Assembly (NCBI RefSeq): GCF_902713615.1
Contig: NC_052171.1
Coordinates: 19,379,952 to 19,443,951, forward strand
Origin: Scyliorhinus canicula
Lineage: Eukaryota
DNA length: 64,000 nucleotides
Direction of reading: 5' to 3'
In this document: piece by piece, positions 1 through 64,000 of the stretch
Numbering within the stretch: position 1 is the first letter of the stretch
Layout: each line of letters opens with the position of its first letter
The notes under the pieces: generated by a model
The model's database searches: none
What the model was told of the DNA's origin: nothing
What the model saw: the letters and a program-made list of their open reading frames with translations, nothing else
Position numbers and translations under genes: made by a program

Positions 1-345
1 TGCCAGACCCTAGCCCATTCACTTAACCTATCCAAATCCCTCTGCAGACTTCCAGTATCCTCTGCACTTTTCGCTTTACCACTCATCTTAGTGTCGTCTG
101 CAAACTTGGACACATTGCCCTTGGTCCCCAACTCCAAATCATCTATGTAAATTGTGAACAATTGTGGGCCCAACACGGATCCCTGAGGGACACCACTAGC
201 TACTGATTGCCAACCAGAGAAACACCCATTTATCCCAACTCTTTGCTTTCTATTAATTAACCAATCCTCTATCCTTGCTACTACTTTACCCTTAATGCCA
301 TGCATCTTTATCTCATGCAGCAACCTCTTGTGTGGCACCTTGTCA
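1..345 (-). mobile_element. CR1-clade LINE reverse transcriptase fragment
   Basis: Minus strand encodes the RT motifs GVPQGS and KFADDT. Confidence 0.8.
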
Positions 346-416
346 ACAATATCCCGGCTGACACGCACACTGTGGAACTGAGGGAGTCCTATTGCTATTT
401 CGTTTCTTTTAACACT

Positions 417-718
417 TAGAACATAGAACATAGAACAGTACAGCACAGAACAGGCCCTTCGGCCCTCAATGTTGTGCCGAGCCATGATCACCCTACTCAA
501 ACCCACGTATCCACCCTACACCTGTAACCCAACAACCCCCCCCCCCCTTAACCTTACTTTTATTAGGACACTACGGGCAATTTAGCATGGCCAATCCACC
601 TAACCCGCACATCTTTGGACTGTGGGAGGAAACCGGAGCACCCGGAGGAAACCCACGCACACAGGGGGAGGACGTGCAGACTCCACACAGACAGTGACCC
701 AGCCGGGAATCGAACCTG
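417..718 (-). mobile_element. HE1/V-SINE-type SINE, 5'-truncated
   Basis: V-domain core (GTGGGTTTCCTCCGGGTGCTCCGGTTTCCTCCCACAGTCCAAAG) and CR1-like tail ending in (TGTTCTA)n. Confidence 0.85.
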
Positions 719-2104
719 TGTGGAATGGAAACGTCGACTGACCTGAGACATGATCGCTGCTGATGAATCTTCAGCAAGACCCCTGTGGGAGATCCTCCTT
801 ACTTCTGTCCCTGATGTTCTTCGCAGGATCTCAGCTAATCTGCATCGATGGTCGACGTCCAGAAGTGAACTTCCTCCCAATTCTTCAATTCCCGATCAGG
901 ACAACGCCTGCAACATGAATCTGGGAGGACCCTCTTCTGCCTCGTGGCGAACTGAAGAGAAATGAAAGGTCCCCTCCAGCCAGTGCGAGGAATGAAATAA
1001 TGTGCTCTTATATAGGGGCGGATAGCACCACCCCATAATGTCCCAGAGCCAATCATGGGCTTGTGAAGCGTGCTGACTGTTATCTCAGTAACCGTTGTGC
1101 TCTTTTTGGAACATTGTACTCCCAATGACAAGACAATCTGTCTTTAATGCTGTTTGAAGGGTGAACATTACGCAGAGCACAGGGAAAAAGAAACCCTCCA
1201 AAGATCTTCTTCAAAAGGACTGCTGTCTTGCGTCCGTAGGACAGTGCAAAGACAGGACTGGCAATGCAGCAGTCCCTCAGCTCTGCAATCGGGATGTCAG
1301 CGAGGCCAGGCGATGGGCTCCAGTTCCTTGCCGGGGGAGGGGGGGGGGGTGGTGAGGGACGGGTGGGGGGGGGGGGGGGGGGGGGCGGTTGCGAAAGAGC
1401 CGCAAATCCAGTGGAAAAAGATGCTGGTCGAATCGTCCATGTCTGGATGTGGGCCTGTCTTCTTTGGGAAGCGTGGGAATGCCAAAGAGGTCGACAAAAC
1501 GTGACGTTCCACCAAAGGGAAACGTCACGTCCTCTCAAAAACGTGCCCTTCGGGAAGTCGGAAAGGCTGCGATGAAGGTGGTAAGAGATTCTGGGTCAGT
1601 GACCTGTGCTTGAAGGCCTCTCTGTGTACCGCCGCCATGCGATCGAGAAGAGAATTCACGCCTGCTGATGAACAGAGGAGGACAAGGAGGCGCGCACCGC
1701 GTCGGTAAATGTCTAGACCTCCAGGGCTTCTGGGAGGAAACGCGCCCAATGAGCCTTAAAAATGGCCCCCGAAGGTCACCTGACCTTTTCCAGCACAAGG
1801 AAGCTTGGAGAAGATTCTCAGTGGGCTGTGGGGTGGGGTACCTCAGACATGCAAAGCCCTCAAATGGATGCTGATTTCCCCCGAAGCTGTGACAACATTT
1901 CCCACACTGCAGCTGACGAGGGGTTTTTGGATTGGTCAGTTGGATGACCCGATCAGTTAACCAATTGAAATCAAATAAACGGTGGGACGAAGGTAAAGGG
2001 GATGCTGCCTTAAACGAAAGCAAATCACAAATCACAAATGAAACTGAAAACATCAAGCCAGGCGGTGATTAAGAGGGTTGATAACGCCTCTCCCCCCCCC
2101 CCCC

Positions 2105-2320
2105 TGCGGTGCTCACTGTGCACGGAGGTTCTTGAGTTGACTCCGCACCCGCTCTCTCAGGCACACCTGTCCGTCAATGTCGCTGCGGTAGAGGGCCACC
2201 TTGGTCGCCCGCTGCCCGGACCTGCCAATGACAAGTCTGGCCAGGCCCAGCAGTAGGTTGACAAGGAGATCCTCCTCCTTCCTCGGCCCTCTCCACACCG
2301 GGTGCTCGTAGATCAGGAGC
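2105..2320 (-). mobile_element. Tx1/L1-clade LINE ORF2 C-terminal relic
   Basis: Translation EDLLVNLLLGLARLVIGRS...RERV resembles Tx1-type ORF2 C-termini. Confidence 0.5.
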
Positions 2321-2572
2321 GTGGAGCTGAAGTGTAAACAAAAAGGCAACAAAAGGTTCGCTATAACCCCCAAATGAGGTCTTGGGATTTGGGCTGTACG
2401 GTTTCTCAGGGCCTCCCTGGAATATGAGCTTCCCCTTTAAGGGGGGGGGACTTCCCCTTTAAGGGGGTGGGGCTTCCCCTTCACCAGGAGAGCCCTCGCA
2501 GTATAAAAACCCCGGCCTGCTTGCAGGTTGGGGAAGGAGATCCTTCGCGGAAAGTGCAGGAGTTTTGAAAAT

Positions 2573-2716
2573 AACCTAGAACCTAGAACCTAGAACCTAG
2601 AACCTAGAACCTAGAACCTAGAACCTAGAACCTAGAACCTAGAACCTAGAACCTAGAACCTAGAACCTAGAACCTAGAACCTAGAACCTAGAACCTAGAA
2701 CCTAGAACCTAGAACC
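2573..2716. repeat. (AACCTAG)n microsatellite, about 20 units
   Basis: Perfect tandem 7-mer, a variant of the SINE (AACATAG)n tail. Confidence 0.95.
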
Positions 2717-3050
2717 GTACAGCACAGAACAGGCCCTTCGGCCCTCAATGTTGTGCCGAGCAATGATCACCCTACTCAAACCCACGTATCCACCCTATAC
2801 CCATAACCCAACAACCCCCCCCCCCTTAACCTTACTTTTATTAGGACACTACGGGCAATTTAGCATGGCCAATCCACCTAACCCGCACATCTTTGGACTG
2901 TGGGAGGAAACCGGAGCACCCGGAGGAAACCCACGCACACAGGGGGAGGACGTGCAGACTCCACACAGACAGTGACCCAGCCGGGAATCGAACCTGGGAC
3001 CCTGGAGCTGTGAAGCATTTATGCTAACCACCATGCTACCCTGCTGCCCC
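2573..3050 (-). mobile_element. HE1/V-SINE-type SINE with expanded heptamer tail
   Basis: Full tRNA-like head (B box GGTTCGATTCCC), V core and CR1 tail. Confidence 0.9.
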
Positions 3051-3822
3051 TAGTTCGTAAGTTTTTAAAACTATCATCTGTGTGTTCTACTAATTGTGGA
3101 TTCAACAAATAGCTGAAAAGGGAGTCCTGTCTCAAACCACTGCCATAAGCGTGGTCCGTGGGCTCCACAAGGCTTCGGAAAAGGCAGGCTTCTTGGGGGC
3201 CTGTGGACTGGTGAAAATAAAAGTTGTGTGGGAGCTGGGTGGGAGCGTCCTCCATCACATCAGGTCCCTGATGTTAAAGGGGGAGGATGCCACCACAGAG
3301 GGAGTCAATGGATTTATCACTTGATTTATCTGGCATGTTGTCCAGGTCACATGACAGCAGCCATTTTAAGTTTCTGAACTGTGTGTGGACAGCCATTTTG
3401 TGAGCAGAACCCCCAGGAAGAATTCTTAGAAAAAACCTCAGGGAGGGTTCTTGGCCAAGGGGTGACAGAGGTGGAAGGTTTCTAAGGAAGTGGTCATATT
3501 TCACCAGTTAGGTAAATAACAAGAGCAATGTTTGTTTCCCTGATTGGTTGCATATCAGGTGACTCTTTTGGCAGGTCGACCCCGTCAAGGGGGGGCAACG
3601 GCAGGGGCGGGGGCAAACGCCACAGAAGTCAACTGCTGTTTTTTTGCCCAGAGGTTCTAGGCAAGTGCCGTAACCACGGGATTAGGGAAGATTAGGAAAC
3701 CATCCCTCGCCCAAAAAACCTGTCCGGGCCCATCTGAAAAGATAAAGACTGACTGGTCGACTGCAGAAGCCATCGCGGCTGTTGGACCGAACCTTGAGTT
3801 TCAACTCCCTTCAGAAAGGAGG

Positions 3823-4035
3823 GGGGGCAGCTCGGCGGCGCAGTGGTTAGCACTGCAGCATCACGGCGCCGAGGTCCCAGGTTCGATCCCGGCTCTGGAT
3901 CACTGTCCGTGTGGAGTTTGCACATTCTCCTCGTGTCTGCGTGGGTCTCGCCCCCACAACCCAAAGATGTGCAGGGTAGGTGGATTGGCCGTGCTAAATT
4001 GCCCCTTAATTTGGAAAAAGGGAATTGGGTATTTT
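3823..4035 (+). mobile_element. tRNA-derived V-SINE, short subfamily
   Basis: A/B-box head and GTGGAGTTTGCACATTCTCC core. Confidence 0.8.
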
Positions 4036-4491
4036 TGAAAGAAGGAAATGAAGTGAGCGCACGCAGACGCAGTTTACGGACCGCGTTTCAGAATGCGTGA
4101 CACAGAGCTGCCTGAGCGATGGCAATGATTGTCACGGCAAGACCATTGAACCAAATCTCTGCCACGCACATCTCAACCAGGCGCTCGCCACTGAAAGAAA
4201 TAGCATCCGACCCACCCTTATCGCATCTCTGTCAGACATCGACCAGCGTTTCCTGTGGGTTCATCCCGAGATGCGCTAACTGTGCCAGCGCCAAGAGTTA
4301 TCCTCGGCCGAGTGTTGCAGACTGGCACCTTCCAAGGTCCAGGACCATGTGCTGAGCAACACGCTCAAGCTTGGGGCAAGGGGCTACCAAGGGGTAAGGC
4401 CTTTTGGCCAATGCACCCCGAGGGGCTGGGAACCGTGTCAAACCCCTCAGACTGTCAGTTCAAACCTGACTGTCTAAATCAAGTAGAACTG

Positions 4492-4783
4492 TAATAATAA
4501 TAATCTTTATTAGTGTCACAAGTAGGATGACATTAACACCGCAATGAAGTTACTGTGAAAATCCCCTAGTCGCCACACTCCGGCACCTGCTCGGGTACAC
4601 GGAGGGAGAATTCAGGATGTCCAATTCACCTAACAAGCCACGTCTTTTGGGACTTGTGGAAGGAAACTGGAGGAAACCCACGCAGACACGGGGAGAACGT
4701 GCAGGCTCCGCACTGACAGTGCCGGGAATTGAACCTGGGACCCTGGTGCTGTGAAACAACCCACTGTGCTCCCGTGCTGCCCT
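4492..4783 (-). mobile_element. tRNA-derived V-SINE with alternative tail
   Basis: V core plus the GTGGCGACTAGGGG..TTTTCACAGTAACTTCATTG tail shared with 32018-32315. Confidence 0.75.
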
Positions 4784-4787
4784 GTGG

Positions 4788-5420
4788 AGACACGGAACCA
4801 AATATTGTGTGTTCCAGCCGTGTCTCCCAAGTCTCTGCTCTTCCTGCTGAATGTGCCTCATCACCAAGATGCAAAGTGACTGGTTTTTTTTTATTGGTTC
4901 ACGGGATGTGGGTATCGCTGGCTGCGCCAGAATTTATTGCCCATCGGTGAGGGCATTTAATTGTCAACCACATTAGTCCATTCCTTTTCTAAAAAAATAT
5001 TTTTTTTTTTTATCAATTTAGACTAACCAATAATTTTTTCCAATTAAGGGGCAATTTAGCATGGCCAATTGCCTAACCTGCACTTCTTTGGGTTGTGGGG
5101 GCGAAACCCACGCAGACACGGGGAGAATGTGCAAACTCCACACGGACAGTGACCCAGAGCCGGGATTCGAACCCAGGTCCTCAACGCCATGAGGCAGCAG
5201 TGGTAACCACTGTGCCACCGTGCTGCCCTACGAATACAAATCTTAATGCAGCCCAATGATGCACCTTTGCTGACACGGAGAGAGTGATTTCTGTTCGGTT
5301 CTGTCGGGTGGTGTGGGTTTTTATACTTCACTTTGAAGGTTACAAAGTTTAAGTTGTCTTGGTCCGCAGTGATGTCCACGTCAGCACCAGCCATTGGCCG
5401 GTCATCAAGGTCACTGATCT
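4788..5420 (-). pseudogene. msmb: MSMB-like promoter/exon 1 remnant with start codon and donor deleted
   Basis: Paralogous to 29307-29760. TATAAAAA at 5318-5325 and the CCAAT box are retained; the ATG|GTATGT segment is missing; a SINE sits at 5030-5228. Confidence 0.8.
5030..5228 (-). mobile_element. tRNA-derived V-SINE, short subfamily
   Basis: Same family as 3823-4035. Confidence 0.8.
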
Positions 5421-5639
5421 GATATCTTCATGCTGATACTGAGGCCAATAACCTTGGGGAGGTCAGCCAATGAGTAAAGACCATAATGCAACAGGCACCT
5501 CCTCAACTCTTGGTGAAAATAGTGTCTTGGGATCTTTTACATAAACAAATGAATGTGGCCAGGACCTTTGCTCAACATGTGGTCTGACAGTGCCGCACTC
5601 CTCAGGATTGGCTGTCACACCCAGAGGAGGAACTTCCAA

Positions 5640-5920
5640 TCTGAGTTGAAAGGAAAATTGGTGGAATTACAACAGAAGGATTCAGAGATAAAGCGGCTGT
5701 GTCAGAAAGCATAAACAGAAGTAGAATCTGTACGTCAGAGTGTTATTAAATGAAAAATAACGTATTAATGAGGAAGTGGAGACCGTTACATATTCAGGCA
5801 GATGAGAAATGGGCAGACGTTCATCAAGTGGTATTACCGGTGAGTTATAGAAAGGAGGTTTTGTGGGGAGCACATGAAATTCCAGTCGGAGGTCATTTAG
5901 TCGTAAGGAAAACTCAAGCA
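5640..5920 (+). mobile_element. Gypsy (Gmr1-like) integrase zinc-finger relic
   Basis: QVVLPVSYRKEVLWGAHEIPVGGHLVVRKTQA; paralogous to 31600-31870, 52370-52550 and 53930-54210. Confidence 0.75.
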
Positions 5921-6289
5921 TATTGTTATGCTGAATCTATCTGCTTCTGGCAGCATCTTTTCATTCTAACATTGTTAACGTGTTACGAGATGCCAACCTC
6001 AATGATACCATGTTTTCGAGGCCTTTGCCTCTTCTCTCTAATTCTCCAGTTTATCTGTTGGTACATACAGAGGCACCAAGTTTAATGATCAAACTGCGTT
6101 GTTGCCCTTCTGTCTTTCTCTGTATTCATGCCTGCTGAGTCACGTGCTGCACTGTTCCAATCCTGAGGATCTGTTGCATTACTTGTAAAAATGGAAAAAC
6201 CCTGCTACAAATAGGCAGGAAAGGAACTTTCATTTTGTTGCAATGAATCCAAGACGGGTCATGTTTATTGTCAAGATTTACTTGTGGTC

Positions 6290-6690
6290 TCACGGAGATA
6301 TCTGGAGACGGGCAGGATTAAACGATAAAGCATTTATTGTTAATCCAGAACTATATACACATCCCAGGTACGGCCAGTAAGGGTGGTGGCTACGCTCAGT
6401 TTCCACGGTCTCTGCATCGTACCGTGGCTGGTACTGCTCACCAATCCCGCAGTAATCTTTTGCCAACAACCCCACATCCAATCTCCAAACCGCCCACTGA
6501 ACTGTGCCCATCTCAATGTCAGATCTACCAGATGCGGAGTGTGGCCTGACGATCGTGGAGTATTCTGGTGGCATATCAGTTGTTGGCAAACTCCTGGAAA
6601 TCACAGAAAGATAATGCATCAGAAATATGCCATCAGTGAGGGTTAACGTCCTACTGTACTGTTAACACTAGACAATTTCACTAACCGCTC
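6290..6690 (-). pseudogene. msmb: Orphan MSMB-like exon 4 start fused to an L1 relic
   Basis: Acceptor TTTCCAG| at 6594-6596, then SLPTTDMPP (gene A has SLAPTDVPAG). Intron side 6594-6690 matches 16683-16790. It then runs into the L1 fragment also seen at 43200-43350. Confidence 0.75.
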
Positions 6691-7323
6691 TGAGAAAGTG
6701 AGGAGTGTGGGGGGGGGGGGGGGGGGGGGGGCGGTGAGCTTAGGTAGGGTGCTCTTTTGGAGGGCCTGTGCAGACCCGATGGGCTGAATGTATCCTCTGC
6801 CCTGTAGGGATTCTGCACATTGTGCAGAACATGAACACAGTCACGGAGTGTTTGCAAAGAGTTAATGTTCCCTCGTAGTTAAGTTAAAATTGGGGTTTTA
6901 ATTGTTTAATGGGTTGCCCCAATATGAAGGATGACACAGATGTTTTGTGAATCAAGTGAATACTGAACACAATAAAGTTGAAGGCGTCCTTCCTTGTGCT
7001 TATTGTATAGTCACCACCGGAGCTTAATGCGGAGTCGAAGAGCTGAATGGTCTGTTTCTGTCCTGTATCATTATTCAGGCAATTACTTGGGACACTGATA
7101 CATGGGGATGGTTGGGGTACTGATCGGCCCGCAGTCTTGACTCGAAGTCAATACCCTCTCTGTGTGTCTCAGTTATAACTTCATCAGTCGCTGATACTGA
7201 TTGAATTAGATCTGCCTGTCTATTCACTGTTCCCATCACACACTGCTCCACAATTTATTGTACCATCAAGCGAAAGGTAATCAGCTCCCCACTGGTTGAT
7301 GGACCAGGACCATGGAGTGGAGT

Positions 7324-7655
7324 TAGAACATAGAACAGTACAGCACAGAACAGGCCCTTCGGCCCTCAATGTTGTGCCGAGCCATGATCACCCTACTCAA
7401 ACCCACGTATCCACCCTATACCCGTAACCCTTAACCGTACTTTTATTAGGACACTACGGGCAATTTAGCATGGCCAATCCACCTAACCCGCGCATCTTTG
7501 GACTGTGGGAGGAAACCGGAGCACCCGGAGGAAACCCACGCACACACGGGGAGGACGTGCAGCCTCCGCACAGACAGTGACCCAGCCGGGAATCGAACCT
7601 GGGACCCTGGAGCTGTGAAGCATTTATGCTAACCACCATGCTACCCTGCTGCCCC
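7324..7655 (-). mobile_element. HE1/V-SINE-type SINE
   Basis: Full head, V core and CR1 tail. Confidence 0.9.
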
Positions 7656-9132
7656 TTGGAAGGGGCACGGGTCTGCCTGCACACTTCTGTGCACAAACTC
7701 ATCTGTCCCGGCTTTTTCTCAATGCTCTTCTATCTTCTATTCAATGTTCTTCACCACTGTCTTCAGTGTGTCAGCTAAGGCCTTACAGGAAGCCGAGCAT
7801 CATCAAACCCTAAATTCCTCCAACCCGGTCAGTGATGGAGACAGAGGGGCAGAATAGTCCTTCATGTTTGGTGCCTTCACTACTCCCTCAGATGATTTGG
7901 TTTCACTCCTGAGAGTTGAATTTGAGTCCCTCTCGATCCTCCAAACCCCTGGACTGTCCATGAAAGCAGGAAGAGGTGAAATATGTTCAAACTGCCCGCA
8001 GTGTTAGATATGAAGAGATCATCGTCTCTGGTGGGCCAATTCAGAACAAGGGGCTGCGACCATACCACAGGAAAGTGAGGAAGTTCTTTATGGTGACGTG
8101 AGAATAGTTCAAGATTCGTTCTCCCACCGCATGTTTCAACACTGATCTGTATTGAGCAAAGCCATCAAGCGATCTGGGGGAATGAAAGTGAGATGTGGAT
8201 CAGTCGTGCTCTGCCTGAATGATGGGACAGGCTCGAGGGGCTGAATGGCCTCCTCCTGTTCTCGTCTGCATCTCGTCAGTACCCTGTTTGAAGGTTACCC
8301 TCCTCAGGAGAAGGTGCTCAGCAGTTGCTCTGTCTCTGTAAAGTTCAGGTTTCTCTGGCGTTCAGGGCAATCTCTGTTCCCCCTCCTGGACCCGAGGCCT
8401 CCCTAGGGAAGGTTTGGTTGTTCCCCGTACACTGCCCAGTGTGTGAGCCAGGTCGGAGTGAGCCACACCATGGCGCTGGTCAATTCAATCTCCCACCTGA
8501 CTGAGGGTAAGTGTCTGTGTCTGTCGAAGGGATAAAGTTCATCATATTACCTCTGCAGGACGATGAGAGACATTCTCAAATTGCACTGCTCACTGTAAGC
8601 CTGTTTTGTTTCTAAAGGATGGGTGATGCCACGCGAGGAACCCTTTTCCAAGAGGAAATGTTGCCCGTCAAGACTTATTTCAAAGAAGCATCGAGAGGTA
8701 ATGCCCCCCAGCAAGAGGACAGCTTGTGTTGAGAAGGAGACTGGAAGGTAAGCTCTGTGGGAAGGTTCTGTGGGTATTGGTCAGTTTTCCCTGTTGGAGC
8801 AGGCTGGAGGTGGTTTGAAGGACCTCTCCTTGGGCGATTTGATAAATTGGCCGGAGACCAGGGTGTAGCTAGATGTGCAATGGCACGTTGGAAAGAAAGT
8901 TGCTTTGTGTAGAACATTTCCCAACCCGAAGACGGGGCAAAGCATTTCACAGGCGATCATTCACGGTCCTAATATACGAAATGTGACGGCTGGCGATCCG
9001 AGCACAGGAGGATCCCACAGGAATCTGACCATAACCAATCGTTTGTGGGGGGATATATATTGTCCAGGACACCCTGCTCTTCAAAACAATGCACTGGCAT
9101 CTGTAACATCGGACAGAGAGGGCTTGGATTGA

Positions 9133-9252
9133 AGTGACTGTGAAAAGCCCCTAGTCGACACATTCCGGCGCCTGTTCAGGGAAGCTGGTACGGGAATTGA
9201 ACCGTGCTGCTGGCCTGCCTTGGTCTGCTTTGAAAGCCAGCGATTTAGCCTG
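9133..9252 (-). mobile_element. Short tRNA-derived SINE
   Basis: Matches 51498-51682 in reverse orientation. Confidence 0.7.
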
Positions 9253-9800
9253 GGTGATCTGAATGATTTTTCTTTATTCTTGTACAACACACCTTTGACA
9301 ATGGACTTGGACTGAAAGCAAGCCTGGGGGTGACTTTGACTGGTTAGAATACGCGATGACACTGGGGGATAGAACCTTTCGGCTTCTTGGAGAAGCCTGT
9401 TGAAGAGTCTGTCACAGCTCTGCTCAAAGCGTCATTTTGGAAACAGGATGTAATGATCTTTCATTGCTGTGTGTCAGAGCTGAGAGTGTGGTTACATTTG
9501 AACCCTGTGTACAGGACACTGTAGGGCAAGAAATACTGTTGGAACAGTGGAAAGTTACAATGCAGCTTGTCTTGTACTGTTGTACACTGTTGTCCTTGTG
9601 CTGTTTTTGAACAAGGCCGGGAAATCTTTCCGGACAAGGCCGGGAATTCTCAGTCCCTGAGAATACATTAGCTGATCCATCTGAATTGTTGTTTGAATGT
9701 GTCTGCATCCCCTCTCAACCATTGCCTTGTCTCCTCTTGTGGTATAATGTGACTCCAGAGATGTTCGCTGTCTCGTTTCAAAGCAACATGGGATCGTTCT

Positions 9801-10108
9801 GGGCAGCACAGTGGTTAGCACTGTGGCTTCACAGTGCCAGGGTCCCAGGTTCGATTCCCCGCTGGGTCACTGTCTGTGCGCACGTTCTCCCAGTGTCTGT
9901 GTGGGTTTCCTCCGGGTGCTCCGGTTTCCTCCCACAGTGCAAAGACGTGCAGGTTAGGTGGATTGGCCACGATAAATTGCCCTTAGTGTCCAAAAAGGTT
10001 AGGAGGGATCATTGGGTTACGGGGATAGGGTGGAAGTGAGGGCTTAAGTGGGTCGGTGCGGACTCGATGGGCCGAATGGCCCCCTTCTGCACTGTATGTT
10101 CTATGTTC
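9801..10108 (+). mobile_element. HE1/V-SINE-type SINE
   Basis: Head, V core and GGGCCGAATGGCC...TGTTCTATGTTC tail. Confidence 0.85.
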
Positions 10109-10119
10109 TTTTGGTCTTT

Positions 10120-10505
10120 TTCTTTCATTCATTCTTGGGCTATGGGTGTCGCTGCCTGGGCCAGCACTCACTGCCCATCTCTAATTGCCCCTTCAGAAGG
10201 TGGTGGTGAGCTGCCTTCCTGAACCCCGCAGTCCACATGGTGTAGGTACGCCCACGGTGCTGTTAGGGAGGGCGTTCCGGTGCTCTGACCCAGCGGCAGT
10301 GAAGGAGCGGCCGATATATTTCCAAATCAGGATGGGGTGTGTCTTGGAGAGGAACCTTGCAGGTGGCGACGAACCCCTGTGCCTGTTTCCCTCGTCCGTC
10401 TGATGGTAGTGGTCGTGGGTTTGGAAGGTGCTGTCAAAGGAGCCTTGGTGAGTTCCTGCAGTGCATCTTGTAGCTGGTACACACGGCTGCTGCTGTGCGT
10501 GGGGA
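10120..10505 (-). mobile_element. CR1/L2-group LINE 3' end
   Basis: Reverse complement of the 3' end of the LINE at 47628-48925. Confidence 0.75.
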
Positions 10506-12129
10506 GTGGAGGGAGCGAATGTCCCATTCTTGGGCATCGCTGGCCAGACCAACATTTGTTGCCCATCCTAATTGCCCTTGAATTGAGTAGCTTACTCGGC
10601 CATTTGAGTGGGGTTCGGCGGCGGGGGGGGGGGGGGTCAGTTAAGAATCGATTGAATCGCTGTGTGGGTTGTAGTCACATGTAGGCCAGATCGGGTAAGG
10701 ATGGCAGATTTCCTTCCCTAAAAGACATTCGCGAGCCAGATTGGTTTTACAACAGTCGGCAATGGTTTCCTGGTCATCATTGGACTTTCAATTCCAGATT
10801 TTTATTGAATTCACATTTCACCATCTGCCCTGGTGGGATTTGAACCCAGGACACCAGAGCATTACCCTGGGTCTCTGAATTACTAGTCTGATGACAATGG
10901 CACACGGCCACCGCCTTCCATCCGAATTTACACCAACTCCTCTGCAGCCATCACCCAGCGAACAACACGTTGACACCGAGTGTAGCATTGCAGTTCTCCC
11001 TGCGCCTCGTCTTCCAATCCCTCCTGGGCCTCGCTCCTATCTCCGCCACCTCGGCCAACTGGCCGCCTTGTGTCCCTCGAACCCTGACCTCTTGCTCATT
11101 CCTGACCGCCCACACACCTCCGACCAACCTTCGGTCACGCGTTGCCACATCTCGTTACCTGGCGCAAAGTCACGCTTTGCCAGAATGACGCTCCAGTGGA
11201 TGGTGAGGCATTTTGATGTGACATGCTCGGTGTTGGACATGATGCTCAACGCCAATGAGACCGTCAACGCCGAAGATCAATTGAGAAAAAAACACAATTA
11301 ATGGAAATCCCAAATTGCTGAAGCGATTTCAAGTGGCTACTCCGTGTCTGAGGGAGAGATTGGGAATGTCCAGGGGAAGAATTCCCAGTCAACAACATTT
11401 TTCCCTTGCTGTCAACCGACCGGAGCAGGTTCCCCAGCATGCTCTGTTTTGAATCTTGGCCTCCGCAATGGCTCCTCAGGCAGTGTTTACACGGGAGTAG
11501 AATTTGGTGTGTGTTGTGTCTGTGTGTGTGTGAATGTGGGAATGTCCATGTGTGTCTCTCTCTCTCTCTGTCTCTGTGTATGTGTATCGCTCGCTCCCGC
11601 TGGGTGCTTGTGTCTCTCTCGCTGTCTCTGGTTTTATACGTTTGTCGTGGTGGGAATACAGCAACCAGTGTGTGCACAGAAAGATCCCACAAATAGCAGC
11701 GTGATAAAGGCCCGTGAGGGATAATTATTGGTTCAGAGCGCCGGGGACAGCATCGCCTGTGTTTCTTCTTCAGTTTAGTGCCTGACCCTCGGGACAGTCC
11801 AATCCCCTGAGACATTCATAAAAAGAACAGCACCTCACACCCTACAGCACTCCATCAGCTGTGGAGTGCTGGTCCAGGTTATTATGCATCTGTACATTTC
11901 GTGTACGAGAGTTAAATCAGATACAGAAAGAGAAATAAAGAGAGGGAAAGAGAGATTGGTGATGAGTGAGAGAGTAAAGAGAAACAGACTTAAATTTGTT
12001 TCAAACAATGGACATTCTGAGGGCCTTCAGGAACAATTGACTACATCTGGGCAACGAGAGTTCACACTGTCAGTTGTGCCCCTTCCGGGCAGGGCAGGAA
12101 AGTTGGCATTGAGGTGGATGATCCACAAT

Positions 12130-12477
12130 CATAGAACATAGAACAGTACAGCACAGAACAGGCCCTTCGGCCCTCAATGTTGTGCCGAGCCATGATCACC
12201 CTACTCAAACCCACGTATCCACCCTATACCTGTAACCCAACAACCCCCCCCCTTAACCTTACTTTTATTAGGACACTACGGGCAATTTAGCATGGCCAAT
12301 CCACCTAACCCGCACATCTTTGGACTGTGGGAGGAAACCGGAGCACCCGGAGGAAACCCACGCACACAGGGGGAGGACGTGCAGACTCCACACAGACAGT
12401 GACCCAGCCGGGAATCGAACCTGGGACCCTGGAGCTGTGAAGCATTTATGCTAACCACCATGCTACCCTGCTGCCCC
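12130..12477 (-). mobile_element. HE1/V-SINE-type SINE
   Basis: Full-length copy, near-identical to 19770-20121. Confidence 0.9.
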
Positions 12478-14339
12478 AATCTTACTGAATGGCACAGCAG
12501 GTTCGACTGCTGCCATGTTGACATAGGTTGAGTGGTACTACAGAAACACCCGTGAGAAGGGACCAAACGTTGTTAATTACCTGCCCTGACACTCTGCCCT
12601 GATTTTCACTCCTCTTCAAATACTTCCCTTTCAGCCACGAGACGGGAAGGTTGAGGAACAGCCGTCATTTTCAGCGGGCCGAAGGTGGAGTGGCCCCACA
12701 CTGCCGATGCTGTGAGAAAGAGCTTCTCTTTGTAACTAGGAGCCTGGAACTCGCTGCCGAGGAGGGTACAGGGAGCAGAGGTGGATCAATCGTCTGGAGA
12801 GGAAATTGGAAAAACAGGTGAAGGAAGAGTGCGATGGGGACAGAGCGAGGGAGTGGCACTGAGGGGGGAAATACGGGGGGGGGGGGGGTTCCAGCGGGTG
12901 AAGAGGCTTGTATCTGCCTGCCTTCCCAATCAGTCAAACTCGTGAGAAAGGTTGGTGGATGGCGCGCACAGTGCCGTGATTGCCTGCGACGTCTGGGCGA
13001 ACCGTCGGATCATCTACCCGAGGAATGATCAGACAGTGGAGACTTCAGGCTGAATCAAGTGGCAAGTATTTCACTTGCTGAAGGGTGCGTGCTAGCTGAG
13101 CGACGCATGCAGCCAGACTGTAGCTTCCTGCAAATGTGCCTGAGCTATGTGTCATGTCGGTGTTGCTGTTTTGTCCATCTTTGTGACTGGTTTATCAGTC
13201 AGAGCTGAATTTCTGTCCCTCGAATAAAAATGCCTTTTAAAAAAAAAAAAATGATGAGTTGGGGAAGAGGAGAAGGGAGAGGGCAGCCCTCGCACGAACT
13301 GTCAATCCCTTGTGCCGTATTTGGCCGCCATGTCAGTGCAGAGGCCCAGTGAGCAGAGCTGTGGAAAGAGTCAGGGAGGCGTTGGCACAGTGGGATTGTC
13401 ACGGGGTCGGCGTTCCATAGATCCGGGGTAACGTTCCAGGGAGCCGGTTTCAGATCCCTCCCCAGCAGAGGGTGAAATTTGAACTGAATAGAAATCAGGA
13501 ATGAAAGGGCGAGCGAGTATGTTATTGCCAGTGGTGCTCCCTTCATGTCCGACCTTCATGTGTGACTCCAGACCAATGTGGTTCTGTCCACGTGTCTTAC
13601 GGCTGACGAACTGTTTCTCCAACTTTTCTTTTCTCCCCAGGACCCACTGTGACCAACCGGCTGCCCTTAGCGCGCACCTTTTACTGTGAAAGGGGAGTCT
13701 CCTTGATCTTCACCATCTCGCTCCAATCAGGTCCACGGGAGGAGAGGGCAATGCGCATATCGGGTGCAGACCTCAACCACTTCCTTTATGCCATCTTCGC
13801 CTCTTGTGTGAATGGGAAATCCAACCTCGCGCGTAGAGGTCGTCGTGAAGGGCAACAAAATGCTTGTTTTACTCAGCACCGGATACTCCTGGGAGATGCT
13901 GCTCCAGAATTCTGACCGCCTTGTGGGCTTTTTGGCGAGTTTTTAATGTGCTGCCCCTGCTCCGGTATAGCAGCACAGTCTTCTCATTTGGAGTCAGTTG
14001 TAAGTTAATAACCAGACTCTGGGGCCTCAACCTCAAGAGGAATTTTTCACCCACCACTTCTTTTTCAATCTGAAACTTCTCTCAGATGTACGGGCCATAG
14101 AGTTTTACAGCACACAGGCCCTTCGGCCCATCATGTCTGTGCTGGCCATCAAGCACCTACCTATTCTAATCCCTAGCACTTGGCTTGTAGCCGTGTACGC
14201 TGTGACATTTGAACCGCTCCTCTAAATGCTTCTTAAATGTTGGGTTCCTGCCTCCCCACCCACCCCCTTTCAGGCAGTGAGTATGGGTGAAACAGGTTTT
14301 CCTCAAATTCCTTCTTAATCTCCCACACCCCGCTACCAG

Positions 14340-14686
14340 CGGGGAAACATTGAGATGGAGTGGACGTGGAGAAGATGCTTCCACTGGTGGGCGAGGTTAG
14401 AACCCAAGGGCCTCAGACTAAAGGGACGATCCGTTAAAACTGAGATGAGGAGGAATTTCTTCAGCCAGAGGGTGGGTGAATCTGTGGAACTCTTTGCCGC
14501 AGAAGGCTGAGGAGGCCAAATCACTGAGTGTCTTTGAGACAGAGACGGATAGGTACTTGATTAATAAGGGGATCAGGGGTTATGGGGAGAAGGCAGGAGA
14601 ATGGGAATTTGAAAAAGATCAGCCATGATTGAATGGCGGAGCGGACTCGATGGGCCGAATGGCCTAATTCTGCTCCTTATGGTCTT
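14340..14686 (+). mobile_element. CR1 LINE 3' end
   Basis: RRNFFSQRV-type ORF2 C-terminus and GGGCCGAATGGCCT 3' UTR hairpin. Confidence 0.8.
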
Positions 14687-15638
14687 CATGCGTAACGACC
14701 TGATTTCCACCCTTGGTTCACAGCACACAGAAGCTGCTGAGGGACAGACAGGCCATATCGGTCACCACCTACATCATTTTTAGCTCACACATGGTGAGCA
14801 CAGTCAGATATCCCTGGCTGCGGGCGTGTTCTGGGTGGGCCGCCAATGCAAGACAGTCATTCAGAAATGGAATGGAGAAATCAGGAGGAGCCCCTCTCCC
14901 CACGGCGTGCTGAGAATGTGGAGCTCATCGCCACGGGGAAATGAGGCAGATGTATGGGAGGGGGAACGGGACCAACACATGAGGGGGAATGGCCACGGTG
15001 AGAAGAGAGGCAAGGTTGATGTGCCGCATTAACTCCAGCCAGGCCGAGTTGGGCTGAATGGCCTGCTCATGTGCTTCCATGTCAGAGGTTCGGTTCACAT
15101 GGAATAACGGCAGGAATACAGGATGTGTGGGCTTTTGTTTCAGTGAGTGAATCAACACTGCACGTCATTAATCGCTGTGACTCACTTTCTCTGTCATTGC
15201 AAAGGGAGTCGTGAAATACTGACTGACCAGCCAGTTAGTGCCTTTGATCCAACTTTGTGTCTTCCAGAGAGATTCAGGAATAAAAAGGCAATGGGCCAAC
15301 CTCCCGGCTCACTGTCTGTTGTCACGGAGAGTAAAGTCAACAGTTTAATGGTGTTGCCCCCCCCCCCCCCCCCCCCCCCAACGTGTGGGAGAAGGGTCAG
15401 CAACGCCATTCTCTCCCCGTTTGGCTACATTGTAGGGGGGAATGACACTGCCCATGGACGGGAGGTGGAAGCTCACTTAACGATCGAGGCACCCTTTCAA
15501 AATGGTGGCCCAATCGCTTGAGGAGCCGATCTGTCCAGTGCGTTCTGCGCCCAGTCATGAAAATAATTCAACGTGTGTGTGCTAGCCCAGTGAGAACTCC
15601 CCAGGGCCCAGAAAGGTGACTAAATGTAGTTAGATAGC

Positions 15639-16001
15639 TGTGGTGAATGTGATTCACACTATATATAGTTGCCAATATCACTCCATGTATATATGTTCGT
15701 TATCTACCCGTTGTAAGTTTAATGCTGTATATAGTTGCCAATATAACTCCGTGTGTATATATGTTCACTATCCACCATTGTAAGTGCAATTGCACTATCC
15801 GACCACCAGGGGGAGCCTCTCTGGGAGTACGTGAGAGTTTGTACTGGGCTCCTCCCTTGGTTCCGCCCAGGACTCCTCCCCTGGGACCGCTGTATAAAGA
15901 TCAGTGCCTTAGAGCCAGCCTGCCAGTTCATCTGAAGTTCAACGACGAATAGGCTGGCTCTGTTGTAAGTGTATTAAAGCCTCTGTTCAGATCCAACTAC
16001 A
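15639..16001 (+). mobile_element. Solo LTR
   Basis: TGTGGT...ACTACA termini, internal ~60-bp direct repeat, TATAAA and ATTAAA. No clear TSD. Confidence 0.6.
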
Positions 16002-16449
16002 TTGGTTCCATCAATAGCGATGGCAAGCTTGCCATCAGAGCCAGTGGGAAACTCCCAAAAAAAAACCCATCACAAATGACACTTTCCCGTCAAATCACGT
16101 CTAATGTTTCCAGGTACAAAGGTCAATGACTTTCTTCAATTTCTCCTCCGGCTGACTTGGCTTCAATATCTTTCCCTCTCCTTGTCCTCTCCGTGTGGTT
16201 CTGGCATCTGGTCAGTGAATCATTCTTTATCCTTGAAGGCTTTCAGCAGTCAACCCTCCAAATGGATCTGCTATCCACATGTACTACACATTCTCACACA
16301 CACACACACACACTTGTGGACACACACTCTCCCCGCAATCTCCTCTCACACTCTCTCTCAGTTGCCTGCACACTTTCTCTCTCTCACACACTCATACTTC
16401 TTGTTGAAATGATCAATGAGAGTTGAGAATGTGACCACTGTGAGATATC

Positions 16450-16455
16450 TTTATT
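16450..16455 (-). terminator. Polyadenylation signal AATAAA of MSMB-like gene A
   Basis: About 110 nt downstream of the stop codon, at the position of AGTAAA in genes B and C. Confidence 0.7.
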
Positions 16456-16561
16456 GGAACCGAGATGTTTTAATGGAGAAACCGGGATTTCTCATCCCCC
16501 ACGATCCATGGATCTACCAAGGCGCTGATTGGTTCATATTGAAAAACAATGATTTATATTC

Positions 16562-16682
16562 TCATTTCCGAGCACTGGTACAGTCTTCTGCATGATTATC
16601 TGACTTGTAGACCTTGTAGCTACAAGTCGTCTTGTCTAGCAATGGGATACACCCTGCTGGAACATCAGTTGGAGCCAAACTC
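16562..16682 (-). CDS. msmb: MSMB-like gene A exon 4
   Basis: TTTCCAG| acceptor; SLAPTDVPAGCIPLLDKTTCSYKVYKSDNHAEDCTSARK*. Confidence 0.88.
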
Positions 16683-19600
16683 CTGGAAATCACAGAGACA
16701 TAATACATCAGAAATATCCCATCAGCAGGGTTCACTTTCTGCTGGACTGTTAACACTGGACAATGTCATCACCCGCCCCGAGGAATTGATGAACACATAT
16801 TGAAAAATTCCATGTTACCCTCGATGCCCCATAAGAATATTCCCTCCCTCCATCCATACCCTCCCTCCATCTCCACCCTCCTTCCGTCCACCCTCTCTCC
16901 GTCTCCACCCTCCCTCCATCTCCACCCTCCCTCCATCCCCACACTCCCTCCATCTCCACCCTCCCTCCATCTCCACCCTCCCTCCATCTCCACCCTCCCT
17001 CCATCTCCACCCCCTCTCCGTCTCCACCCTCTCTCCATCTCCACCCTCCCTCCGTCTCCACCCTCTCTCCGTCTCCACCCTCTCTCCGTCTCCACCCTCC
17101 CTCCATCTCCACCCTCCCTCCGTCTCCACCCTCTCTCCGTCTCCACCCTACTTCCATCCACACCCTCCCTCCGTCTCCACCCTCTCTCCGTCTCCACCCT
17201 CTCTCCGTCTCCACCCTCCCTCCGTCTCCACCCTCCCTCCATCTCCACCCTCTCTCCATCTCCACCCTCCCTCCGTCTCCACCCTCTCTCCGTCTCCACC
17301 CTCTCTCCGTCTCCACCCTCCCTCCATCTCCACCCTCCCTCCGTCTCCACCCTCTCTCCGTCTCCACCCTACTTCCATCCACACCCTCCCTCCATCTCCA
17401 CCCTCCCTCCATCTCCACCCCCTCTCTCCGTCTCCACCCTCCCTCCGTCTCCACCCTCCCTCCGTCTCCACCCTCTCTCCATCTCCACCCTCCTTCCATC
17501 CACACCCTCCCTCCATCCACACCCTCCCTCCAACCACACCCTCCCTCCATCCACACCCTCCCTCCAACCACACCCTCCCTCCATCCCCACACTCTCTCCA
17601 TCTCCACCCTCCCTCCGTCTCTATCCTCCCTCCGTCTCTATCCTCCCTCCGTCCCCACCTTCCCTCCGTCTCCACCCTCCCTCCGTCCCCACCTTCTCTC
17701 CGTCTCCACCTTCTCTCCGTCTCCACCCTCCCTCCGTCTCCACCCTCCCTCCGTCTCCACCCTCCCTCCGTCTCCACCCTCTCTCCGTCTCCACCCTCTC
17801 TCCGTCTCCACCCTCTCTCCGTCTCCACCCTCTCTCCGTCTCCACCCTCTCTCCGCCTCCACCCTCTCTCCGTCTCCACCCTCCCTCCGTCTCTATCCTC
17901 CCTCCGTCTCCACCCTCCCTTCGTCCCCACCTTCTCCGCTCCACCCTCCCTCCGTCTCCACCCTCCCTCCGTCTCCACCCTCTCTCCGTCTCCACCCTCC
18001 CTCCGTCTCCACCCTCTCTCCGTCTCCACCCTCCTCCGTCTCCACCCTCTCTCCGTCTCCACCCTCTCTCCGTCTCCACCCTCTCTCCGTCTCCACCCTC
18101 TCTCCGTCTCCACCCTCTCTCCGCCTCCACCCTCTCTCCGTCTCCACCCTCCCTCCGTCTCTATCCTCCCTCCGTCTCCACCCTCCCTTCGTCCCCACCT
18201 TCTCTCCGTCTCCACCCTCCCTCCGTCTCCACCCTCCCTCCGTCTCCACCCTCTCTCCGTCTCCACCCTCCCTCCGTCTCCACCCTCTCTCCGTCTCCAC
18301 CCTCTCTCCGTCTCCACCCTCTCTCCGTCTCCACCCTCTCTCCGTCTCCACCCTCTCTCCGCCTCCACCCTCTCTCCGTCTCCACCCTCCCTCCGTCTCT
18401 ATCCTCCCTCCGTCTCCACCCTCCCTTCGTCCCCACCTTCTCTCCGTCTCCACCCTCCCTCCGTCTCCACCCTCCCTCCGTCTCCACCCTCTCTCCGTCT
18501 CCACCCTCTCTCCGTCTCCACCCTCTCTCCGTCTCCACCCTCCCTCCGTCTCTATTCTCCCTCCGTCTCTATCCTCCCTCCGTCTCCACCCTCCCTTTGT
18601 CTCCACCTTCTCTCCGTCTCCACCCTCCCTCCGTCTCCACCCTCCCTCCGTCTCCACCCTCCCTCCGTCTCCACCCTCCCTCCGTCTCCACCCTCCCTCC
18701 GTCTCCACCCTCCCTCCGTCTCCACCCTCCCTCCGTCCCCACCTTCTCTCCGTCTACACCTTCTCTCCGTCTCCACCCTCTCTCCGTCTCCACCCTCTCT
18801 CCGTCTCCACCCTCCCTCCGTCTCTATTCTCCCTCCGTCTCTATCCTCCCTCCGTCTCCACCCTCCCTTCGTCTCCACCTTCTCTCCGTCTCCACCCTCC
18901 CTCCGTCTCCACCCTCCCTCCGTCTCCACCCTCCCTCCGTCTCCACCCTCCCTCCGTCTCCACCCTCCGTCTCCCACCCTCCCTCCGTCTCCACCCTCCC
19001 TCCGATCTCCACCCCCCTCTCCGTCTCCACCCTCCCTCCGTCCCCACCTTCTCTCCGTCCCCACCTTCTCTCCGTCTACACCTTCTCTCCGTCTCCACCC
19101 TCCCTCCGTCTCCACTCTCCCTCCGTCCCCACCTTCTCTCCGTCTCCACCCTCCCTCCGTCTCCACCCTCCCTCCGTCCCCACCCTCCCTCCGTCTCCAC
19201 CCTCCCTCCGTCTCCACCCTCCCTCCGTCTCCACCCTTCCTCCGTCTCCACCCTCCCTCCGTCTCCACCCTCCCTCCGTCCCCACCCTCCCTCCGTCCCC
19301 ACCCTCCCTCCGTCCCCACCCTCCCTCCGTCTCCACCCTCCCTCCGTCTCCACCCTCCCTCCGTCTCCACCCTCTCTCCGTCTCCACCCTCTCTCCGTCT
19401 CCACCCTCTCTCCGTCTCCACCCTCCCTCCATCTCCACCCTCCCTCCGTCTCCACCCTCCCTCCGTCTCCACCCTCCTCTCCGTCTCCACCCTCTCTCCG
19501 TCTCCACCCTCTCTCCGTCTCCACCCTCCCTCCGTCTCCACCCTCCCTCCGTCTCCACCCTCTCTCCGTCTCCACCCTCTCTCCGTCTCCACCCTCTCTC

Positions 19601-22600
19601 CGTCTCCACCCTCTCTCCGTCTCCACCCTCTCTCCGTCTCCACCCTCTCTCCGTCTCGACCCTCTCTCCGTCTCCACCCTCTCTCCGTCTCCACCCTCCC
19701 TCCCTCCGTCTCCACCCTCCCTCCGTCTCCACCCTCCCTCCATCTCCACCCTCTCTCCTGCTAATGCAAATAGAACATAGAACATAGAACAGTACAGCAC
19801 AGAACAGGCCCTTCGGCCCTCAATGTTGTGCCGAGCTATGATCACCCTACTCAAACCCACGTATCCACCCTATACCCGTAACCCAACAACCCCCCCTTAA
19901 CCTTACTTTTATTAGGACACTATGGGCAATTTAGCATGGCCAATCCACCTAACCCGCACATCTTTGGACTGTGGGAGGAAACCGGAGCACCCGGAGGAAA
20001 CCCACGCACACAGGGGGAGGACGTGCAGACTCCACACAGACAGTGACCCAGCCGGGAATCGAACCTGGGACCCTGGAGCTGTGAAGCATTTATGCTAACC
20101 ACCATGCTACCGTGCTGCCCCAAATCTGGGGTAGACTGTGACATCTCCGAGTCTCCATTCTGCTGAGCAGAAGACCGTCCTTCCCGGGATTATTTTCTAC
20201 CCGGAACATGTGGAATATTCCTTGTCGCGACAGCAACATGACATCACCAGAATGGCGCAGTGTCATGTGTCCCAGTCTTTGTTTTGTCTGTGACTGTTGG
20301 CAGAACACAGCACAGCTCTGATATCGACAACCTATCTCCTTTTGTAGAAATTTCCCCATGTGTATGGTCTCTACATCCGGCCCACAAGGTGGTTCCACAA
20401 TCACCAACAAGGCAGGACTGACCTCCAGGTCTGGCTGTGAAATCCAACCCACTTTCAGCTTTAATAAGAAACATTCATGCAGAGATTTCCGAGGTACAGA
20501 ACTTACATTGAGCAACACTTCACCCATTCACCCGTGCAGCGACAATTCTGACAGTCTGAGTTTCTCCAGGAATCCCCGACGTCACACAATGATCCATCTT
20601 GACATTGACATTTCTTTGATGCTGGAATTCCAATTGGATTTGGAGAGGAGAGTGATGAGAGAAAAGGGGAAAGAGATTGACATTAGTCTGTCACTGTCAC
20701 ATCAAAGTCTGAAGAAGTATAATGGGGCAACTTTGACCTTTGTGCTTTGGAAGGATTGCCTGGGCAGCTGGATCAGTTTAATGTCCATCCCTGGGCTCCC
20801 TGGATCTGGGAAGAGCCAAGTTCCTTTTCCAGGAGGATCCATCCCTCAGTACTTGACTGAAGCTGGAATCTCCTTTGTATTCAACGGACAAGCCTTCGGC
20901 CCCTGGAGCAGGAGCTTGCTGGTTCGGCAATGCGGAATATTGGCCCATTTCTTCCCAGAGCCTCGCGGGAGGGGAGGACGTGAAAGTCAATCCCTGAGGG
21001 AAGGCTCCATGTGGCTTGGGGGGGATCGTTTGAGAGGCCGGGCCTCCACCATGATATCATTGGGGTCTGCAGCCATTGACCACTCAGCTGGTGAGGTTGG
21101 GCGGTCAATTCCCAGACTTTGCTCATGTCCCCACCCAGAGGGAGTCTAGGGTTTGGAAAGGTTGAGTAGGTACCTCGATTAGAGTCTGTCTGACGTTCCT
21201 TTTGACAGGCTGATTCTCCATGTCCCACAGCCAGGAGCAGAAGGGTAACGCACACCAAGACTTTCTGTTGGGTTAGGTTGGAGGTGGAGGGAATGAAGAG
21301 AGAACACATTGAGGAATTAACTCATTCACTCAGTTTACAGTCATTCCCAATCGTTATCATTCAGAGCGTTGCTCAAGAAACCACCCAGAGAATTCCAGAG
21401 GCAATTGGGAACATTTCTTGTGGCGAGGATTGTGGGATAAGGTTTGCATGACCAGTCAAAGAGCGAGTGGAACAAGGAATCTATTTCTCAATCCTTTTTT
21501 AAAAATATTTTTATGAGGGCTTTGTCATTTCATTGTGAATTTTAAATAACGAGTCAGGACCAACACACGTATTTACAAACTTGTACATCAACTGTGGTTC
21601 AGGCAGTCATTTGGAAGCAAATTGTCCTGTGGCATTATAGAAATGTTCAGTCTACAGGACGCTTCCAGATGGAGAAGGTGGTGGCAGATCAGGGTGGTAG
21701 ATATGTGATTGTGACGGGGTGCTGGAGGGGAGATTAGTGGCGCTGTTAAGTGTATATGGTCCCAATTGGGACGATGTGGGATTTGCGAAGAAGGTGTTTG
21801 GGGCCATTTCCGACTTGGACACACACGAGCTGATTGTGTGGGGGGGGGGACTGGAACTTGGTGTAGGAGCCAAGGTTGGACAGATCACGGCCGGGCTCGC
21901 TGGTCCCATCTGGGGGGGGGGGGGCTAATGGTGGCAAAGGGAGGTTCCTGCATCCAAGGGAACGGGAGTACTCGTTTTTCTCAGCAGTCCATAAGGTATA
22001 CTCGCGAATCGACATTTTTATGGTGGGAAAGGCTTTGCTGGCTGGGGCAAAGGGGTCGGAATACTCTGCAATTGCAGGGTCAGATCATGCTCCGCATTGG
22101 GTGGATATGGTACTGGAGAAGGGGGTCGCGCAGAGGCTGGGGTGGAAATTAGATGTGAGACTTTTGGGGGACCAAGGGTTCTGTGACAAAATTGAAAAGG
22201 TAATTGAGGAAGATGTAGGTTTCAGCTTTACGGGTGAGGTGTCGAAGGCAGTTGTCTGGGAGGCTCTAAAGGCGGTGGTGAGGGGGGAGGTGATTTTGTT
22301 TAAGGCCAGGGTGGACAAAGAGGAGAGGTTGGAGCGGCAGAGGGTAATAGAACAAAGAACAAAGAACATTACAGCACAGGAACAGGCCCTTCGGCCCTCC
22401 CAGCCTGCGCCGATCCAGATCCTTTATCTAAACCTGTCTCCTATTTTCCAAGGTCTACTTCCCTCTGTTCCCCGCCCATTCATATACCTGTCTAGATGCC
22501 TCTTAAATGATGCTATTGTGCCCGCCTCTACCACCTCCGCTGGTAAAGCGTTCCTGGCACCCACCACCCTCTGCGTAAAAAACTTTCCACGCACATCTCC

Positions 22601-25600
22601 CTTAAACTTTCCCCCTCTCACTTTGAAATCGTGATCACTTGTAACTGACACCCCCACTCTTGGAAAAATCTTGTTGCTATCCACCTTGTCCATACCTCTC
22701 ATAATTTTGTAGACCTCAATCAGGTCCCCCCTCAACCTCCGTCTTTCCAATGAAAACAATCCTAATCTACTCAACCTTTCTTCATAGCTAACACCCTCCA
22801 TACCAGGCCTGAACCTCCTCTGCACCCGCTCCAAAGCATCCACATCCTTCTGGTGATGTGGCGACCAGAACTGCACACAGTATTCCAAATGTGGCCTAAC
22901 CAAAGTCCTATACAACTGTAACATGACCTGCCGACTCTTGTACTCAATACCCCGCCCGATGAAGGCAAGCATGCTATATGCCTTCTTGACCACTCTATCA
23001 ACCTGCGTTGCCACCTTTTCCCCAGGACCCTTCCATTGACCATATAGTCCACACTTGAATTTGATCTTCCAAAATGCATCACCTCGCATTTGCCTGGATT
23101 GAACTCTATCTGCCATTTCTCTACCCAACTCTCCAATCTATCTATATTTTGTTGTATTCTCTGACAGTCCTCCTCGCTATCTGCAACTCCATCAATCTTT
23201 GTATCATCTGCAAACTTGCTAATCAGTAATAGAACAGTACAGCACAGAACAGGCCCCTCGGCCCCCGATGTTGTGCCGAGCAACGACCACCCCACTCAAA
23301 CCCACGCATCCACCCCATACCCGCAACCCCCTCCCCCTTGAACCTTACTCCCTAGGACACCACGGGCAATTTAGCATGGCCGATCCACCTAACCCGCACA
23401 TCTTTGGACTGTGGGAGGAAACCGGAGCACCCGGAGGAAACCCACGCAGACATGGGGAGGACGTGCAGACTCCGCACAGACAGTGACCCAGCCGGGAATC
23501 GAACCTGGGACCCTGGAGCTGTGAAGCATTTATGCTAACCACCATGCTACCATGCTGCTAGATGAGATGGTGGAGGTAGAAAATTGTACAAAACAGTTAG
23601 ATTACTTATGATATGTGTATCTATACAAGTGATGATGATATTGGATATTTTACAAAGCCAGTTGATATTTATGAGTCCAATCTTAATAAAAACATTGATG
23701 AGTCCAAACTTGATGAATTTGTTCATTGAGTTTTTTTCTTTTTTGTTGTTGACGTGGTGATATTGATATTGCAACTCCGTTGTGAATGTTGTCGGTATTC
23801 TTGTTTTTTTTTGTAACCAATAAGTCATCCCGAGGTGTTTGAATGGTCGAACCACTGATGTTGACTGGCATGGACTTTTTTCTGTGCTTGTGGTATCGAT
23901 TTAGTGTGTCATCTGCCTTGAAAGCTGGTGTGCTTGCTTGTTCTGGAGCAGATGCGAGTTTGTGCGATTCGTTGTCATCCCATGGCATGTTTGTAGTCTT
24001 GTCATTATTTTGCAGTGTGCTGTGGCATTGTCCTTCATGTGCAGAGTTGTACCATTTTGTACAGGTCGTTGTTTCATTGTTGTTGTTTCTGTCGTTTCTG
24101 TCTTGTTTTCGTTGTCGTTCTTGTTGTTGTTTTTGTCGTTTCTGTCTTTCTTGTTTTCGCTGTCTTTTTTGTTGATTCTGTTTTTGTTGTTTTCGTCGTT
24201 GTTCTTGTTGTGCTTGTTGTTGTCTTTGTTATGTTTCTTGTTGTTTTTGTTGTTCTTCTTGTAGTTTTTGTTATTGTGCTTGTAGTTTTTGTTGTTGCTG
24301 TTGTTCTTGTTTCTGCAGTGTTTCTTGCGGTTTTTGTTGTTCTTGTTGTGCTCAGTGAGTGTCCCATGTGGATAATTTGAGTAATTGTCACAGTTATTGG
24401 TGCGAGTGTCCTTTGTGGGATCTGTTGCATTGAACGTTTCGTCTAGAGAATGGTGAGAATGATCTGATGTTGCATTGACGTTGGTGACATCAGTCATTTG
24501 TGGTGGATTTACTTACTCTTCTTTGCTTTCTTGGTGCTCCTCTTTTGGAGTCAAAATCTTCACGATTTCATTTTCTTGTTGGTCTTGGTGCTCCTCTTCT
24601 GGAGTCAAAATCTTCACTATTTCAATTGACGTGGTCTCTCTGGACTCATGAGTAGCCTTCCTCTGTGCTTCTGTACAACGAGCTGAGATCTGTCAGTCTC
24701 GCTGTGATCCTGCACCTCCTGTACGTCGAGTGTGGTCACCTTGTCACTGTTTTTGCATGCAGTGGGTAGATTTACCTTGTCTTCTTCTTGATTATGTCAG
24801 CTTGGTAGACTTTCATAGTCTGCTTGCGGTTGCTCAGATACGGCGGGTTGACCTTCATGGTCTTATTCATGCATGGTGTTCGCTATGGAATGTTTGCTTG
24901 CCTCCATTTTGGGGTTTTTCAATGAGCTGTCTGTGGAGGCTTGCGTCACTCTCTTTGTGGAGGCTTGTGTCGCTCTCTCTGTGGAGTCTTTCTGTGCTCT
25001 CTGTGTGGCGTCGTCTTCATCTTGGATATTGCTGTCATCCAATGTATCGACGATCTGCCATGGCACCATGGCATTGGATTCATCTACCATGAGTAGAGTC
25101 GTGTTGAGCTTTGCGACCGTGTTGCTGATGCTGTGATCAGCATATCCGAATAACTCAGCCATGTCTGAGTAGTATTGTTCGAAAAACAAATCATCTTTTT
25201 TTGTTTTTGATTTGGTATCGTTTTTTTCATCTTTTTTTGTTTTGGAATAGTTATTGTTCTCTTCACTTTGAGTGGTGCAGACTGCTTGTTCCAGGGTGTT
25301 GTGAGAGTTATTTTCAACTCCTGGTGTAAGTTCAGACGTTGTTCTGTCTTTTGAGGTAAGAAAATTGGGTTTTACAGCTTTAAGTTTCTTGTTGTCAATT
25401 TTTGGGCATTTCCCTTTTAAGTGGGCGTGGTCCGGGTCCTCTGACATCATGACGCTCGTGATGCCATGCGTAGGAATCGATTGCGCAAGCGCAAATCGAT
25501 CTTCCTTTACTGTGCGTTTTCTTTTGTCCACTGCGCATGCGCAGAACCATCTTCGACTGGTGCGATCTTTCCTTTCAACTGGGCATGCGTGACTTGTGCA

Positions 25601-35200: not shown

Positions 35201-38200
35201 TCACTTTGATTCTGCCTCTGTGAACAGGGTCACAAAGGGGTTGCCGTGTCGGGAGTCAGACACCGTGTCGTCCTGCTCTCCCGGATCCAACACCCTTGTG
35301 TGGATCAGGCATGCTATTTTGGAGTTGTGTGACCGGGGGTCACTCTCGTCATTGCGGACAAGTCTGTAGGAATTGTCCCTGTGCCATTGTGTAGCGTCGA
35401 GTGTGTTGTCGGGGTAGTCGGGGTCGGGTGGTGGTTCTGGATATTTGAGGTAGGTGACTTCCATGGGGTCACTGGAGTCGGGGTCGTAGTTGGTGCAGTG
35501 TGGGCTGTATGGCTGTGTGGTGTCGCTGTCTTCAGAGTCAGTGTCTGTCCTACTGTCTCTGCTGTGGCAGCTTGTGGGCGTGTCGGGGCGTGGTCTGTAG
35601 TGGTCTGTGGGCGGAGTCGTGGGCGAGTCCGTGGATGAACTGGTCTGTGAGGGGGATGGTGGAAAAGTGTCTCTGGTGGGCGGGGTGAAGTGTTCTGCTG
35701 CATCCAGCAGGACATGGTGAGCATGGTTGGCCTGTGTTCCATATGCCTTTAACTGGTTTATATGGAACCACGCGGTCTTTCCATTAGGATACTTTATTCT
35801 GTAAACGGAGGGGCTAATTTTGTCCGAAATTGAGTAGGGACCGGAATATTTTGGAGCCAAAAAACTGCTGGGGTTATAAACAGATAACATTACCTGTTGC
35901 CCAACCTGGAATTCTGTGGTGTGTACGGTCTTATTGAAACAGGCAGTCCGTTGCTGTCGGCGTTTCCCTAGCTGGACTGCGGCTGCGAGCTGTGCAGACC
36001 TCACAGTCTCAACTAGATCTTTAACTGCCTTTTCATGTGTGAGGGCCGTCACTTCGGGGCTTGTCATGTCCAGTCCTAAAAGGAATTCTGTACCTTTCAT
36101 AGGGCGTCCGGTCATGAGTGTGTGTGGTGTGTATCCTGTCGATGTGGAGACAGTGTTCCTTATGAACATAAGTGCAAATGGGAGCACTGAATCCCATGTG
36201 GAATTGTTCTCTTGAACCATTTTCCTAAGGGTAGTTTTTAGGGTCCGATTCATGCGCTCCACAATCCCGCTGGACTGTGGATGATACGCAATATGGAAGT
36301 TCTGTTTGATTCCGAATATTGTCAGGACGTTCCTCATGACCCGTCCTGTAAAGTGAGATCCCTGGTCCGAATCGATACTTCGGGGTAAACCCCATCTCGT
36401 GAAGATGTGGTGGGTCAGGATCTTTGCAGCTGTCTTTGCTGTATTTGTTCGTGAGGGAAATGCCTCTACCCACTTGGTAAAGGTATCTATCACCACCAGA
36501 ACGTATTTATAGCCATTCCGACAAGGGGGCAATGGACCTATAAAGTCGATCTGGAGGTTTGTCCAAGGGCCGTTAACTGGGCGAGTATGCCGAAGTTGTG
36601 CCTTCTTAGAATACCTCTCCGGGTTATTCTGAGCACAAATCAGGCAATTCTCTATGTAGTGCGTTACATCATTCCTGAGATTAGGCCACCAACAGAGTTG
36701 CCTGAGGTGCCTCGTTGTTGCATCAATTCCCTGATGCCCGTGTCCGTCATGGAACAAGGCAATCATCTGATTCCTGTCCTGCTGTGGGACCACATAAAGT
36801 TGGTCCTTAATGATCACACCCTCATGTGTGGTCAGTGCGTGTTTAAAGTGCTCGTAAGCAGGCACAAAGTTTCCCTTGAAAACCTCCCTGAGGTCTCCGT
36901 CCTGTTTCTGTGCTGCCACGAGGTCTTTAATATCAGTCTGTGAGACTTGTACTGCGCTCACAGGGGCGCTAGCTGGTGCGCTAGCTGGGGGGGTCCATAA
37001 GTGTCCTCTCCTGGAACCTGCCTTAGCCAACGCGTCGGCTTTTACATTCCCAGGGGGTGATGACCTATGGTGGCTTCGAACTTTTATAATGCCGAAGGTC
37101 CTGTCCTTCGCTTTCTCTAGGATATGCTGGAGTAAGGGGGCTGATGGAAGGGGTTTTCCGTCTGCGGAGACAAAACCTCGTGTCCTCCACAGGGGCAGAA
37201 AATCTGTCAGGCTATTGCAGACATATAAGCTGTCTGAATATATGTCTGCTGGGCTGGGGAAAGAATCGGGGTGGTCCACTATGTACGCTATGGCTGCTAG
37301 CTCTGCTGCCTGCGCGCCTAAGTGACCTGGTAACTTAAGAGCTATCTCTTCGAGAGCGCGCCCCTGCGCGTCCTCTACATAGATGCCGCATCCTGTGATA
37401 CGCTCACCATTTAAAACTGTGGAGGAACCGTCTACATAAATCCTCAAGGGTCCACACGTGTCTGTGGGCTGGGGGCTTTGTTTTGGGTTCCCTATCTTCC
37501 TGGGGGGTGTTTTGGCTAAAAAGGGTCCTGTGTTATGCAGGGGAGCTACAATTTCACAGTCATGGGGCTGTCCGGGGTATTGGAGGTTGTCTGCTAAGTA
37601 TGTGTGTGTGCGTGTCCGTTTTACAGTAATGTCCCGTCCTTGTAAAAGTAGGGTCCACCTAGCTGCCCTAATCTGGCTAACTGAACCGTCCTTCAGTCGA
37701 CCGTCTAGTAGTAGCTGTGTGGGTGTATGTTCGGTCAGAATAGTAATGGGGTTGAGTCCGGTGATGTATGAGAAATACTGCACTGCCCAGAAGACAGCAA
37801 GGAGGTGCCTCTCACAGGCCGAAAATCCTTGTTCTACTGGGTCTAACAGTCGGGAGGCATAAGCCACTGGTCTTAGCTGCTCGTGCCGTTCCTGAAGCAA
37901 CACGGCCGAGAGGGTCAGATCTGTGCTAGCTACCTCTATTGCGAAAGGGGAAAGTGGGTCGGGGACTAGCAGCGCGGGTGCTGCACTAAGGGCTCGTTTC
38001 AACTCTTCCACAGCGCCTGTATGCTGCGGAAGCCATTCCCAGGGGGCTCCTTTCTTAAGGAGGTCTGAAAGTGGGGCGGCTTTTGTCGCGAATCCGTCTA
38101 TGTGGTTCCGACAATAGCCAACCAGTCCTAAAAACGACCGGAGGGCTGAAACATTCTGGGGAAGGGGCAATTTGACGATCGAATCAATTCTTTTGAATTC

Positions 38201-39427
38201 GATCTCGCGTTTGCCGTGCGTGATGACTGTTCCCAAATACATCACTTTACTTTCCAATATTTGGGCCTTTTTCGGGTTAACTTTACAGCCAATTTCAGTT
38301 AAGAGTTCCAGGAGTTCGGCCAGAAGCGAAATGTGCTCTGCCTTTGTGTCTGTCTGCAGTAGTAGGTCGTCTACATACTGTACCAGACATTCGGGTCGGG
38401 AAAATTTTTCTAATCCACTTGCCAGCTGTCGGTGGAAAATGGAGGGTGAATTGTGGAATCCTTGTGGGAGGCATGTCCACGTGTACTGCTGAGTTTTAAA
38501 AGTGAATGCGAATTTGTATTGGCACGCTTTTGCCAATGGTATTGACCAGAATCCATTACTGATGTCCAATACCGTGAAGTACTTGGCGTTGAGACCCTGT
38601 TTGAGCATGGTCTCGGGACTAGTAGCTACCGTTGGGGCTACTGCGGGGGTTACTTTGTTGAGTTCCCGATAATCGATGGTCAGACGCCATGATCCATCGG
38701 GCTTCCTCACTGGCCAAATAGGGGCATTGTTGGTGGAGGCTACCGTTCTCAGTACACCTTGGTCCAACAAGCTGCCTATAACTTTTTCTATTTCCACCTC
38801 TGCTTCAAGGGGAAATCGGTATTGCTTTTGCGGTCGGGGGTCCTGTCCGGTAACATGAACTTGTCCAGTCATTCTGCCACAGTCATGACGGTGACTTGCA
38901 AATGCTGTCCTGTGTTTGTTTAGTAGGGCCTTAATTTGTCTGTCGGTGTGGAGTGTAGTCAGGTCGAATGAGTACTCTCCCACTGCGCTAATCCGATTAG
39001 CGTAGTCTCCTACTGTGAGGGTGGCTGGGGCTCTGTCTGATCTCGCCATTCGCCAGACACACTGGTTCACTGGGTCGAACGACAAGCTGTGAGCGTTCAT
39101 AAAATCTATCCCCAGGATGTGCTCTGCTGTCCGGGGAAGATTTACTAAAACTACGGGGTGTCTTGTGGAAATGTTCCCTAGCTGGATCGCTACGGGTGCT
39201 GTGATATGTCCCTGCTGCGAGTGTCCGGTGAACCCGCTAAGTGTGATGGTGGAGGTGGTCGGCCACGTGTCTGCGTGTGCCGTGGTTGTGGAGTTAATGG
39301 TGGTGCGGGATCCTCCTGTGTCCCACAGTAACTCTATGGGCTTCCCTTTGACTTTTGCCGTGACTACGGGCCTCCCTGATGAGTCCCATAGTGTGTCACA
39401 GACCCAAGTGGGGGAGCCCGAACACCG
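35201..39427 (-). CDS. pol: Pol (PR-RT-tether-RNase H-IN), 1408 aa, in frame with gag
   Basis: PR LWDTGG...ILGIDF lies upstream of the ORF-track ATG with no intervening stops. RT LPQG/YVDD. Degenerate RH tether. Second RH YVDGSS/AELAA/YSDS/GNVKAD. IN HHCC, D-D-E and GPY motifs. Confidence 0.95.
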   Translation of the reverse strand, partial: RCSGSPTWVCDTLWDSSGRPVVTAKVKGKPIELLWDTGGSRTTINSTTTAHADTWPTTSTITLSGFTGHSQQGHITAPVAIQLGNISTRHPVVLVNLPRTAEHILGIDFMNAHSLSFDPVNQCVWRMARSDRAPATLTVGDYANRISAVGEYSFDLTTLHTDRQIKALLNKHRTAFASHRHDCGRMTGQVHVTGQDPRPQKQYRFPLEAEVEIEKVIGSLLDQGVLRTVASTNNAPIWPVRKPDGSWRLTIDYRELNKVTPAVAPTVATSPETMLKQGLNAKYFTVLDISNGFWSIPLAKACQYKFAFTFKTQQYTWTCLPQGFHNSPSIFHRQLASGLEKFSRPECLVQYVDDLLLQTDTKAEHISLLAELLELLTEIGCKVNPKKAQILESKVMYLGTVITHGKREIEFKRIDSIVKLPLPQNVSALRSFLGLVGYCRNHIDGFATKAAPLSDLLKKGAPWEWLPQHTGAVEELKRALSAAPALLVPDPLSPFAIEVASTDLTLSAVLLQERHEQLRPVAYASRLLDPVEQGFSACERHLLAVFWAVQYFSYITGLNPITILTEHTPTQLLLDGRLKDGSVSQIRAARWTLLLQGRDITVKRTRTHTYLADNLQYPGQPHDCEIVAPLHNTGPFLAKTPPRKIGNPKQSPQPTDTCGPLRIYVDGSSTVLNGERITGCGIYVEDAQGRALEEIALKLPGHLGAQAAELAAIAYIVDHPDSFPSPADIYSDSLYVCNSLTDFLPLWRTRGFVSADGKPLPSAPLLQHILEKAKDRTFGIIKVRSHHRSSPPGNVKADALAKAGSRRGHLWTPPASAPASAPVSAVQVSQTDIKDLVAAQKQDGDLREVFKGNFVPAYEHFKHALTTHEGVIIKDQLYVVPQQDRNQMIALFHDGHGHQGIDATTRHLRQLCWWPNLRNDVTHYIENCLICAQNNPERYSKKAQLRHTRPVNGPWTNLQIDFIGPLPPCRNGYKYVLVVIDTFTKWVEAFPSRTNTAKTAAKILTHHIFTRWGLPRSIDSDQGSHFTGRVMRNVLTIFGIKQNFHIAYHPQSSGIVERMNRTLKTTLRKMVQENNSTWDSVLPFALMFIRNTVSTSTGYTPHTLMTGRPMKGTEFLLGLDMTSPEVTALTHEKAVKDLVETVRSAQLAAAVQLGKRRQQRTACFNKTVHTTEFQVGQQVMLSVYNPSSFLAPKYSGPYSISDKISPSVYRIKYPNGKTAWFHINQLKAYGTQANHAHHVLLDAAEHFTPPTRDTFPPSPSQTSSSTDSPTTPPTDHYRPRPDTPTSCHSRDSRTDTDSEDSDTTQPYSPHCTNYDPDSSDPMEVTYLKYPEPPPDPDYPDNTLDATQWHRDNSYRLVRNDESDPRSHNSKIACLIHTRVLDPGEQDDTVSDSRHGNPFVTLFTEAESK

Positions 39428-41176
39428 TCAGTTCGTCTCGTCCACATTGGTGGGTCCTGACTGTACTGCTACATTGTGGATGGGTTTTGCTTTGTTGCGG
39501 TTCAGAGTGCCTGTCTGCTGGCCTCTCTGAGATCGCTGGGGTGCATTACACTCTTTTGCCCAATGCCCTAACTGTCCACAGTTATAGCATTCCTGTCCTT
39601 TCTGCTGAGGGCTGCTCTTGCCTTCATTTACCCATGCGGGCTTCTGGTGCTCTCTGACTGCTTGGATATCTGCAGCAGTCTGAGCCTCTTCTGGGGATCT
39701 AACTTTTCCTTTTGCCTGAAGCGATTGCTCCCAAGCGCGGGACAATCTTTTGAGGACCCATTTTTCGTTATGGGCCTCTTCTGAGGGGTCATAACTATTG
39801 CAAGCGCTCTGTCCTGCTTCTGTTGCGTGTGAGATAATTGTGCGCGTCCACTTAACCATGTTTTCGCGGGTTAAATGCGCTCTATCTAGCTGTCCGAAAA
39901 CTGCGCTGAAATGAATCCACAGCCTTCCTGCGAATGCTGTGGGGTGTTCGGATCTCTTCTGCCTGCACTTATTCAATCCTTCTACGGGGTCACCTCTATT
40001 GTACCCGATGGCATCTAAAATGGCAGTGTGCATCTCCTCTAGGCTGCCTCCTGCCACGTTCTGTGGGTCGGGGAGGGCTGCCACTACACTCTGGTCTAAG
40101 CTCAGCACGGTGAGCTTAACCTGCTCTCTCTCATCCAGGCCGTACATGGTAGCCTGCTGTTTTACTTTAGCGAAAAACTGGTGGGGGTCTGCGGTGGGGA
40201 GGAACGGAGTGATCTTTTCACAAGCGTCCCTTAGCTGGGTTACTGTTAAAGGGGTGGTGTAAGTTATGTCTGGGGCGCCTTCTGATTCGGCTTTCCTCTG
40301 TGTGGTTACGGGATTCATGGGTGCGGTTATGGTCTGAGCTGTGGGGGGTTGGGGTGCCTGTCGTTTCTGCTGAGCTGCTGGCGCACATGTTCCCTGAACA
40401 TAACGCTGCGCTGTCTCGCTTAATTCCTGCCAATCTGGGGCGTTTTCCCCATCTAACTGAGCTCCAAAGGTGCTTTGGAAGCCATTCTGCACCGAAAGCA
40501 GAGATTGCAGTTCCGCAATCTGTTTCCTGCATTTCGCGTGGTCAACTGTGCTTTGTCTTTGTTCGGTCGTTGCAGCGTGGAGTGCTCTCAAAGCTGCTTT
40601 GAGATCCGAACATTGCCTCTGCAATGCCTCCACCTGCTTTTCCGATTCCTGTCTTATCAGAACGGCACGTTGCACGTCCTGATAGGCTTTCTCATACTGG
40701 GTCTGGGAACTGTTCAGATGAGCTAGACAAGACTGGTGAGCCCTCTTGGCATCATCCACCTCTCTACCCTTCTCTGCCAACTTCCCTTTAAGATCCAGGT
40801 TTTCTTTCTCGATGTCCCTGACATCGACCTTACTCATTCGGTTCCTTTCCTCTAAATCTGCCCGGAGCGTCCTGATGACCTCCTCTGCGCCTCGCAACTG
40901 TGCCAAGCAGGACACAATCGCCATCGGCTTGCGTGCTTTTCCTAAACTCTTTTTGTGTATTTGAGAGAGGTTCTCCCACCAAGTATGACCTATACTCCCG
41001 GGACCTGTCTCCTCATTTGCACAAAACTCTTTCCAAAGGGGCCATCCCTTTCCTTGTAAATATTTGCGGAGTTCCAGCTCCCACGTGGGACACTGGCCTA
41101 CCCTGCTACTGCTGCTGGTCGCTGCGACCACAAACTTTGCTGGATCCATCAGACGTTCCATTGCCTGCATGGCCAT
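39428..41176 (-). CDS. gag: Gag, 582 aa
   Basis: Long heptad-rich N-terminal region, MHR-like QKRSEHPTAFAGRL and CCHC knuckle CYNCGQLGHWAKEC. Confidence 0.92.
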   Translation of the reverse strand: MAMQAMERLMDPAKFVVAATSSSSRVGQCPTWELELRKYLQGKGWPLWKEFCANEETGPGSIGHTWWENLSQIHKKSLGKARKPMAIVSCLAQLRGAEEVIRTLRADLEERNRMSKVDVRDIEKENLDLKGKLAEKGREVDDAKRAHQSCLAHLNSSQTQYEKAYQDVQRAVLIRQESEKQVEALQRQCSDLKAALRALHAATTEQRQSTVDHAKCRKQIAELQSLLSVQNGFQSTFGAQLDGENAPDWQELSETAQRYVQGTCAPAAQQKRQAPQPPTAQTITAPMNPVTTQRKAESEGAPDITYTTPLTVTQLRDACEKITPFLPTADPHQFFAKVKQQATMYGLDEREQVKLTVLSLDQSVVAALPDPQNVAGGSLEEMHTAILDAIGYNRGDPVEGLNKCRQKRSEHPTAFAGRLWIHFSAVFGQLDRAHLTRENMVKWTRTIISHATEAGQSACNSYDPSEEAHNEKWVLKRLSRAWEQSLQAKGKVRSPEEAQTAADIQAVREHQKPAWVNEGKSSPQQKGQECYNCGQLGHWAKECNAPQRSQRGQQTGTLNRNKAKPIHNVAVQSGPTNVDETN

Positions 41177-41471
41177 TTCCTCTGACTCTCTTTTTATAAT
41201 TTGGAACAGGGGGTTGCTGGGGTGGTGTTTCGAGAAACGGGTACGGCTTACGCTATTTTCCGATCACAAAACTACCGAAAGTTTGTCGCAACAAAAAGCT
41301 TTCAGTTTTACCTTACAGCCCTGTTAGTACGCATGCACTAAACACACTTCCGAATTTCGCTTATTATTTTGAACACCTTGAATACTTGTGATCTCTTTCT
41401 TTCTCTGCAATTTGGAGTTCTAATTCAAATTTCAGGGTCCTGGACACTGTGGTGTTTCCACTTACAACAGG

Positions 41472-41490
41472 GTCCCGGCGGATGTCGCCA
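41472..41490 (-). promoter_or_regulatory. Putative primer-binding site TGGCGACATCCGCCGGGAC
   Basis: TGG-initiated, 5 nt downstream of the 5' LTR; cognate tRNA not identified. Confidence 0.55.
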
Positions 41491-41495
41491 CTAAA

Positions 41496-42444
41496 TGTTG
41501 CACGTTTTACTATGGGCGTAAAACGCGTTTATTGGAGTGTATTAACACGCCTCCGAGTTCGACGTGTGCTTAACACTGCTAGGCTCTGTTCTATGTAATT
41601 ATTTAGCTCTGGAGTCGCCAGTTGCCGTATAGGCAACGTCACAAGTATTCCAAGGTCAAGTTCAAAGTAATAAAGACGATACACCGATTAGTAAAGTTCA
41701 AACGATCAATATTTATTATACAGTTAATAATAAATACTCATGCACACACTAAGAGACTAAGCTACAACTAAACATAAGCAAACAGAATACTTATCTAACA
41801 GGAACAGGCAAGGTCAGAGAACGAGGCCTTCGTCCTGGTTTTGTCTGCAGCCTTCAGCAAGCGTTCTGGTACTTGGGAGTCTAGTGGGCTTGGATCGCGT
41901 AGCGAGCGTTGAACTTACGGTTTCGGCGGCTGGTGCTCAACGGCTGGAGTCAGGATGCCAGGTGTCAGTCGGAGCCGGAGCACGGGTTTAACAGACCGGA
42001 CAACACGAGGTCCCTATCTTTTATAGGGGTTCCGTTGTCCTTCCCTCTTCTCGGGCGGGCTCTACCTATTGGATCAATTTCTTATCGATACTGGATTAAT
42101 TCCCCAATGCGAGGGGGTCTCCGTGATGGAGGGGGCGTTTCTTATGTCCTTTTGTTTGGAGGTTTCTGGTGCCTCGATGTCTGGGTCTTGATTGGAATGT
42201 GTCCATTCAGAACCAAATGTATCTATTGTGTGGGTGTTCAAGTCTGATGGCCTCATTAGCATGCAAAGCGTTTTGCCATTTGCACCTAGCTAAGGTCTTT
42301 TCACCTGAGCCCAAACTGGTTTCTGCTGCTGCAGAATGCAAACTGCTCTTTGCAGACTGCTGTTCTGGCTAAACTGTCTGTTTCCCAGCAGCCTTCCATT
42401 TTAGTTTGGCTCAGTGTCCATTTTGCGTGGCCAGCATGGCTACA
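41496..42444 (-). repeat. 5' LTR
   Basis: TATAAAA 42019-42025, splice donor GTAAGT at 41918, AATAAA 41712-41717. Confidence 0.95.
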
Positions 42445-42676
42445 GTATGGAGTTTGCACATTCTCACCGTGTTTTTTTTAATTGAGCCGAAATTTGTGGC
42501 TCAGCGTTCTGACACGATATGGTTGGACTGTCTGTCAAAATTTCCAGAGGAATTAAATAGGGCTAGTCATTTAACTAAAGAGCATTTAAAAATTGTCACA
42601 GCATGTGATGAAAAAGAGGTCTTGTACATCATCGGACCAGGTGACCATGGCAATATTTTGATATATTTGGTATATC

Positions 42677-43007
42677 GGTAGCATGGTGGTTAGCATAAAT
42701 GCTTCACAGCTCCAGGGTCCCAGGTTCGGTTCCCGGCTGGGTCACTGTCTGTGCGGAGTCTGCACGTCCTCCCCGTGTGTGCGTGGGTTTCCTCCGGGTG
42801 CTCCGGTTTCCTCCCACAGTCCAAAGATGTGCGGGTTAGGTGGATTGGCCATGCTAAATTGCCCTTAGTGTCCTAAAAAGTAAGGTTAAGGGGGTTGTTG
42901 GGTTATGGGTATAGGGTGGATACGTGGGTTTGAGTAGGGTGATCATTGCTCGGCACAACATCGAGGGCCGAAGGGCCTGTTCTGTGCTGTACTGTTCTAT
43001 GTTCTAT
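42677..43007 (+). mobile_element. HE1/V-SINE-type SINE
   Basis: Head, V core and (TGTTCTA)n tail. Confidence 0.9.
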
Positions 43008-44016
43008 ATTATGCTGAGACCATCTGCTCTTTTTATTCTGTCATTGTTGGGAGACACCGACCTCAATGGAGACGGGCAGGTTGAAACATAAACCATTTAT
43101 TGTTAATCCAGAATTATGTACACATCCCAGGTACGGGCAGTAAGGGTGCTGTGTACGCTCAGTCTCCACAGTCTACTGCCATGTAACTCTCTGTATCATA
43201 CCGTGGCTGGTACTGTTCACCAATCCCGCAGTAACCCTTTGCCAACAACCCCCTCATCCAATCTCCAAACCGCTCACTGAACGGGGCCCACCTCAATGTC
43301 AGATCTATCAGATGTGGAGCGGGGTCCAAGATAACGATCGTGGAGTATTCTGCTTTCCTCACCCCAGGAAGAAGAGATCTCCACGCCATGAAGAGGACAG
43401 TGAATGTTGGTTTTTAAAACTATTCTCTGTGTCATTAAGGGACAGCAGCATTGTTATTGGTGTTTAAGGCAATCAGCAGAGCAAGGGTTGGTGATCCAAG
43501 GTATGACGTGGAGAGTTACATGGCAGCAGACTGTGGAGACAGCAACAGTACTGTCCGTACCTGGGATCTGTGTATGGTTCTGGATTAACTATAAATGGTT
43601 TATGTTTAAACCTTCACATCTCCAAAGGAAGGAACACATAGGGACAACATGTCCAGGTACAGCGTGAATGCTTCCCATCAATTTCTCCTCCGGCCGACTT
43701 GGCTTCAATTCCTTTCCCTCTCCTTGTCCTCTCCGTGTGGTTCTGGATTCTGATCAGTGAATCATTCTTTATCCTTGAAGGCTTTCAGCACTCAACCTCC
43801 CAAAGACCAATGGGTCGCCTATCCACATGGACAAATTCAGACATTCTCACACCCACTCTCTCTGCAATGTGCCCTCACACACACACTCTCTCTCTCTCTC
43901 TGTCACACTCTTTTATATTCTCAATTCGACTCTCTTGTCTGCACACTGGCACACACACAAACATTTCTTGTTGAAATGATGGATGAGATTTGAGAATTGA
44001 ACCACTGTGAGATATC

Positions 44017-44022
44017 TTTACT
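44017..44022 (-). terminator. Variant polyadenylation signal AGTAAA of gene B (gene C: 59305-59310)
   Basis: Aligns with AATAAA of gene A in the conserved 3' UTR context. Confidence 0.5.
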
Positions 44023-44103
44023 GTGATATACATGTTTGATGGAGAAAGAGAGCTCCCCCATTCTCCCTTTGTACTTTGATCTGCCGTGATTATGATGCTT
44101 TTC

Positions 44104-44233
44104 TTATTTCCCAACACTGTGATGCACCCCACATTCGATGGAAGAATCATTCCTCAGATGGACTCTGTAGCGACAGCTCTGACGGTCAAAGAATGCGATA
44201 CAGTCATCTGAGTAACCAGATGGTATGCCGTAC
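44104..44233 (-). CDS. msmb: MSMB-like gene B exon 4
   Basis: GGCAG| acceptor; YGIPSGYSDDC...GK*. Confidence 0.93.
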
Positions 44234-47200
44234 CTGCCGACACAGAGGAATAAGGCATCAGAAATACCCCGGAGGTAATGACCACAGTTCCCCTGTACAG
44301 TTTCACTGGACAATTTCACCAGCGACTCCGATCAAGTGAACAACCAGAATTGAGAAAATTCCTTCTTTACCCACAATGCACCAGCTGCACCCTGAGAAGC
44401 CAATTACAGATGGGCAAAAGCAGAGAAGGGATTTATCATGGGGCACCTCCACCTTTACTCCATGTTCACTCTTTCTCCATCTCCACCCTCTCTCCATCTC
44501 CACCTTCTCTCCATCTCCACCTTCTCTCCATCTCCACCATCTCTCCATCTCCACCCTCCCTCCATCTCCACCCTCCCTCCATCTCCACCCTCCCTCCCTC
44601 CATCTCCACCCTCCCTCCGTCTCCACCCCCCCTCCATCTCCACCCTCTCCACCCTCCCTCCATCTCCACCCTCCATCTCCACCCTCCCTCCATCTCCCTC
44701 CCTCTATCCCCACCCTCTCTCCATCTCAACTGTCTCTCCATCTCCACCCTCCCTCCATCTCCACTCTCCCTCCATCTCCACCCTCCCTCCATCTCCACCC
44801 TCCCTCCATCTCCACCCTCCCTCCCTCCATCTCCACCCTCCCTCCATCTCCCTCCCTCCATCTCCCTCCCTCCATCCCCACCTTCTCTCCATCCCCACCT
44901 TCTCTCCATCCCCACCTTCTCTCCATCTCCACCCTCTCTCCATCTCCACCCTCCCTCCATCTCCACCCTCCCTCCATCCCCACCCTCCCTCCACCTCCAC
45001 CCTCCCCGTCTCCACCATCCATCTCCACCCTCCCTCCATCCCCACCCTCCCTCCATCCCCACCCTCCCTCCATCTCCACCCTCCCTCCATCTCCACCCTC
45101 CCTCCATCTCCACTCCCTCCATCTCCCTCCCTCTATCCCCACCCTCTTTCCATCTCAACTCTCTCTCCATCTCCACCCTCCCTCCATCCCCACTATCCCT
45201 CCATCACCCTCTCTCCATCTCCACCTTCTCTCCATCTCCACCCTCCCTCTGTCTCCACCCTCTCTCCCTCCATCTCCACCCTCCCTCCATTTCCACCCTC
45301 CCTCCACCTCCCTCCCTCCATCCCCACCTTTTCTCCATCCCCACCTTCTCTCCATCCCCACCTTCTCTCCATCTCCACCCTCCCTCCATCTCCACCCTCC
45401 CTCCATCTCCACCCTCTCTCCATCTCCACCTTCTCTCCATCTCCACCCACTCCCTCCGTCTCCACCCTCTCGCCACCCTCTCTCCCTCCATCTCCACCCT
45501 CCCTCCCTCTCTTCATCCCTTCATCTGTTCATTCTCTACACTTCCTTCATCTATTCACTCTCTTCATCTACCCTCCCTTTCCATCTACACTCCCTCTTCA
45601 TCGGCACGCTCTCTCGTGATCTCCGCCATCACTTCCTCCACATCCTCTGTAGTTCCGCGCCCTCTTTTTTAAAATATAAATTTAGAGTACCCACTTAATT
45701 TTTTCCAATTAAGGGGCAATTTAGCGTGGCCAATCCACCTAGCCTGCACATCTTTTGGGTTGTGGGGGTGAGACCCACGCAAACACGGGGAGAATGTGTA
45801 AACTCCACACGGACAGTGACCCAGAGCCAGGCTCGAACCTGGGTCCTCGGCGCAGTGAGGCTGCAGGGCTAACCCACTGAGCCACCGTGCTACCCGACAC
45901 TCTAAGATTCATCAGTCCCAAACACGTATGTCATGGTAACTGACCATGGACATTTATTGGAAATCTTTCCAATTCTTTGGAAATGGGAATAAAGTGTTTT
46001 AATAAGAAAGGGGATGTAGTCTTCTGTCTTCGCGAGCTAACAGAATGACATCACCAGAGGGAGTGTGCCTAACGTGACCCAGTCTTGGTTTGCCTTTTGC
46101 CTGTGAGCAGAGCTCTGACCCCTTCATTCATAATAAATGCTCTCATGTTCCGGGTCTCGATGTGTGGACCCTCAACGTGGGAACGCAATCCCTTCTGTGG
46201 GATTTCTTTCTGCGATGAGATCAGCACGACAGGACTGACCTCCAGGTCTGGCTGTTATATCAAACCCACTTTGTGCTTTCATAAGAAGGATCAAGACAGG
46301 GTAGCATGGTGGTTAGCATAAATGCTTCACAGCTCCAGGGTCCCAGGTTCAGTTCCCGGCTGGGTCACTGTCTGTGCGGAGTCTGCACGTCCTCCCCGTG
46401 TGTGCGTGGGTTTCCTCCGGGTGCTCCGGTTTCCTCCCACAGTCCAAAGATGTGCGGGTTAGGTGGATTGGCCGTGCTAAATTGCCCGTAGTGTCCTAAA
46501 AAGTAAGGTTAAGGGGGGGGATTGTTGGGTTACGGGTATAGGGTGGATACGTGGGTTTGAGTAGGGTGATCATTGCTCGGCACAACATCGAGGGCCGAAG
46601 GGCCTGTTCTGTGCTGTACTGTTCTATTCTATTCTATCACACAATGGACTGACTCCAGGTGGAGTGGCAGAGAATCACTTACATTGTGCAGCATGACATT
46701 GATTCAGCGGAGCACTCACACCTCATGCAGTCAGTGTTTCTCCAGGTTTCACCAAGCTCATGCCAGGTGCCATCAACGTCATCTTTACATTTTCTTGTTA
46801 CTGGAGCGAGAGTGAGTGAGCGAGAGAGAAAGAGGGAGAGAGAGAGGTTAGTCTGTCACTGTCACATCAAAGTCTGAAGAAGTATAATGAGGTAACTTTA
46901 ACCTTTGTGCTTTGGAAGGATTGCCTGGGCAACTGGCTCAGTTTAATGTCCATCACCGGTCTCTCTGGACCTGGGACGAGCCAGGTTCCTTTTCCAAGAG
47001 GATCTGTCCCTGAGAGTTTGACAGGGTGAATCTCGGAACGCTAAGGCTGCCAGGTCACTCATTCCTGGCTGGCCCTTCTGGATGGGCATGGGTTAAAGGT
47101 CAGGAGCCCAATGTGCTGGAAGGGTGTTTCCGTGGTTACCACAATGAGCCCTCGGCCTGTCTGCAGGCCGCGCCCTCGCTTGTATTCGACAGCCAAGCTG

Positions 47201-50200
47201 AGGCGATGGAGCAGGAGCTCGCGAGTTGGGCAAGGCGGAATATTGGCCCACTCCTTCCTGAATCCTCGGGGAAGAGGAGAGCGTGAAAGTCAATCCCATG
47301 TGGCTTGAAGCATTTATGTCGATGCTTACCTCGCAACCCCACACCCCCATCCCCACACCCCCATCCCAGATAGAGGTTGAGATTGGAAAGGTTTCAGGTC
47401 TTACTTTCATTTGGGACTTGCTGAGGAGAAACGTAGCAGGATGATTCTGCATCGTCCACAGCCAGGAGCAGGAGAGCAACGCACACCAAGGACTTCTGTC
47501 GAATTGGTGTCAGGTGGGAGGTGAGCGAATAAGTGGAGAACATGTTGAGGAATTCAGTTTGGTCAATCATGTCATGGTCAGATGCGAAAGATTTAAAAAA
47601 AAATATGTTAATCAGCTGAACCACTCCTCAGAGTATCAATGCACTTATCCAGCAATAACCTGCTCACGGACACTCAGTTTGGGTTCCGTCAGGGTCACTC
47701 AGCTCCTGACCTCATTGCAGCCTTGGTTCAAACATGGACAAAAGAGCTGAATGCCAGGGGCGAGGTGAGTGACTGCCCTTTGACATCAAGGCAGCATTTG
47801 ACCGAGTGTGGCATCAAGGAGCCCGAGCTAAACTGGAGTCAATGGGAATCCGGGGGGAAAACTCTCCACTGGTTGGAGTAATTCCTGGCACAAAGGAAGA
47901 TGGGTGTGGTGGATGGAGGTCGATCATCTCAGCTCCAGGACATCACTGCAGGAGTTCCTCAGGGTCGTGTCCTAGGCCCAACCATCTTCAGCTGCTTCAT
48001 CAATGACCTGCCTTCCTTCATAAGGTCAGAAGTGGGGGTGTTTGCAGACAATAATGGAGCAGTCCATGTCCAAATGCAGCAAGACCTGGACAATATCCAG
48101 GCTTGGGCTGACAAGTGGCAAGTTACATTCGCACCACACAAGTGCCAGGCAATGACCATCTCCTACATGAGAGGATCTAACCATCACCCCTTGACATTCA
48201 ACAGCATTACCATCACTGAATCCACCACAATCAACATCCTGGGGATTACCATTGATCAGAAACTGAACTGGACTAGCCATATTCATACTGTGGCTACCAG
48301 GGCAGGTCAAAGCTTCGGACTGCTACAGAGAATAACTGCCCTCCTGACCACCCCCCCCCCCCCCTCTCCAAAGCCTGTCCACCATCTACACGGCACAAGT
48401 CAGGAGTGTGATGGAATACTCTCCACTTGCCTGGATGAGTGCAGCTCCAACAACACTCAAGAAACTCAGCACCATCCAGGACAAAGCAGCCCCGCTTGAT
48501 TGCTCCCCTTCCACAAACATTCAAACCCTCCACCACCGACGCACAGTGGCAGCCGTGTGTACCATCTACAAGATGCACTGCAGCAACTCACTGAGGTTCC
48601 TGAGGCAGCACCTTCCAAACCCACGGCCACTACCATCTAGAAGGACAAGAGCAGCAGATACCTGGGAACCCCACCACCTGGAGGTTCCCCTCCAAGTCAC
48701 TCACCACCCTGACTTGGAAATAAATCGGCCGCTCCTTCACTGTCGCTGGGGCAACATCCTGGAACTCCCTCCCTAACAGCACAGTGGGTGTACCTACGCC
48801 ACAAGGACTGTGGCGGTTTAAGAAGGCAGCTCACCACCACCTTCTGAAGAGCAACTAGGGATGGGCAATAAATGCCGATCCAGCCAGCGACACCCACATC
48901 CCGTGAATGAATTTTTAAAAAGGAAACAATAGAAAATGGCTGAGCTATCAACCTGGCTTCAGCTGGTCACCTGATACCTTGAAGCATTGTTCAAGGTAAC
49001 AAGGGCCACGAGGGATGGGAAATGTGGCATAACTAACTCTAGACAAAGGAAAACCTTCACAGCTCACCGTCTCCCATCATAGTGCCAATGGCCAAAGTAT
49101 TAGCAATCGGAACACAGTGGTCTCGACAAAGAGAGAGTCAGTTAAATTAACCCAACAACGTGCCTTCTCCTTCCGTGCCAGCCTCACTCTGGAAAGATGG
49201 GGGCCGGGGGGGGGGGGGGGGGGGGGGGGGGGGACAGTCTGCCACCAGCCAACCACCCGGTGGAAGGAACATTCCGGTTGACTCAGGATTCTGGACTCTG
49301 GACACATGGAAAACCCATAATGGTTATCTTGGCCGATCCCTGAACACTCTTCTATTCTCCTTATCTCTCATTCACTGTGTGGGTGTACAAGGGTGGATGT
49401 TGCACAGCAGCTCACGCATGCGCACACGTGTGTCTACATATGTGTGTGTGTGTGTTGTGGGGGGGGGGGTCTGTGTCATTGAGGATTGGAACATTTTGAA
49501 TTTTCCCGTACCAGCCCCCCCGAACAGGCACCGGAATGTGGTGACTAGGGGCTTTTCACAGTCACTTTTTGTGACAATAAGCGATTTTCATTTCATTTAA
49601 GGATTGGGGAAATTGGCCACCATTTACAGAGAGAGGAATCCAAATAAGAGAGAACACCTTCCAGTTTTTGGGAGAATGGGAACATCAGGACAGTTTAAGC
49701 TTACACCTCCTGCTGCCCATGTCACTCAGTTTACAGTCATTCCCAATCCGATACAAGCTGTCACTCTGAATGTTACTCAATAAACCACCCAGAGACAATT
49801 GGATAGACTTGGAACCCATTTCTCAATCCTGATGTTACAAACTCATCACCATGACCAAAACCAATTGTCGACGCTGACATCTCAGCTCAAAGACTCCACA
49901 GGATTGGACGCAGGACGTGACGTGTCTATTGAGACATCAGCATTCCTGGGAGCGAGTCCCAATACTCCAGAATTGCAATGGAGAGTCCAGGAATGGGTCT
50001 CATGGATAAACCATGAAATAATGTTGTTGCAGATGCCAGTAGTAGTCAGCTGCGCTTTTCCCTGTGGCCATTAGGAATTAGATTGAGCTTTAAGTTTAAT
50101 TTACACGTCTCCTTTGTAGGTTTGAAAGGTGAAGGCTGGGGTGGTTTCATTGTGAAGAGGAGGCAGCAGCTGTTTGTGTCTCACACAATATAACACCCAG

Positions 50201-51188
50201 AAATAGATCAAAGCAAATTGGGAACTCGAACCCCAGGAAAGCATCTTCCACATGCGAGACATTTCAGCTCGAGACTTGCTCCTTGACAGAATGTAAATCT
50301 CAGTTCACAATCTAGTTTCTCATTCCCATTGTTCTCAAAGGTTGGATCTCACTGTCCAAGGAGTTGGATGTTAATTGTGGGGAGATGTCTTTCCCAGGGA
50401 AAGCCGCAGTTTCTATCCTGCTCCTGGTCAGGTTCATGGCAAAGATCCCTTTGTTCGACCTGACCTGTCTCTCTGAACTCCCAAGATCAGAAAGAGAGAG
50501 ACCTTGCTGCACCAATCTGAGATCTCCGTTTTTAATAACATCATCCTCGGCATGTGGATAGCGCAGTCTGGATCCGAATGCATTCTCAATCCCGAGCGGT
50601 CCGTGAGAGGGTGGTGGTGAGCTGCCTTCCAGAGCCGCTTCAGTCCATGTGGCGTAGGTACATCCACTGTGCTGATCGGGAGGGAGTTCCAGGATTCTGG
50701 CCCAGCGACAGTGAAGGAACGGCGACGTATTCCCAAGTCAGGATGGTGTGTGAATTCCCTGCATTTATTGTCCTTCTCCCTGGTTAATTAATGCTCACCG
50801 TTAACTGCTACAGGACATGGGACATTGCTGTCTCCTGTTCTCCCATCTCTGGGAGCACGAGCAGGTGTTTCCCACTCCGTAGTCCCTCAATTACAGGGCG
50901 TTTACTCGGGAGCAGGTCTGGGAGCATTTCAGAGACACGGAACCAAATATTGTGTGTTCCAGCTGTGACTCCCAACTCTCTGTTCCTCCTGTGGAATGTG
51001 TCTCATCGCCAAGCTGCAAAGTGACTCGTTTACCCAAACAATCCATTGTTACCAATGTTAGAGATCATCCTGTAACAAATCCAAATCTTAATGCAGGTTA
51101 CCTCACCAAGAAAACGTTCCCAGATCAATAATCCCTCATCAGTATAATCTTACTCAGACACACACACACACACACACATACATACCAT
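44104..51188 (-). CDS. msmb: Beta-microseminoprotein-like gene B, join(51186-51188,47405-47495,46683-46800,44104-44233), 113 aa
   Basis: MKSLVCVALLLLAVDDAESSCYVSPQQVPNEITRKCKDDVDGTWHELGETWRNTDCMRCECSAESMSCCTMYGIPSGYSDDCIAFFDRQSCRYRVHLRNDSSIECGVHHSVGK. Signal peptide, 10 Cys in PSP94 spacing, canonical splice sites. Confidence 0.95.
44471..45520. repeat. 17-bp minisatellite (CCCTCCCTCCATCTCCA)n in intron 3 of gene B
   Basis: Visible tandem array. Confidence 0.95.
45665..45895 (-). mobile_element. tRNA-derived V-SINE, short subfamily
   Basis: Family match; duplicated at 60953-61183. Confidence 0.8.
46297..46636 (+). mobile_element. HE1/V-SINE-type SINE
   Basis: Family match; duplicated at 61585-61923. 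Confidence 0.9.
46683..46800 (-). CDS. msmb: MSMB-like gene B exon 3
   Basis: Long pyrimidine tract and CCAG| acceptor, |GTAAGT donor; TRKCKDDVDG...SCCT. Confidence 0.95.
47405..47495 (-). CDS. msmb: MSMB-like gene B exon 2
   Basis: GACAG| acceptor, |GTAAGA donor; signal peptide plus SCY. Confidence 0.93.
47628..48925 (+). mobile_element. CR1/L2-group LINE, 5'-truncated and frameshifted
   Basis: QFGFRQGHS and AGVPQG.VLGP.IF..FINDL RT motifs plus the 3' UTR. Confidence 0.85.
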
Positions 51189-51340
51189 ACTCAGCTCAAC
51201 GATACACCTTTGCTGTCGCCGAGAGAGCGATTTCTGTTCGGTTCTGTTGGGTGTTGTGGGTTTTTATACTTCACTTTAAAGGTTACAAAGGTCAAGTTGT
51301 CTTGGCCCGCAGTGATGTCCACGTCAGCACCAACCATTGG
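51186..51340 (-). promoter_or_regulatory. Gene B proximal promoter and exon 1a
   Basis: CCAAT 51336-51340, TGACGTGG 51319-51326, TATAAAAA 51261-51268, ATG|GTATGT 51186-51188. Confidence 0.85.
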
Positions 51341-51497
51341 CCGGTCGTCAAGTTCGCTGATCCGAGAGAATCTTAACGCTGGAGGAACTTCCAATCTGAG
51401 CTGAGTGTGAGCTGGGGTGAGGGTGGGGGGGAATGTCATTGACCATCACTGGTGTAGTGAGGTCAGAGGTCCAGCCACTGACTTCTGCTGACGTCAC

Positions 51498-51682
51498 TGG
51501 GGCTGGTTTAGCTCACAAGGCTAAACCGCTGGCTTTTAAAGCAGACCAAGCAGGCCAGCAGCACGGTTCGATTCCCGTACCAGCCTCCCCGGACAGGCGC
51601 CGGAATGTGGCGACTAGGGGCTTTTCACAGTAACTTCATTGAAGTGTATTCGTGACAAAAAGCGATTTTCATTTTTTCATTT
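51498..51682 (+). mobile_element. Short tRNA-derived SINE
   Basis: A box TAGCTCACAAGG, B box GGTTCGATTCCC; absent from the duplicate at ~53215. Confidence 0.8.
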
Positions 51683-52549
51683 GTTGACAATCACAGTTGA
51701 CAATTGCAGGCTGGTGCAGTGCTGTGTACCAGTGTGAGTGAGCCCGAGTCAGGAGAGCTGAAAATGGAGCACAACTCAGAAACAAGGGTCTTTCTCCTCA
51801 GTTCCCTGATTGCTCAAGGTGTGAGGACTGAGTAACTCTGAATTTCACTGGTAACAATGGCCGTCCATTATGTATTCCGTCTTCAGGTGGAATTTTCCAT
51901 TCTGAAAACCATGTGTGATGGCGGACAGGAAAAATGGAGTGAGTCCTGGGTGAGGAGGGTGTACCTGCCCCTGAACAGGAGACCCCTATCAGGCTGGGGG
52001 CACTCAATGCACCATGGTGAAGTCAGTGGTAATCTAATGTGTAAATTAAGCTGAGAGAGTGGTGATAAGTGACTTCGTGGTGGTCGGAGTAATAGAGACA
52101 TTTTTCAGGGGTACAATTTAATCTGGTAATTATGCAGCTGGCTCACAGGTGGGAGTGTTGTGGAGTGTAGTTGAAAAGCCTGTGGAGAGTCAGAGGTGTT
52201 GGAAGAAGCATATCCTGGGCTGTTTCCAGATTGTAACAAAATCACAAAGTCACAAATTGAGATCGGAGGAGGAGAAATTGACTAAAGACAAGAGGGCTGT
52301 GGTTCAGTTATCAGAAACCAGATGGTTGATGAAACAGAAGAGCAGCTGGAGGATCAAGCTGATATCTTTAGTTCAGGAAAATTGGCAGAATTACAACAGA
52401 AGGATTTGGAGATAAAGCGGTTTTGTCAGAAAGCATAAACAGAAGTAGAATCTGATATTACACCAGAGTATTATTACATTCGATATAATGTATCAATGAG
52501 AAGGAGAAACCGTTGCATATTCAGGCAGGTGACAAATGGACAGAAGTTG

Positions 52550-52800
52550 ATCCAGCAGGGGGCAGCAGAGCGGAGCTTCTGATTGGCTGTTCCGGGGAGA
52601 TTTGCATACGTGCAGTGCGGTCAGCGTAAGTTGAAGGTGCACCTGCATCAGTGACCCGAGGAGTTCGACGGAAGTCAAGCATCCAGCAGGGGGCAGCAGA
52701 GCAGAGCTTCTGATTGGCTGTTCCGGGGAGATTTGCATACGTGCAGTGCGGTCAGCGTAAGTTGAAGGTGGTTTGTGAAGGGGCTGTTCTCGAGTGACAG
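52550..52800. repeat. Two ~89-bp direct repeats carrying CTCF-like, CCAAT and octamer motifs
   Basis: 52550-52638 and 52681-52769, at the junction of the promoter duplication. Confidence 0.85.
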
Positions 52801-52801
52801 G

Positions 52802-52873
52802 TCTTAATGCAGGTCACCTCACCAAGAAAACGTTCCCAGATCAATAATCCCTCATCAGAATAATTTTACTCAG

Positions 52874-52905
<32 letters not shown>

Positions 52906-54101
52906 CATACTCAGCTCAACGATACACCTTTGCTGTCGCCGAGAGAGCGATTTCTGTTCGGTTCTGTTGGGTGTTGTGGGTTTTTATACTTCACTTTAAA
53001 GGTTACAAAGGTCAAGTTGTCTTGGTCCGCAGTGATGTCCACGTCAGCACCAACCATTGGCCGGTCGTCAAATTCGCTGATCCGAGAGAATCTTAACGCT
53101 GGAGGAACTTCCAATCTGAGCTGAATGTAAGCTGGGGTGAGGGTGGGGGGGAAAGTCATTGACCATCACTGGTGTAGTGAGGTCAGAGGTCCAGCCACTG
53201 ACTGCTGCTGACGTCAATGTCACTGGCTGTTAGTTCTATCCACTGACAAACATCACAGTTGACAATTGCAGTCTGGTGCAGTGCTGTGTACCAGTGTGAG
53301 TGAGCCCGAGTCAGGAGAGCTGAAAATGGAGCACAACTCAGAAACAAGGGTCTTTCTCCTCAGTTCCCTGATTGCTCAAGGTGTGAGGACTGAGTAACTC
53401 TGAACTTCACTGGTAACAATGGCCGTCCATTATGTATTCCGTCTTCAGGTGGAATTTTCCATTCTGGAGACCATGTGTGATGGCGGACAGGAAAAATGGA
53501 GTGATTCCTGGGTGAGGAGGGTGTATCTGCCCCTGAACAGGAGACCCCTATCAGGCTGGGGGCACTCAATGCACCATGGTGAAGTCAGTGGTAATCTAAT
53601 GTGTAAATTAAGGTGAGAGAGTGGTGATAAGTGGCTTCGTGGTGGTCGGAGTAATAGAGACATTTTTCAGGGGTACAATTTAATCTGGTAATTATGCTGC
53701 TGGCTCACAGGTGGGAGTGGTGTGGAGTGTAGTTGAAAAGCCTGTGGAGAGTCAGAGAACTGAGGTGTTGGAAGAAGCATATCCTGGGCTGTTTCCAGAT
53801 TGTAACAAAATCACAAAGTCACAGATTGAGATCGGAGGAGGAGAAATTGACTAAAGACAAGGGGGCTGTGGTTCAGTTATCAGAAACCAGATGGTTGATA
53901 AAACAGAAGAGCAGCTGGAGGATCAAGCTGATATCTTTAGTTCAGGAAAATTGGTAGAATTACAACAGAAGGATTTAGAGATAAAGCGGTTTTGTCAGAA
54001 AGCATAAACAGAAGCAGAATCTGATATTACATTCGATATAATGTATCAATGAGTAGGAGAGACCGTTGCATATTCAGGCAGGTGACAAACGGGCAGAAGT
54101 T
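52802..54101. repeat. Tandem duplicate of 51086-52548 (promoter, exon 1, Gypsy relic)
   Basis: Near-identical by direct comparison. Confidence 0.9.
52906..53060 (-). promoter_or_regulatory. Gene B distal duplicated promoter and exon 1b
   Basis: TATAAAAA 52981-52988, ATG|GTATGT 52906-52908; CCAAT and TGACGTGG intact. Confidence 0.8.
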
Positions 54102-54884
54102 CATCAAGTTGTATTCCCGGTGGGTTATAGGAAGGAGATTTTGCAGGTAGTGCATGAGGGTTCAGTACCGGGTCATTGAGCAGTAAGGAAAACTCGAGCC
54201 AAAATACAAAAACATTTTTATTGACTGTGGCTGCAAGAGGATGTCATGGACTTTGGCTGCACCTGTCACACATGCCAGATGGTAGGAAAATCTCAAACTG
54301 ATTGATTGCGTAGGACCCCTTCCTCCGCCAAAATGTGGGAATCAGTATTTGTTTTTTTGAGAAACATTTTGTTCTATTATCAAATATAAACAGTAATGTA
54401 CAGATAGTCAAAAATCTACACACAATTTAACTTCCATGAATAACTCAATATAAACCTGCCGCCCCTCTACATCATTTGGATATTGCGTCAGCAAAGGAGG
54501 CCCAATGTCCAGCAAGCTGAGGACAGGACCAAAATGCATGCGGGTGGTTTGCCGGTGTAAGTAAACAACGGTCACACTGGTCCTCCACGTCTTGAAATGA
54601 TCCACTCATGCTTTCCTTCTCCCAGTGCGTCCTGTGCGTCACACTTGGAACTGAACCAAACTCAGTCTGGCACAGGGGACTTCTCTCCAAGGGCTTCTCT
54701 CCAAGCCTCCGCGTGATGTTCTTGTCGGATGGCCTGATTTCTATTACAAGAACATTTGGAGCTAATGCTGTAAACGATTTACTGTGGATCAATATATCCA
54801 AAACAACAGATGGTTAACAGTATGAACAAGCACAATCAACCTCTCTCTCTCCAGCTCCCAAGCCAGTCTGAGGTCACCTGACTC

Positions 54885-55350
54885 GAGGATTTACAAGGAT
54901 GCTACCGGGACTTGATGGTCTGAGTTATAAGGAGAGGCTGAATAGACTGGGACTATTTTCCCTGGAGCGTCAGAGGCTGAGGGATGATCTTATAGAGGTC
55001 TATAAAATAATGAGGGGCATTGGTAAGGTAGATGGTCAACATCTTTTCCCAAACGTAGAGGAGCCAGGACTAGAGGGCATCGGTTTAAGGTGAGAGGGGA
55101 GATACAAAAGAGACCAGAGGGGAATTTCTTTCACACACAGGGTGGTGAGAATCTGGAATGAGCTGCCAGAGGCAGGGGTAGAGGTGGGTACAGTTTTTTC
55201 CTTTTAAAAAACATTTACAGTTACATGGGCAGGGTGGGTATAGAGGGATATGGGCCAAATGCGGGTAGGTGGGACTAGCTTAGTGATAGTAACTGGGCGG
55301 CATGGACCAGATGGGCCGAAGGGCCTGTTTTCCTGCTGTAAACATCTCTG
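54885..55350 (+). mobile_element. CR1 LINE 3' end
   Basis: LSYKERLNRLGLFSLERQRLRDDLIEVYKIM and 3' UTR hairpin. Confidence 0.85.
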
Positions 55351-56369
55351 ACTCTGACGGTGACTCTAACATTTACTTGTGAGCTAATGAGACTCCTAGT
55401 GGTCAGTTGGTGGATTACAACCCAACCATGTTGCACTCCTCTGTCACCACAGAATCCAGTTCCTCCACTCATTTCTCATATATGCTCGATTCAAAGGATT
55501 GCATTGGATTTTATTTATTGTCACGTGTACTGAGGTACAGTGAAATGTATTTTTCTGCAAGCAGCTCAACAGATTATTAAGTGCATGAAAAATAAAATAA
55601 ATACATAATATTTATATACCTAATAATAGGGCAACACAAGGTAATAATAATAATCTTTTATTGTCACAAGTATGAAGTTACTGTGAAAAGCCCCTAGTCG
55701 CCACATTCCGGTGCCTGTTCGGGAAAGCTGGTATGGGAATTGAACCCGTGCTGCTGGTCTTGTTCTGCATTGCCACTGAGCTAGGTACACAATGTAACTA
55801 CATCAACACTGGCATCGGATGAAGCATACAGGAGTGTAGTGTTAGTGAGGTCAGTCCATAAGAGGGTCATTTAGGAGCCTGGTAACAGCGGGGAAGAAGC
55901 TGTTTTTGAGTCTGTTTGTGCGTGTTCTCAGACTTCTATATCTCCTGCCCGATGGAAGAAGTTGGAAGAGTCAGTAAGCCGGGTGGGAGGGGTCTTTGAT
56001 TATGCTGCCCGCTTTCCCCAGGCAGCGGGAGGTGCAGATGGAGTCAATGGATGGGAGGCAGGTTTGTGTGATGGACTGGGCTGTGTTCACGACTCTCTGA
56101 AGTTCCTTGCGGTCTTGGGCCGAGCAGTTGCCATACCCAGGCTGTGATGCAGCCCGATAGGATGCTCTCTGTGGTGCATCTGTAAAAGTTGGTCAGGGTC
56201 AATGTGGATGAGATACTTTTCGGGAGTCAGGAAATGGGACCACCGTTAAACACGCAGCAAAGCTCCCACACCACATGACAAAATAATCTGATGAAAGGTT
56301 GATGAGCTAAAATGTTCCCTCTCTCTCTGTTTCTCTCTTTGCCTGTCTCTGGGGAGTCAAAGGAATGAT

Positions 56370-56695
56370 CCTTTCCCTCGACCGAAACTCAAACACGGTG
56401 TGGGCGGGGTCCAGCGAATCACGCACACATATTTTGGGGTTGTGAAAAATGGGAAGATTCTGGGTGGGAGTGTCCGCGGTCTTTGCCAGGATAGTGGAGG
56501 AGGGAGTGGACCCGGACCCTTTGGTGGCGATATTTGGGGTTTCAGAGAAGCCGGAGCCCATGGAGAGGAGGAAGGCCGATGTCTTGGCCGTCGCCTCTCT
56601 GATTGCACGGCGGCGAATCTTGCTGGAGTGGCGGTCGGCATCGCCACCGGGGGTAGCAGCATGGCTGGGTATCTGTACGACTTCCTGCGATTAAA
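56370..56695 (+). mobile_element. L1-clade ORF2 C-terminal relic
   Basis: ADVLAVASLIARRRILLEW, paralogous to 27650-27900. Confidence 0.75.
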
Positions 56696-56719
56696 CCTTG
56701 TGGGGATTGGGCCCTTTCC

Positions 56720-57660
56720 ATCCAACAGAGGATCATCGGTGTACAGGAACACCCTATGTTCCACTACCCTCCTCACTATCCCCCTCCACCTATCTGAGGC
56801 CCTCAAGATGATGACCAATAGCTCTGTCACCAACACAAAGAAGAGGGGGGGGGGAAATGGCTACCCCGCCTTGTCCCCCTGATTAATGGAAAATACCCCA
56901 AGCTCATGTCATTCGCACGGACGCTGACCTTCGGAGCTTTGTACAATAACCATGTCCAGGACACAAAGCTGGACGGCAGCGCATTGAACAACCGCCGCAC
57001 ATTAGACAACAGTTGCCAATCTTTGGCAAACTCCATCTGACCTTCCCCAGTAAGGTGAGGGAGACGTCCCTCCAGCCTCGGGGCCAAGCACCTTCGCCAG
57101 TATCTTGGCATCGACGTTCAACAACAAAATGGGCCGTGCGACCCCGCGTTCCACTGGGTCCTTATCCTCCTCGAACAGAAGTCAAAGGGGCGCCTGCATT
57201 AACGTCTCGCTTAAGGAACCCCTCGCTGCCAAATACTCAAACATTTCCACTGATAACGGCACCAACTGTTCTGCAAACGTGCGCCGGGAACCTAAGTCCA
57301 ACTGCTTGACCGCCCGCATTCGCCCGATCGCTGTTGTGACCTTCTCTGCACCCCTCGGCCCCTCTCATCTCTTCCAACTTGGGACAATCCAGGCCCTCCA
57401 AGAAGTCCTGCATACCTGACCCTAACGCAAACGGTTTGGACCTGCAAAGATTCTGATAGACCCATTTACCTGCTCTGGCACGGACTCGGGTTTTGAACAT
57501 GAATGATCTTTCGGGAGGCCGTTTGCTTCCTCACACGGCCAACCAAGAGAGGACTTGCCTTCTCCCCATCTTCGTACATGACCCCCTCGAGCATGGCAAC
57601 TGGCTTTCCCTGTGGATAATAAGTCCGACTGCTTTGACAAAGAATCTCCCAGGCTCCAAA
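56720..57660 (-). mobile_element. L1-clade RT relic
   Basis: LLYKAPKVSVRAN...RGTR and FLYTDD motifs, degenerate. Confidence 0.7.
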
Positions 57661-57934
57661 CGTCAGCTCCCCCTTCTCTCTCCACAGATGCTGTCAGACC
57701 AGCTGAGATTGTGCAGTATTCTCTGTTTTACCAGCTTCTTCCTGCGAGCTAGCTCTGGGGTTGGGTAATTCAAGTACCTAACATCCACCTACCAGCCTTT
57801 GATGTTCCTCCCCTGACTCCCGACCGAGATTTCTGCGAGATTATCTCCCCCCTCTCACCCCAATTTCAGGGCCTCCCACAAAACTGGAAGGCAAAACCGC
57901 CCCATTCTTGTTAAACCCCAGATACTCATCTTTC

Positions 57935-58495
57935 ACCCTGAGGCTGCATCAGGCTCTGGCCAGGCCCCATTTGGAGTATTGGGAGCAGTTTTGGGCCCCG
58001 TATCTAAGGAAGGATGTGCTGGCCTGGGAAAGGGTCCAGAGGAGTTTCACAAGAATCATCCCTGGAATGAAGAGCTTGTCGTATGAGGGACGGTTGATGA
58101 CTCTCATTGGGGTTTAGAAGGATGAGGGGGGATCTTATTGAAACTTACAGGATACTGCGAGGCCTGGATAGAGTGGACGTGGAGAGGATGTTTCCACTTG
58201 TAGGAAAGACTGGAAGCAGAGAATACAATCTCAGCCTTTAAAACAGAGATGAGGAGGAATTTCCTCAGCCAGAGGCTGGTGATTCTGTGGAACTCTTTGC
58301 CGCAGAAGGCTGTGGAGGTCAATTCACTGAGTGTCTTTGAGACAGAGATGGATAGGTTCTTGATTAATAAGGGGATCAGGGGTTATGGGGAAAGGCAGAA
58401 AAATGGGGATGAGAAAATGTCAGCCATGATTGAATGGCGGAACAGACTCGATGGGCTGAGTGGCCTAATTCTGCTGCTATATCTTATAGTCTGAT
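57935..58495 (+). mobile_element. CR1 LINE 3' end
   Basis: RPHLEY..QFWAP and RRNFLSQR motifs plus the 3' UTR. Confidence 0.85.
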
Positions 58496-59391
58496 GGCCC
58501 TTCAAATCCTTCTGCAAAATCCCAAGTCTGCCAACAACACTTCGTCCAATTACCACACCGCACACGAAACTGGGCCCACCTCAATGTCAGATCTACCAGA
58601 TGTGGAGCGGGGTCCAAGATAACGATCGTGGAGTATTCTGCTTTCCTCACCCCAGGCAGAAGAGATCTCCACGCCATGAAGAAGACGGTGAATGTTGGTT
58701 TTTAAAACTATTCTCTGTGTCATTAAGGGACAGCAGCATTGTTATTGGTGTTTAAGACAATCAGCAGAGCAAGGGTTGGTGATCCAAGGTATGACGTGGA
58801 GAGTTACATGGCAGCAGACTGTGGAGACAGCAACAGTACTGTCCGTACCTGGGATCTGTGTATGGTTCGGGATTAACTATAAATGGTTTATGTTTAAACC
58901 TTCACATCTCCAAAGGAAGGAACACATAGGGACAACATGTCCAGATACAGCGTGATTGCTTCCCATCAATTTCTCCTCCGGCCGACTTGGCTTCAATTCC
59001 TTTCCCTCTCTTTGTCCTCTCCGTGTGGTTCTGGATTCTGATCAGTGAATCATTCTTTATCCTTGAAGGCTTTCAGCACTCAACCTCCCAAAGACCAATG
59101 GGTCGCCTATCCACATGGACAAACTCAGACATTCTCACACCCACTCTCTCTGCAATGTGCCCTCACACACACACTCTCTCTCTCTCTCTGTCACACTCTT
59201 TTATATTCTCAATTCGACTCTCTTGTCTGCACACTGGCACACACACAAACATTTCTTGTTGAAATAATGGACGAGATTTGAGAATTGAACCACTGTGAGA
59301 TATCTTTACTGTGATATACATGTTTGATGGAGAAAGAGAGCTCCCCCATTCTCCCTTTGTACTTTGATCTGCCGTGATTATGATGCTTTTC

Positions 59392-59521
59392 TTATTTCCC
59401 AACACTGTGATGCACCCCACATTCGATGGAAGAATCATTCCTCAGATGGACTCTGTAGCGACAGCTCTGACGGTCAAAGAATGCGATACAGTCATCTGAG
59501 TAACCAGATGGTATGCCGTAC
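59392..59521 (-). CDS. msmb: MSMB-like gene C exon 4
   Basis: Same translation as gene B exon 4. Confidence 0.92.
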
Positions 59522-62500
59522 CTGCCGACACAGAGGAATAAGGCATCAGAAATACCCCGGAGGTAATGACCACAGTTCCCCTGTACAGTTTCACTGGACA
59601 ATTTCACCAGCGACTCCGATCAAGTGAACAACCAGAATTGAGAAAATTCCTTCTTTACCCACAATGCACCAGCTGCACCCTGAGAAGCCAATTACAGATG
59701 GGCAAAAGCAGAGAAGGGATTTATCATGGGGCACCTCCACCTTTACTCCATGTTCACTCTTTCTCCATCTCCACCCTCTCTCCATCTCCACCTTCTCTCC
59801 ATCTCCACCTTCTCTCCATCTCCACCATCTCTCCATCTCCACCCTCTCTCCATCTCCACCCTCCCTCCATCTCCACCCTCCCTCCCTCCATCGCCACCCT
59901 CCCTCCGTCTCCACCCCCCCTCCATCTCCACCCTCTCCACCCTCCCTCCATCTCCACCCTCCATCTCCACCCTCCCTCCATCTCCCTCCCTCTATCCCCA
60001 CCCTCTCTCCATCTCAACTGTCTCTCCATCTCCACCCTCCCTCCATCTCCACTCTCCCTCCATCTCCACCCTCCCTCCATCTCCACCCTCCCTCCATCTC
60101 CACCCTCCCTCCCTCCATCTCCACCCTCCCTCCATCTCCCTCCCTCCATCTCCCTCCCTCCATCCCCACCTTCTCTCCATCCCCACCTTCTCTCCATCCC
60201 CACCTTCTCTCCATCTCCACCCTCTCTCCATCTCCACCCTCCCTCCATCTCCACACTCCCTCCATCCCCACCCTCCCTCCACCTCCACCCTCCCCGTCTC
60301 CACCATCCATCTCCACCCTCCCTCCATCCCCACCCTCCCTCCATCCCCACCCTCCCTCCATCTCCACCCTCCCTCCATCTCCACCCTCCCTCCATCTCCA
60401 CTCCCTCCATCTCCCTCCCTCTATCCCCACCCTCTTTCCATCTCAACTCTCTCTCCATCTCCACCCTCCCTCCATCCCCACTATCCCTCCATCACCCTCT
60501 CTCCATCTCCACCTTCTCTCCATCTCCACCCTCCCTCTGTCTCCACCCTCTCTCCCTCCATCTCCACCCTCCCTCCATTTCCACCCTCCCTCCACCTCCC
60601 TCCCTCCATCCCCACCTTTTCTCCATCCCCACCTTCTCTCCATCCCCACCTTCTCTCCATCTCCACCCTCCCTCCATCTCCACCCTCCCTCCATCTCCAC
60701 CCTCTCTCCATCTCCACCTTCTCTCCATCTCCACCCACTCCCTCCGTCTCCACCCTCTTGCCACCCTCTCTCCCTCCATCTCCACCCTCCCACCCTCTCT
60801 TCATCCCTTCATCTGTTCATTCTCTACACTTTCTTCATCTATTCACTCTCATCATCTACCCTCCCTTTCCATCTACACTCCCTCTTCATCGGCACTCACT
60901 CTCGTGATCTCCACCATCTCTTCCTCCACATCCTCTGTAGTTCCACGCCCTCTTTTTTAAAATATAAATTTAGAGTACCCACTTAATTTTTTCCAATTAA
61001 GGGGCAATTTAGCGTGGCCAATCCACCTAGCCTGCACATCTTTTGGGTTGTGGGGGTGAAACCCACGCAAACACGGGGAGAATGTGTAAACTCCACACGG
61101 ACAGTGACCCAGAGCCAGGCTCGAACCCGGGTCCTCGGCGCAGTGAGGCTGCAGGGCTAACCCACTGAGCCACCGTGCTGCCCGACACTCTAAGATTCAT
61201 CAGTCCCAAACACGTATGTCATGGTAACTGACCATGGACATTTATTGGAAATCCTTCCAATTCTTTGGAAATGGGAATAAAGTGTTTTAATAAGAAAGGG
61301 GATGTAGTCTTCTGTCTTCGCGAGCTAACAGAATGACATCACCAGAGGGAGTGTGCCTAACGTGACCCAGTCTTGGTTTGCCTTTTGCCTGTGAGCAGAG
61401 CTCTGACCCCTTCATTCATAATAAATGCTCTCATGTTCCGGGTCTCGATGTGTGGACCCTCAACGTGGGAACGCAATCCCTTCTGTGGGATTTCTTTCTG
61501 CGATGAGATCAGCACGACAGGACTGACCTCCAGGTTTGGCTGTTATATCAAACCCACTTTGTGCTTTCATAAGAAGGATCAAGACAGGGTAGCATGGTGG
61601 TTAGCATAAATGCTTCACAGCTCCAGGGTCCCAGGTTCAGTTCCCGGCTGGGTCACTGTCTGTGCGGAGTCTGCACGTCCTCCCCGTGTGTGCGTGGGTT
61701 TCCTCCGGGTGCTCCGGTTTCCTCCCACAGTCCAAAGATGTGTGGGTTAGGTGGATTGGCCATGCTAAATTGCCCGTAGTGTCCTAAAAAGTAAGGTTAA
61801 GGGGGGGATTGTTGGGTTACGGGTATAGGGTGGATACGTGGGTTTGAGTAGGGTGATCATTGCTCGGCACAACATCGAGGGCCGAAGGGCCTGTTCTGTG
61901 CTGTACTGTTCTATTCTATTCTATCACACAACGGACTGACTCCAGGTGGAGTAGCAGAGAATCACTTACATTGTGCAGCATGACATTGATTCAGCGGAGC
62001 ACTCACACGTCATGCAGTCAGTGTTTCTCCAGGTTTCACCAAGCTCATGCCAGGTGCCATCAACGTCATCTTTACATTTTCTTGTTACTGGAGCGAGAGT
62101 GAGTGAGCGAGAGAGAAAGAGGGAGAGAGAGAGGTTAGTCTGTCACTGTCACATCAAAGTCTGAAGAAGTATAATGAGGTAACTTTAACCTTTGTGCTTT
62201 GGAAGGATTGCCTGGGCAACTGGCTCAGTTTAATGTCCATCACCGGTCTCTCTGGACCAGGGACGAGCCAGGTTCCTTTTCCAAGAGGATCTGTCCCTGA
62301 GAGTTTGACAGGGTGAATCTCGGAACGCTAAGGCTGCCAGGTCACTCATTCCTGGCTGGCCCTTCTTGGATGGGCGTGGGTTAAAGGTCAGGAGCCCAAT
62401 GTGCTGGAGGGGTGTTTCCGTGGTTACCACAATGAGCCCTCGGCCTGTCTGCAGGCCGCGCCCTCGCTTGTATTCGACAGCCAAGCTGAGGCGATGGAGC

Positions 62501-62782
62501 AGGAGCTCGCGAGTTGGGCAAGGCGGAATATTGGCCCACTCCTTCCTGAATCCTCGGGGAAGAGGAGAGCGTGAAAGTCAATCCCATGTGGCTTGAAGCA
62601 TTTATGTCGATGCTTACCTCGCAACCCCACACCCCCATCCCCACACCCCCATCCCAGATAGAGGTTGAGATTGGAAAGGTTCAATTCTTACTTTCATTTG
62701 GGACTTGCTGAGGAGAAACGTAGCAGGATGATTCTGCATCGTCTACAGCCAGGAGCAGGAGAGCAACGCACACCAAGGACTT
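59392..62782 (-). CDS. msmb: Beta-microseminoprotein-like gene C, partial, join(62692-62782,61970-62087,59392-59521); exon 1 expected beyond the window
   Basis: Protein identical to gene B except DCMRC->DCMTC; one synonymous change in exon 2; splice sites intact. Confidence 0.93.
59759..60808. repeat. 17-bp minisatellite in intron 3 of gene C
   Basis: Near-identical to 44471-45520. Confidence 0.95.
60953..61183 (-). mobile_element. tRNA-derived V-SINE, short subfamily
   Basis: Duplicate of 45665-45895. Confidence 0.8.
61585..61923 (+). mobile_element. HE1/V-SINE-type SINE
   Basis: Duplicate of 46297-46636. Confidence 0.9.
61970..62087 (-). CDS. msmb: MSMB-like gene C exon 3
   Basis: 118 nt with AG/GT boundaries. 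Confidence 0.94.
62692..62782 (-). CDS. msmb: MSMB-like gene C exon 2
   Basis: 91 nt with AG/GT boundaries. Confidence 0.92.
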
Positions 62783-62915
62783 CTGTCGAATTGGTGTCAG
62801 GTGGGAGGTGAGCGAATAAGTGTAGAACATGTTGAGGAATTCAGTCTGGTCAATCATGTCATGGTCAGATGTGAAAGATTAAAAAAAAATATATGTTAAT
62901 CAGCTGAACCACTCC

Positions 62916-64000
62916 TCAGAGTATCAATGCACTTACCCAGCAATAACCTGCTCACGGACACTCAGTTTGGGTTCCGTCAGGGTCACTCAGCTCCTGACCT
63001 CATTGCAGCCTTGGTTCAAACATGGACAAAAGAGCTGAATGCCAGGGGTGAGGTGAGTGACTGCCCTTTGACATCAAGGCAGCATTTGACCGAGTGTGGC
63101 ATCAAGGAGCCCGAGCTAAACTGGAGTCAATGGGAATCCGGGGGGAAAACTCTCCACTGGTTGGAGTCATTCCTGGCACAAGGGAAGATGGGTGTGGTGG
63201 ATGGAGGTCAATCATCTCAGCTCCAGGACATCACTGCAGGAGTTCCTCAGGGTCGTGTCTTCGGCCCAACCATCTTCAGCTGCTTCATCAATGACCTGCC
63301 TTCCATCATGAGGTCAGAAGTGGGGGTGTTTGCAGACAATAATGGAGCAGTCCATGTCCAAATGCAGCAAGACCTGGACAATATCCAGGCTTGGGTTGAC
63401 AAGTGGCAAGTTACATTCGCACCACACAAGTGCCAGGCGATGACCCCCCCCCCCCCCCCCCCCCTCCCCACCTCTCCAAAGCCTGCCCACCATCTACAAG
63501 GCACAAGTCAGGAGTGTGATGGAATACTCTCCACTTACCTGGATGAGCGCAGCTCCAACAACACTCAAGAAGCTCGACACCATCCAGGACAAAGCAGCCC
63601 CGCTTGATTGCTCCCCCTTCCACAAACATTCAAACCCTCCACCACCGACGCACAGTGGCAGCCGTGTGTACCATCTACAAGATGCACTGCAGCAACTCAC
63701 TGAGGTTCCTGAGGTAGCACCTTCCAAACCCACGGCCACTACCATCTAGAAGGACAAGAGCAGCAGATACCTGGGAACCCCACAACCTGGACGTTCCCCT
63801 CCAAGTCACTCACCATCCTGACTGGGAAATATATCGGCCGTTCCTTCACTGTCGCTGGGTCAACATCCTGGAACTCCCTCCCTAACAGCACAGTGGGTGT
63901 ACCTACACCACAAGGACTGCAGCGGTTTAAGAAGGCAGCTCACCACCACCTTCTGAAGGGCAACTAGGGATGGGCAATAAATGCCGACCCAGCCAGCGAC
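62916..64000 (+). mobile_element. CR1/L2-group LINE, duplicate of 47628-48925 with an extra internal deletion
   Basis: Same RT motifs and shared frameshifts. Confidence 0.85.

Follow-up and report, generated by a model that had tools for sequence, protein, structure and literature searches.

A tandem array of PSP94/beta-microseminoprotein-family genes in the catshark Scyliorhinus canicula

Does the minus strand of a 64,000-nucleotide stretch of Scyliorhinus canicula DNA (assembly GCA_902713615.2; the whole stretch is referred to here as the window) carry a tandem array of PSP94-like genes that gains and loses members, and how are these genes related to the known members of the family? A sequence-only reading had proposed three intact genes and two remnants in such an array. 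With high confidence, the minus strand can be said to carry three intact four-exon genes of the PSP94/beta-microseminoprotein family, arranged head-to-tail and designated A, B and C. Each splice junction checked in exons 2-4 of these genes is of the AG/GT type and each frame is open; together with the Pfam and PDB matches given below, this bears out both the three genes and their common strand. A search of all six-frame fragments of the window with the family HMM found nine coding exons, which are exons 2-4 of A, B and C, and none beyond them; tblastn with the three proteins likewise found no further coding exon in the window, and the remnants are detectable at the DNA level alone. Otherwise the window contains transposons. 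No syntenic marker gene lies within it, ten other long ORFs in it contain no Pfam domain and an Rfam search of it gave no match.

The features of gene A are the following.
29480-29800, minus strand: promoter and exon 1, with CCAAT at 29733-29725 and TATA at 29659-29652
21174-21264, 20507-20621 and 16562-16682 (including the stop codon), minus strand: exons 2-4, from junctions, Pfam and RefSeq
16842-19758, minus strand: intron-3 minisatellite, 17-nt unit, about 171 copies
16455, minus strand: polyadenylation-type motif AATAAA

Gene A corresponds to the RefSeq model XP_038641196.1, which is named beta-microseminoprotein-like; its product has 109 amino acids with 12 cysteines in the mature part. 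The start codon was placed at 29579 because the CDS of XP_038641196.1 spans 13018 bp. This ATG (29579-29577) forms the final three nucleotides of exon 1 and is followed by the donor GTATGT; exon 2 follows in phase 0, and the protein entry (P0026) consists of the initiator methionine plus exons 2-4. The span of the RefSeq model thus puts exon 1 8.3 kb upstream of exon 2; a search of the nearest 3 kb above exon 2 gave no conserved ATG|GT exon 1.

Genes B and C lie further along the same strand, within and beyond a duplicated segment.
47405-47495, 46683-46800 and 44104-44233, minus strand: exons 2-4 of gene B, from junctions, Pfam, PDB and RefSeq
44475-45511, minus strand: intron-3 minisatellite of B, 17-nt unit, about 61 copies
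62692-62782, 61970-62087 and 59392-59521, minus strand: exons 2-4 of gene C, from AG/GT junctions and an open frame
59763-60799, minus strand: intron-3 minisatellite of C, 17-nt unit, about 61 copies
43240-58528, no strand assigned: tandem duplication unit bearing B (15,289 bp); the copy bearing C starts at 58529 and runs off the window

Gene B is the RefSeq model XP_038641594.1, also named beta-microseminoprotein-like, so that the array is not hidden, as had been supposed, with respect to A and B. The RefSeq start of B is an in-frame ATG at 47543, within the inferred intron 1; the resulting N-terminal extension does not occur in the S. torazame orthologue, the orthologues begin with M-K, and this start is probably wrong. 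Gene C seems not to be annotated, and its product has no entry in the protein collection searched. The coding sequences of C and B differ at two of 336 nucleotides (one synonymous change in exon 2 and one Arg to Thr change in exon 3). Exon 1 of C should lie beyond the end of the window. Segments 43240-48157 and 58529-63445 are 98.6% identical and segments 48348-48891 and 63456-64000 are 95.6% identical; the divergence of the copies is 0.2-0.6% in the gene body and rises to 4-5% towards the ends, and C lacks 180 bp through a deletion. Judged by these alignments, B and C are the result of a recent 15.3-kb tandem duplication. The minisatellite that had been described in intron 3 is present in all three genes with the same 17-nt unit, and the array of A aligns with those of B and C.

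Membership of A, B and C in the PSP94/MSMB family is established by Pfam, by sequence matches in the PDB and by the fold of a model of A. Relatives were found by a full HMMER scan, word-based protein searches being nearly blind to this fast-evolving family. Both spliced proteins that were compared with Pfam PF05825 (gathering cut-off 22 bits) passed, B with 58.5 bits (E 1e-15) and A with 27.2 bits (E 6e-6), as had been anticipated from the sequence; exon 3 alone scored 26.1 bits for B and 24.6 bits for C. The PDB sequence matches of B were human MSMB (E 1e-14), chicken MSMB3, pig MSMB and habu SSP-2. In a residue-level alignment the ten cysteines of B all face cysteines in human PSP94, and its mature start aligns with residue 1 of the human protein. 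Mature B and mature C have exactly ten cysteines, and mature A has the same ten plus two; relative to B and C, A has an extra cysteine pair and no C-terminal VGK tail. An AlphaFold2 model of A with a pLDDT of 83.8 has a signal helix followed by all-beta structure, and its top Foldseek matches were 6rwc (first), 3ix0, 6imf_B and 2iz3, each with a probability of 1.00; the modelled A thus would have the two-domain all-beta PSP94 fold. By eye, the N-termini contain L-V-C-V-x-L-L-L-L-A-V as a hydrophobic core, with small residues ahead of S-C-Y or A-C-Q, and from the family the products of A, B and C would be expected to be secreted. MSMB and USM genes have four exons, with the ATG as the final three nucleotides of exon 1 (PMC3268785); gene A fits this structure, and B does so by inference. 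MSMP proper has three coding exons, a start codon in the homologue of exon 2 and a slowly evolving sequence (PMC3268785). An identity with MSMP does not agree with A, whose ATG lies in a separate exon 1, or with the rapid change of the sequences. The RefSeq model of B does begin within the exon-2 block, with the extension that the S. torazame orthologue lacks.

A conserved promoter with CCAAT and TATA, followed by an exon 1 that ends in ATG|GT, lies beside a Gypsy integrase relic in the units of the array. This module occurs four times in the window, always in one orientation and always just downstream of a relic homologous to 31269-31962. Besides that of gene A and a dead copy (see below), the modules are the following.
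51100-51400, minus strand: module nearest B, with CCAAT, TGACGTGG and TATA intact and ATG|GTATG at 51188-51186
52820-53120, minus strand: spare promoter/exon-1 module, ATG at 52908-52906, 99% identical to the 51.2-kb module

The module of A is 89-90% identical to the B-type copies, and segment 50582-51381 is homologous (85%) to 28898-29772, which comprises the promoter and the start of intron 1 of A. The spare module arose when a 1.7-kb segment was duplicated locally in tandem (51086-52555 versus 52802-54108). From the two intact modules upstream of B, and from orthologues that start with M-K, we infer that the 51.2-kb module is the true exon 1 of B. A gene model of the basking shark contains the same promoter module, read as part of its N-terminus.

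Remnants of genes and transposable elements were located as follows.
6303-6702, minus strand: remnant 1, in which 6560-6702 comprises the tail of intron 3, its acceptor AG and the opening ~35 nt of exon 4
5150-5920, minus strand: remnant 2, comprising a dead promoter/exon-1 module (5150-5460) and a Gypsy relic (5651-5920)
49722-49795, minus strand: homologue of 21326-21391, a relic of an A-type intron 1 (3' end)
31269-31962, plus strand: Gypsy integrase relic upstream of the promoter of A, with Integrase_H2C2 (E 3.2e-12) at 31756-31950
43067-43352, minus strand: unclassified relic 3' of exon 4 of B, with a second copy at 6303-6567
32633-42444, minus strand: young full-length Ty3/Gypsy-type LTR retrotransposon between B and A, with gag and pol domains

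The remnants reported earlier are real. The exon-4 stump at ~6.6 kb is 92% identical to A over 6560-6702 and continues straight into the 3' relic 6303-6567, which is 82.6% identical to 43067-43352. The dead promoter at ~5.3 kb has kept its CCAAT and TATA, has lost the ATG and the donor and has received a SINE insertion. Two further relics were found upstream of B, the spare promoter and the intron-1 relic, the latter lying inside the inferred intron 1 of B with no exon 2 after it. Gene birth (the 15.3-kb and 1.7-kb duplications) and gene death (the exon-4 stump, the dead promoter and the intron-1 relic) have thus both left traces in the window.

The integrase match (E 3e-12) justifies the label 'Gypsy' given earlier to the relic beside the promoter, and DNA homologues of this relic lie at 52062-52555, 53624-54296 and 5651-5920. 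For the relic 3' of exon 4, its presence stands for B and for the 6.5-kb remnant and partly for C, which keeps solely the part above the duplication breakpoint; its assignment to L1 found no support, no Pfam, RT or endonuclease domain having been detected in 43067-43352. Near exon 2 of B and C lies an RT relic whose motifs, as known from the literature, resemble those of a CR1/L2-type LINE and not those of Gypsy. The Gypsy pol in the window does not match the RT relics. PDB searches with the RT relics and the 3' relic gave nothing useful. As side observations, the LTR retrotransposon at 32633-42444 (949-bp LTRs with one difference, TG..CA ends and a GTAT target-site duplication) stands outside the gene family and widens the spacer between B and A, and ARAGORN gave a single tRNA-like match in the window (51500-51589), which is probably repeat-derived.

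The divergence of the genes was assessed on one deep pair, A versus B, with a protein identity of 33-39%. In the mature codons 42.6% of sites differ (44/34/37 over the three codon positions), with no third-position bias. In intron 2 plus the 3' UTR 28.8% of sites differ (Fisher p 3e-5 versus the mature codons), the gapped alignments used possibly understating the intron divergence; the signal peptide differs at 18.5% and the promoter at 10%. The corresponding estimates are dN 0.60, dS 0.76 and omega 0.79, with an intron K of 0.36. An omega of ~0.8 is below 1 and, taken alone, fits relaxed constraint as well as positive selection. On these site counts, the A-B divergence follows the pattern typical of MSMB and SSP genes. 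All the marks of a birth-and-death array are found here: copies in tandem on one strand, some of them dead, exons that exceed introns in divergence and the lack of a third-position bias.

On a single chromosome, S. torazame carries an A-type gene and two genes of the B type, with B upstream of A at a distance of 4.6 kb, which equals the catshark spacer minus the LTR element. In the tree, B and C are sisters (support 100/98), as are the A types of the two species (100/100); the A type sits on a very long branch, is retained in both Scyliorhinus species and shares its extra cysteine pair with the S. torazame orthologue. Orthologues in the two congeneric species are 67-76% identical, and the S. 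torazame A-type model has an odd C-terminus without two of the cysteines. Going by the tree and the shared order, A and B/C are old, strongly diverged paralogues, with orthologues of A and B in S. torazame. The expansion had been called active: the B/C duplication agrees with this, but the A/B split is old and is shared with S. torazame in like order and spacing, so the word applies to the B/C duplication alone. The named members of the clade that contains A and B are all chondrichthyan apart from one long-branch lamprey sequence, and teleost and turtle sequences fall outside; this placement fits the proposed expansion separate from those of birds and vipers.

Could B and C be a single locus that was assembled twice, as a retained haplotype or a false tandem duplication, leaving two live genes? 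The near identity of the gene bodies (0.2-0.6%), minisatellites of equal length and the absence of the C product from the protein collection would agree with this. The window, however, contains no N run or gap, the junction 58528/58529 is clean and lies within a unique relic, and S. torazame independently has two B-type genes. Both repeat ends diverge by 4-5% and C carries its own deletion; such end divergence exceeds allelic difference and fits paralogues with gene conversion in the middle. A double assembly is therefore considered very unlikely. Decay under relaxed constraint in redundant copies, with some of the apparently intact genes turning into pseudogenes, would account for the omega below 1, the dead copies beside live genes and the two C-terminal cysteines missing from the S. 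torazame A-type model. It would not be expected to leave the ten family cysteines, the splice sites and the frames intact in A, B and C, an extra cysteine pair common to two species, or a promoter and signal peptide far better preserved than the introns, and plain decay does not predict a dN of 0.60 above an intron divergence of 0.36; this explanation, too, is improbable.

Weightier, although still on the doubtful side, is the possibility that the genes represent a sister lineage (USM-like or 'msmp'-named) instead of orthologues of tetrapod MSMB, with MSMB serving merely as a family name. In NCBI, the A-type gene of S. torazame bears the name 'msmp2' and the relatives from skates are called 'prostate-associated microseminoprotein-like', and the split between MSMB and USM has been reported to be older than teleosts (PMC3268785). 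Neighbours on the ARID5B side mark MSMB and those on the ARID5A side mark USM-like genes (PMC3268785), and the window has no such marker. Against this stand the structure of gene A, with an ATG that ends exon 1 as in MSMB/USM and unlike MSMP proper (PMC3268785), and the best PDB matches, which are MSMB, MSMB3 and SSP-2.

Under the preferred reading of a tandem PSP94/MSMB-family array, each gene would work as follows. A compact CCAAT/TATA promoter would drive a short exon 1 that ends with the start codon; exon 2 supplies the signal peptide (M-K-x-L-V-C-V-x-L-L-L-L-A-V) and the first cysteine, and exons 3 and 4 encode two beta-sheet domains joined by the ten cysteines of the family, so that the products would be small secreted disulfide-rich proteins of ~90 residues. 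The array would grow by unequal crossing-over (the B/C and promoter duplications) and shrink by deletion and transposon insertion, of which the stump, the intron-1 relic and the dead promoter are the traces. Conservation is seen in the promoter, the 5' UTR and the signal peptide, while the mature peptide outpaces the introns; turnover may be driven by selection for new binding specificities, as suggested by the family. A wider reading is rather unlikely: that the A type is a new functional subclass of the PSP94 fold, that diversifying selection continues to act on the whole array in response to a partner that itself changes (such as the surface of a pathogen, or a reproductive or egg-case protein of CRISP type) and that an ancient promoter module, conserved across shark orders, keeps the copies in one expression programme.

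A close parallel is the habu SSP array. There, too, a few tens of kilobases hold a tandem set of genes of the PSP94 family; each unit has four exons, introns 2 and 3 contain LINEs and repeats, live genes flank a destroyed copy and the mature-coding exons outpace the introns. Of the sequence and fold matches of the catshark proteins, SSP-2 (6imf_B) is one of the best. In the habu, five live genes occupy 30.5 kb, whereas the catshark window has three in ~47 kb, and the two expansions are apparently separate. Habu SSPs are serum proteins that have been shown to bind the snake's own venom components. Marmoset MSMB1-4 (PMC2746217) resemble A versus B in being tandem copies with conserved flanks and rapid change skewed to one domain, and the multiple MSMB genes of New World monkeys, as cited in PMC3268785, carry the same signature of rapid evolution. 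The primate units are larger (32-35 kb, versus ~15 kb in the shark) and prostate-expressed, and the shark A/B split is much deeper than that between primate copies. Avian MSMB1-3 (PMC8167871, PMC3268785) and marsupial MSMB/USM (PMC3268785) are lineage-specific duplications of the same family. Human MSMB/PSP94 (3ix0, 2iz3) shares with B the ten aligned cysteines, the mature N-terminus S-C-Y and two domains, and its gene has four exons with the ATG ending exon 1 (PMC3268785), as in the catshark; it differs in being single-copy, its identity to B is about a third and the shark A type has 12 cysteines.

What the catshark proteins do can be approached through these relatives. Binding of PSP94 to CRISP2/3 and of SSP-2 to triflin is established (PMC8857485, PMC7150969; 6imf), and by analogy the catshark proteins may bind CAP/CRISP-like partners or act against microbes as chicken MSMB3 does. 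Among the fold matches of A, chicken MSMB3 (6rwc) ranks first, and it also matches B strongly in sequence, the C-terminal V-G tail included; for this egg-white protein, antibacterial activity and expression in the oviduct have been shown. Since the catshark, like the chicken, lays eggs, a role in egg defence is conceivable, and the role in defence or reproduction suggested earlier for the array is a conjecture of this kind.

Fast-evolving PSP94/MSMB clusters have been described before from monkeys, marsupials, birds and vipers, and that of the catshark is already annotated in part; in the literature searched, no chondrichthyan analysis of the family was found. For the catshark annotation the results mean that a gene (C) seems to be missing and that one model (B) probably has a wrong start, and that spurious N-termini in the gene models of other sharks are translated promoter DNA. 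The junctions and copies defined here can now be sought in catshark RNA-seq. Tandem duplication, loss and an unusually rapid change of the mature peptide, with promoter and signal peptide conserved, form a pattern that is extended to cartilaginous fish, and it would therefore be a property of the MSMB/PSP94 family across jawed vertebrates and not a quirk of primates, birds or vipers.

Exon 3 of each gene was recognized from cysteine-rich open stretches of the minus strand, and exons 2–4 were placed by reading the DNA of the window, which contains no runs of N.

Gene A, minus strand: exon 2, 21174-21264; exon 3, 20507-20621; exon 4, 16562-16682
Gene B, minus strand: exon 2, 47405-47495; exon 3, 46683-46800; exon 4, 44104-44233
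Gene C, minus strand: exon 2, 62692-62782; exon 3, 61970-62087; exon 4, 59392-59521

AG acceptors are present at all nine coding exons, a GT donor follows each exon 2 and each exon 3, and all three frames are open from signal peptide to stop, which bears out the three intact genes proposed by the sequence-only reading. The array is not hidden, as that reading had it, since two of its three genes (A and B) already carry names from automated annotation. A protein spliced from the window was 100% identical to S. canicula XP_038641594.1 (assembly GCA_902713615.2), the RefSeq model of B. A family HMM, built from 130 fetched database relatives of 85–135 residues, matched the nine known exons among 2717 six-frame fragments of the window; no further coding exons were found in this search.

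The proposed family membership was upheld by the Pfam PSP94 model (PF05825, cut-off 22 bits), which matched B at 58.5 bits and A at 27.2 bits; exon 3 of B exceeded the cut-off on its own. PDB sequence matches of B were human MSMB (E 1e-14), chicken MSMB3, pig MSMB and habu SSP-2, and A matched the same set of structures. In a residue-level alignment all ten cysteines of B lie opposite cysteines of human PSP94, and the mature start S-C-Y agrees between the two. An AlphaFold2 model of A (34-sequence alignment as input; mean pLDDT 83.8) had five MSMB/SSP structures as its top five fold matches (6rwc, 3ix0, 6imf_B, 2iz3 and 1xhh). The first domain of mature A carries two extra cysteines, common to its S. 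torazame orthologue, from which we infer an extra disulfide.

A HMMER scan of 1.8 billion representatives returned the RefSeq protein of A (P0026; XP_038641196.1, which like the model of B is named beta-microseminoprotein-like), which consists of Met plus exons 2–4. Its CDS span of 13,018 bp places the ATG at 29579-29577, where the DNA reads ATG/GTATGT, with the donor directly after the start codon. This exon 1 fits the family rule reported for MSMB and USM, in which exon 1 has the start codon as its last three nucleotides (PMC3268785). The promoter/exon-1 module (~300 bp) occurs in four copies in one orientation.

29659-29652, minus strand: TATA box of A, upstream of the ATG
29733-29725, minus strand: CCAAT box of A, upstream of the ATG
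29.6 kb: module serving A
51.2 kb and 52.9 kb: modules upstream of B, ATG/GT intact in both, 99% mutual identity
5.3 kb: module with boxes retained, ATG and donor gone and a SINE inserted

Between the A module and the B-type modules identity is 89–90%. In a basking-shark (Cetorhinus) model, XP_078421558.1, the first 49 residues map to all four modules (E ~5e-8); part of this protein model is therefore promoter DNA read as coding sequence, and conservation of the module extends across shark orders. A local tandem duplication of 1.7 kb was also observed (51086-52555 versus 52802-54108, 95–96% identity); as it gives B a second module, complete with Gypsy relic, two alternative first exons may be available to B.

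In RefSeq, B is modelled as a protein of 128 amino acids that starts instead at 47543, from an in-frame ATG a short way upstream of the exon-2 acceptor. This start is probably an artefact, because its N-terminal extension is not common to the S. torazame orthologue P0002 (whose own extension differs), because the relatives P0162, P0163, P0005 and P0026 all begin M-K, and because intact exon-1 modules lie upstream of B. Both B (47496-47543) and A (21265-21309) have an in-frame ATG without an intervening stop upstream of this acceptor; the positions are non-homologous, and RefSeq uses B's and not A's. Family models in several sharks look faulty at their ends: P0003 (Cetorhinus) carries an N-terminal extension made of translated promoter DNA; in P0004 (Heptranchias) a promoter-derived N-terminus was recognized by eye only, tblastn giving no significant match; and the S. 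torazame 'msmp2' model (P0161) covers a gene range of 111 kb, and its C-terminus looks foreign and lacks two family cysteines.

Every module sits just 3' of a relic homologous to 31269-31962, of which the segment 31756-31950 (plus strand) matches an integrase zinc-binding domain (E 3e-12); the 'Gypsy relic' landmark was therefore correctly recognized. The 'L1' label given to the relic 3' of B exon 4 (43067-43352) could not be confirmed. The claimed remnants were found at the DNA level, together with a further trace.

6560-6702: remnant made up of the last ~110 nt of intron 3, the acceptor and the first ~35 nt of exon 4; 92% identity to A
6303-6567: copy of the relic 43067-43352, directly abutting this remnant
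5.15-5.92 kb: dead promoter and its Gypsy relic
49722-49795: third trace, the 3'-terminal part of intron 1 of the A type, without exon 2 after it

As this relic lies 0.75 kb 3' of the stop in B, ~0.9 kb has been deleted at the remnant; remnant, relic and dead promoter form the junction of two dead units. The shared intron-3 minisatellite is likewise present in A, B and C: Tandem Repeats Finder gave the same 17-nt unit at 16842-19758 (~171 copies, A), 44475-45511 and 59763-60799 (~61 copies each, B and C). The consensus of A differs from that of B/C by one C/T difference, and, with its unit common to both, the minisatellite predates the A/B split. Its sense strand is strongly G-rich (plus-strand GC skew ~−0.7).

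A ~330-bp SINE recurs throughout the self-comparison, at 414-718, 2693-3050, 7324-7655, 9801-10109, 12130-12479, 19770-20125, 23228-23558, 30442-30790, 42677-43007, 46297-46637 and 61585-61924; the family is young (copies mostly 91–98% identical), and in intron 3 it has inserted separately in A and in B/C, in opposite orientations. Fragments that look by sequence motifs like CR1/L2-type LINEs lie 3' of A and C (14354-14677, 58167-58478) and within the first introns of all three genes (22774-23295, 47900-48496, 62927-63604); they comprise reverse-transcriptase pieces with RVT_1 matches (including 47900-48496 and 62927-63604) and conserved 3' tails that share 84% identity. A perfect 7-nt microsatellite, (AACCTAG) x 20.6, occupies 2573-2716.

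B and C lie in a large direct repeat (43240-48157 versus 58529-63445, 98.6%) that continues at 48348-48891 versus 63456-64000 (95.6%), and their coding sequences differ at two sites, of which one is synonymous and the other changes Arg to Thr. Such a repeat could be a duplicated haplotype, but divergence of 4–5% at both ends against 0.2–0.6% in the gene body, and a 180-bp deletion in C relative to B, fit this less well than they fit genuine paralogues whose central part underwent gene conversion, as B and C would then be.

A and B are 33–39% identical in protein, varying with the aligned stretch. In their mature-peptide codons 42.6% of sites differ (44, 34 and 37 changes at positions 1, 2 and 3), compared with 28.8% in the aligned intron 2 and 3' UTR (Fisher p 3e-5) and 18.5% in the signal peptide; dN was 0.60, dS 0.76 and intron K 0.36, all from one gene pair with short sequences and gapped intron alignments. 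The pattern matches that described for MSMB of New World monkeys (PMC3268785) and for the SSPs of the habu (PMC6609765).

In S. torazame three genes share one chromosome: P0161 is of the A type (76% identity to A), P0002 and P0162 are of the B type (72% and 67% identity to B), and P0002 lies 4.64 kb upstream of P0161 on the same strand. The catshark B–A spacer of 14.5 kb includes a 9.8 kb LTR element, without which it agrees with the S. torazame distance. This element (32633-42444) is a full-length Ty3/Gypsy-type retrotransposon, seen in the self-comparison as 949-bp direct repeats at 32633 and 41496 (99.9% identical). Its LTRs differ by one base and have TG..CA ends and a 4-bp GTAT target duplication, and its frames are open (gag, 582 aa with a zinc knuckle; pol, 1299 aa with RT, RNase H and integrase). 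It looks like a very recent insertion and, judging by spacing, is missing from the equivalent S. torazame spacer. Orthologues of both types with matching spacing imply that the A/B pair predates both species, and from these comparisons the split is judged to be old. B and C were sisters in the tree (100/98), as were the A types, on a very long branch. A wider tree, poorly resolved within the clade, united A and B (support 0.96), the named members being chondrichthyan except for one lamprey sequence and the teleost and turtle sequences falling outside.

Tandem, fast-evolving MSMB-family arrays are documented in marmoset (PMC2746217), in birds and marsupials (PMC3268785, PMC8167871) and in the habu viper (PMC6609765), where 30.5 kb hold five SSP genes and a destroyed copy. 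The catshark array resembles these in its tandem order, fast evolution, dead copies and transposon-laden introns, and is one more array of this documented type; no published account of such arrays in the chondrichthyan lineage was found in the literature searched. The earlier interpretation was thus largely right, and overstated in calling the array hidden and in view of the age of the main A/B split. In Callorhinchus milii the cluster of P0012 holds eight distinct sequences with >90% mutual identity (seven named elephant-shark cDNAs or models, called 'small serum protein 2' or 'beta-microseminoprotein', and one unnamed MetaClust entry), and there are at least two other paralogues (P0022 and P0164); in chimaeras, too, the family seems to be multi-copy. 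By analogy with their relatives, the catshark proteins would bind CAP/CRISP partners (PMC8857485, PMC7150969) or act in egg defence, like chicken MSMB3 (PMC8167871).

Follow-up and report, generated by a model that had tools for sequence, protein, structure and literature searches.

The window, by which we mean the whole 64,000-nt stretch of Scyliorhinus canicula DNA analyzed here, contains three tandem MSMB/PSP94 (beta-microseminoprotein) genes, A, B, and C, all on the minus strand, and the stretch at 20507-20849 comprises exon 3 of gene A and a portion of its intron 2. MSMB is among the fastest-evolving small secreted vertebrate proteins, and its function is poorly understood. The genes follow a four-exon plan in which exon 1 consists of UTR and the ATG, and coding exons 2, 3, and 4 are 91, 115-118, and 121-130 nt long (the marmoset MSMB exons are 35, 106, 106, and ~230 bp; PMC2746217). 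All splice sites of the gene models are canonical. The features are as follows:

28898..29772, minus strand: 5' module of gene A, made up of promoter and exon 1 with the initial 680 nt of intron 1; homologue in B at 50582-51381
29653..29659, minus strand: TATA box of gene A; the 5' end of the RNA contig is 25 nt downstream
29577..29634, minus strand: exon 1 of gene A, ~55 nt of 5'UTR plus the ATG (29577-29579), with donor GTATGT and then a (TG)n run
21174..21264, minus strand: exon 2 of gene A, coding for residues 2-19 of the signal peptide and mature residues 1-12, with phase 1 at its end
20622..21173, minus strand: intron 2 of gene A (552 nt), skipped in three spliced contigs
20507..20621, minus strand: exon 3 of gene A (115 nt), core of the N-terminal domain, which includes the A type's two extra cysteines
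16683..20506, minus strand: intron 3 of gene A, with a 17-nt minisatellite at 16842-19758 (~172 copies) and an interspersed repeat at 19770-20121
16562..16682, minus strand: coding part of exon 4 of gene A, C-terminal domain and stop
51186..51188, minus strand: predicted start codon of gene B at the end of exon 1 (module B1, 50582-51381), placed by homology with A
52804..53101, minus strand: B2, a second copy of the module (ATG at 52906-52908), 1.7 kb upstream of B1
47405..47495, minus strand: exon 2 of gene B
46801..47404, minus strand: intron 2 of gene B (604 nt)
46683..46800, minus strand: exon 3 of gene B (118 nt)
44104..44233, minus strand: coding part of exon 4 of gene B
59392..62782, minus strand: exons 2-4 of gene C (62692-62782, 61970-62087, and 59392-59521), with exon 1 outside the window
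4787..5454, minus strand: relic D, the promoter/exon 1 module in a fourth copy whose ATG and donor site are destroyed

Gene C is a 98.6% copy of B across 4.9 kb. TATA boxes identical to that of A are found at 51262-51268 (B1), 52982-52988 (B2), and 5319-5325 (relic D), and no exons 2-4 follow relic D downstream within the window. The exon joins of A are backed by spliced RNA contigs with a depth of 41-894, which set the join of exons 2 and 3 at exactly 20621/21174. The loose end of an RNA contig upstream of exon 2 maps to exon 1 with 0 mismatches (58 nt in the X5 contig), and the loose end past exon 3 is the start of exon 4. Past the stop, poly(A)-like signals follow at 88 and 107 nt, and an NCBI protein model for S. 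canicula matches the spliced A product exactly. A different exon 1 for A, at an ATGACT motif (21339-21344; 49735-49740 in B), was ruled out by the RNA contigs and is a conserved piece of intron 1. With no Rfam matches within the window, no functional RNA was found in the conserved intron blocks.

The mature proteins of B and C have 94 residues and 10 cysteines that align with those of human MSMB, and the mature A protein has 90 residues, with the same 10 cysteines and two more encoded in exon 3. The putative signal peptide is a 19-residue hydrophobic N-terminus that aligns with the signal peptides of relatives. With a cut-off of 22 bits, the Pfam PSP94 profile scores exon 3 of B alone at 26.1 bits and exon 3 of A alone at only 10.5 bits; PF05825 is annotated for both full proteins in a precomputed table (P0001 for A, P0050 for B). 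In comparisons with PDB, B matched human MSMB (2IZ3, E = 1e-14), chicken 6RWC, pig 2IZ4, and snake SSP-2 (6IMF), and A matched pig 2IZ4 (E = 2.4e-7), SSP-2 (E = 7e-7), and the human protein (E = 7e-4). The extra cysteine pair of A is kept in its Scyliorhinus torazame orthologue and the charge is altered (mature pI 7.6 vs 5.4 for B), both of which are evidence for a functional A gene; expression of A is high. Orthologues of S. canicula and S. torazame differ by 22-35% at the amino-acid level, a figure without time calibration, since a literature search gave no date for the split between these two species. In the shark tree a long stem (1.39 changes per site) leads to the A type, whose placement is ambiguous; an AU test did not reject a Scyliorhinus-only clade of A and B (p = 0.22), so the A/B duplication could be recent or old.

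The mature exons of A and B are much more diverged than the non-coding DNA around them. In MAFFT alignments, exon 3 of A (20507-20621) and B (46683-46800) has 73 matches, 42 mismatches, and one 3-nt indel (63%), and the block at 20686-20849 (46850-47013 in B), which is the best-conserved piece of intron 2, has 147 matches, 16 mismatches, and 2 gap columns (90%). These values agree closely with the original prediction, in which 72/115 matches had been counted for exon 3 and 16 of 164 differing nucleotides for the intron block (now 147/163 identical). It had also held that the signal-peptide codons are conserved and the rest of exon 2 is not, and in fact 10/57 nt differ in the signal-peptide part (82% identical) and 19/37 in the mature part (49% identical). 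Over all mature codons, 116/270 nt differ (57% identical; p-distance 0.43), whereas the alignable non-coding blocks are 71-94% identical (p-distance 0.06-0.29). The least diverged part of the A/B pair is the 5' module, where identity is 92-94% across promoter, exon 1, and the 5' portion of intron 1 (p-distance 0.062 for promoter and UTR, 0.079 for the intron 1 part); in intron 2, p is 0.12 for the 3' block (20657-20857) and 0.20 for the middle block (20875-20994, 80% identical). The difference is significant for exon 3 against the 3' intron-2 block (42/115 vs 24/199; Fisher p = 6e-7), for mature codons against pooled alignable non-coding DNA (116/270 vs 292/1790; p = 4e-21), and for mature coding sequence against every single non-coding block except one of 54 nt. 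Between B and C, a recent pair, 2/339 coding and 63/4576 non-coding differences give no coding excess, in a comparison with low power.

One might suspect that this contrast is an artefact of setting an exon against the best-aligning piece of an intron, with divergent codon alignments inflating the difference further. Positions 20995-21173 and 20622-20656 of intron 2 (214/552 nt, ~40%) indeed align no better than shuffled sequence, and when the whole intron is forced into a global alignment (p-distance 0.29) exon 3 alone (0.365) is not significantly higher (p = 0.11). The mature exons taken together, however, exceed even the forced intron alignment (0.43 vs 0.29; p = 1e-4), and the codon alignment is fixed by cysteine anchors. 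The firmest answer comes from the MSMB locus of the chimaera Callorhinchus milii (L001, 21.6 kb), where the introns of six paralog pairs align end to end at 1-12% divergence. In 6/6 pairs the mature exons are 2.6-4.4x more diverged than the non-coding DNA (p = 2e-5 to 2e-11), with only 0-10% difference in the signal peptide. Since the same contrast is obtained with fully alignable introns, an alignment artefact is ruled out as its source; the artefact explanation as a whole is largely refuted, and we regard it as highly improbable. The catshark non-coding blocks themselves gave only microsatellite matches at the chimaera locus, with no deep conservation.

Codon rates do not follow the simplest expectation for positive selection. 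For the mature region of A and B we obtained dN 0.60, dS 0.80, and dN/dS 0.76 by the Nei-Gojobori method and dN/dS 0.89 by maximum likelihood, values (0.76-0.9) that are not significantly different from 1 (Fisher p = 0.36); the dS of this comparison rests on few clean sites. A and B are the one divergent pair in the window. In the chimaera, dN/dS is 0.84-1.3 in 5/6 pairs and 2.7 in one, none significantly different from 1; dN is close to dS there, and in most pairs each is ~2.5-4.7x the intron value. Strict accelerated evolution, as described for venom and SSP genes, combines greater divergence of the mature exons than of introns and flanks with conservation of the signal peptide, both of which we found in catshark and Callorhinchus, and with KA/KS > 1, which is not borne out for A vs B and is significant in none of the chimaera pairs. 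As no dN/dS is significantly above 1 in any comparison, positive selection is not demonstrated.

The original prediction attributed the pattern to diversifying selection on a binding surface, and in its purest form this would mean point substitutions selected in the exons, with the introns serving as an undisturbed neutral clock. Several observations fit: dN exceeds non-coding divergence (0.60 against pooled K, ~2.2; dN/K 1.6-9 for A vs B and 2.9-4.8 in the chimaera pairs), the changes are concentrated in the loop that joins the C-x-C motif to the CC motif, the MSMB/PSP94 family is known for such a pattern, and in the chimaera the divergence boundary is sharp at the exon edges, with introns as little diverged within 20 nt of the exons as far away. 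The scaffold with fast mature exons thus stood, but dN/dS (0.76-0.89) does not exceed 1, and synonymous sites show as large a rise in divergence as non-synonymous ones. For A vs B, dS is 0.6-0.8 and non-coding K 0.07-0.37, so that dS is 2-10x the alignable non-coding divergence; in the chimaera dS/K is 2.5-4.3 in 5/6 pairs, and in both species dS is higher than intron K (p = 0.002 when two independent chimaera pairs are combined). When only codons with identical amino acids are counted, A and B differ at 5 of 12.3 synonymous sites, which does not significantly exceed the pooled non-coding divergence (p = 0.17). The non-coding blocks, moreover, are ~fivefold apart and therefore do not keep one clock. 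With dN/dS never significantly different from 1 besides, we consider selection on point substitutions unlikely as the sole explanation.

The spread among non-coding blocks is itself informative. Their A vs B divergence is heterogeneous (chi-square 113, p = 2e-21), also when the 5' module is set aside (p = 2e-4). That module, 875 nt long with sharp ends, occurs four times in the window, and relic D, although dead, is still ~90% identical. Among the near-identical chimaera paralogs g4, g5, and g7, 14 derived non-coding sites are common to two of the three, and all three pairings are found. Block heterogeneity, the 5' module, and these mosaic sites give direct support to conversion of non-coding DNA as a probable cause; it had been offered at the outset as an alternative or additional one. 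It had also been stated that dN/dS well below 1, with exon dS far above intron divergence, would point to intron conversion rather than selection: exon dS does lie far above intron divergence, but dN/dS, at 0.76-0.89, does not lie well below 1.

Conversion could also be taken to account for everything. If the duplication were old and the proteins weakly constrained, the exons would show the true age (dS ~0.7), conversion or unequal crossing-over would have reset the non-coding DNA and signal peptide time and again, and nothing need be adaptive. The high dS relative to intron K, the mosaic of non-coding divergence with the mosaic informative sites of the chimaera, the duplication of the 5' module as B1 and B2 and its survival as relic D, and the unresolved tree position of the A type, which makes an old split possible, are all as expected. 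The conversion tracts, however, would have to skip all three mature exons in every pair and yet reach the splice sites, and the chimaera exons have no shoulder of raised divergence beside them. Escape of exons from conversion would need some selection against converted exons, which goes beyond weak constraint. The signal peptide (p = 0.175) is more conserved than its own intron flank (0.30), which resembles constraint and not conversion. We find old duplication with weak constraint improbable.

A third possibility is a mutational process aimed at the mature exons, either local hypermutation or replacement of short exon segments. Such processes have reportedly been proposed for conotoxins and, as the ASSET model, for three-finger toxins; we know of no such mechanism established in vertebrates outside immune genes. 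In its favor, synonymous and non-synonymous divergence are raised together, the codon positions are changed about equally (p-distance 0.49, 0.38, and 0.42 at positions 1, 2, and 3), and the exon edges of the chimaera are sharp. In the pair g4-g7, ~17/22 differences fall inside 39 nt, including one codon altered at all three bases and one arginine codon altered synonymously at two, and the catshark exons have a transversion excess (42:73 vs 129:103 in non-coding DNA, p = 9e-4). That excess can result from saturation, however, and in the chimaera the transition/transversion ratio of exons does not differ from that of non-coding DNA. Exons and non-coding DNA also have equal GC and CpG content, and base composition provides no explanation. 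Judged from tblastn peptide matches, no donor for the hypervariable patch (codons 59-71) was found in the 21.6-kb chimaera locus. An exon-aimed process as the main explanation is thus quite unlikely. In both shark and chimaera the synonymous excess of the mature exons is as large as the non-synonymous one, and in the chimaera it stops at the splice sites; an exon-focused input of mutations or short segments, as a further driver of MSMB evolution besides selection and conversion and one predating the split of the two lineages, would account for this but seems unlikely to us.

Neither selection nor conversion by itself fits the data, and probably both act jointly. We lean toward two joint causes, diversifying or unconstrained change of the exons on a disulfide scaffold and recombinational homogenization of non-coding DNA. 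On this view, the mature exons of A and B have diverged without net purifying constraint (dN/dS ~0.8-1), the ten scaffold cysteines excepted, while the signal peptide has remained similar, as have the promoter/exon 1 module and large blocks of intron. The loops would diversify on a rigid disulfide scaffold, probably adaptively, given that the A type with its extra cysteine pair and changed charge is kept in a second species and highly expressed. Selection would maintain or drive the exon differences, and gene conversion or unequal crossing-over would explain the low intron divergence by giving the introns and the 5' module a younger look than the exons. Several observations count against this joint reading: no dN/dS is significantly above 1, the A vs B dS rests on few clean sites, the recent pair B and C has no coding excess (at low power), the chimaera pseudogene g5 has the same exon excess, and the absence of raised-divergence shoulders beside the chimaera exons is awkward for a model of conversion with selection, which predicts them. 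Such a model is that of human RHD/RHCE, in which selection keeps divergence peaks between paralogs that otherwise undergo gene conversion. By analogy, MSMB may resemble it in its tandem paralogs, homogenized surroundings, and sharply divergent selected segment with synonymous sites included; the shoulders that it predicts are missing from the chimaera array, and the catshark pair has only irregular ones.

Faster divergence of exons than introns on a fixed cysteine scaffold had been described at the outset as a known pattern, and it has been published for this very family, in marmoset (PMC2746217) and habu (PMC7150969); cartilaginous fishes are added here. In the callitrichine MSMB paralogs (the common marmoset as well as the cotton-top tamarin), translated exons are 85-91% and introns and flanks 91-93% identical, and most coding changes replace amino acids (PMC2746217). 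These genes are like those of the catshark in belonging to the same family, in having four exons and tandem or segmental duplicates, and in an additional exon 1 copy that includes upstream sequence and a portion of intron 1 (PMC2746217). The catshark differs in its far larger contrast (57% vs 71-94%) in a shark lineage, in an A type with 12 cysteines, and in that synonymous divergence was measured and is likewise raised. The SSPs of the habu Protobothrops flavoviridis undergo accelerated evolution, with KA/KS mostly 0.45-1.06 and intron KN 0.03-0.37 (PMC7150969; Aoki et al. 2008, Gene 426:7, as cited there). SSP-1 to SSP-6 of habu and other snakes form, like the catshark genes, a PSP94-family tandem array with four exons and ten cysteines, and SSP-2 is a PDB match for both A and B.

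These snake members of the MSMB/PSP94 family, the small serum proteins, bind venom proteins, and to our knowledge sharks have no venom system like that of snakes. CRISP-family proteins are known to bind both MSMB and SSPs. In snake venom PLA2 and conotoxins, mature exons outpace introns, UTRs, and signal peptides; KA/KS is close to 1 or higher, and exon KS is above intron divergence. PLA2 and conotoxins are unrelated families of venom components, and their resemblance to catshark MSMB is one of pattern only (PLA2 is mentioned in PMC7150969).

Exon-biased divergence with a conserved signal peptide is now seen in a shark and a chimaera, besides primates and snakes, which makes it a general property of the family and not a by-product of venom resistance or primate reproduction. 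Whether selection on exons, conversion of introns, or exon-targeted mutation causes such patterns has been debated for decades for toxin genes, and the cartilaginous-fish arrays, being compact and multi-copy with alignable introns in the chimaera, are a clean system in which to separate these rival causes. Within the catshark cluster, the A-type paralog, with its extra cysteine pair, changed charge, and high expression, is a candidate for a newly gained function.

The fast-diverging stretch is part of a small minus-strand gene with four exons (gene A), one of three paralogous genes that we delineated in the window by self-comparison and translation:

29577-29634, 21174-21264, 20507-20621 and 16562-16682, minus strand: exons of gene A (self-comparison, translation and spliced RNA contigs)
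ATG at 51186-51188, with exons 47405-47495, 46683-46800 and 44104-44233, minus strand: gene B (self-comparison and translation)
62692-62782, 61970-62087 and 59392-59521, minus strand: exons of gene C (self-comparison and translation)

Every splice site in the three genes is GT..AG and every reading frame is open, and C is 98.6% identical to B across 4.9 kb. Spliced gene A transcripts are present in contigs from four public runs, in which the exon 2-3 join removes exactly 20622-21173, the sequence past exon 3 is the start of exon 4, and the sequence ahead of exon 2 comes from an exon 8.3 kb upstream that ends in the ATG. The spliced protein of 109 residues is identical to the NCBI S. canicula beta-microseminoprotein-like, and the B protein matches XP_038641594.1 apart from the N-terminus, which the NCBI model (P0050) takes from intron 1: it starts at an ATG there and runs into exon 2 (window 47496-47541), which adds 15 residues at the N-terminus. 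Homology with gene A, whose structure has RNA support, makes it more likely that translation of gene B truly begins at the 51186-51188 ATG. Gene A has both AATAAA and ATTAAA no more than 110 nt past its stop codon; these signals are absent within 700 nt after the B and C stops (window 44104-43400 and 59392-58700).

Exon 3 of B by itself exceeds the Pfam PSP94 threshold, PF05825 is recorded for both full-length proteins, A and B, and each of the two also matches MSMB proteins of known structure as well as snake SSP-2. The ten canonical cysteines are all present in B and C; the A protein has these and two extra, in exon 3, a pair also found in the S. torazame orthologue. A and B also differ in charge, the pI of the mature protein being 7.6 and 5.4 respectively. 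The S. torazame A-type protein as annotated (P0048) is missing two C-terminal-domain cysteines, which would pair with each other according to the alignment with human MSMB, and it has an unrelated tail at its end and a gene range of 111 kb; either this protein has genuinely lost one disulfide or the gene model is faulty.

The original prediction was that the mature exons of A and B diverge faster than their introns, from which diversifying selection was inferred. Its counts are right (73/115 identical in exon 3, 147/163 in the intron block). About 40% of intron 2 is unalignable between A and B, and therefore the exon had been compared with the best-aligning piece. With the whole of intron 2 forced into alignment the distance is 0.29, still below the mature exons (p = 1e-4). 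Mature coding divergence is significantly greater than that of each non-coding block, the sole exception being a 54-nt block.

Divergence (p-distance) between A and B by segment
Promoter and 5'UTR: 0.062
Intron 1, first 680 nt: 0.079
Intron 2, 3' block: 0.121
Signal peptide: 0.175
Intron 2, middle block: 0.203
Intron 1, middle block: 0.215
Intron 3, start: 0.235
3' flank: 0.290
Exon 3: 0.365
Exon 4: 0.455
Exon 2, mature part: 0.51
All mature codons: 0.43

Only 29 of 90 mature residues are identical, ten of them cysteines. Over these 90 codons the Nei-Gojobori counts are 89.3 nonsynonymous differences in 215.7 sites and 26.7 synonymous differences in 54.3 sites (dN 0.60, dS 0.80), and the ratio of 0.76 is indistinguishable from 1 (p = 0.36); maximum likelihood values are 0.64/0.71, and the fraction of differing sites is 0.49, 0.38 and 0.42 at first, second and third codon positions. 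Nonsynonymous divergence is 1.6-9 times non-coding K. Synonymous divergence of the mature exons also far exceeds the pooled non-coding blocks (p = 7e-5), and the cleanest estimate, from same-amino-acid codons, is imprecise at 5 differences in 12.3 sites. Amino-acid selection by itself leaves this raised synonymous divergence unexplained.

The non-coding DNA of A and B follows more than one clock: divergence among blocks spreads about fivefold (chi-square 113, p = 2e-21), and heterogeneity persists without the 5' module of promoter, exon 1 and first 680 nt of intron 1 (p = 2e-4). This module has discrete ends and occurs four times, in A, as B1 and B2 of gene B, and as a dead relic, D:

4787-5454, minus strand: relic D, the fourth promoter/exon 1 module of the MSMB cluster, with its TATA box at 5319-5325
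52804-53219 and 53252-54108: B2 region

B2, a second module 96% identical and 1.7 kb upstream of B1, lies in a segment of about 1.7 kb that is duplicated in tandem (51086-52555 versus 52802-54108). Relic D is about 90% identical to A, with its ATG and splice donor destroyed and an interspersed repeat inserted at 5011-5231; no exons 2-4 lie downstream of it within the window, and it is the remnant of a lost gene copy. Block heterogeneity and module copies would be expected if the genes of the array exchanged sequence. In the recent pair B/C the coding excess is absent (2/339 coding versus 63/4576 non-coding differences).

Intron 3 of all three genes has a minisatellite with a C- and T-rich 17-nt unit, which is therefore older than their duplication, and a ~340-nt interspersed repeat, probably a SINE and present in at least 10 copies in the window, has inserted into this intron independently, and in opposite orientations, in A and in B/C:

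16842-19758: minisatellite of A (~172 copies)
44475-45511 and 59763-60799: minisatellites of B and C (~61 copies)
19770-20121, plus orientation: ~340-nt repeat in A
46297-46637, minus orientation: ~340-nt repeat in B

Two 949-nt direct repeats, 99.9% identical (32633-33581 and 41496-42444), bracket about 8 kb between A and B, probably as long terminal repeats that belong to a young retroelement. At 2573-2716 the 7-nt unit AACCTAG forms a perfect tandem array of 20.6 copies.

In comparisons across species, the mature A protein shares 78% identity with the S. torazame orthologue. Mature B shares 71% and 65% with the two B-type proteins of S. torazame, and B-type proteins share 60-65% with their basking shark counterparts. 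The maximum-likelihood tree gives the A type a long stem, of 1.39 changes per site, and does not fix its position, and the AU test does not reject a Scyliorhinus-only A+B clade (p = 0.22).

The elephant shark (Callorhinchus milii) locus of 21.6 kb has at least seven tandem MSMB genes, four of which (g4, the pseudogene g5, g6 and g7) were aligned end to end, giving six pairs. In all six, mature exons have 2.6-4.4 times the divergence of introns and flanks (p 2e-5 to 2e-11), for example 7.9% versus 1.8% in g4-g7 and 24.4% versus 9.5% in g4-g6, while signal peptides differ by only 0-10%. With this replicate, alignment ascertainment no longer explains the contrast. Relative to non-coding K, dN is raised by a factor of 2.9-4.8 in all six pairs; for dS the factor is 2.5-4.3 in five pairs and 1.8 in g5-g7, which shows that the increase in dS is genuine. 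The dN/dS ratio lies at 0.84-1.3 in five of the pairs and reaches 2.7 in g5-g7, without a significant departure from 1 in any of them. The pseudogene g5 (locus positions 13253-14265) is disrupted by two in-frame stop codons and the deletion of one base, and its exons are as over-diverged relative to its own introns as those of intact genes.

Non-coding sites with shared derived states favour each of the three possible pairings among g4, g5 and g7 (3, 7 and 4 sites), which with divergence at 2% implies exchange among paralogs. Conversion of non-coding DNA by itself leaves unexplained how all mature exons escaped, and also the sharp exon edges in the chimaera, where introns are as little diverged within 20 nt of exons as farther away. 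Exon-focused mutation or patch replacement is a less probable alternative, with which one pattern agrees: of the 22 differences in g4-g7, about 17 are packed into 39 nt, in the loop from the C-x-C to the CC motif, including codons with multi-base changes. The transition/transversion ratio at this locus is the same in exons as in non-coding DNA, and GC and CpG content are equal in the two. The best fit is a combination, in which loops on a fixed disulfide scaffold would diversify and stay different while the array would homogenise its own non-coding parts.

No paper on the evolution of MSMB in sharks turned up in a full-text literature search. Marmoset and tamarin MSMB show the same exon-faster pattern and, like the catshark cluster, an additional exon 1 module (PMC2746217), and snake small serum proteins show the same pattern (PMC7150969). 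The pattern is thus known in the MSMB family from monkeys and snakes, and the catshark is a further case of it.

Follow-up and report, generated by a model that had tools for sequence, protein, structure and literature searches.

Production of Gag-Pol by stop codon readthrough, UGA included, is an already known class of mechanism, so a further case is a useful addition for specialists rather than a surprise. In-frame UGA codons between gag and pro are in print for fish and amphibian elements, namely SSSV (UGAAGA), ZFERV (UGACGA), a cane-toad ERV (UGAAGU), and XtERV-S (TGA). The accessible portions of these publications describe no 3′ structure for the junctions, and those of PMC5930517 (on MuERV-L), PMC10435555, and PMC10699275 yielded no junction data. 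The first three elements are epsilon-related, and XtERV-S is ERV-L-like with a YIDD motif. Gag and pol are also separated by a UGA, with a 3′ structure according to the available part of the source, in Candida Tca2, a fungal LTR retrotransposon. In MuLV, the Gag-Pol ratio is set by readthrough of UAG-G, which is followed by a purine-rich spacer and an H-type pseudoknot.

The type II signal of alphaviruses, coltiviruses, and furoviruses, which are an unrelated family, combines the hexamer UGACGG or UGACUA (as defined in section 2.1 of PMC13517186) with an extended stem 7–12 nt 3′ of the stop. The known stems enclose about 100–150 nt and are backed by synonymous conservation, compensatory changes, and assays. 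For epsilon- and unclassified fish retroviruses, a 2026 review, in its available part, describes cis-acting readthrough elements as unclear and experimentally unverified.

We analyzed a window of 64,000 nt from Scyliorhinus canicula (NC_052171.1, 19,379,952–19,443,951; all positions below are those of the window). It holds a 9.8-kb vertebrate provirus on the minus strand, with open gag and pol frames and the following features (positions with a plus sign count downstream of the gag stop):

42445–42448 and 32629–32632: 4-nt target-site duplication, its two copies adjoining the outer LTR ends
41496–42444, minus strand: 5′ LTR, 949 nt, TG...CA, repeat family D11
41472–41490, minus strand: primer-binding-site-like stretch starting with TGG, 5 nt past the LTR, seen directly
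39431–41176, minus strand: gag, 582 aa in translation from the ATG at 41176
39428–39430, minus strand: UGA, predicted site of readthrough, followed by CGG to give the type II hexamer UGACGG
39420–39427, minus strand: 8-nt spacer from the stop to the long hairpin, whose fold begins at +9
39338–39419, minus strand: predicted extended hairpin of 82 nt, +9 to +90, −37.5 kcal/mol
39419–39412 with 39346–39338, minus strand: basal stem of the long hairpin by fold prediction, +9 to +16 pairing with +82 to +90
39367–39420, minus strand: 54-nt hairpin, an alternative fold of −24.3 kcal/mol, mutually exclusive with the long hairpin
35201–39427, minus strand: pro-pol frame, 1408 aa, no internal stop in translation, identified with Pfam
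33911–34264, minus strand: 117-aa ORF at the env position, with N-terminal and central hydrophobic stretches
33582–33593, minus strand: purine-rich tract adjoining the 3′ LTR, seen directly
32633–33581, minus strand: 3′ LTR, 949 nt

The provirus is young and intact, and its two LTRs mismatch at 1 of 948 compared positions. All parts of a Retroviridae-type provirus were found (LTRs, PBS, PPT, TSD, gag, and PR-RT-tether-RNase H-IN), and the flanks, when rejoined, make a single copy of the dispersed repeat family D7. In contrast to snakehead retrovirus (SnRV), no env was found: the 117-aa ORF had no Pfam match at cut-off and no tblastx match in 9 retroviral loci, and its Atlas matches, all below 0.9, are leads only.

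Judged by its sequence, the element is not gamma-, epsilon-, foamy, or loki-type and is probably class III-type (clade Huo, SnRV-related). The best named match of its RT was SnRV, with 48% identity over the RT core and 40% over RT plus tether (row P0012, which corresponds to the SnRV row of the PMC7947760 supplement). In the RT tree, however, the provirus stood apart from SnRV in a group (89/92) of amphibian, coelacanth, and unnamed Pols. It lay inside the retroviral clade (100/100) as against gypsy/caulimo rows and outside the clade (100/99) that holds MuLV and WDSV. The tree lacks ERV-L and loki rows, and 9 of 41 rows had been removed beforehand as long or redundant (L017, L020, L094, P0018, P0025, P0030, P0031, P0057, and P0093). 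A lokiretrovirus, our first guess, was dropped: lokiretroviruses have an env related to the paramyxovirus fusion protein, the provirus has no ORF of env size in the stretch from pol to the 3′ LTR, and, by motif rather than by tree, the provirus has the retroviral PQG where two loki RT rows show PFG. Two motifs of the provirus were not found in loki rows on pages 1–300 of the 318-page supplement, where line breaks may hide matches. Spumaretrovirinae were rejected given the absence of a separate pol frame, an ATG of its own, and signs of splicing.

Translation confirmed a preliminary description of the locus in that the gag TGA is in frame with pol and is followed by 109 ATG-free codons that include the protease. 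The gag frame (39428–41263) and the pol frame (35201–39427) form one frame with a single stop between them; past this stop, the protease DTG is codon 36 and the first Met is codon 110. Counted from the ATG at 41176, Gag-Pol has 1991 codons. Its Gag part has a long, coiled-coil-like N-terminal half and one CCHC zinc knuckle (Pfam zf-CCHC, E 1e-7), and its Pol part carries Pfam matches for protease, RT (YVDD), tether, RNase H, and integrase.

The stop context reads AAC-TGA-CGG-TGT on the minus strand (TGA at 39430–39428). The reported UGA-CGG is thus in place, and calling it a type II, alphavirus-like hexamer agrees with the PMC13517186 definition. The stop context is not that of the gammaretroviral type III signal, the junction being UGA-C here versus TAG-G in gamma-type loci. 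The surprise implied by a contrast with the UAG of gamma- and epsilonretroviruses was overstated because UGA gag-pol junctions are already in print and the element belongs to neither genus. At the junction of locus L010 (TGA-AGA-TGC), Arg-Cys follows the stop as in the provirus, with no predicted stem.

Other copies of the provirus were viewed through contigs from the runs of other studies. Within 39338–39430, which holds both the TGA and the stem region proposed for checking, no change was found in X3 contig 19 (39123–39751, depth 129, 6 differences) or X5 contig 25 (38823–39751, depth 60, 7 differences). Hence, two further studies agree, in their dominant contigs, on an unchanged TGA-CGG and 3′ region, at about 99% identity. 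This comparison covers dominant contigs, all of whose differences were tabulated, with 634 lesser variant rows outside it; one low-depth X13 contig fails to align over 39326–39391. Catshark Gag relatives are 71–78% identical to the provirus Gag, and three of the four (72–76% identical) share its end column; the C-terminus of the fourth is aberrant. Judging from these contigs and the shared end column, the TGA is not a private mutation.

More distantly, 12 of 21 fetched viral loci have gag, one stop, and then a DTG 27–41 codons on, as the provirus does at 36. Alignment scans returned 21, 69, and 6 loci with no close relatives among them, a single-protein scan of viral contigs gave no match, and no nucleotide relatives with enough divergence for a covariation analysis turned up in the viral and metagenome collections.

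In readthrough, UGA is usually decoded by a Trp, Arg, or Cys tRNA. Most ribosomes would stop at the gag UGA to yield Gag, and a minority would decode it with a near-cognate tRNA to yield a Gag-Pol of 1991 aa. Readthrough of this kind is, on sequence grounds, very probably the best explanation for enzyme production. The leakiness would be due to UGA-CGG, a type II context, and would be raised by the extended hairpin starting 8 nt past the stop (+9 to +16 with +82 to +90), which may be placed at the mRNA entrance of the ribosome, as in alphaviruses. Taken as a whole, this proposal of readthrough, type II context, and stimulation by the long hairpin appears likely to us.

The programmed readthrough put forward in the preliminary description is well supported by the conserved stop and by the architecture of the 12 loci, and further backed by the fact that no alternative expression route was found. 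Frameshifting was rejected because gag and pol share a frame and no slippery heptamer occurs within −150 to +120 of the stop. Upstream, no AG is preceded by more than 8 of 15 pyrimidines, and no splice joint from the leader into pol appeared in any of 4 runs (in contigs, which carry no information on expression).

The long hairpin shares its 5′ arm with the 54-nt hairpin and takes its partner arm from further downstream. None of 200 dinucleotide shuffles reached its native energy (z −3.4 to −3.6), and among protein-keeping synonymous shuffles 3 of 2000 and 1 of 300 did so. Its window ranked first of 1992 in gag-pol for 83-nt windows, a length picked after seeing the fold; at lengths of 50, 65, and 80 nt, 26, 9, and 9 loci were better than the junction. 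The basal pair had a probability of 0.96–1.00 in windows of up to 300 nt. An Rfam search of the junction gave 0 matches at E up to 5, and the folding program has no pseudoknot model.

By fold prediction, the stem begins within the 7–12 nt of the type II signal, although it is an 82-nt predicted hairpin only, compared with the larger, assayed viral stems. The spacer of 8 nt equals that of MuLV (8) and is close to that of VEEV (8–9), as given in the available part of PMC3159437; unlike MuLV, the provirus combines UGA-C with a U/G spacer and a predicted hairpin. We regard the long hairpin as a testable candidate stimulator and, given readthrough, as the somewhat favored one; under the same premise, sufficiency of the context alone has a rather low probability and stimulation by the 54-nt hairpin a lower one still.

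An unlikely reading is that the UGA-C context alone drives readthrough, with the hairpin arising incidentally because the Gly/Pro codons for the protease N-terminus are rich in G+C. The hairpin's rank does vary with window length, and structures are not consistently required for readthrough according to the consulted part of PMC13517186. SSSV also has a UGA, and folding predicts no stem after it (rank 1050 of 2129); a stem like that of the provirus was likewise missing after the stops of WDSV, L011, L022, and L024, so such a stem is not needed generally. Yet synonymous shuffles so rarely match the native energy, and the stem predicted for SnRV ranks at the top and has an identical offset. In SnRV (L001), the window after the UAG was the best gag-pol locus at 4 of 5 window lengths; its stem differs in register from that of the provirus, by some 4 nt relative to the shared Gly codon, and disappears in windows of 200–300 nt. 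The portion of a pseudoknot survey that was available (PMC3835772) records none after the SnRV stop. SnRV resembles the provirus in its in-frame gag-stop-pol, one CCHC, and predicted stem from +9, but its stop is UAG-GGC, the two Gags barely align, and it is not a sister in the tree.

Distinctly less probable is real readthrough stimulated by the 54-nt hairpin (+8 with +61), either locally or after a leading ribosome unwinds the region. Both arms and the inner helix of this stem, as originally described, were recovered. Its 7-nt spacer is inside the known range (furovirus CP), and the 54-nt window from +8 ranked 7 of 5922 in gag-pol, the second most stable independent locus of that length. The basal pair had a probability of 0.94–1.00 for windows from +8 to +61 through +70, thus near 1 if the RNA ends by +65, but it fell to 0.20 with the window to +80 and to 0.00 from +90 on, where constrained folds made this hairpin about 7–9 kcal/mol worse than the long one. 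The shuffles were also less favorable (z only −2.1 to −2.6 overall, and −2.1 to −2.3 in the sets where 8 of 200 dinucleotide and 45 of 2000 synonymous shuffles reached the native energy). The described stem is thus the dominant predicted fold in windows ending by +70 but is displaced at +90; it is probably the wrong pairing, because there is better support for the longer hairpin that shares its 5′ arm.

We consider it very unlikely that the UGA is an ordinary stop and that pol is made apart, in the manner of foamy viruses, through splicing of the message or initiation at a non-AUG codon. The closest solved structures are those of foamy virus Pr125Pol (E 1e-55), and minor splice forms can drop out of contigs. 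In foamy viruses, however, pol is out of frame with gag and starts at a Met of its own (L093; PMC8278194), whereas the provirus pol shares the frame of gag, is ATG-free before codon 110, and lacks both a good acceptor and a leader joint. Origin of the TGA by nonsense mutation of a once-fused frame is largely refuted and highly improbable: a coelacanth gene model (P0004) does read through with Gln at this column, perhaps as an effect of gene prediction or because the stop has changed, but the TGA is kept in copies, the Gag end column is kept in relatives about 25% diverged, the LTRs are near-identical with frames otherwise unbroken, and a weak search of 8000 longer candidates found no fused form.

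Given the probable readthrough, the UGA of such proviruses should be annotated as functional and not as decay, and the provirus and SnRV offer a concrete predicted structure that is testable in a short reporter. We tentatively suggest that class III/SnRV-related retroviruses may use a second signal, an alphavirus-style stem-loop 8 nt past the stop, with the stop switching between UAG-G (SnRV) and UGA-C (shark). If so, the stem-loop would replace the gammaretroviral pseudoknot in this group, and retroviral Gag-Pol readthrough would span all three Beier-Grimm contexts, because the gag-pol junction of locus L022 carries an exact type I nonamer.

A provirus on the minus strand carries the junction between gag and pol and has the following features.

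32633-42444, minus strand: provirus, carrying the gag-UGA-pol junction
ATG at 41176, minus strand: gag, 582 aa, single CCHC knuckle
Pro-pol frame, minus strand: 1408 codons, covering protease, RT, tether, RNase H and integrase
33911-34264, minus strand: 117-aa ORF with hydrophobic stretches, upstream of the 3′ LTR and in the place of env

The LTRs, 949 nt each, start with TG, end with CA and differ from each other at 1 of 948 compared positions. They are bordered on either side by a 4-nt target duplication, and the rejoined flanks form a single copy of a dispersed repeat. No env was found in the provirus. The 117-aa ORF resembles a small single-pass membrane protein, with no family match found for it.

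Gag and pol share one frame, interrupted by a single TGA at 39428-39430. The protease DTG is codon 36 past the gag stop and the earliest Met is codon 110, so the whole protease cannot be obtained from any ATG start. A readthrough product would span 1991 codons, as proposed in the preliminary description. No slippery heptamer was found near the junction. No AG near the junction has more than 8 pyrimidines in the preceding 15 nt, and none of the 7 joints in contigs of four sequencing runs (X3, X5, X13 and X11) links leader to pol. The layout is also unlike that of foamy virus (L093), whose pol occupies a different frame with its own start (PMC8278194, in the part available). A long gag frame with one stop and a DTG 27-41 codons on was found in 12 of 21 viral loci, the stop being TAG in 11 and TGA in 1. 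For this layout, the accessible text of PMC13517186 treats readthrough as established in gammaretroviruses and inferred in others.

The stop is not a private mutation. Among the 24 runs listed, 20, spread over 8 studies, contain 72-78% of the sampled words, and contigs from four of the runs (four studies) were compared with the window. A single X3 contig covers 39123-39751 with 6 differences, and a single X5 contig covers 38823-39751 with 7; all are in the variant table (39089, 39161, 39168, 39169, 39605, 39679 and 39704), none on the stop or inside 39338-39430. In both runs, bin depth over the stop equals that of the one spanning contig. Since these contigs differ elsewhere and keep an identical junction, they represent further copies or alleles. 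Contigs lose rare forms, and none of these runs is recorded as RNA. In X13 and X11 no listed piece crosses the stop, and the 40 best-supported differences, from a table with 634 further rows, all lie outside it; one X13 contig of depth 16 is unaligned across 39326-39391.

Gag relatives were just 4 among 7999 scored candidates, all catshark gene models with 71-78% identity, which points to a shark as the host. Three of the four, on contigs of different length, terminate at the alignment column of the window Gag, which speaks for the position of the stop and not for its letters; the fourth has an aberrant C-terminal end. A coelacanth gene model continues through the junction with Gln at the stop column; this could stem from gene prediction or from a sense codon. 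Altogether, the junction is real, conserved and of readthrough type.

Arg-Cys follows the UGA both in the window (39422-39427) and in L010 (3324-3329), whose UGAAGA hexamer identifies it as SSSV; in L002 and the coelacanth model the residues there are Gly-Cys. This possibly reflects a protease-site or context constraint. A long coiled-coil-like segment occupies Gag residues ~95-235 (window ~40470-40900, minus strand); SnRV (snakehead retrovirus) Gag has a similar-looking stretch, yet is barely alignable with it. After the integrase C-terminal domain, Pol carries a Pro/Ser/Thr/Asp-rich tail of ~150 aa (~35204-35650, minus strand), missing in the closest relatives.

The alphavirus-type context noted earlier holds: UGACGG is the type II hexamer, which PMC13517186 (sections 2.1 and 4.2, as far as available) gives for VEEV and coltivirus. 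We infer that the majority of ribosomes would stop at the UGA and release Gag, while in a minority a near-cognate tRNA would decode it, giving a Gag-Pol whose protease would then free the enzymes. A structure 3′ of the stop may stimulate this step. In the available part of PMC3159437, alphavirus and furovirus stems lie 7-12 nt past the stop, and the MuLV pseudoknot 8 nt past it.

The 54-nt stem of the preliminary description, whose arms and inner helix are present, is foldable (-24.3 kcal/mol, rank 7 of 5922 windows, z-score ~-2.1 to -2.6), but it disappears once the sequence extends to +90, counted 3′ of the UGA. Its 5′ arm is then predicted to pair with +82..+90 in an 82-nt hairpin (39338-39419) with an 8-nt spacer and -37.5 kcal/mol, an energy reached by 0 of 200 dinucleotide and 3 of 2000 synonymous shuffles. 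This hairpin ranks first among 1992 windows of 83 nt, a length picked after the fold was seen. When the first 7 nt were kept unpaired, its basal pair had P 0.96-1.00 for windows as long as 300 nt. With folding started at +8, the junction ranked first among loci at 95 nt and at 110 nt, but 26, 9 and 9 loci were better at 50, 65 and 80 nt, respectively. No Rfam match to the junction was found.

As controls, nine other junctions were handled identically, and WDSV was folded as well. A similar prediction was obtained for SnRV (L001).

L001:2191-2266, 3′ of the UAG: predicted SnRV stem of 7 pairs, +9..+15 with +67..+73

This junction was the best gag-pol locus at 4 of 5 window lengths, in a test not fitted to SnRV. 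The stem is lost when windows reach 200-300 nt, and its register is ~4 nt off that of the shark stem, so the similarity need not reflect homology. Four gamma-type loci ranked 32-66 of ~1800 at 83 nt, as expected, because folding does not model pseudoknots. No comparable stem was predicted at the junctions of L010, L011, L022, L024 and L096, the last presumably WDSV. L001 was assigned to SnRV by its UAGGGC hexamer and by agreement with P0012, a relative protein, and the SnRV row in the PMC7947760 supplement.

The preliminary description set UGA against the UAG of gamma- and epsilonretroviruses; UGA at gag-pol is already known in kind. Section 4.1.2 of PMC13517186, in its accessible portion, lists it for SSSV, ZFERV (UGACGA) and a cane-toad ERV and calls the cis elements unclear, and the available text of PMC8278194 gives TGA for XtERV-S. 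A survey of pseudoknots (PMC3835772) found none past the SnRV or WDSV stop. Our literature search, which covered papers outside subscription and these in part, found no published stem at such junctions and no mention of this shark family. The exact type II context, joined here to a predicted long hairpin with an echo in SnRV, would be a modest novelty.

The best-scoring named virus was SnRV, with 48% identity in the RT core and 40% across RT and tether together; unnamed Pols from amphibians, coelacanth and others reached 53-58%. A tree of 32 rows places the window with these unnamed Pols (support 89/92), within retroviruses (100/100) and outside a 95/99 clade of SnRV, foamy, epsilon and gamma; the tree has no ERV-L or loki row and a long foamy branch. 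The provirus is best called class III/clade Huo-type, an unproven assignment that follows the definition in the available part of PMC6001957. A lokiretrovirus is rejected because neither the RT motif nor env fits, judged against the accessible parts of PMC7947760 and its supplement. The elephant shark harbours SnRV-related ERVs (PMC4422223, in the part available).

One comparison locus, L022, is retrovirus-like, with a gag of 601 codons with CCHC, a single TAG and a pol of 1180 codons with YCDD.

L022:2915-2923: junction that matches the type I (tobamovirus) readthrough nonamer exactly

No 3′ stem was predicted there, and the literature covered by our search held no report of this junction; section 2.1 of PMC13517186, as far as available, describes type I readthrough as absent from animal viruses.

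Elsewhere in the window, 16735-19780 consists of a 17-nt unit repeated in tandem over ~3 kb, and its strand skew is strong. The regions 43254-48804 and 58542-63913 form a local duplication, spaced ~15.3 kb apart, with 96-99% identity among the blocks listed. At 51500-51589, ARAGORN called a tRNA-Phe(AAA)-like gene, which is probably repeat-derived.
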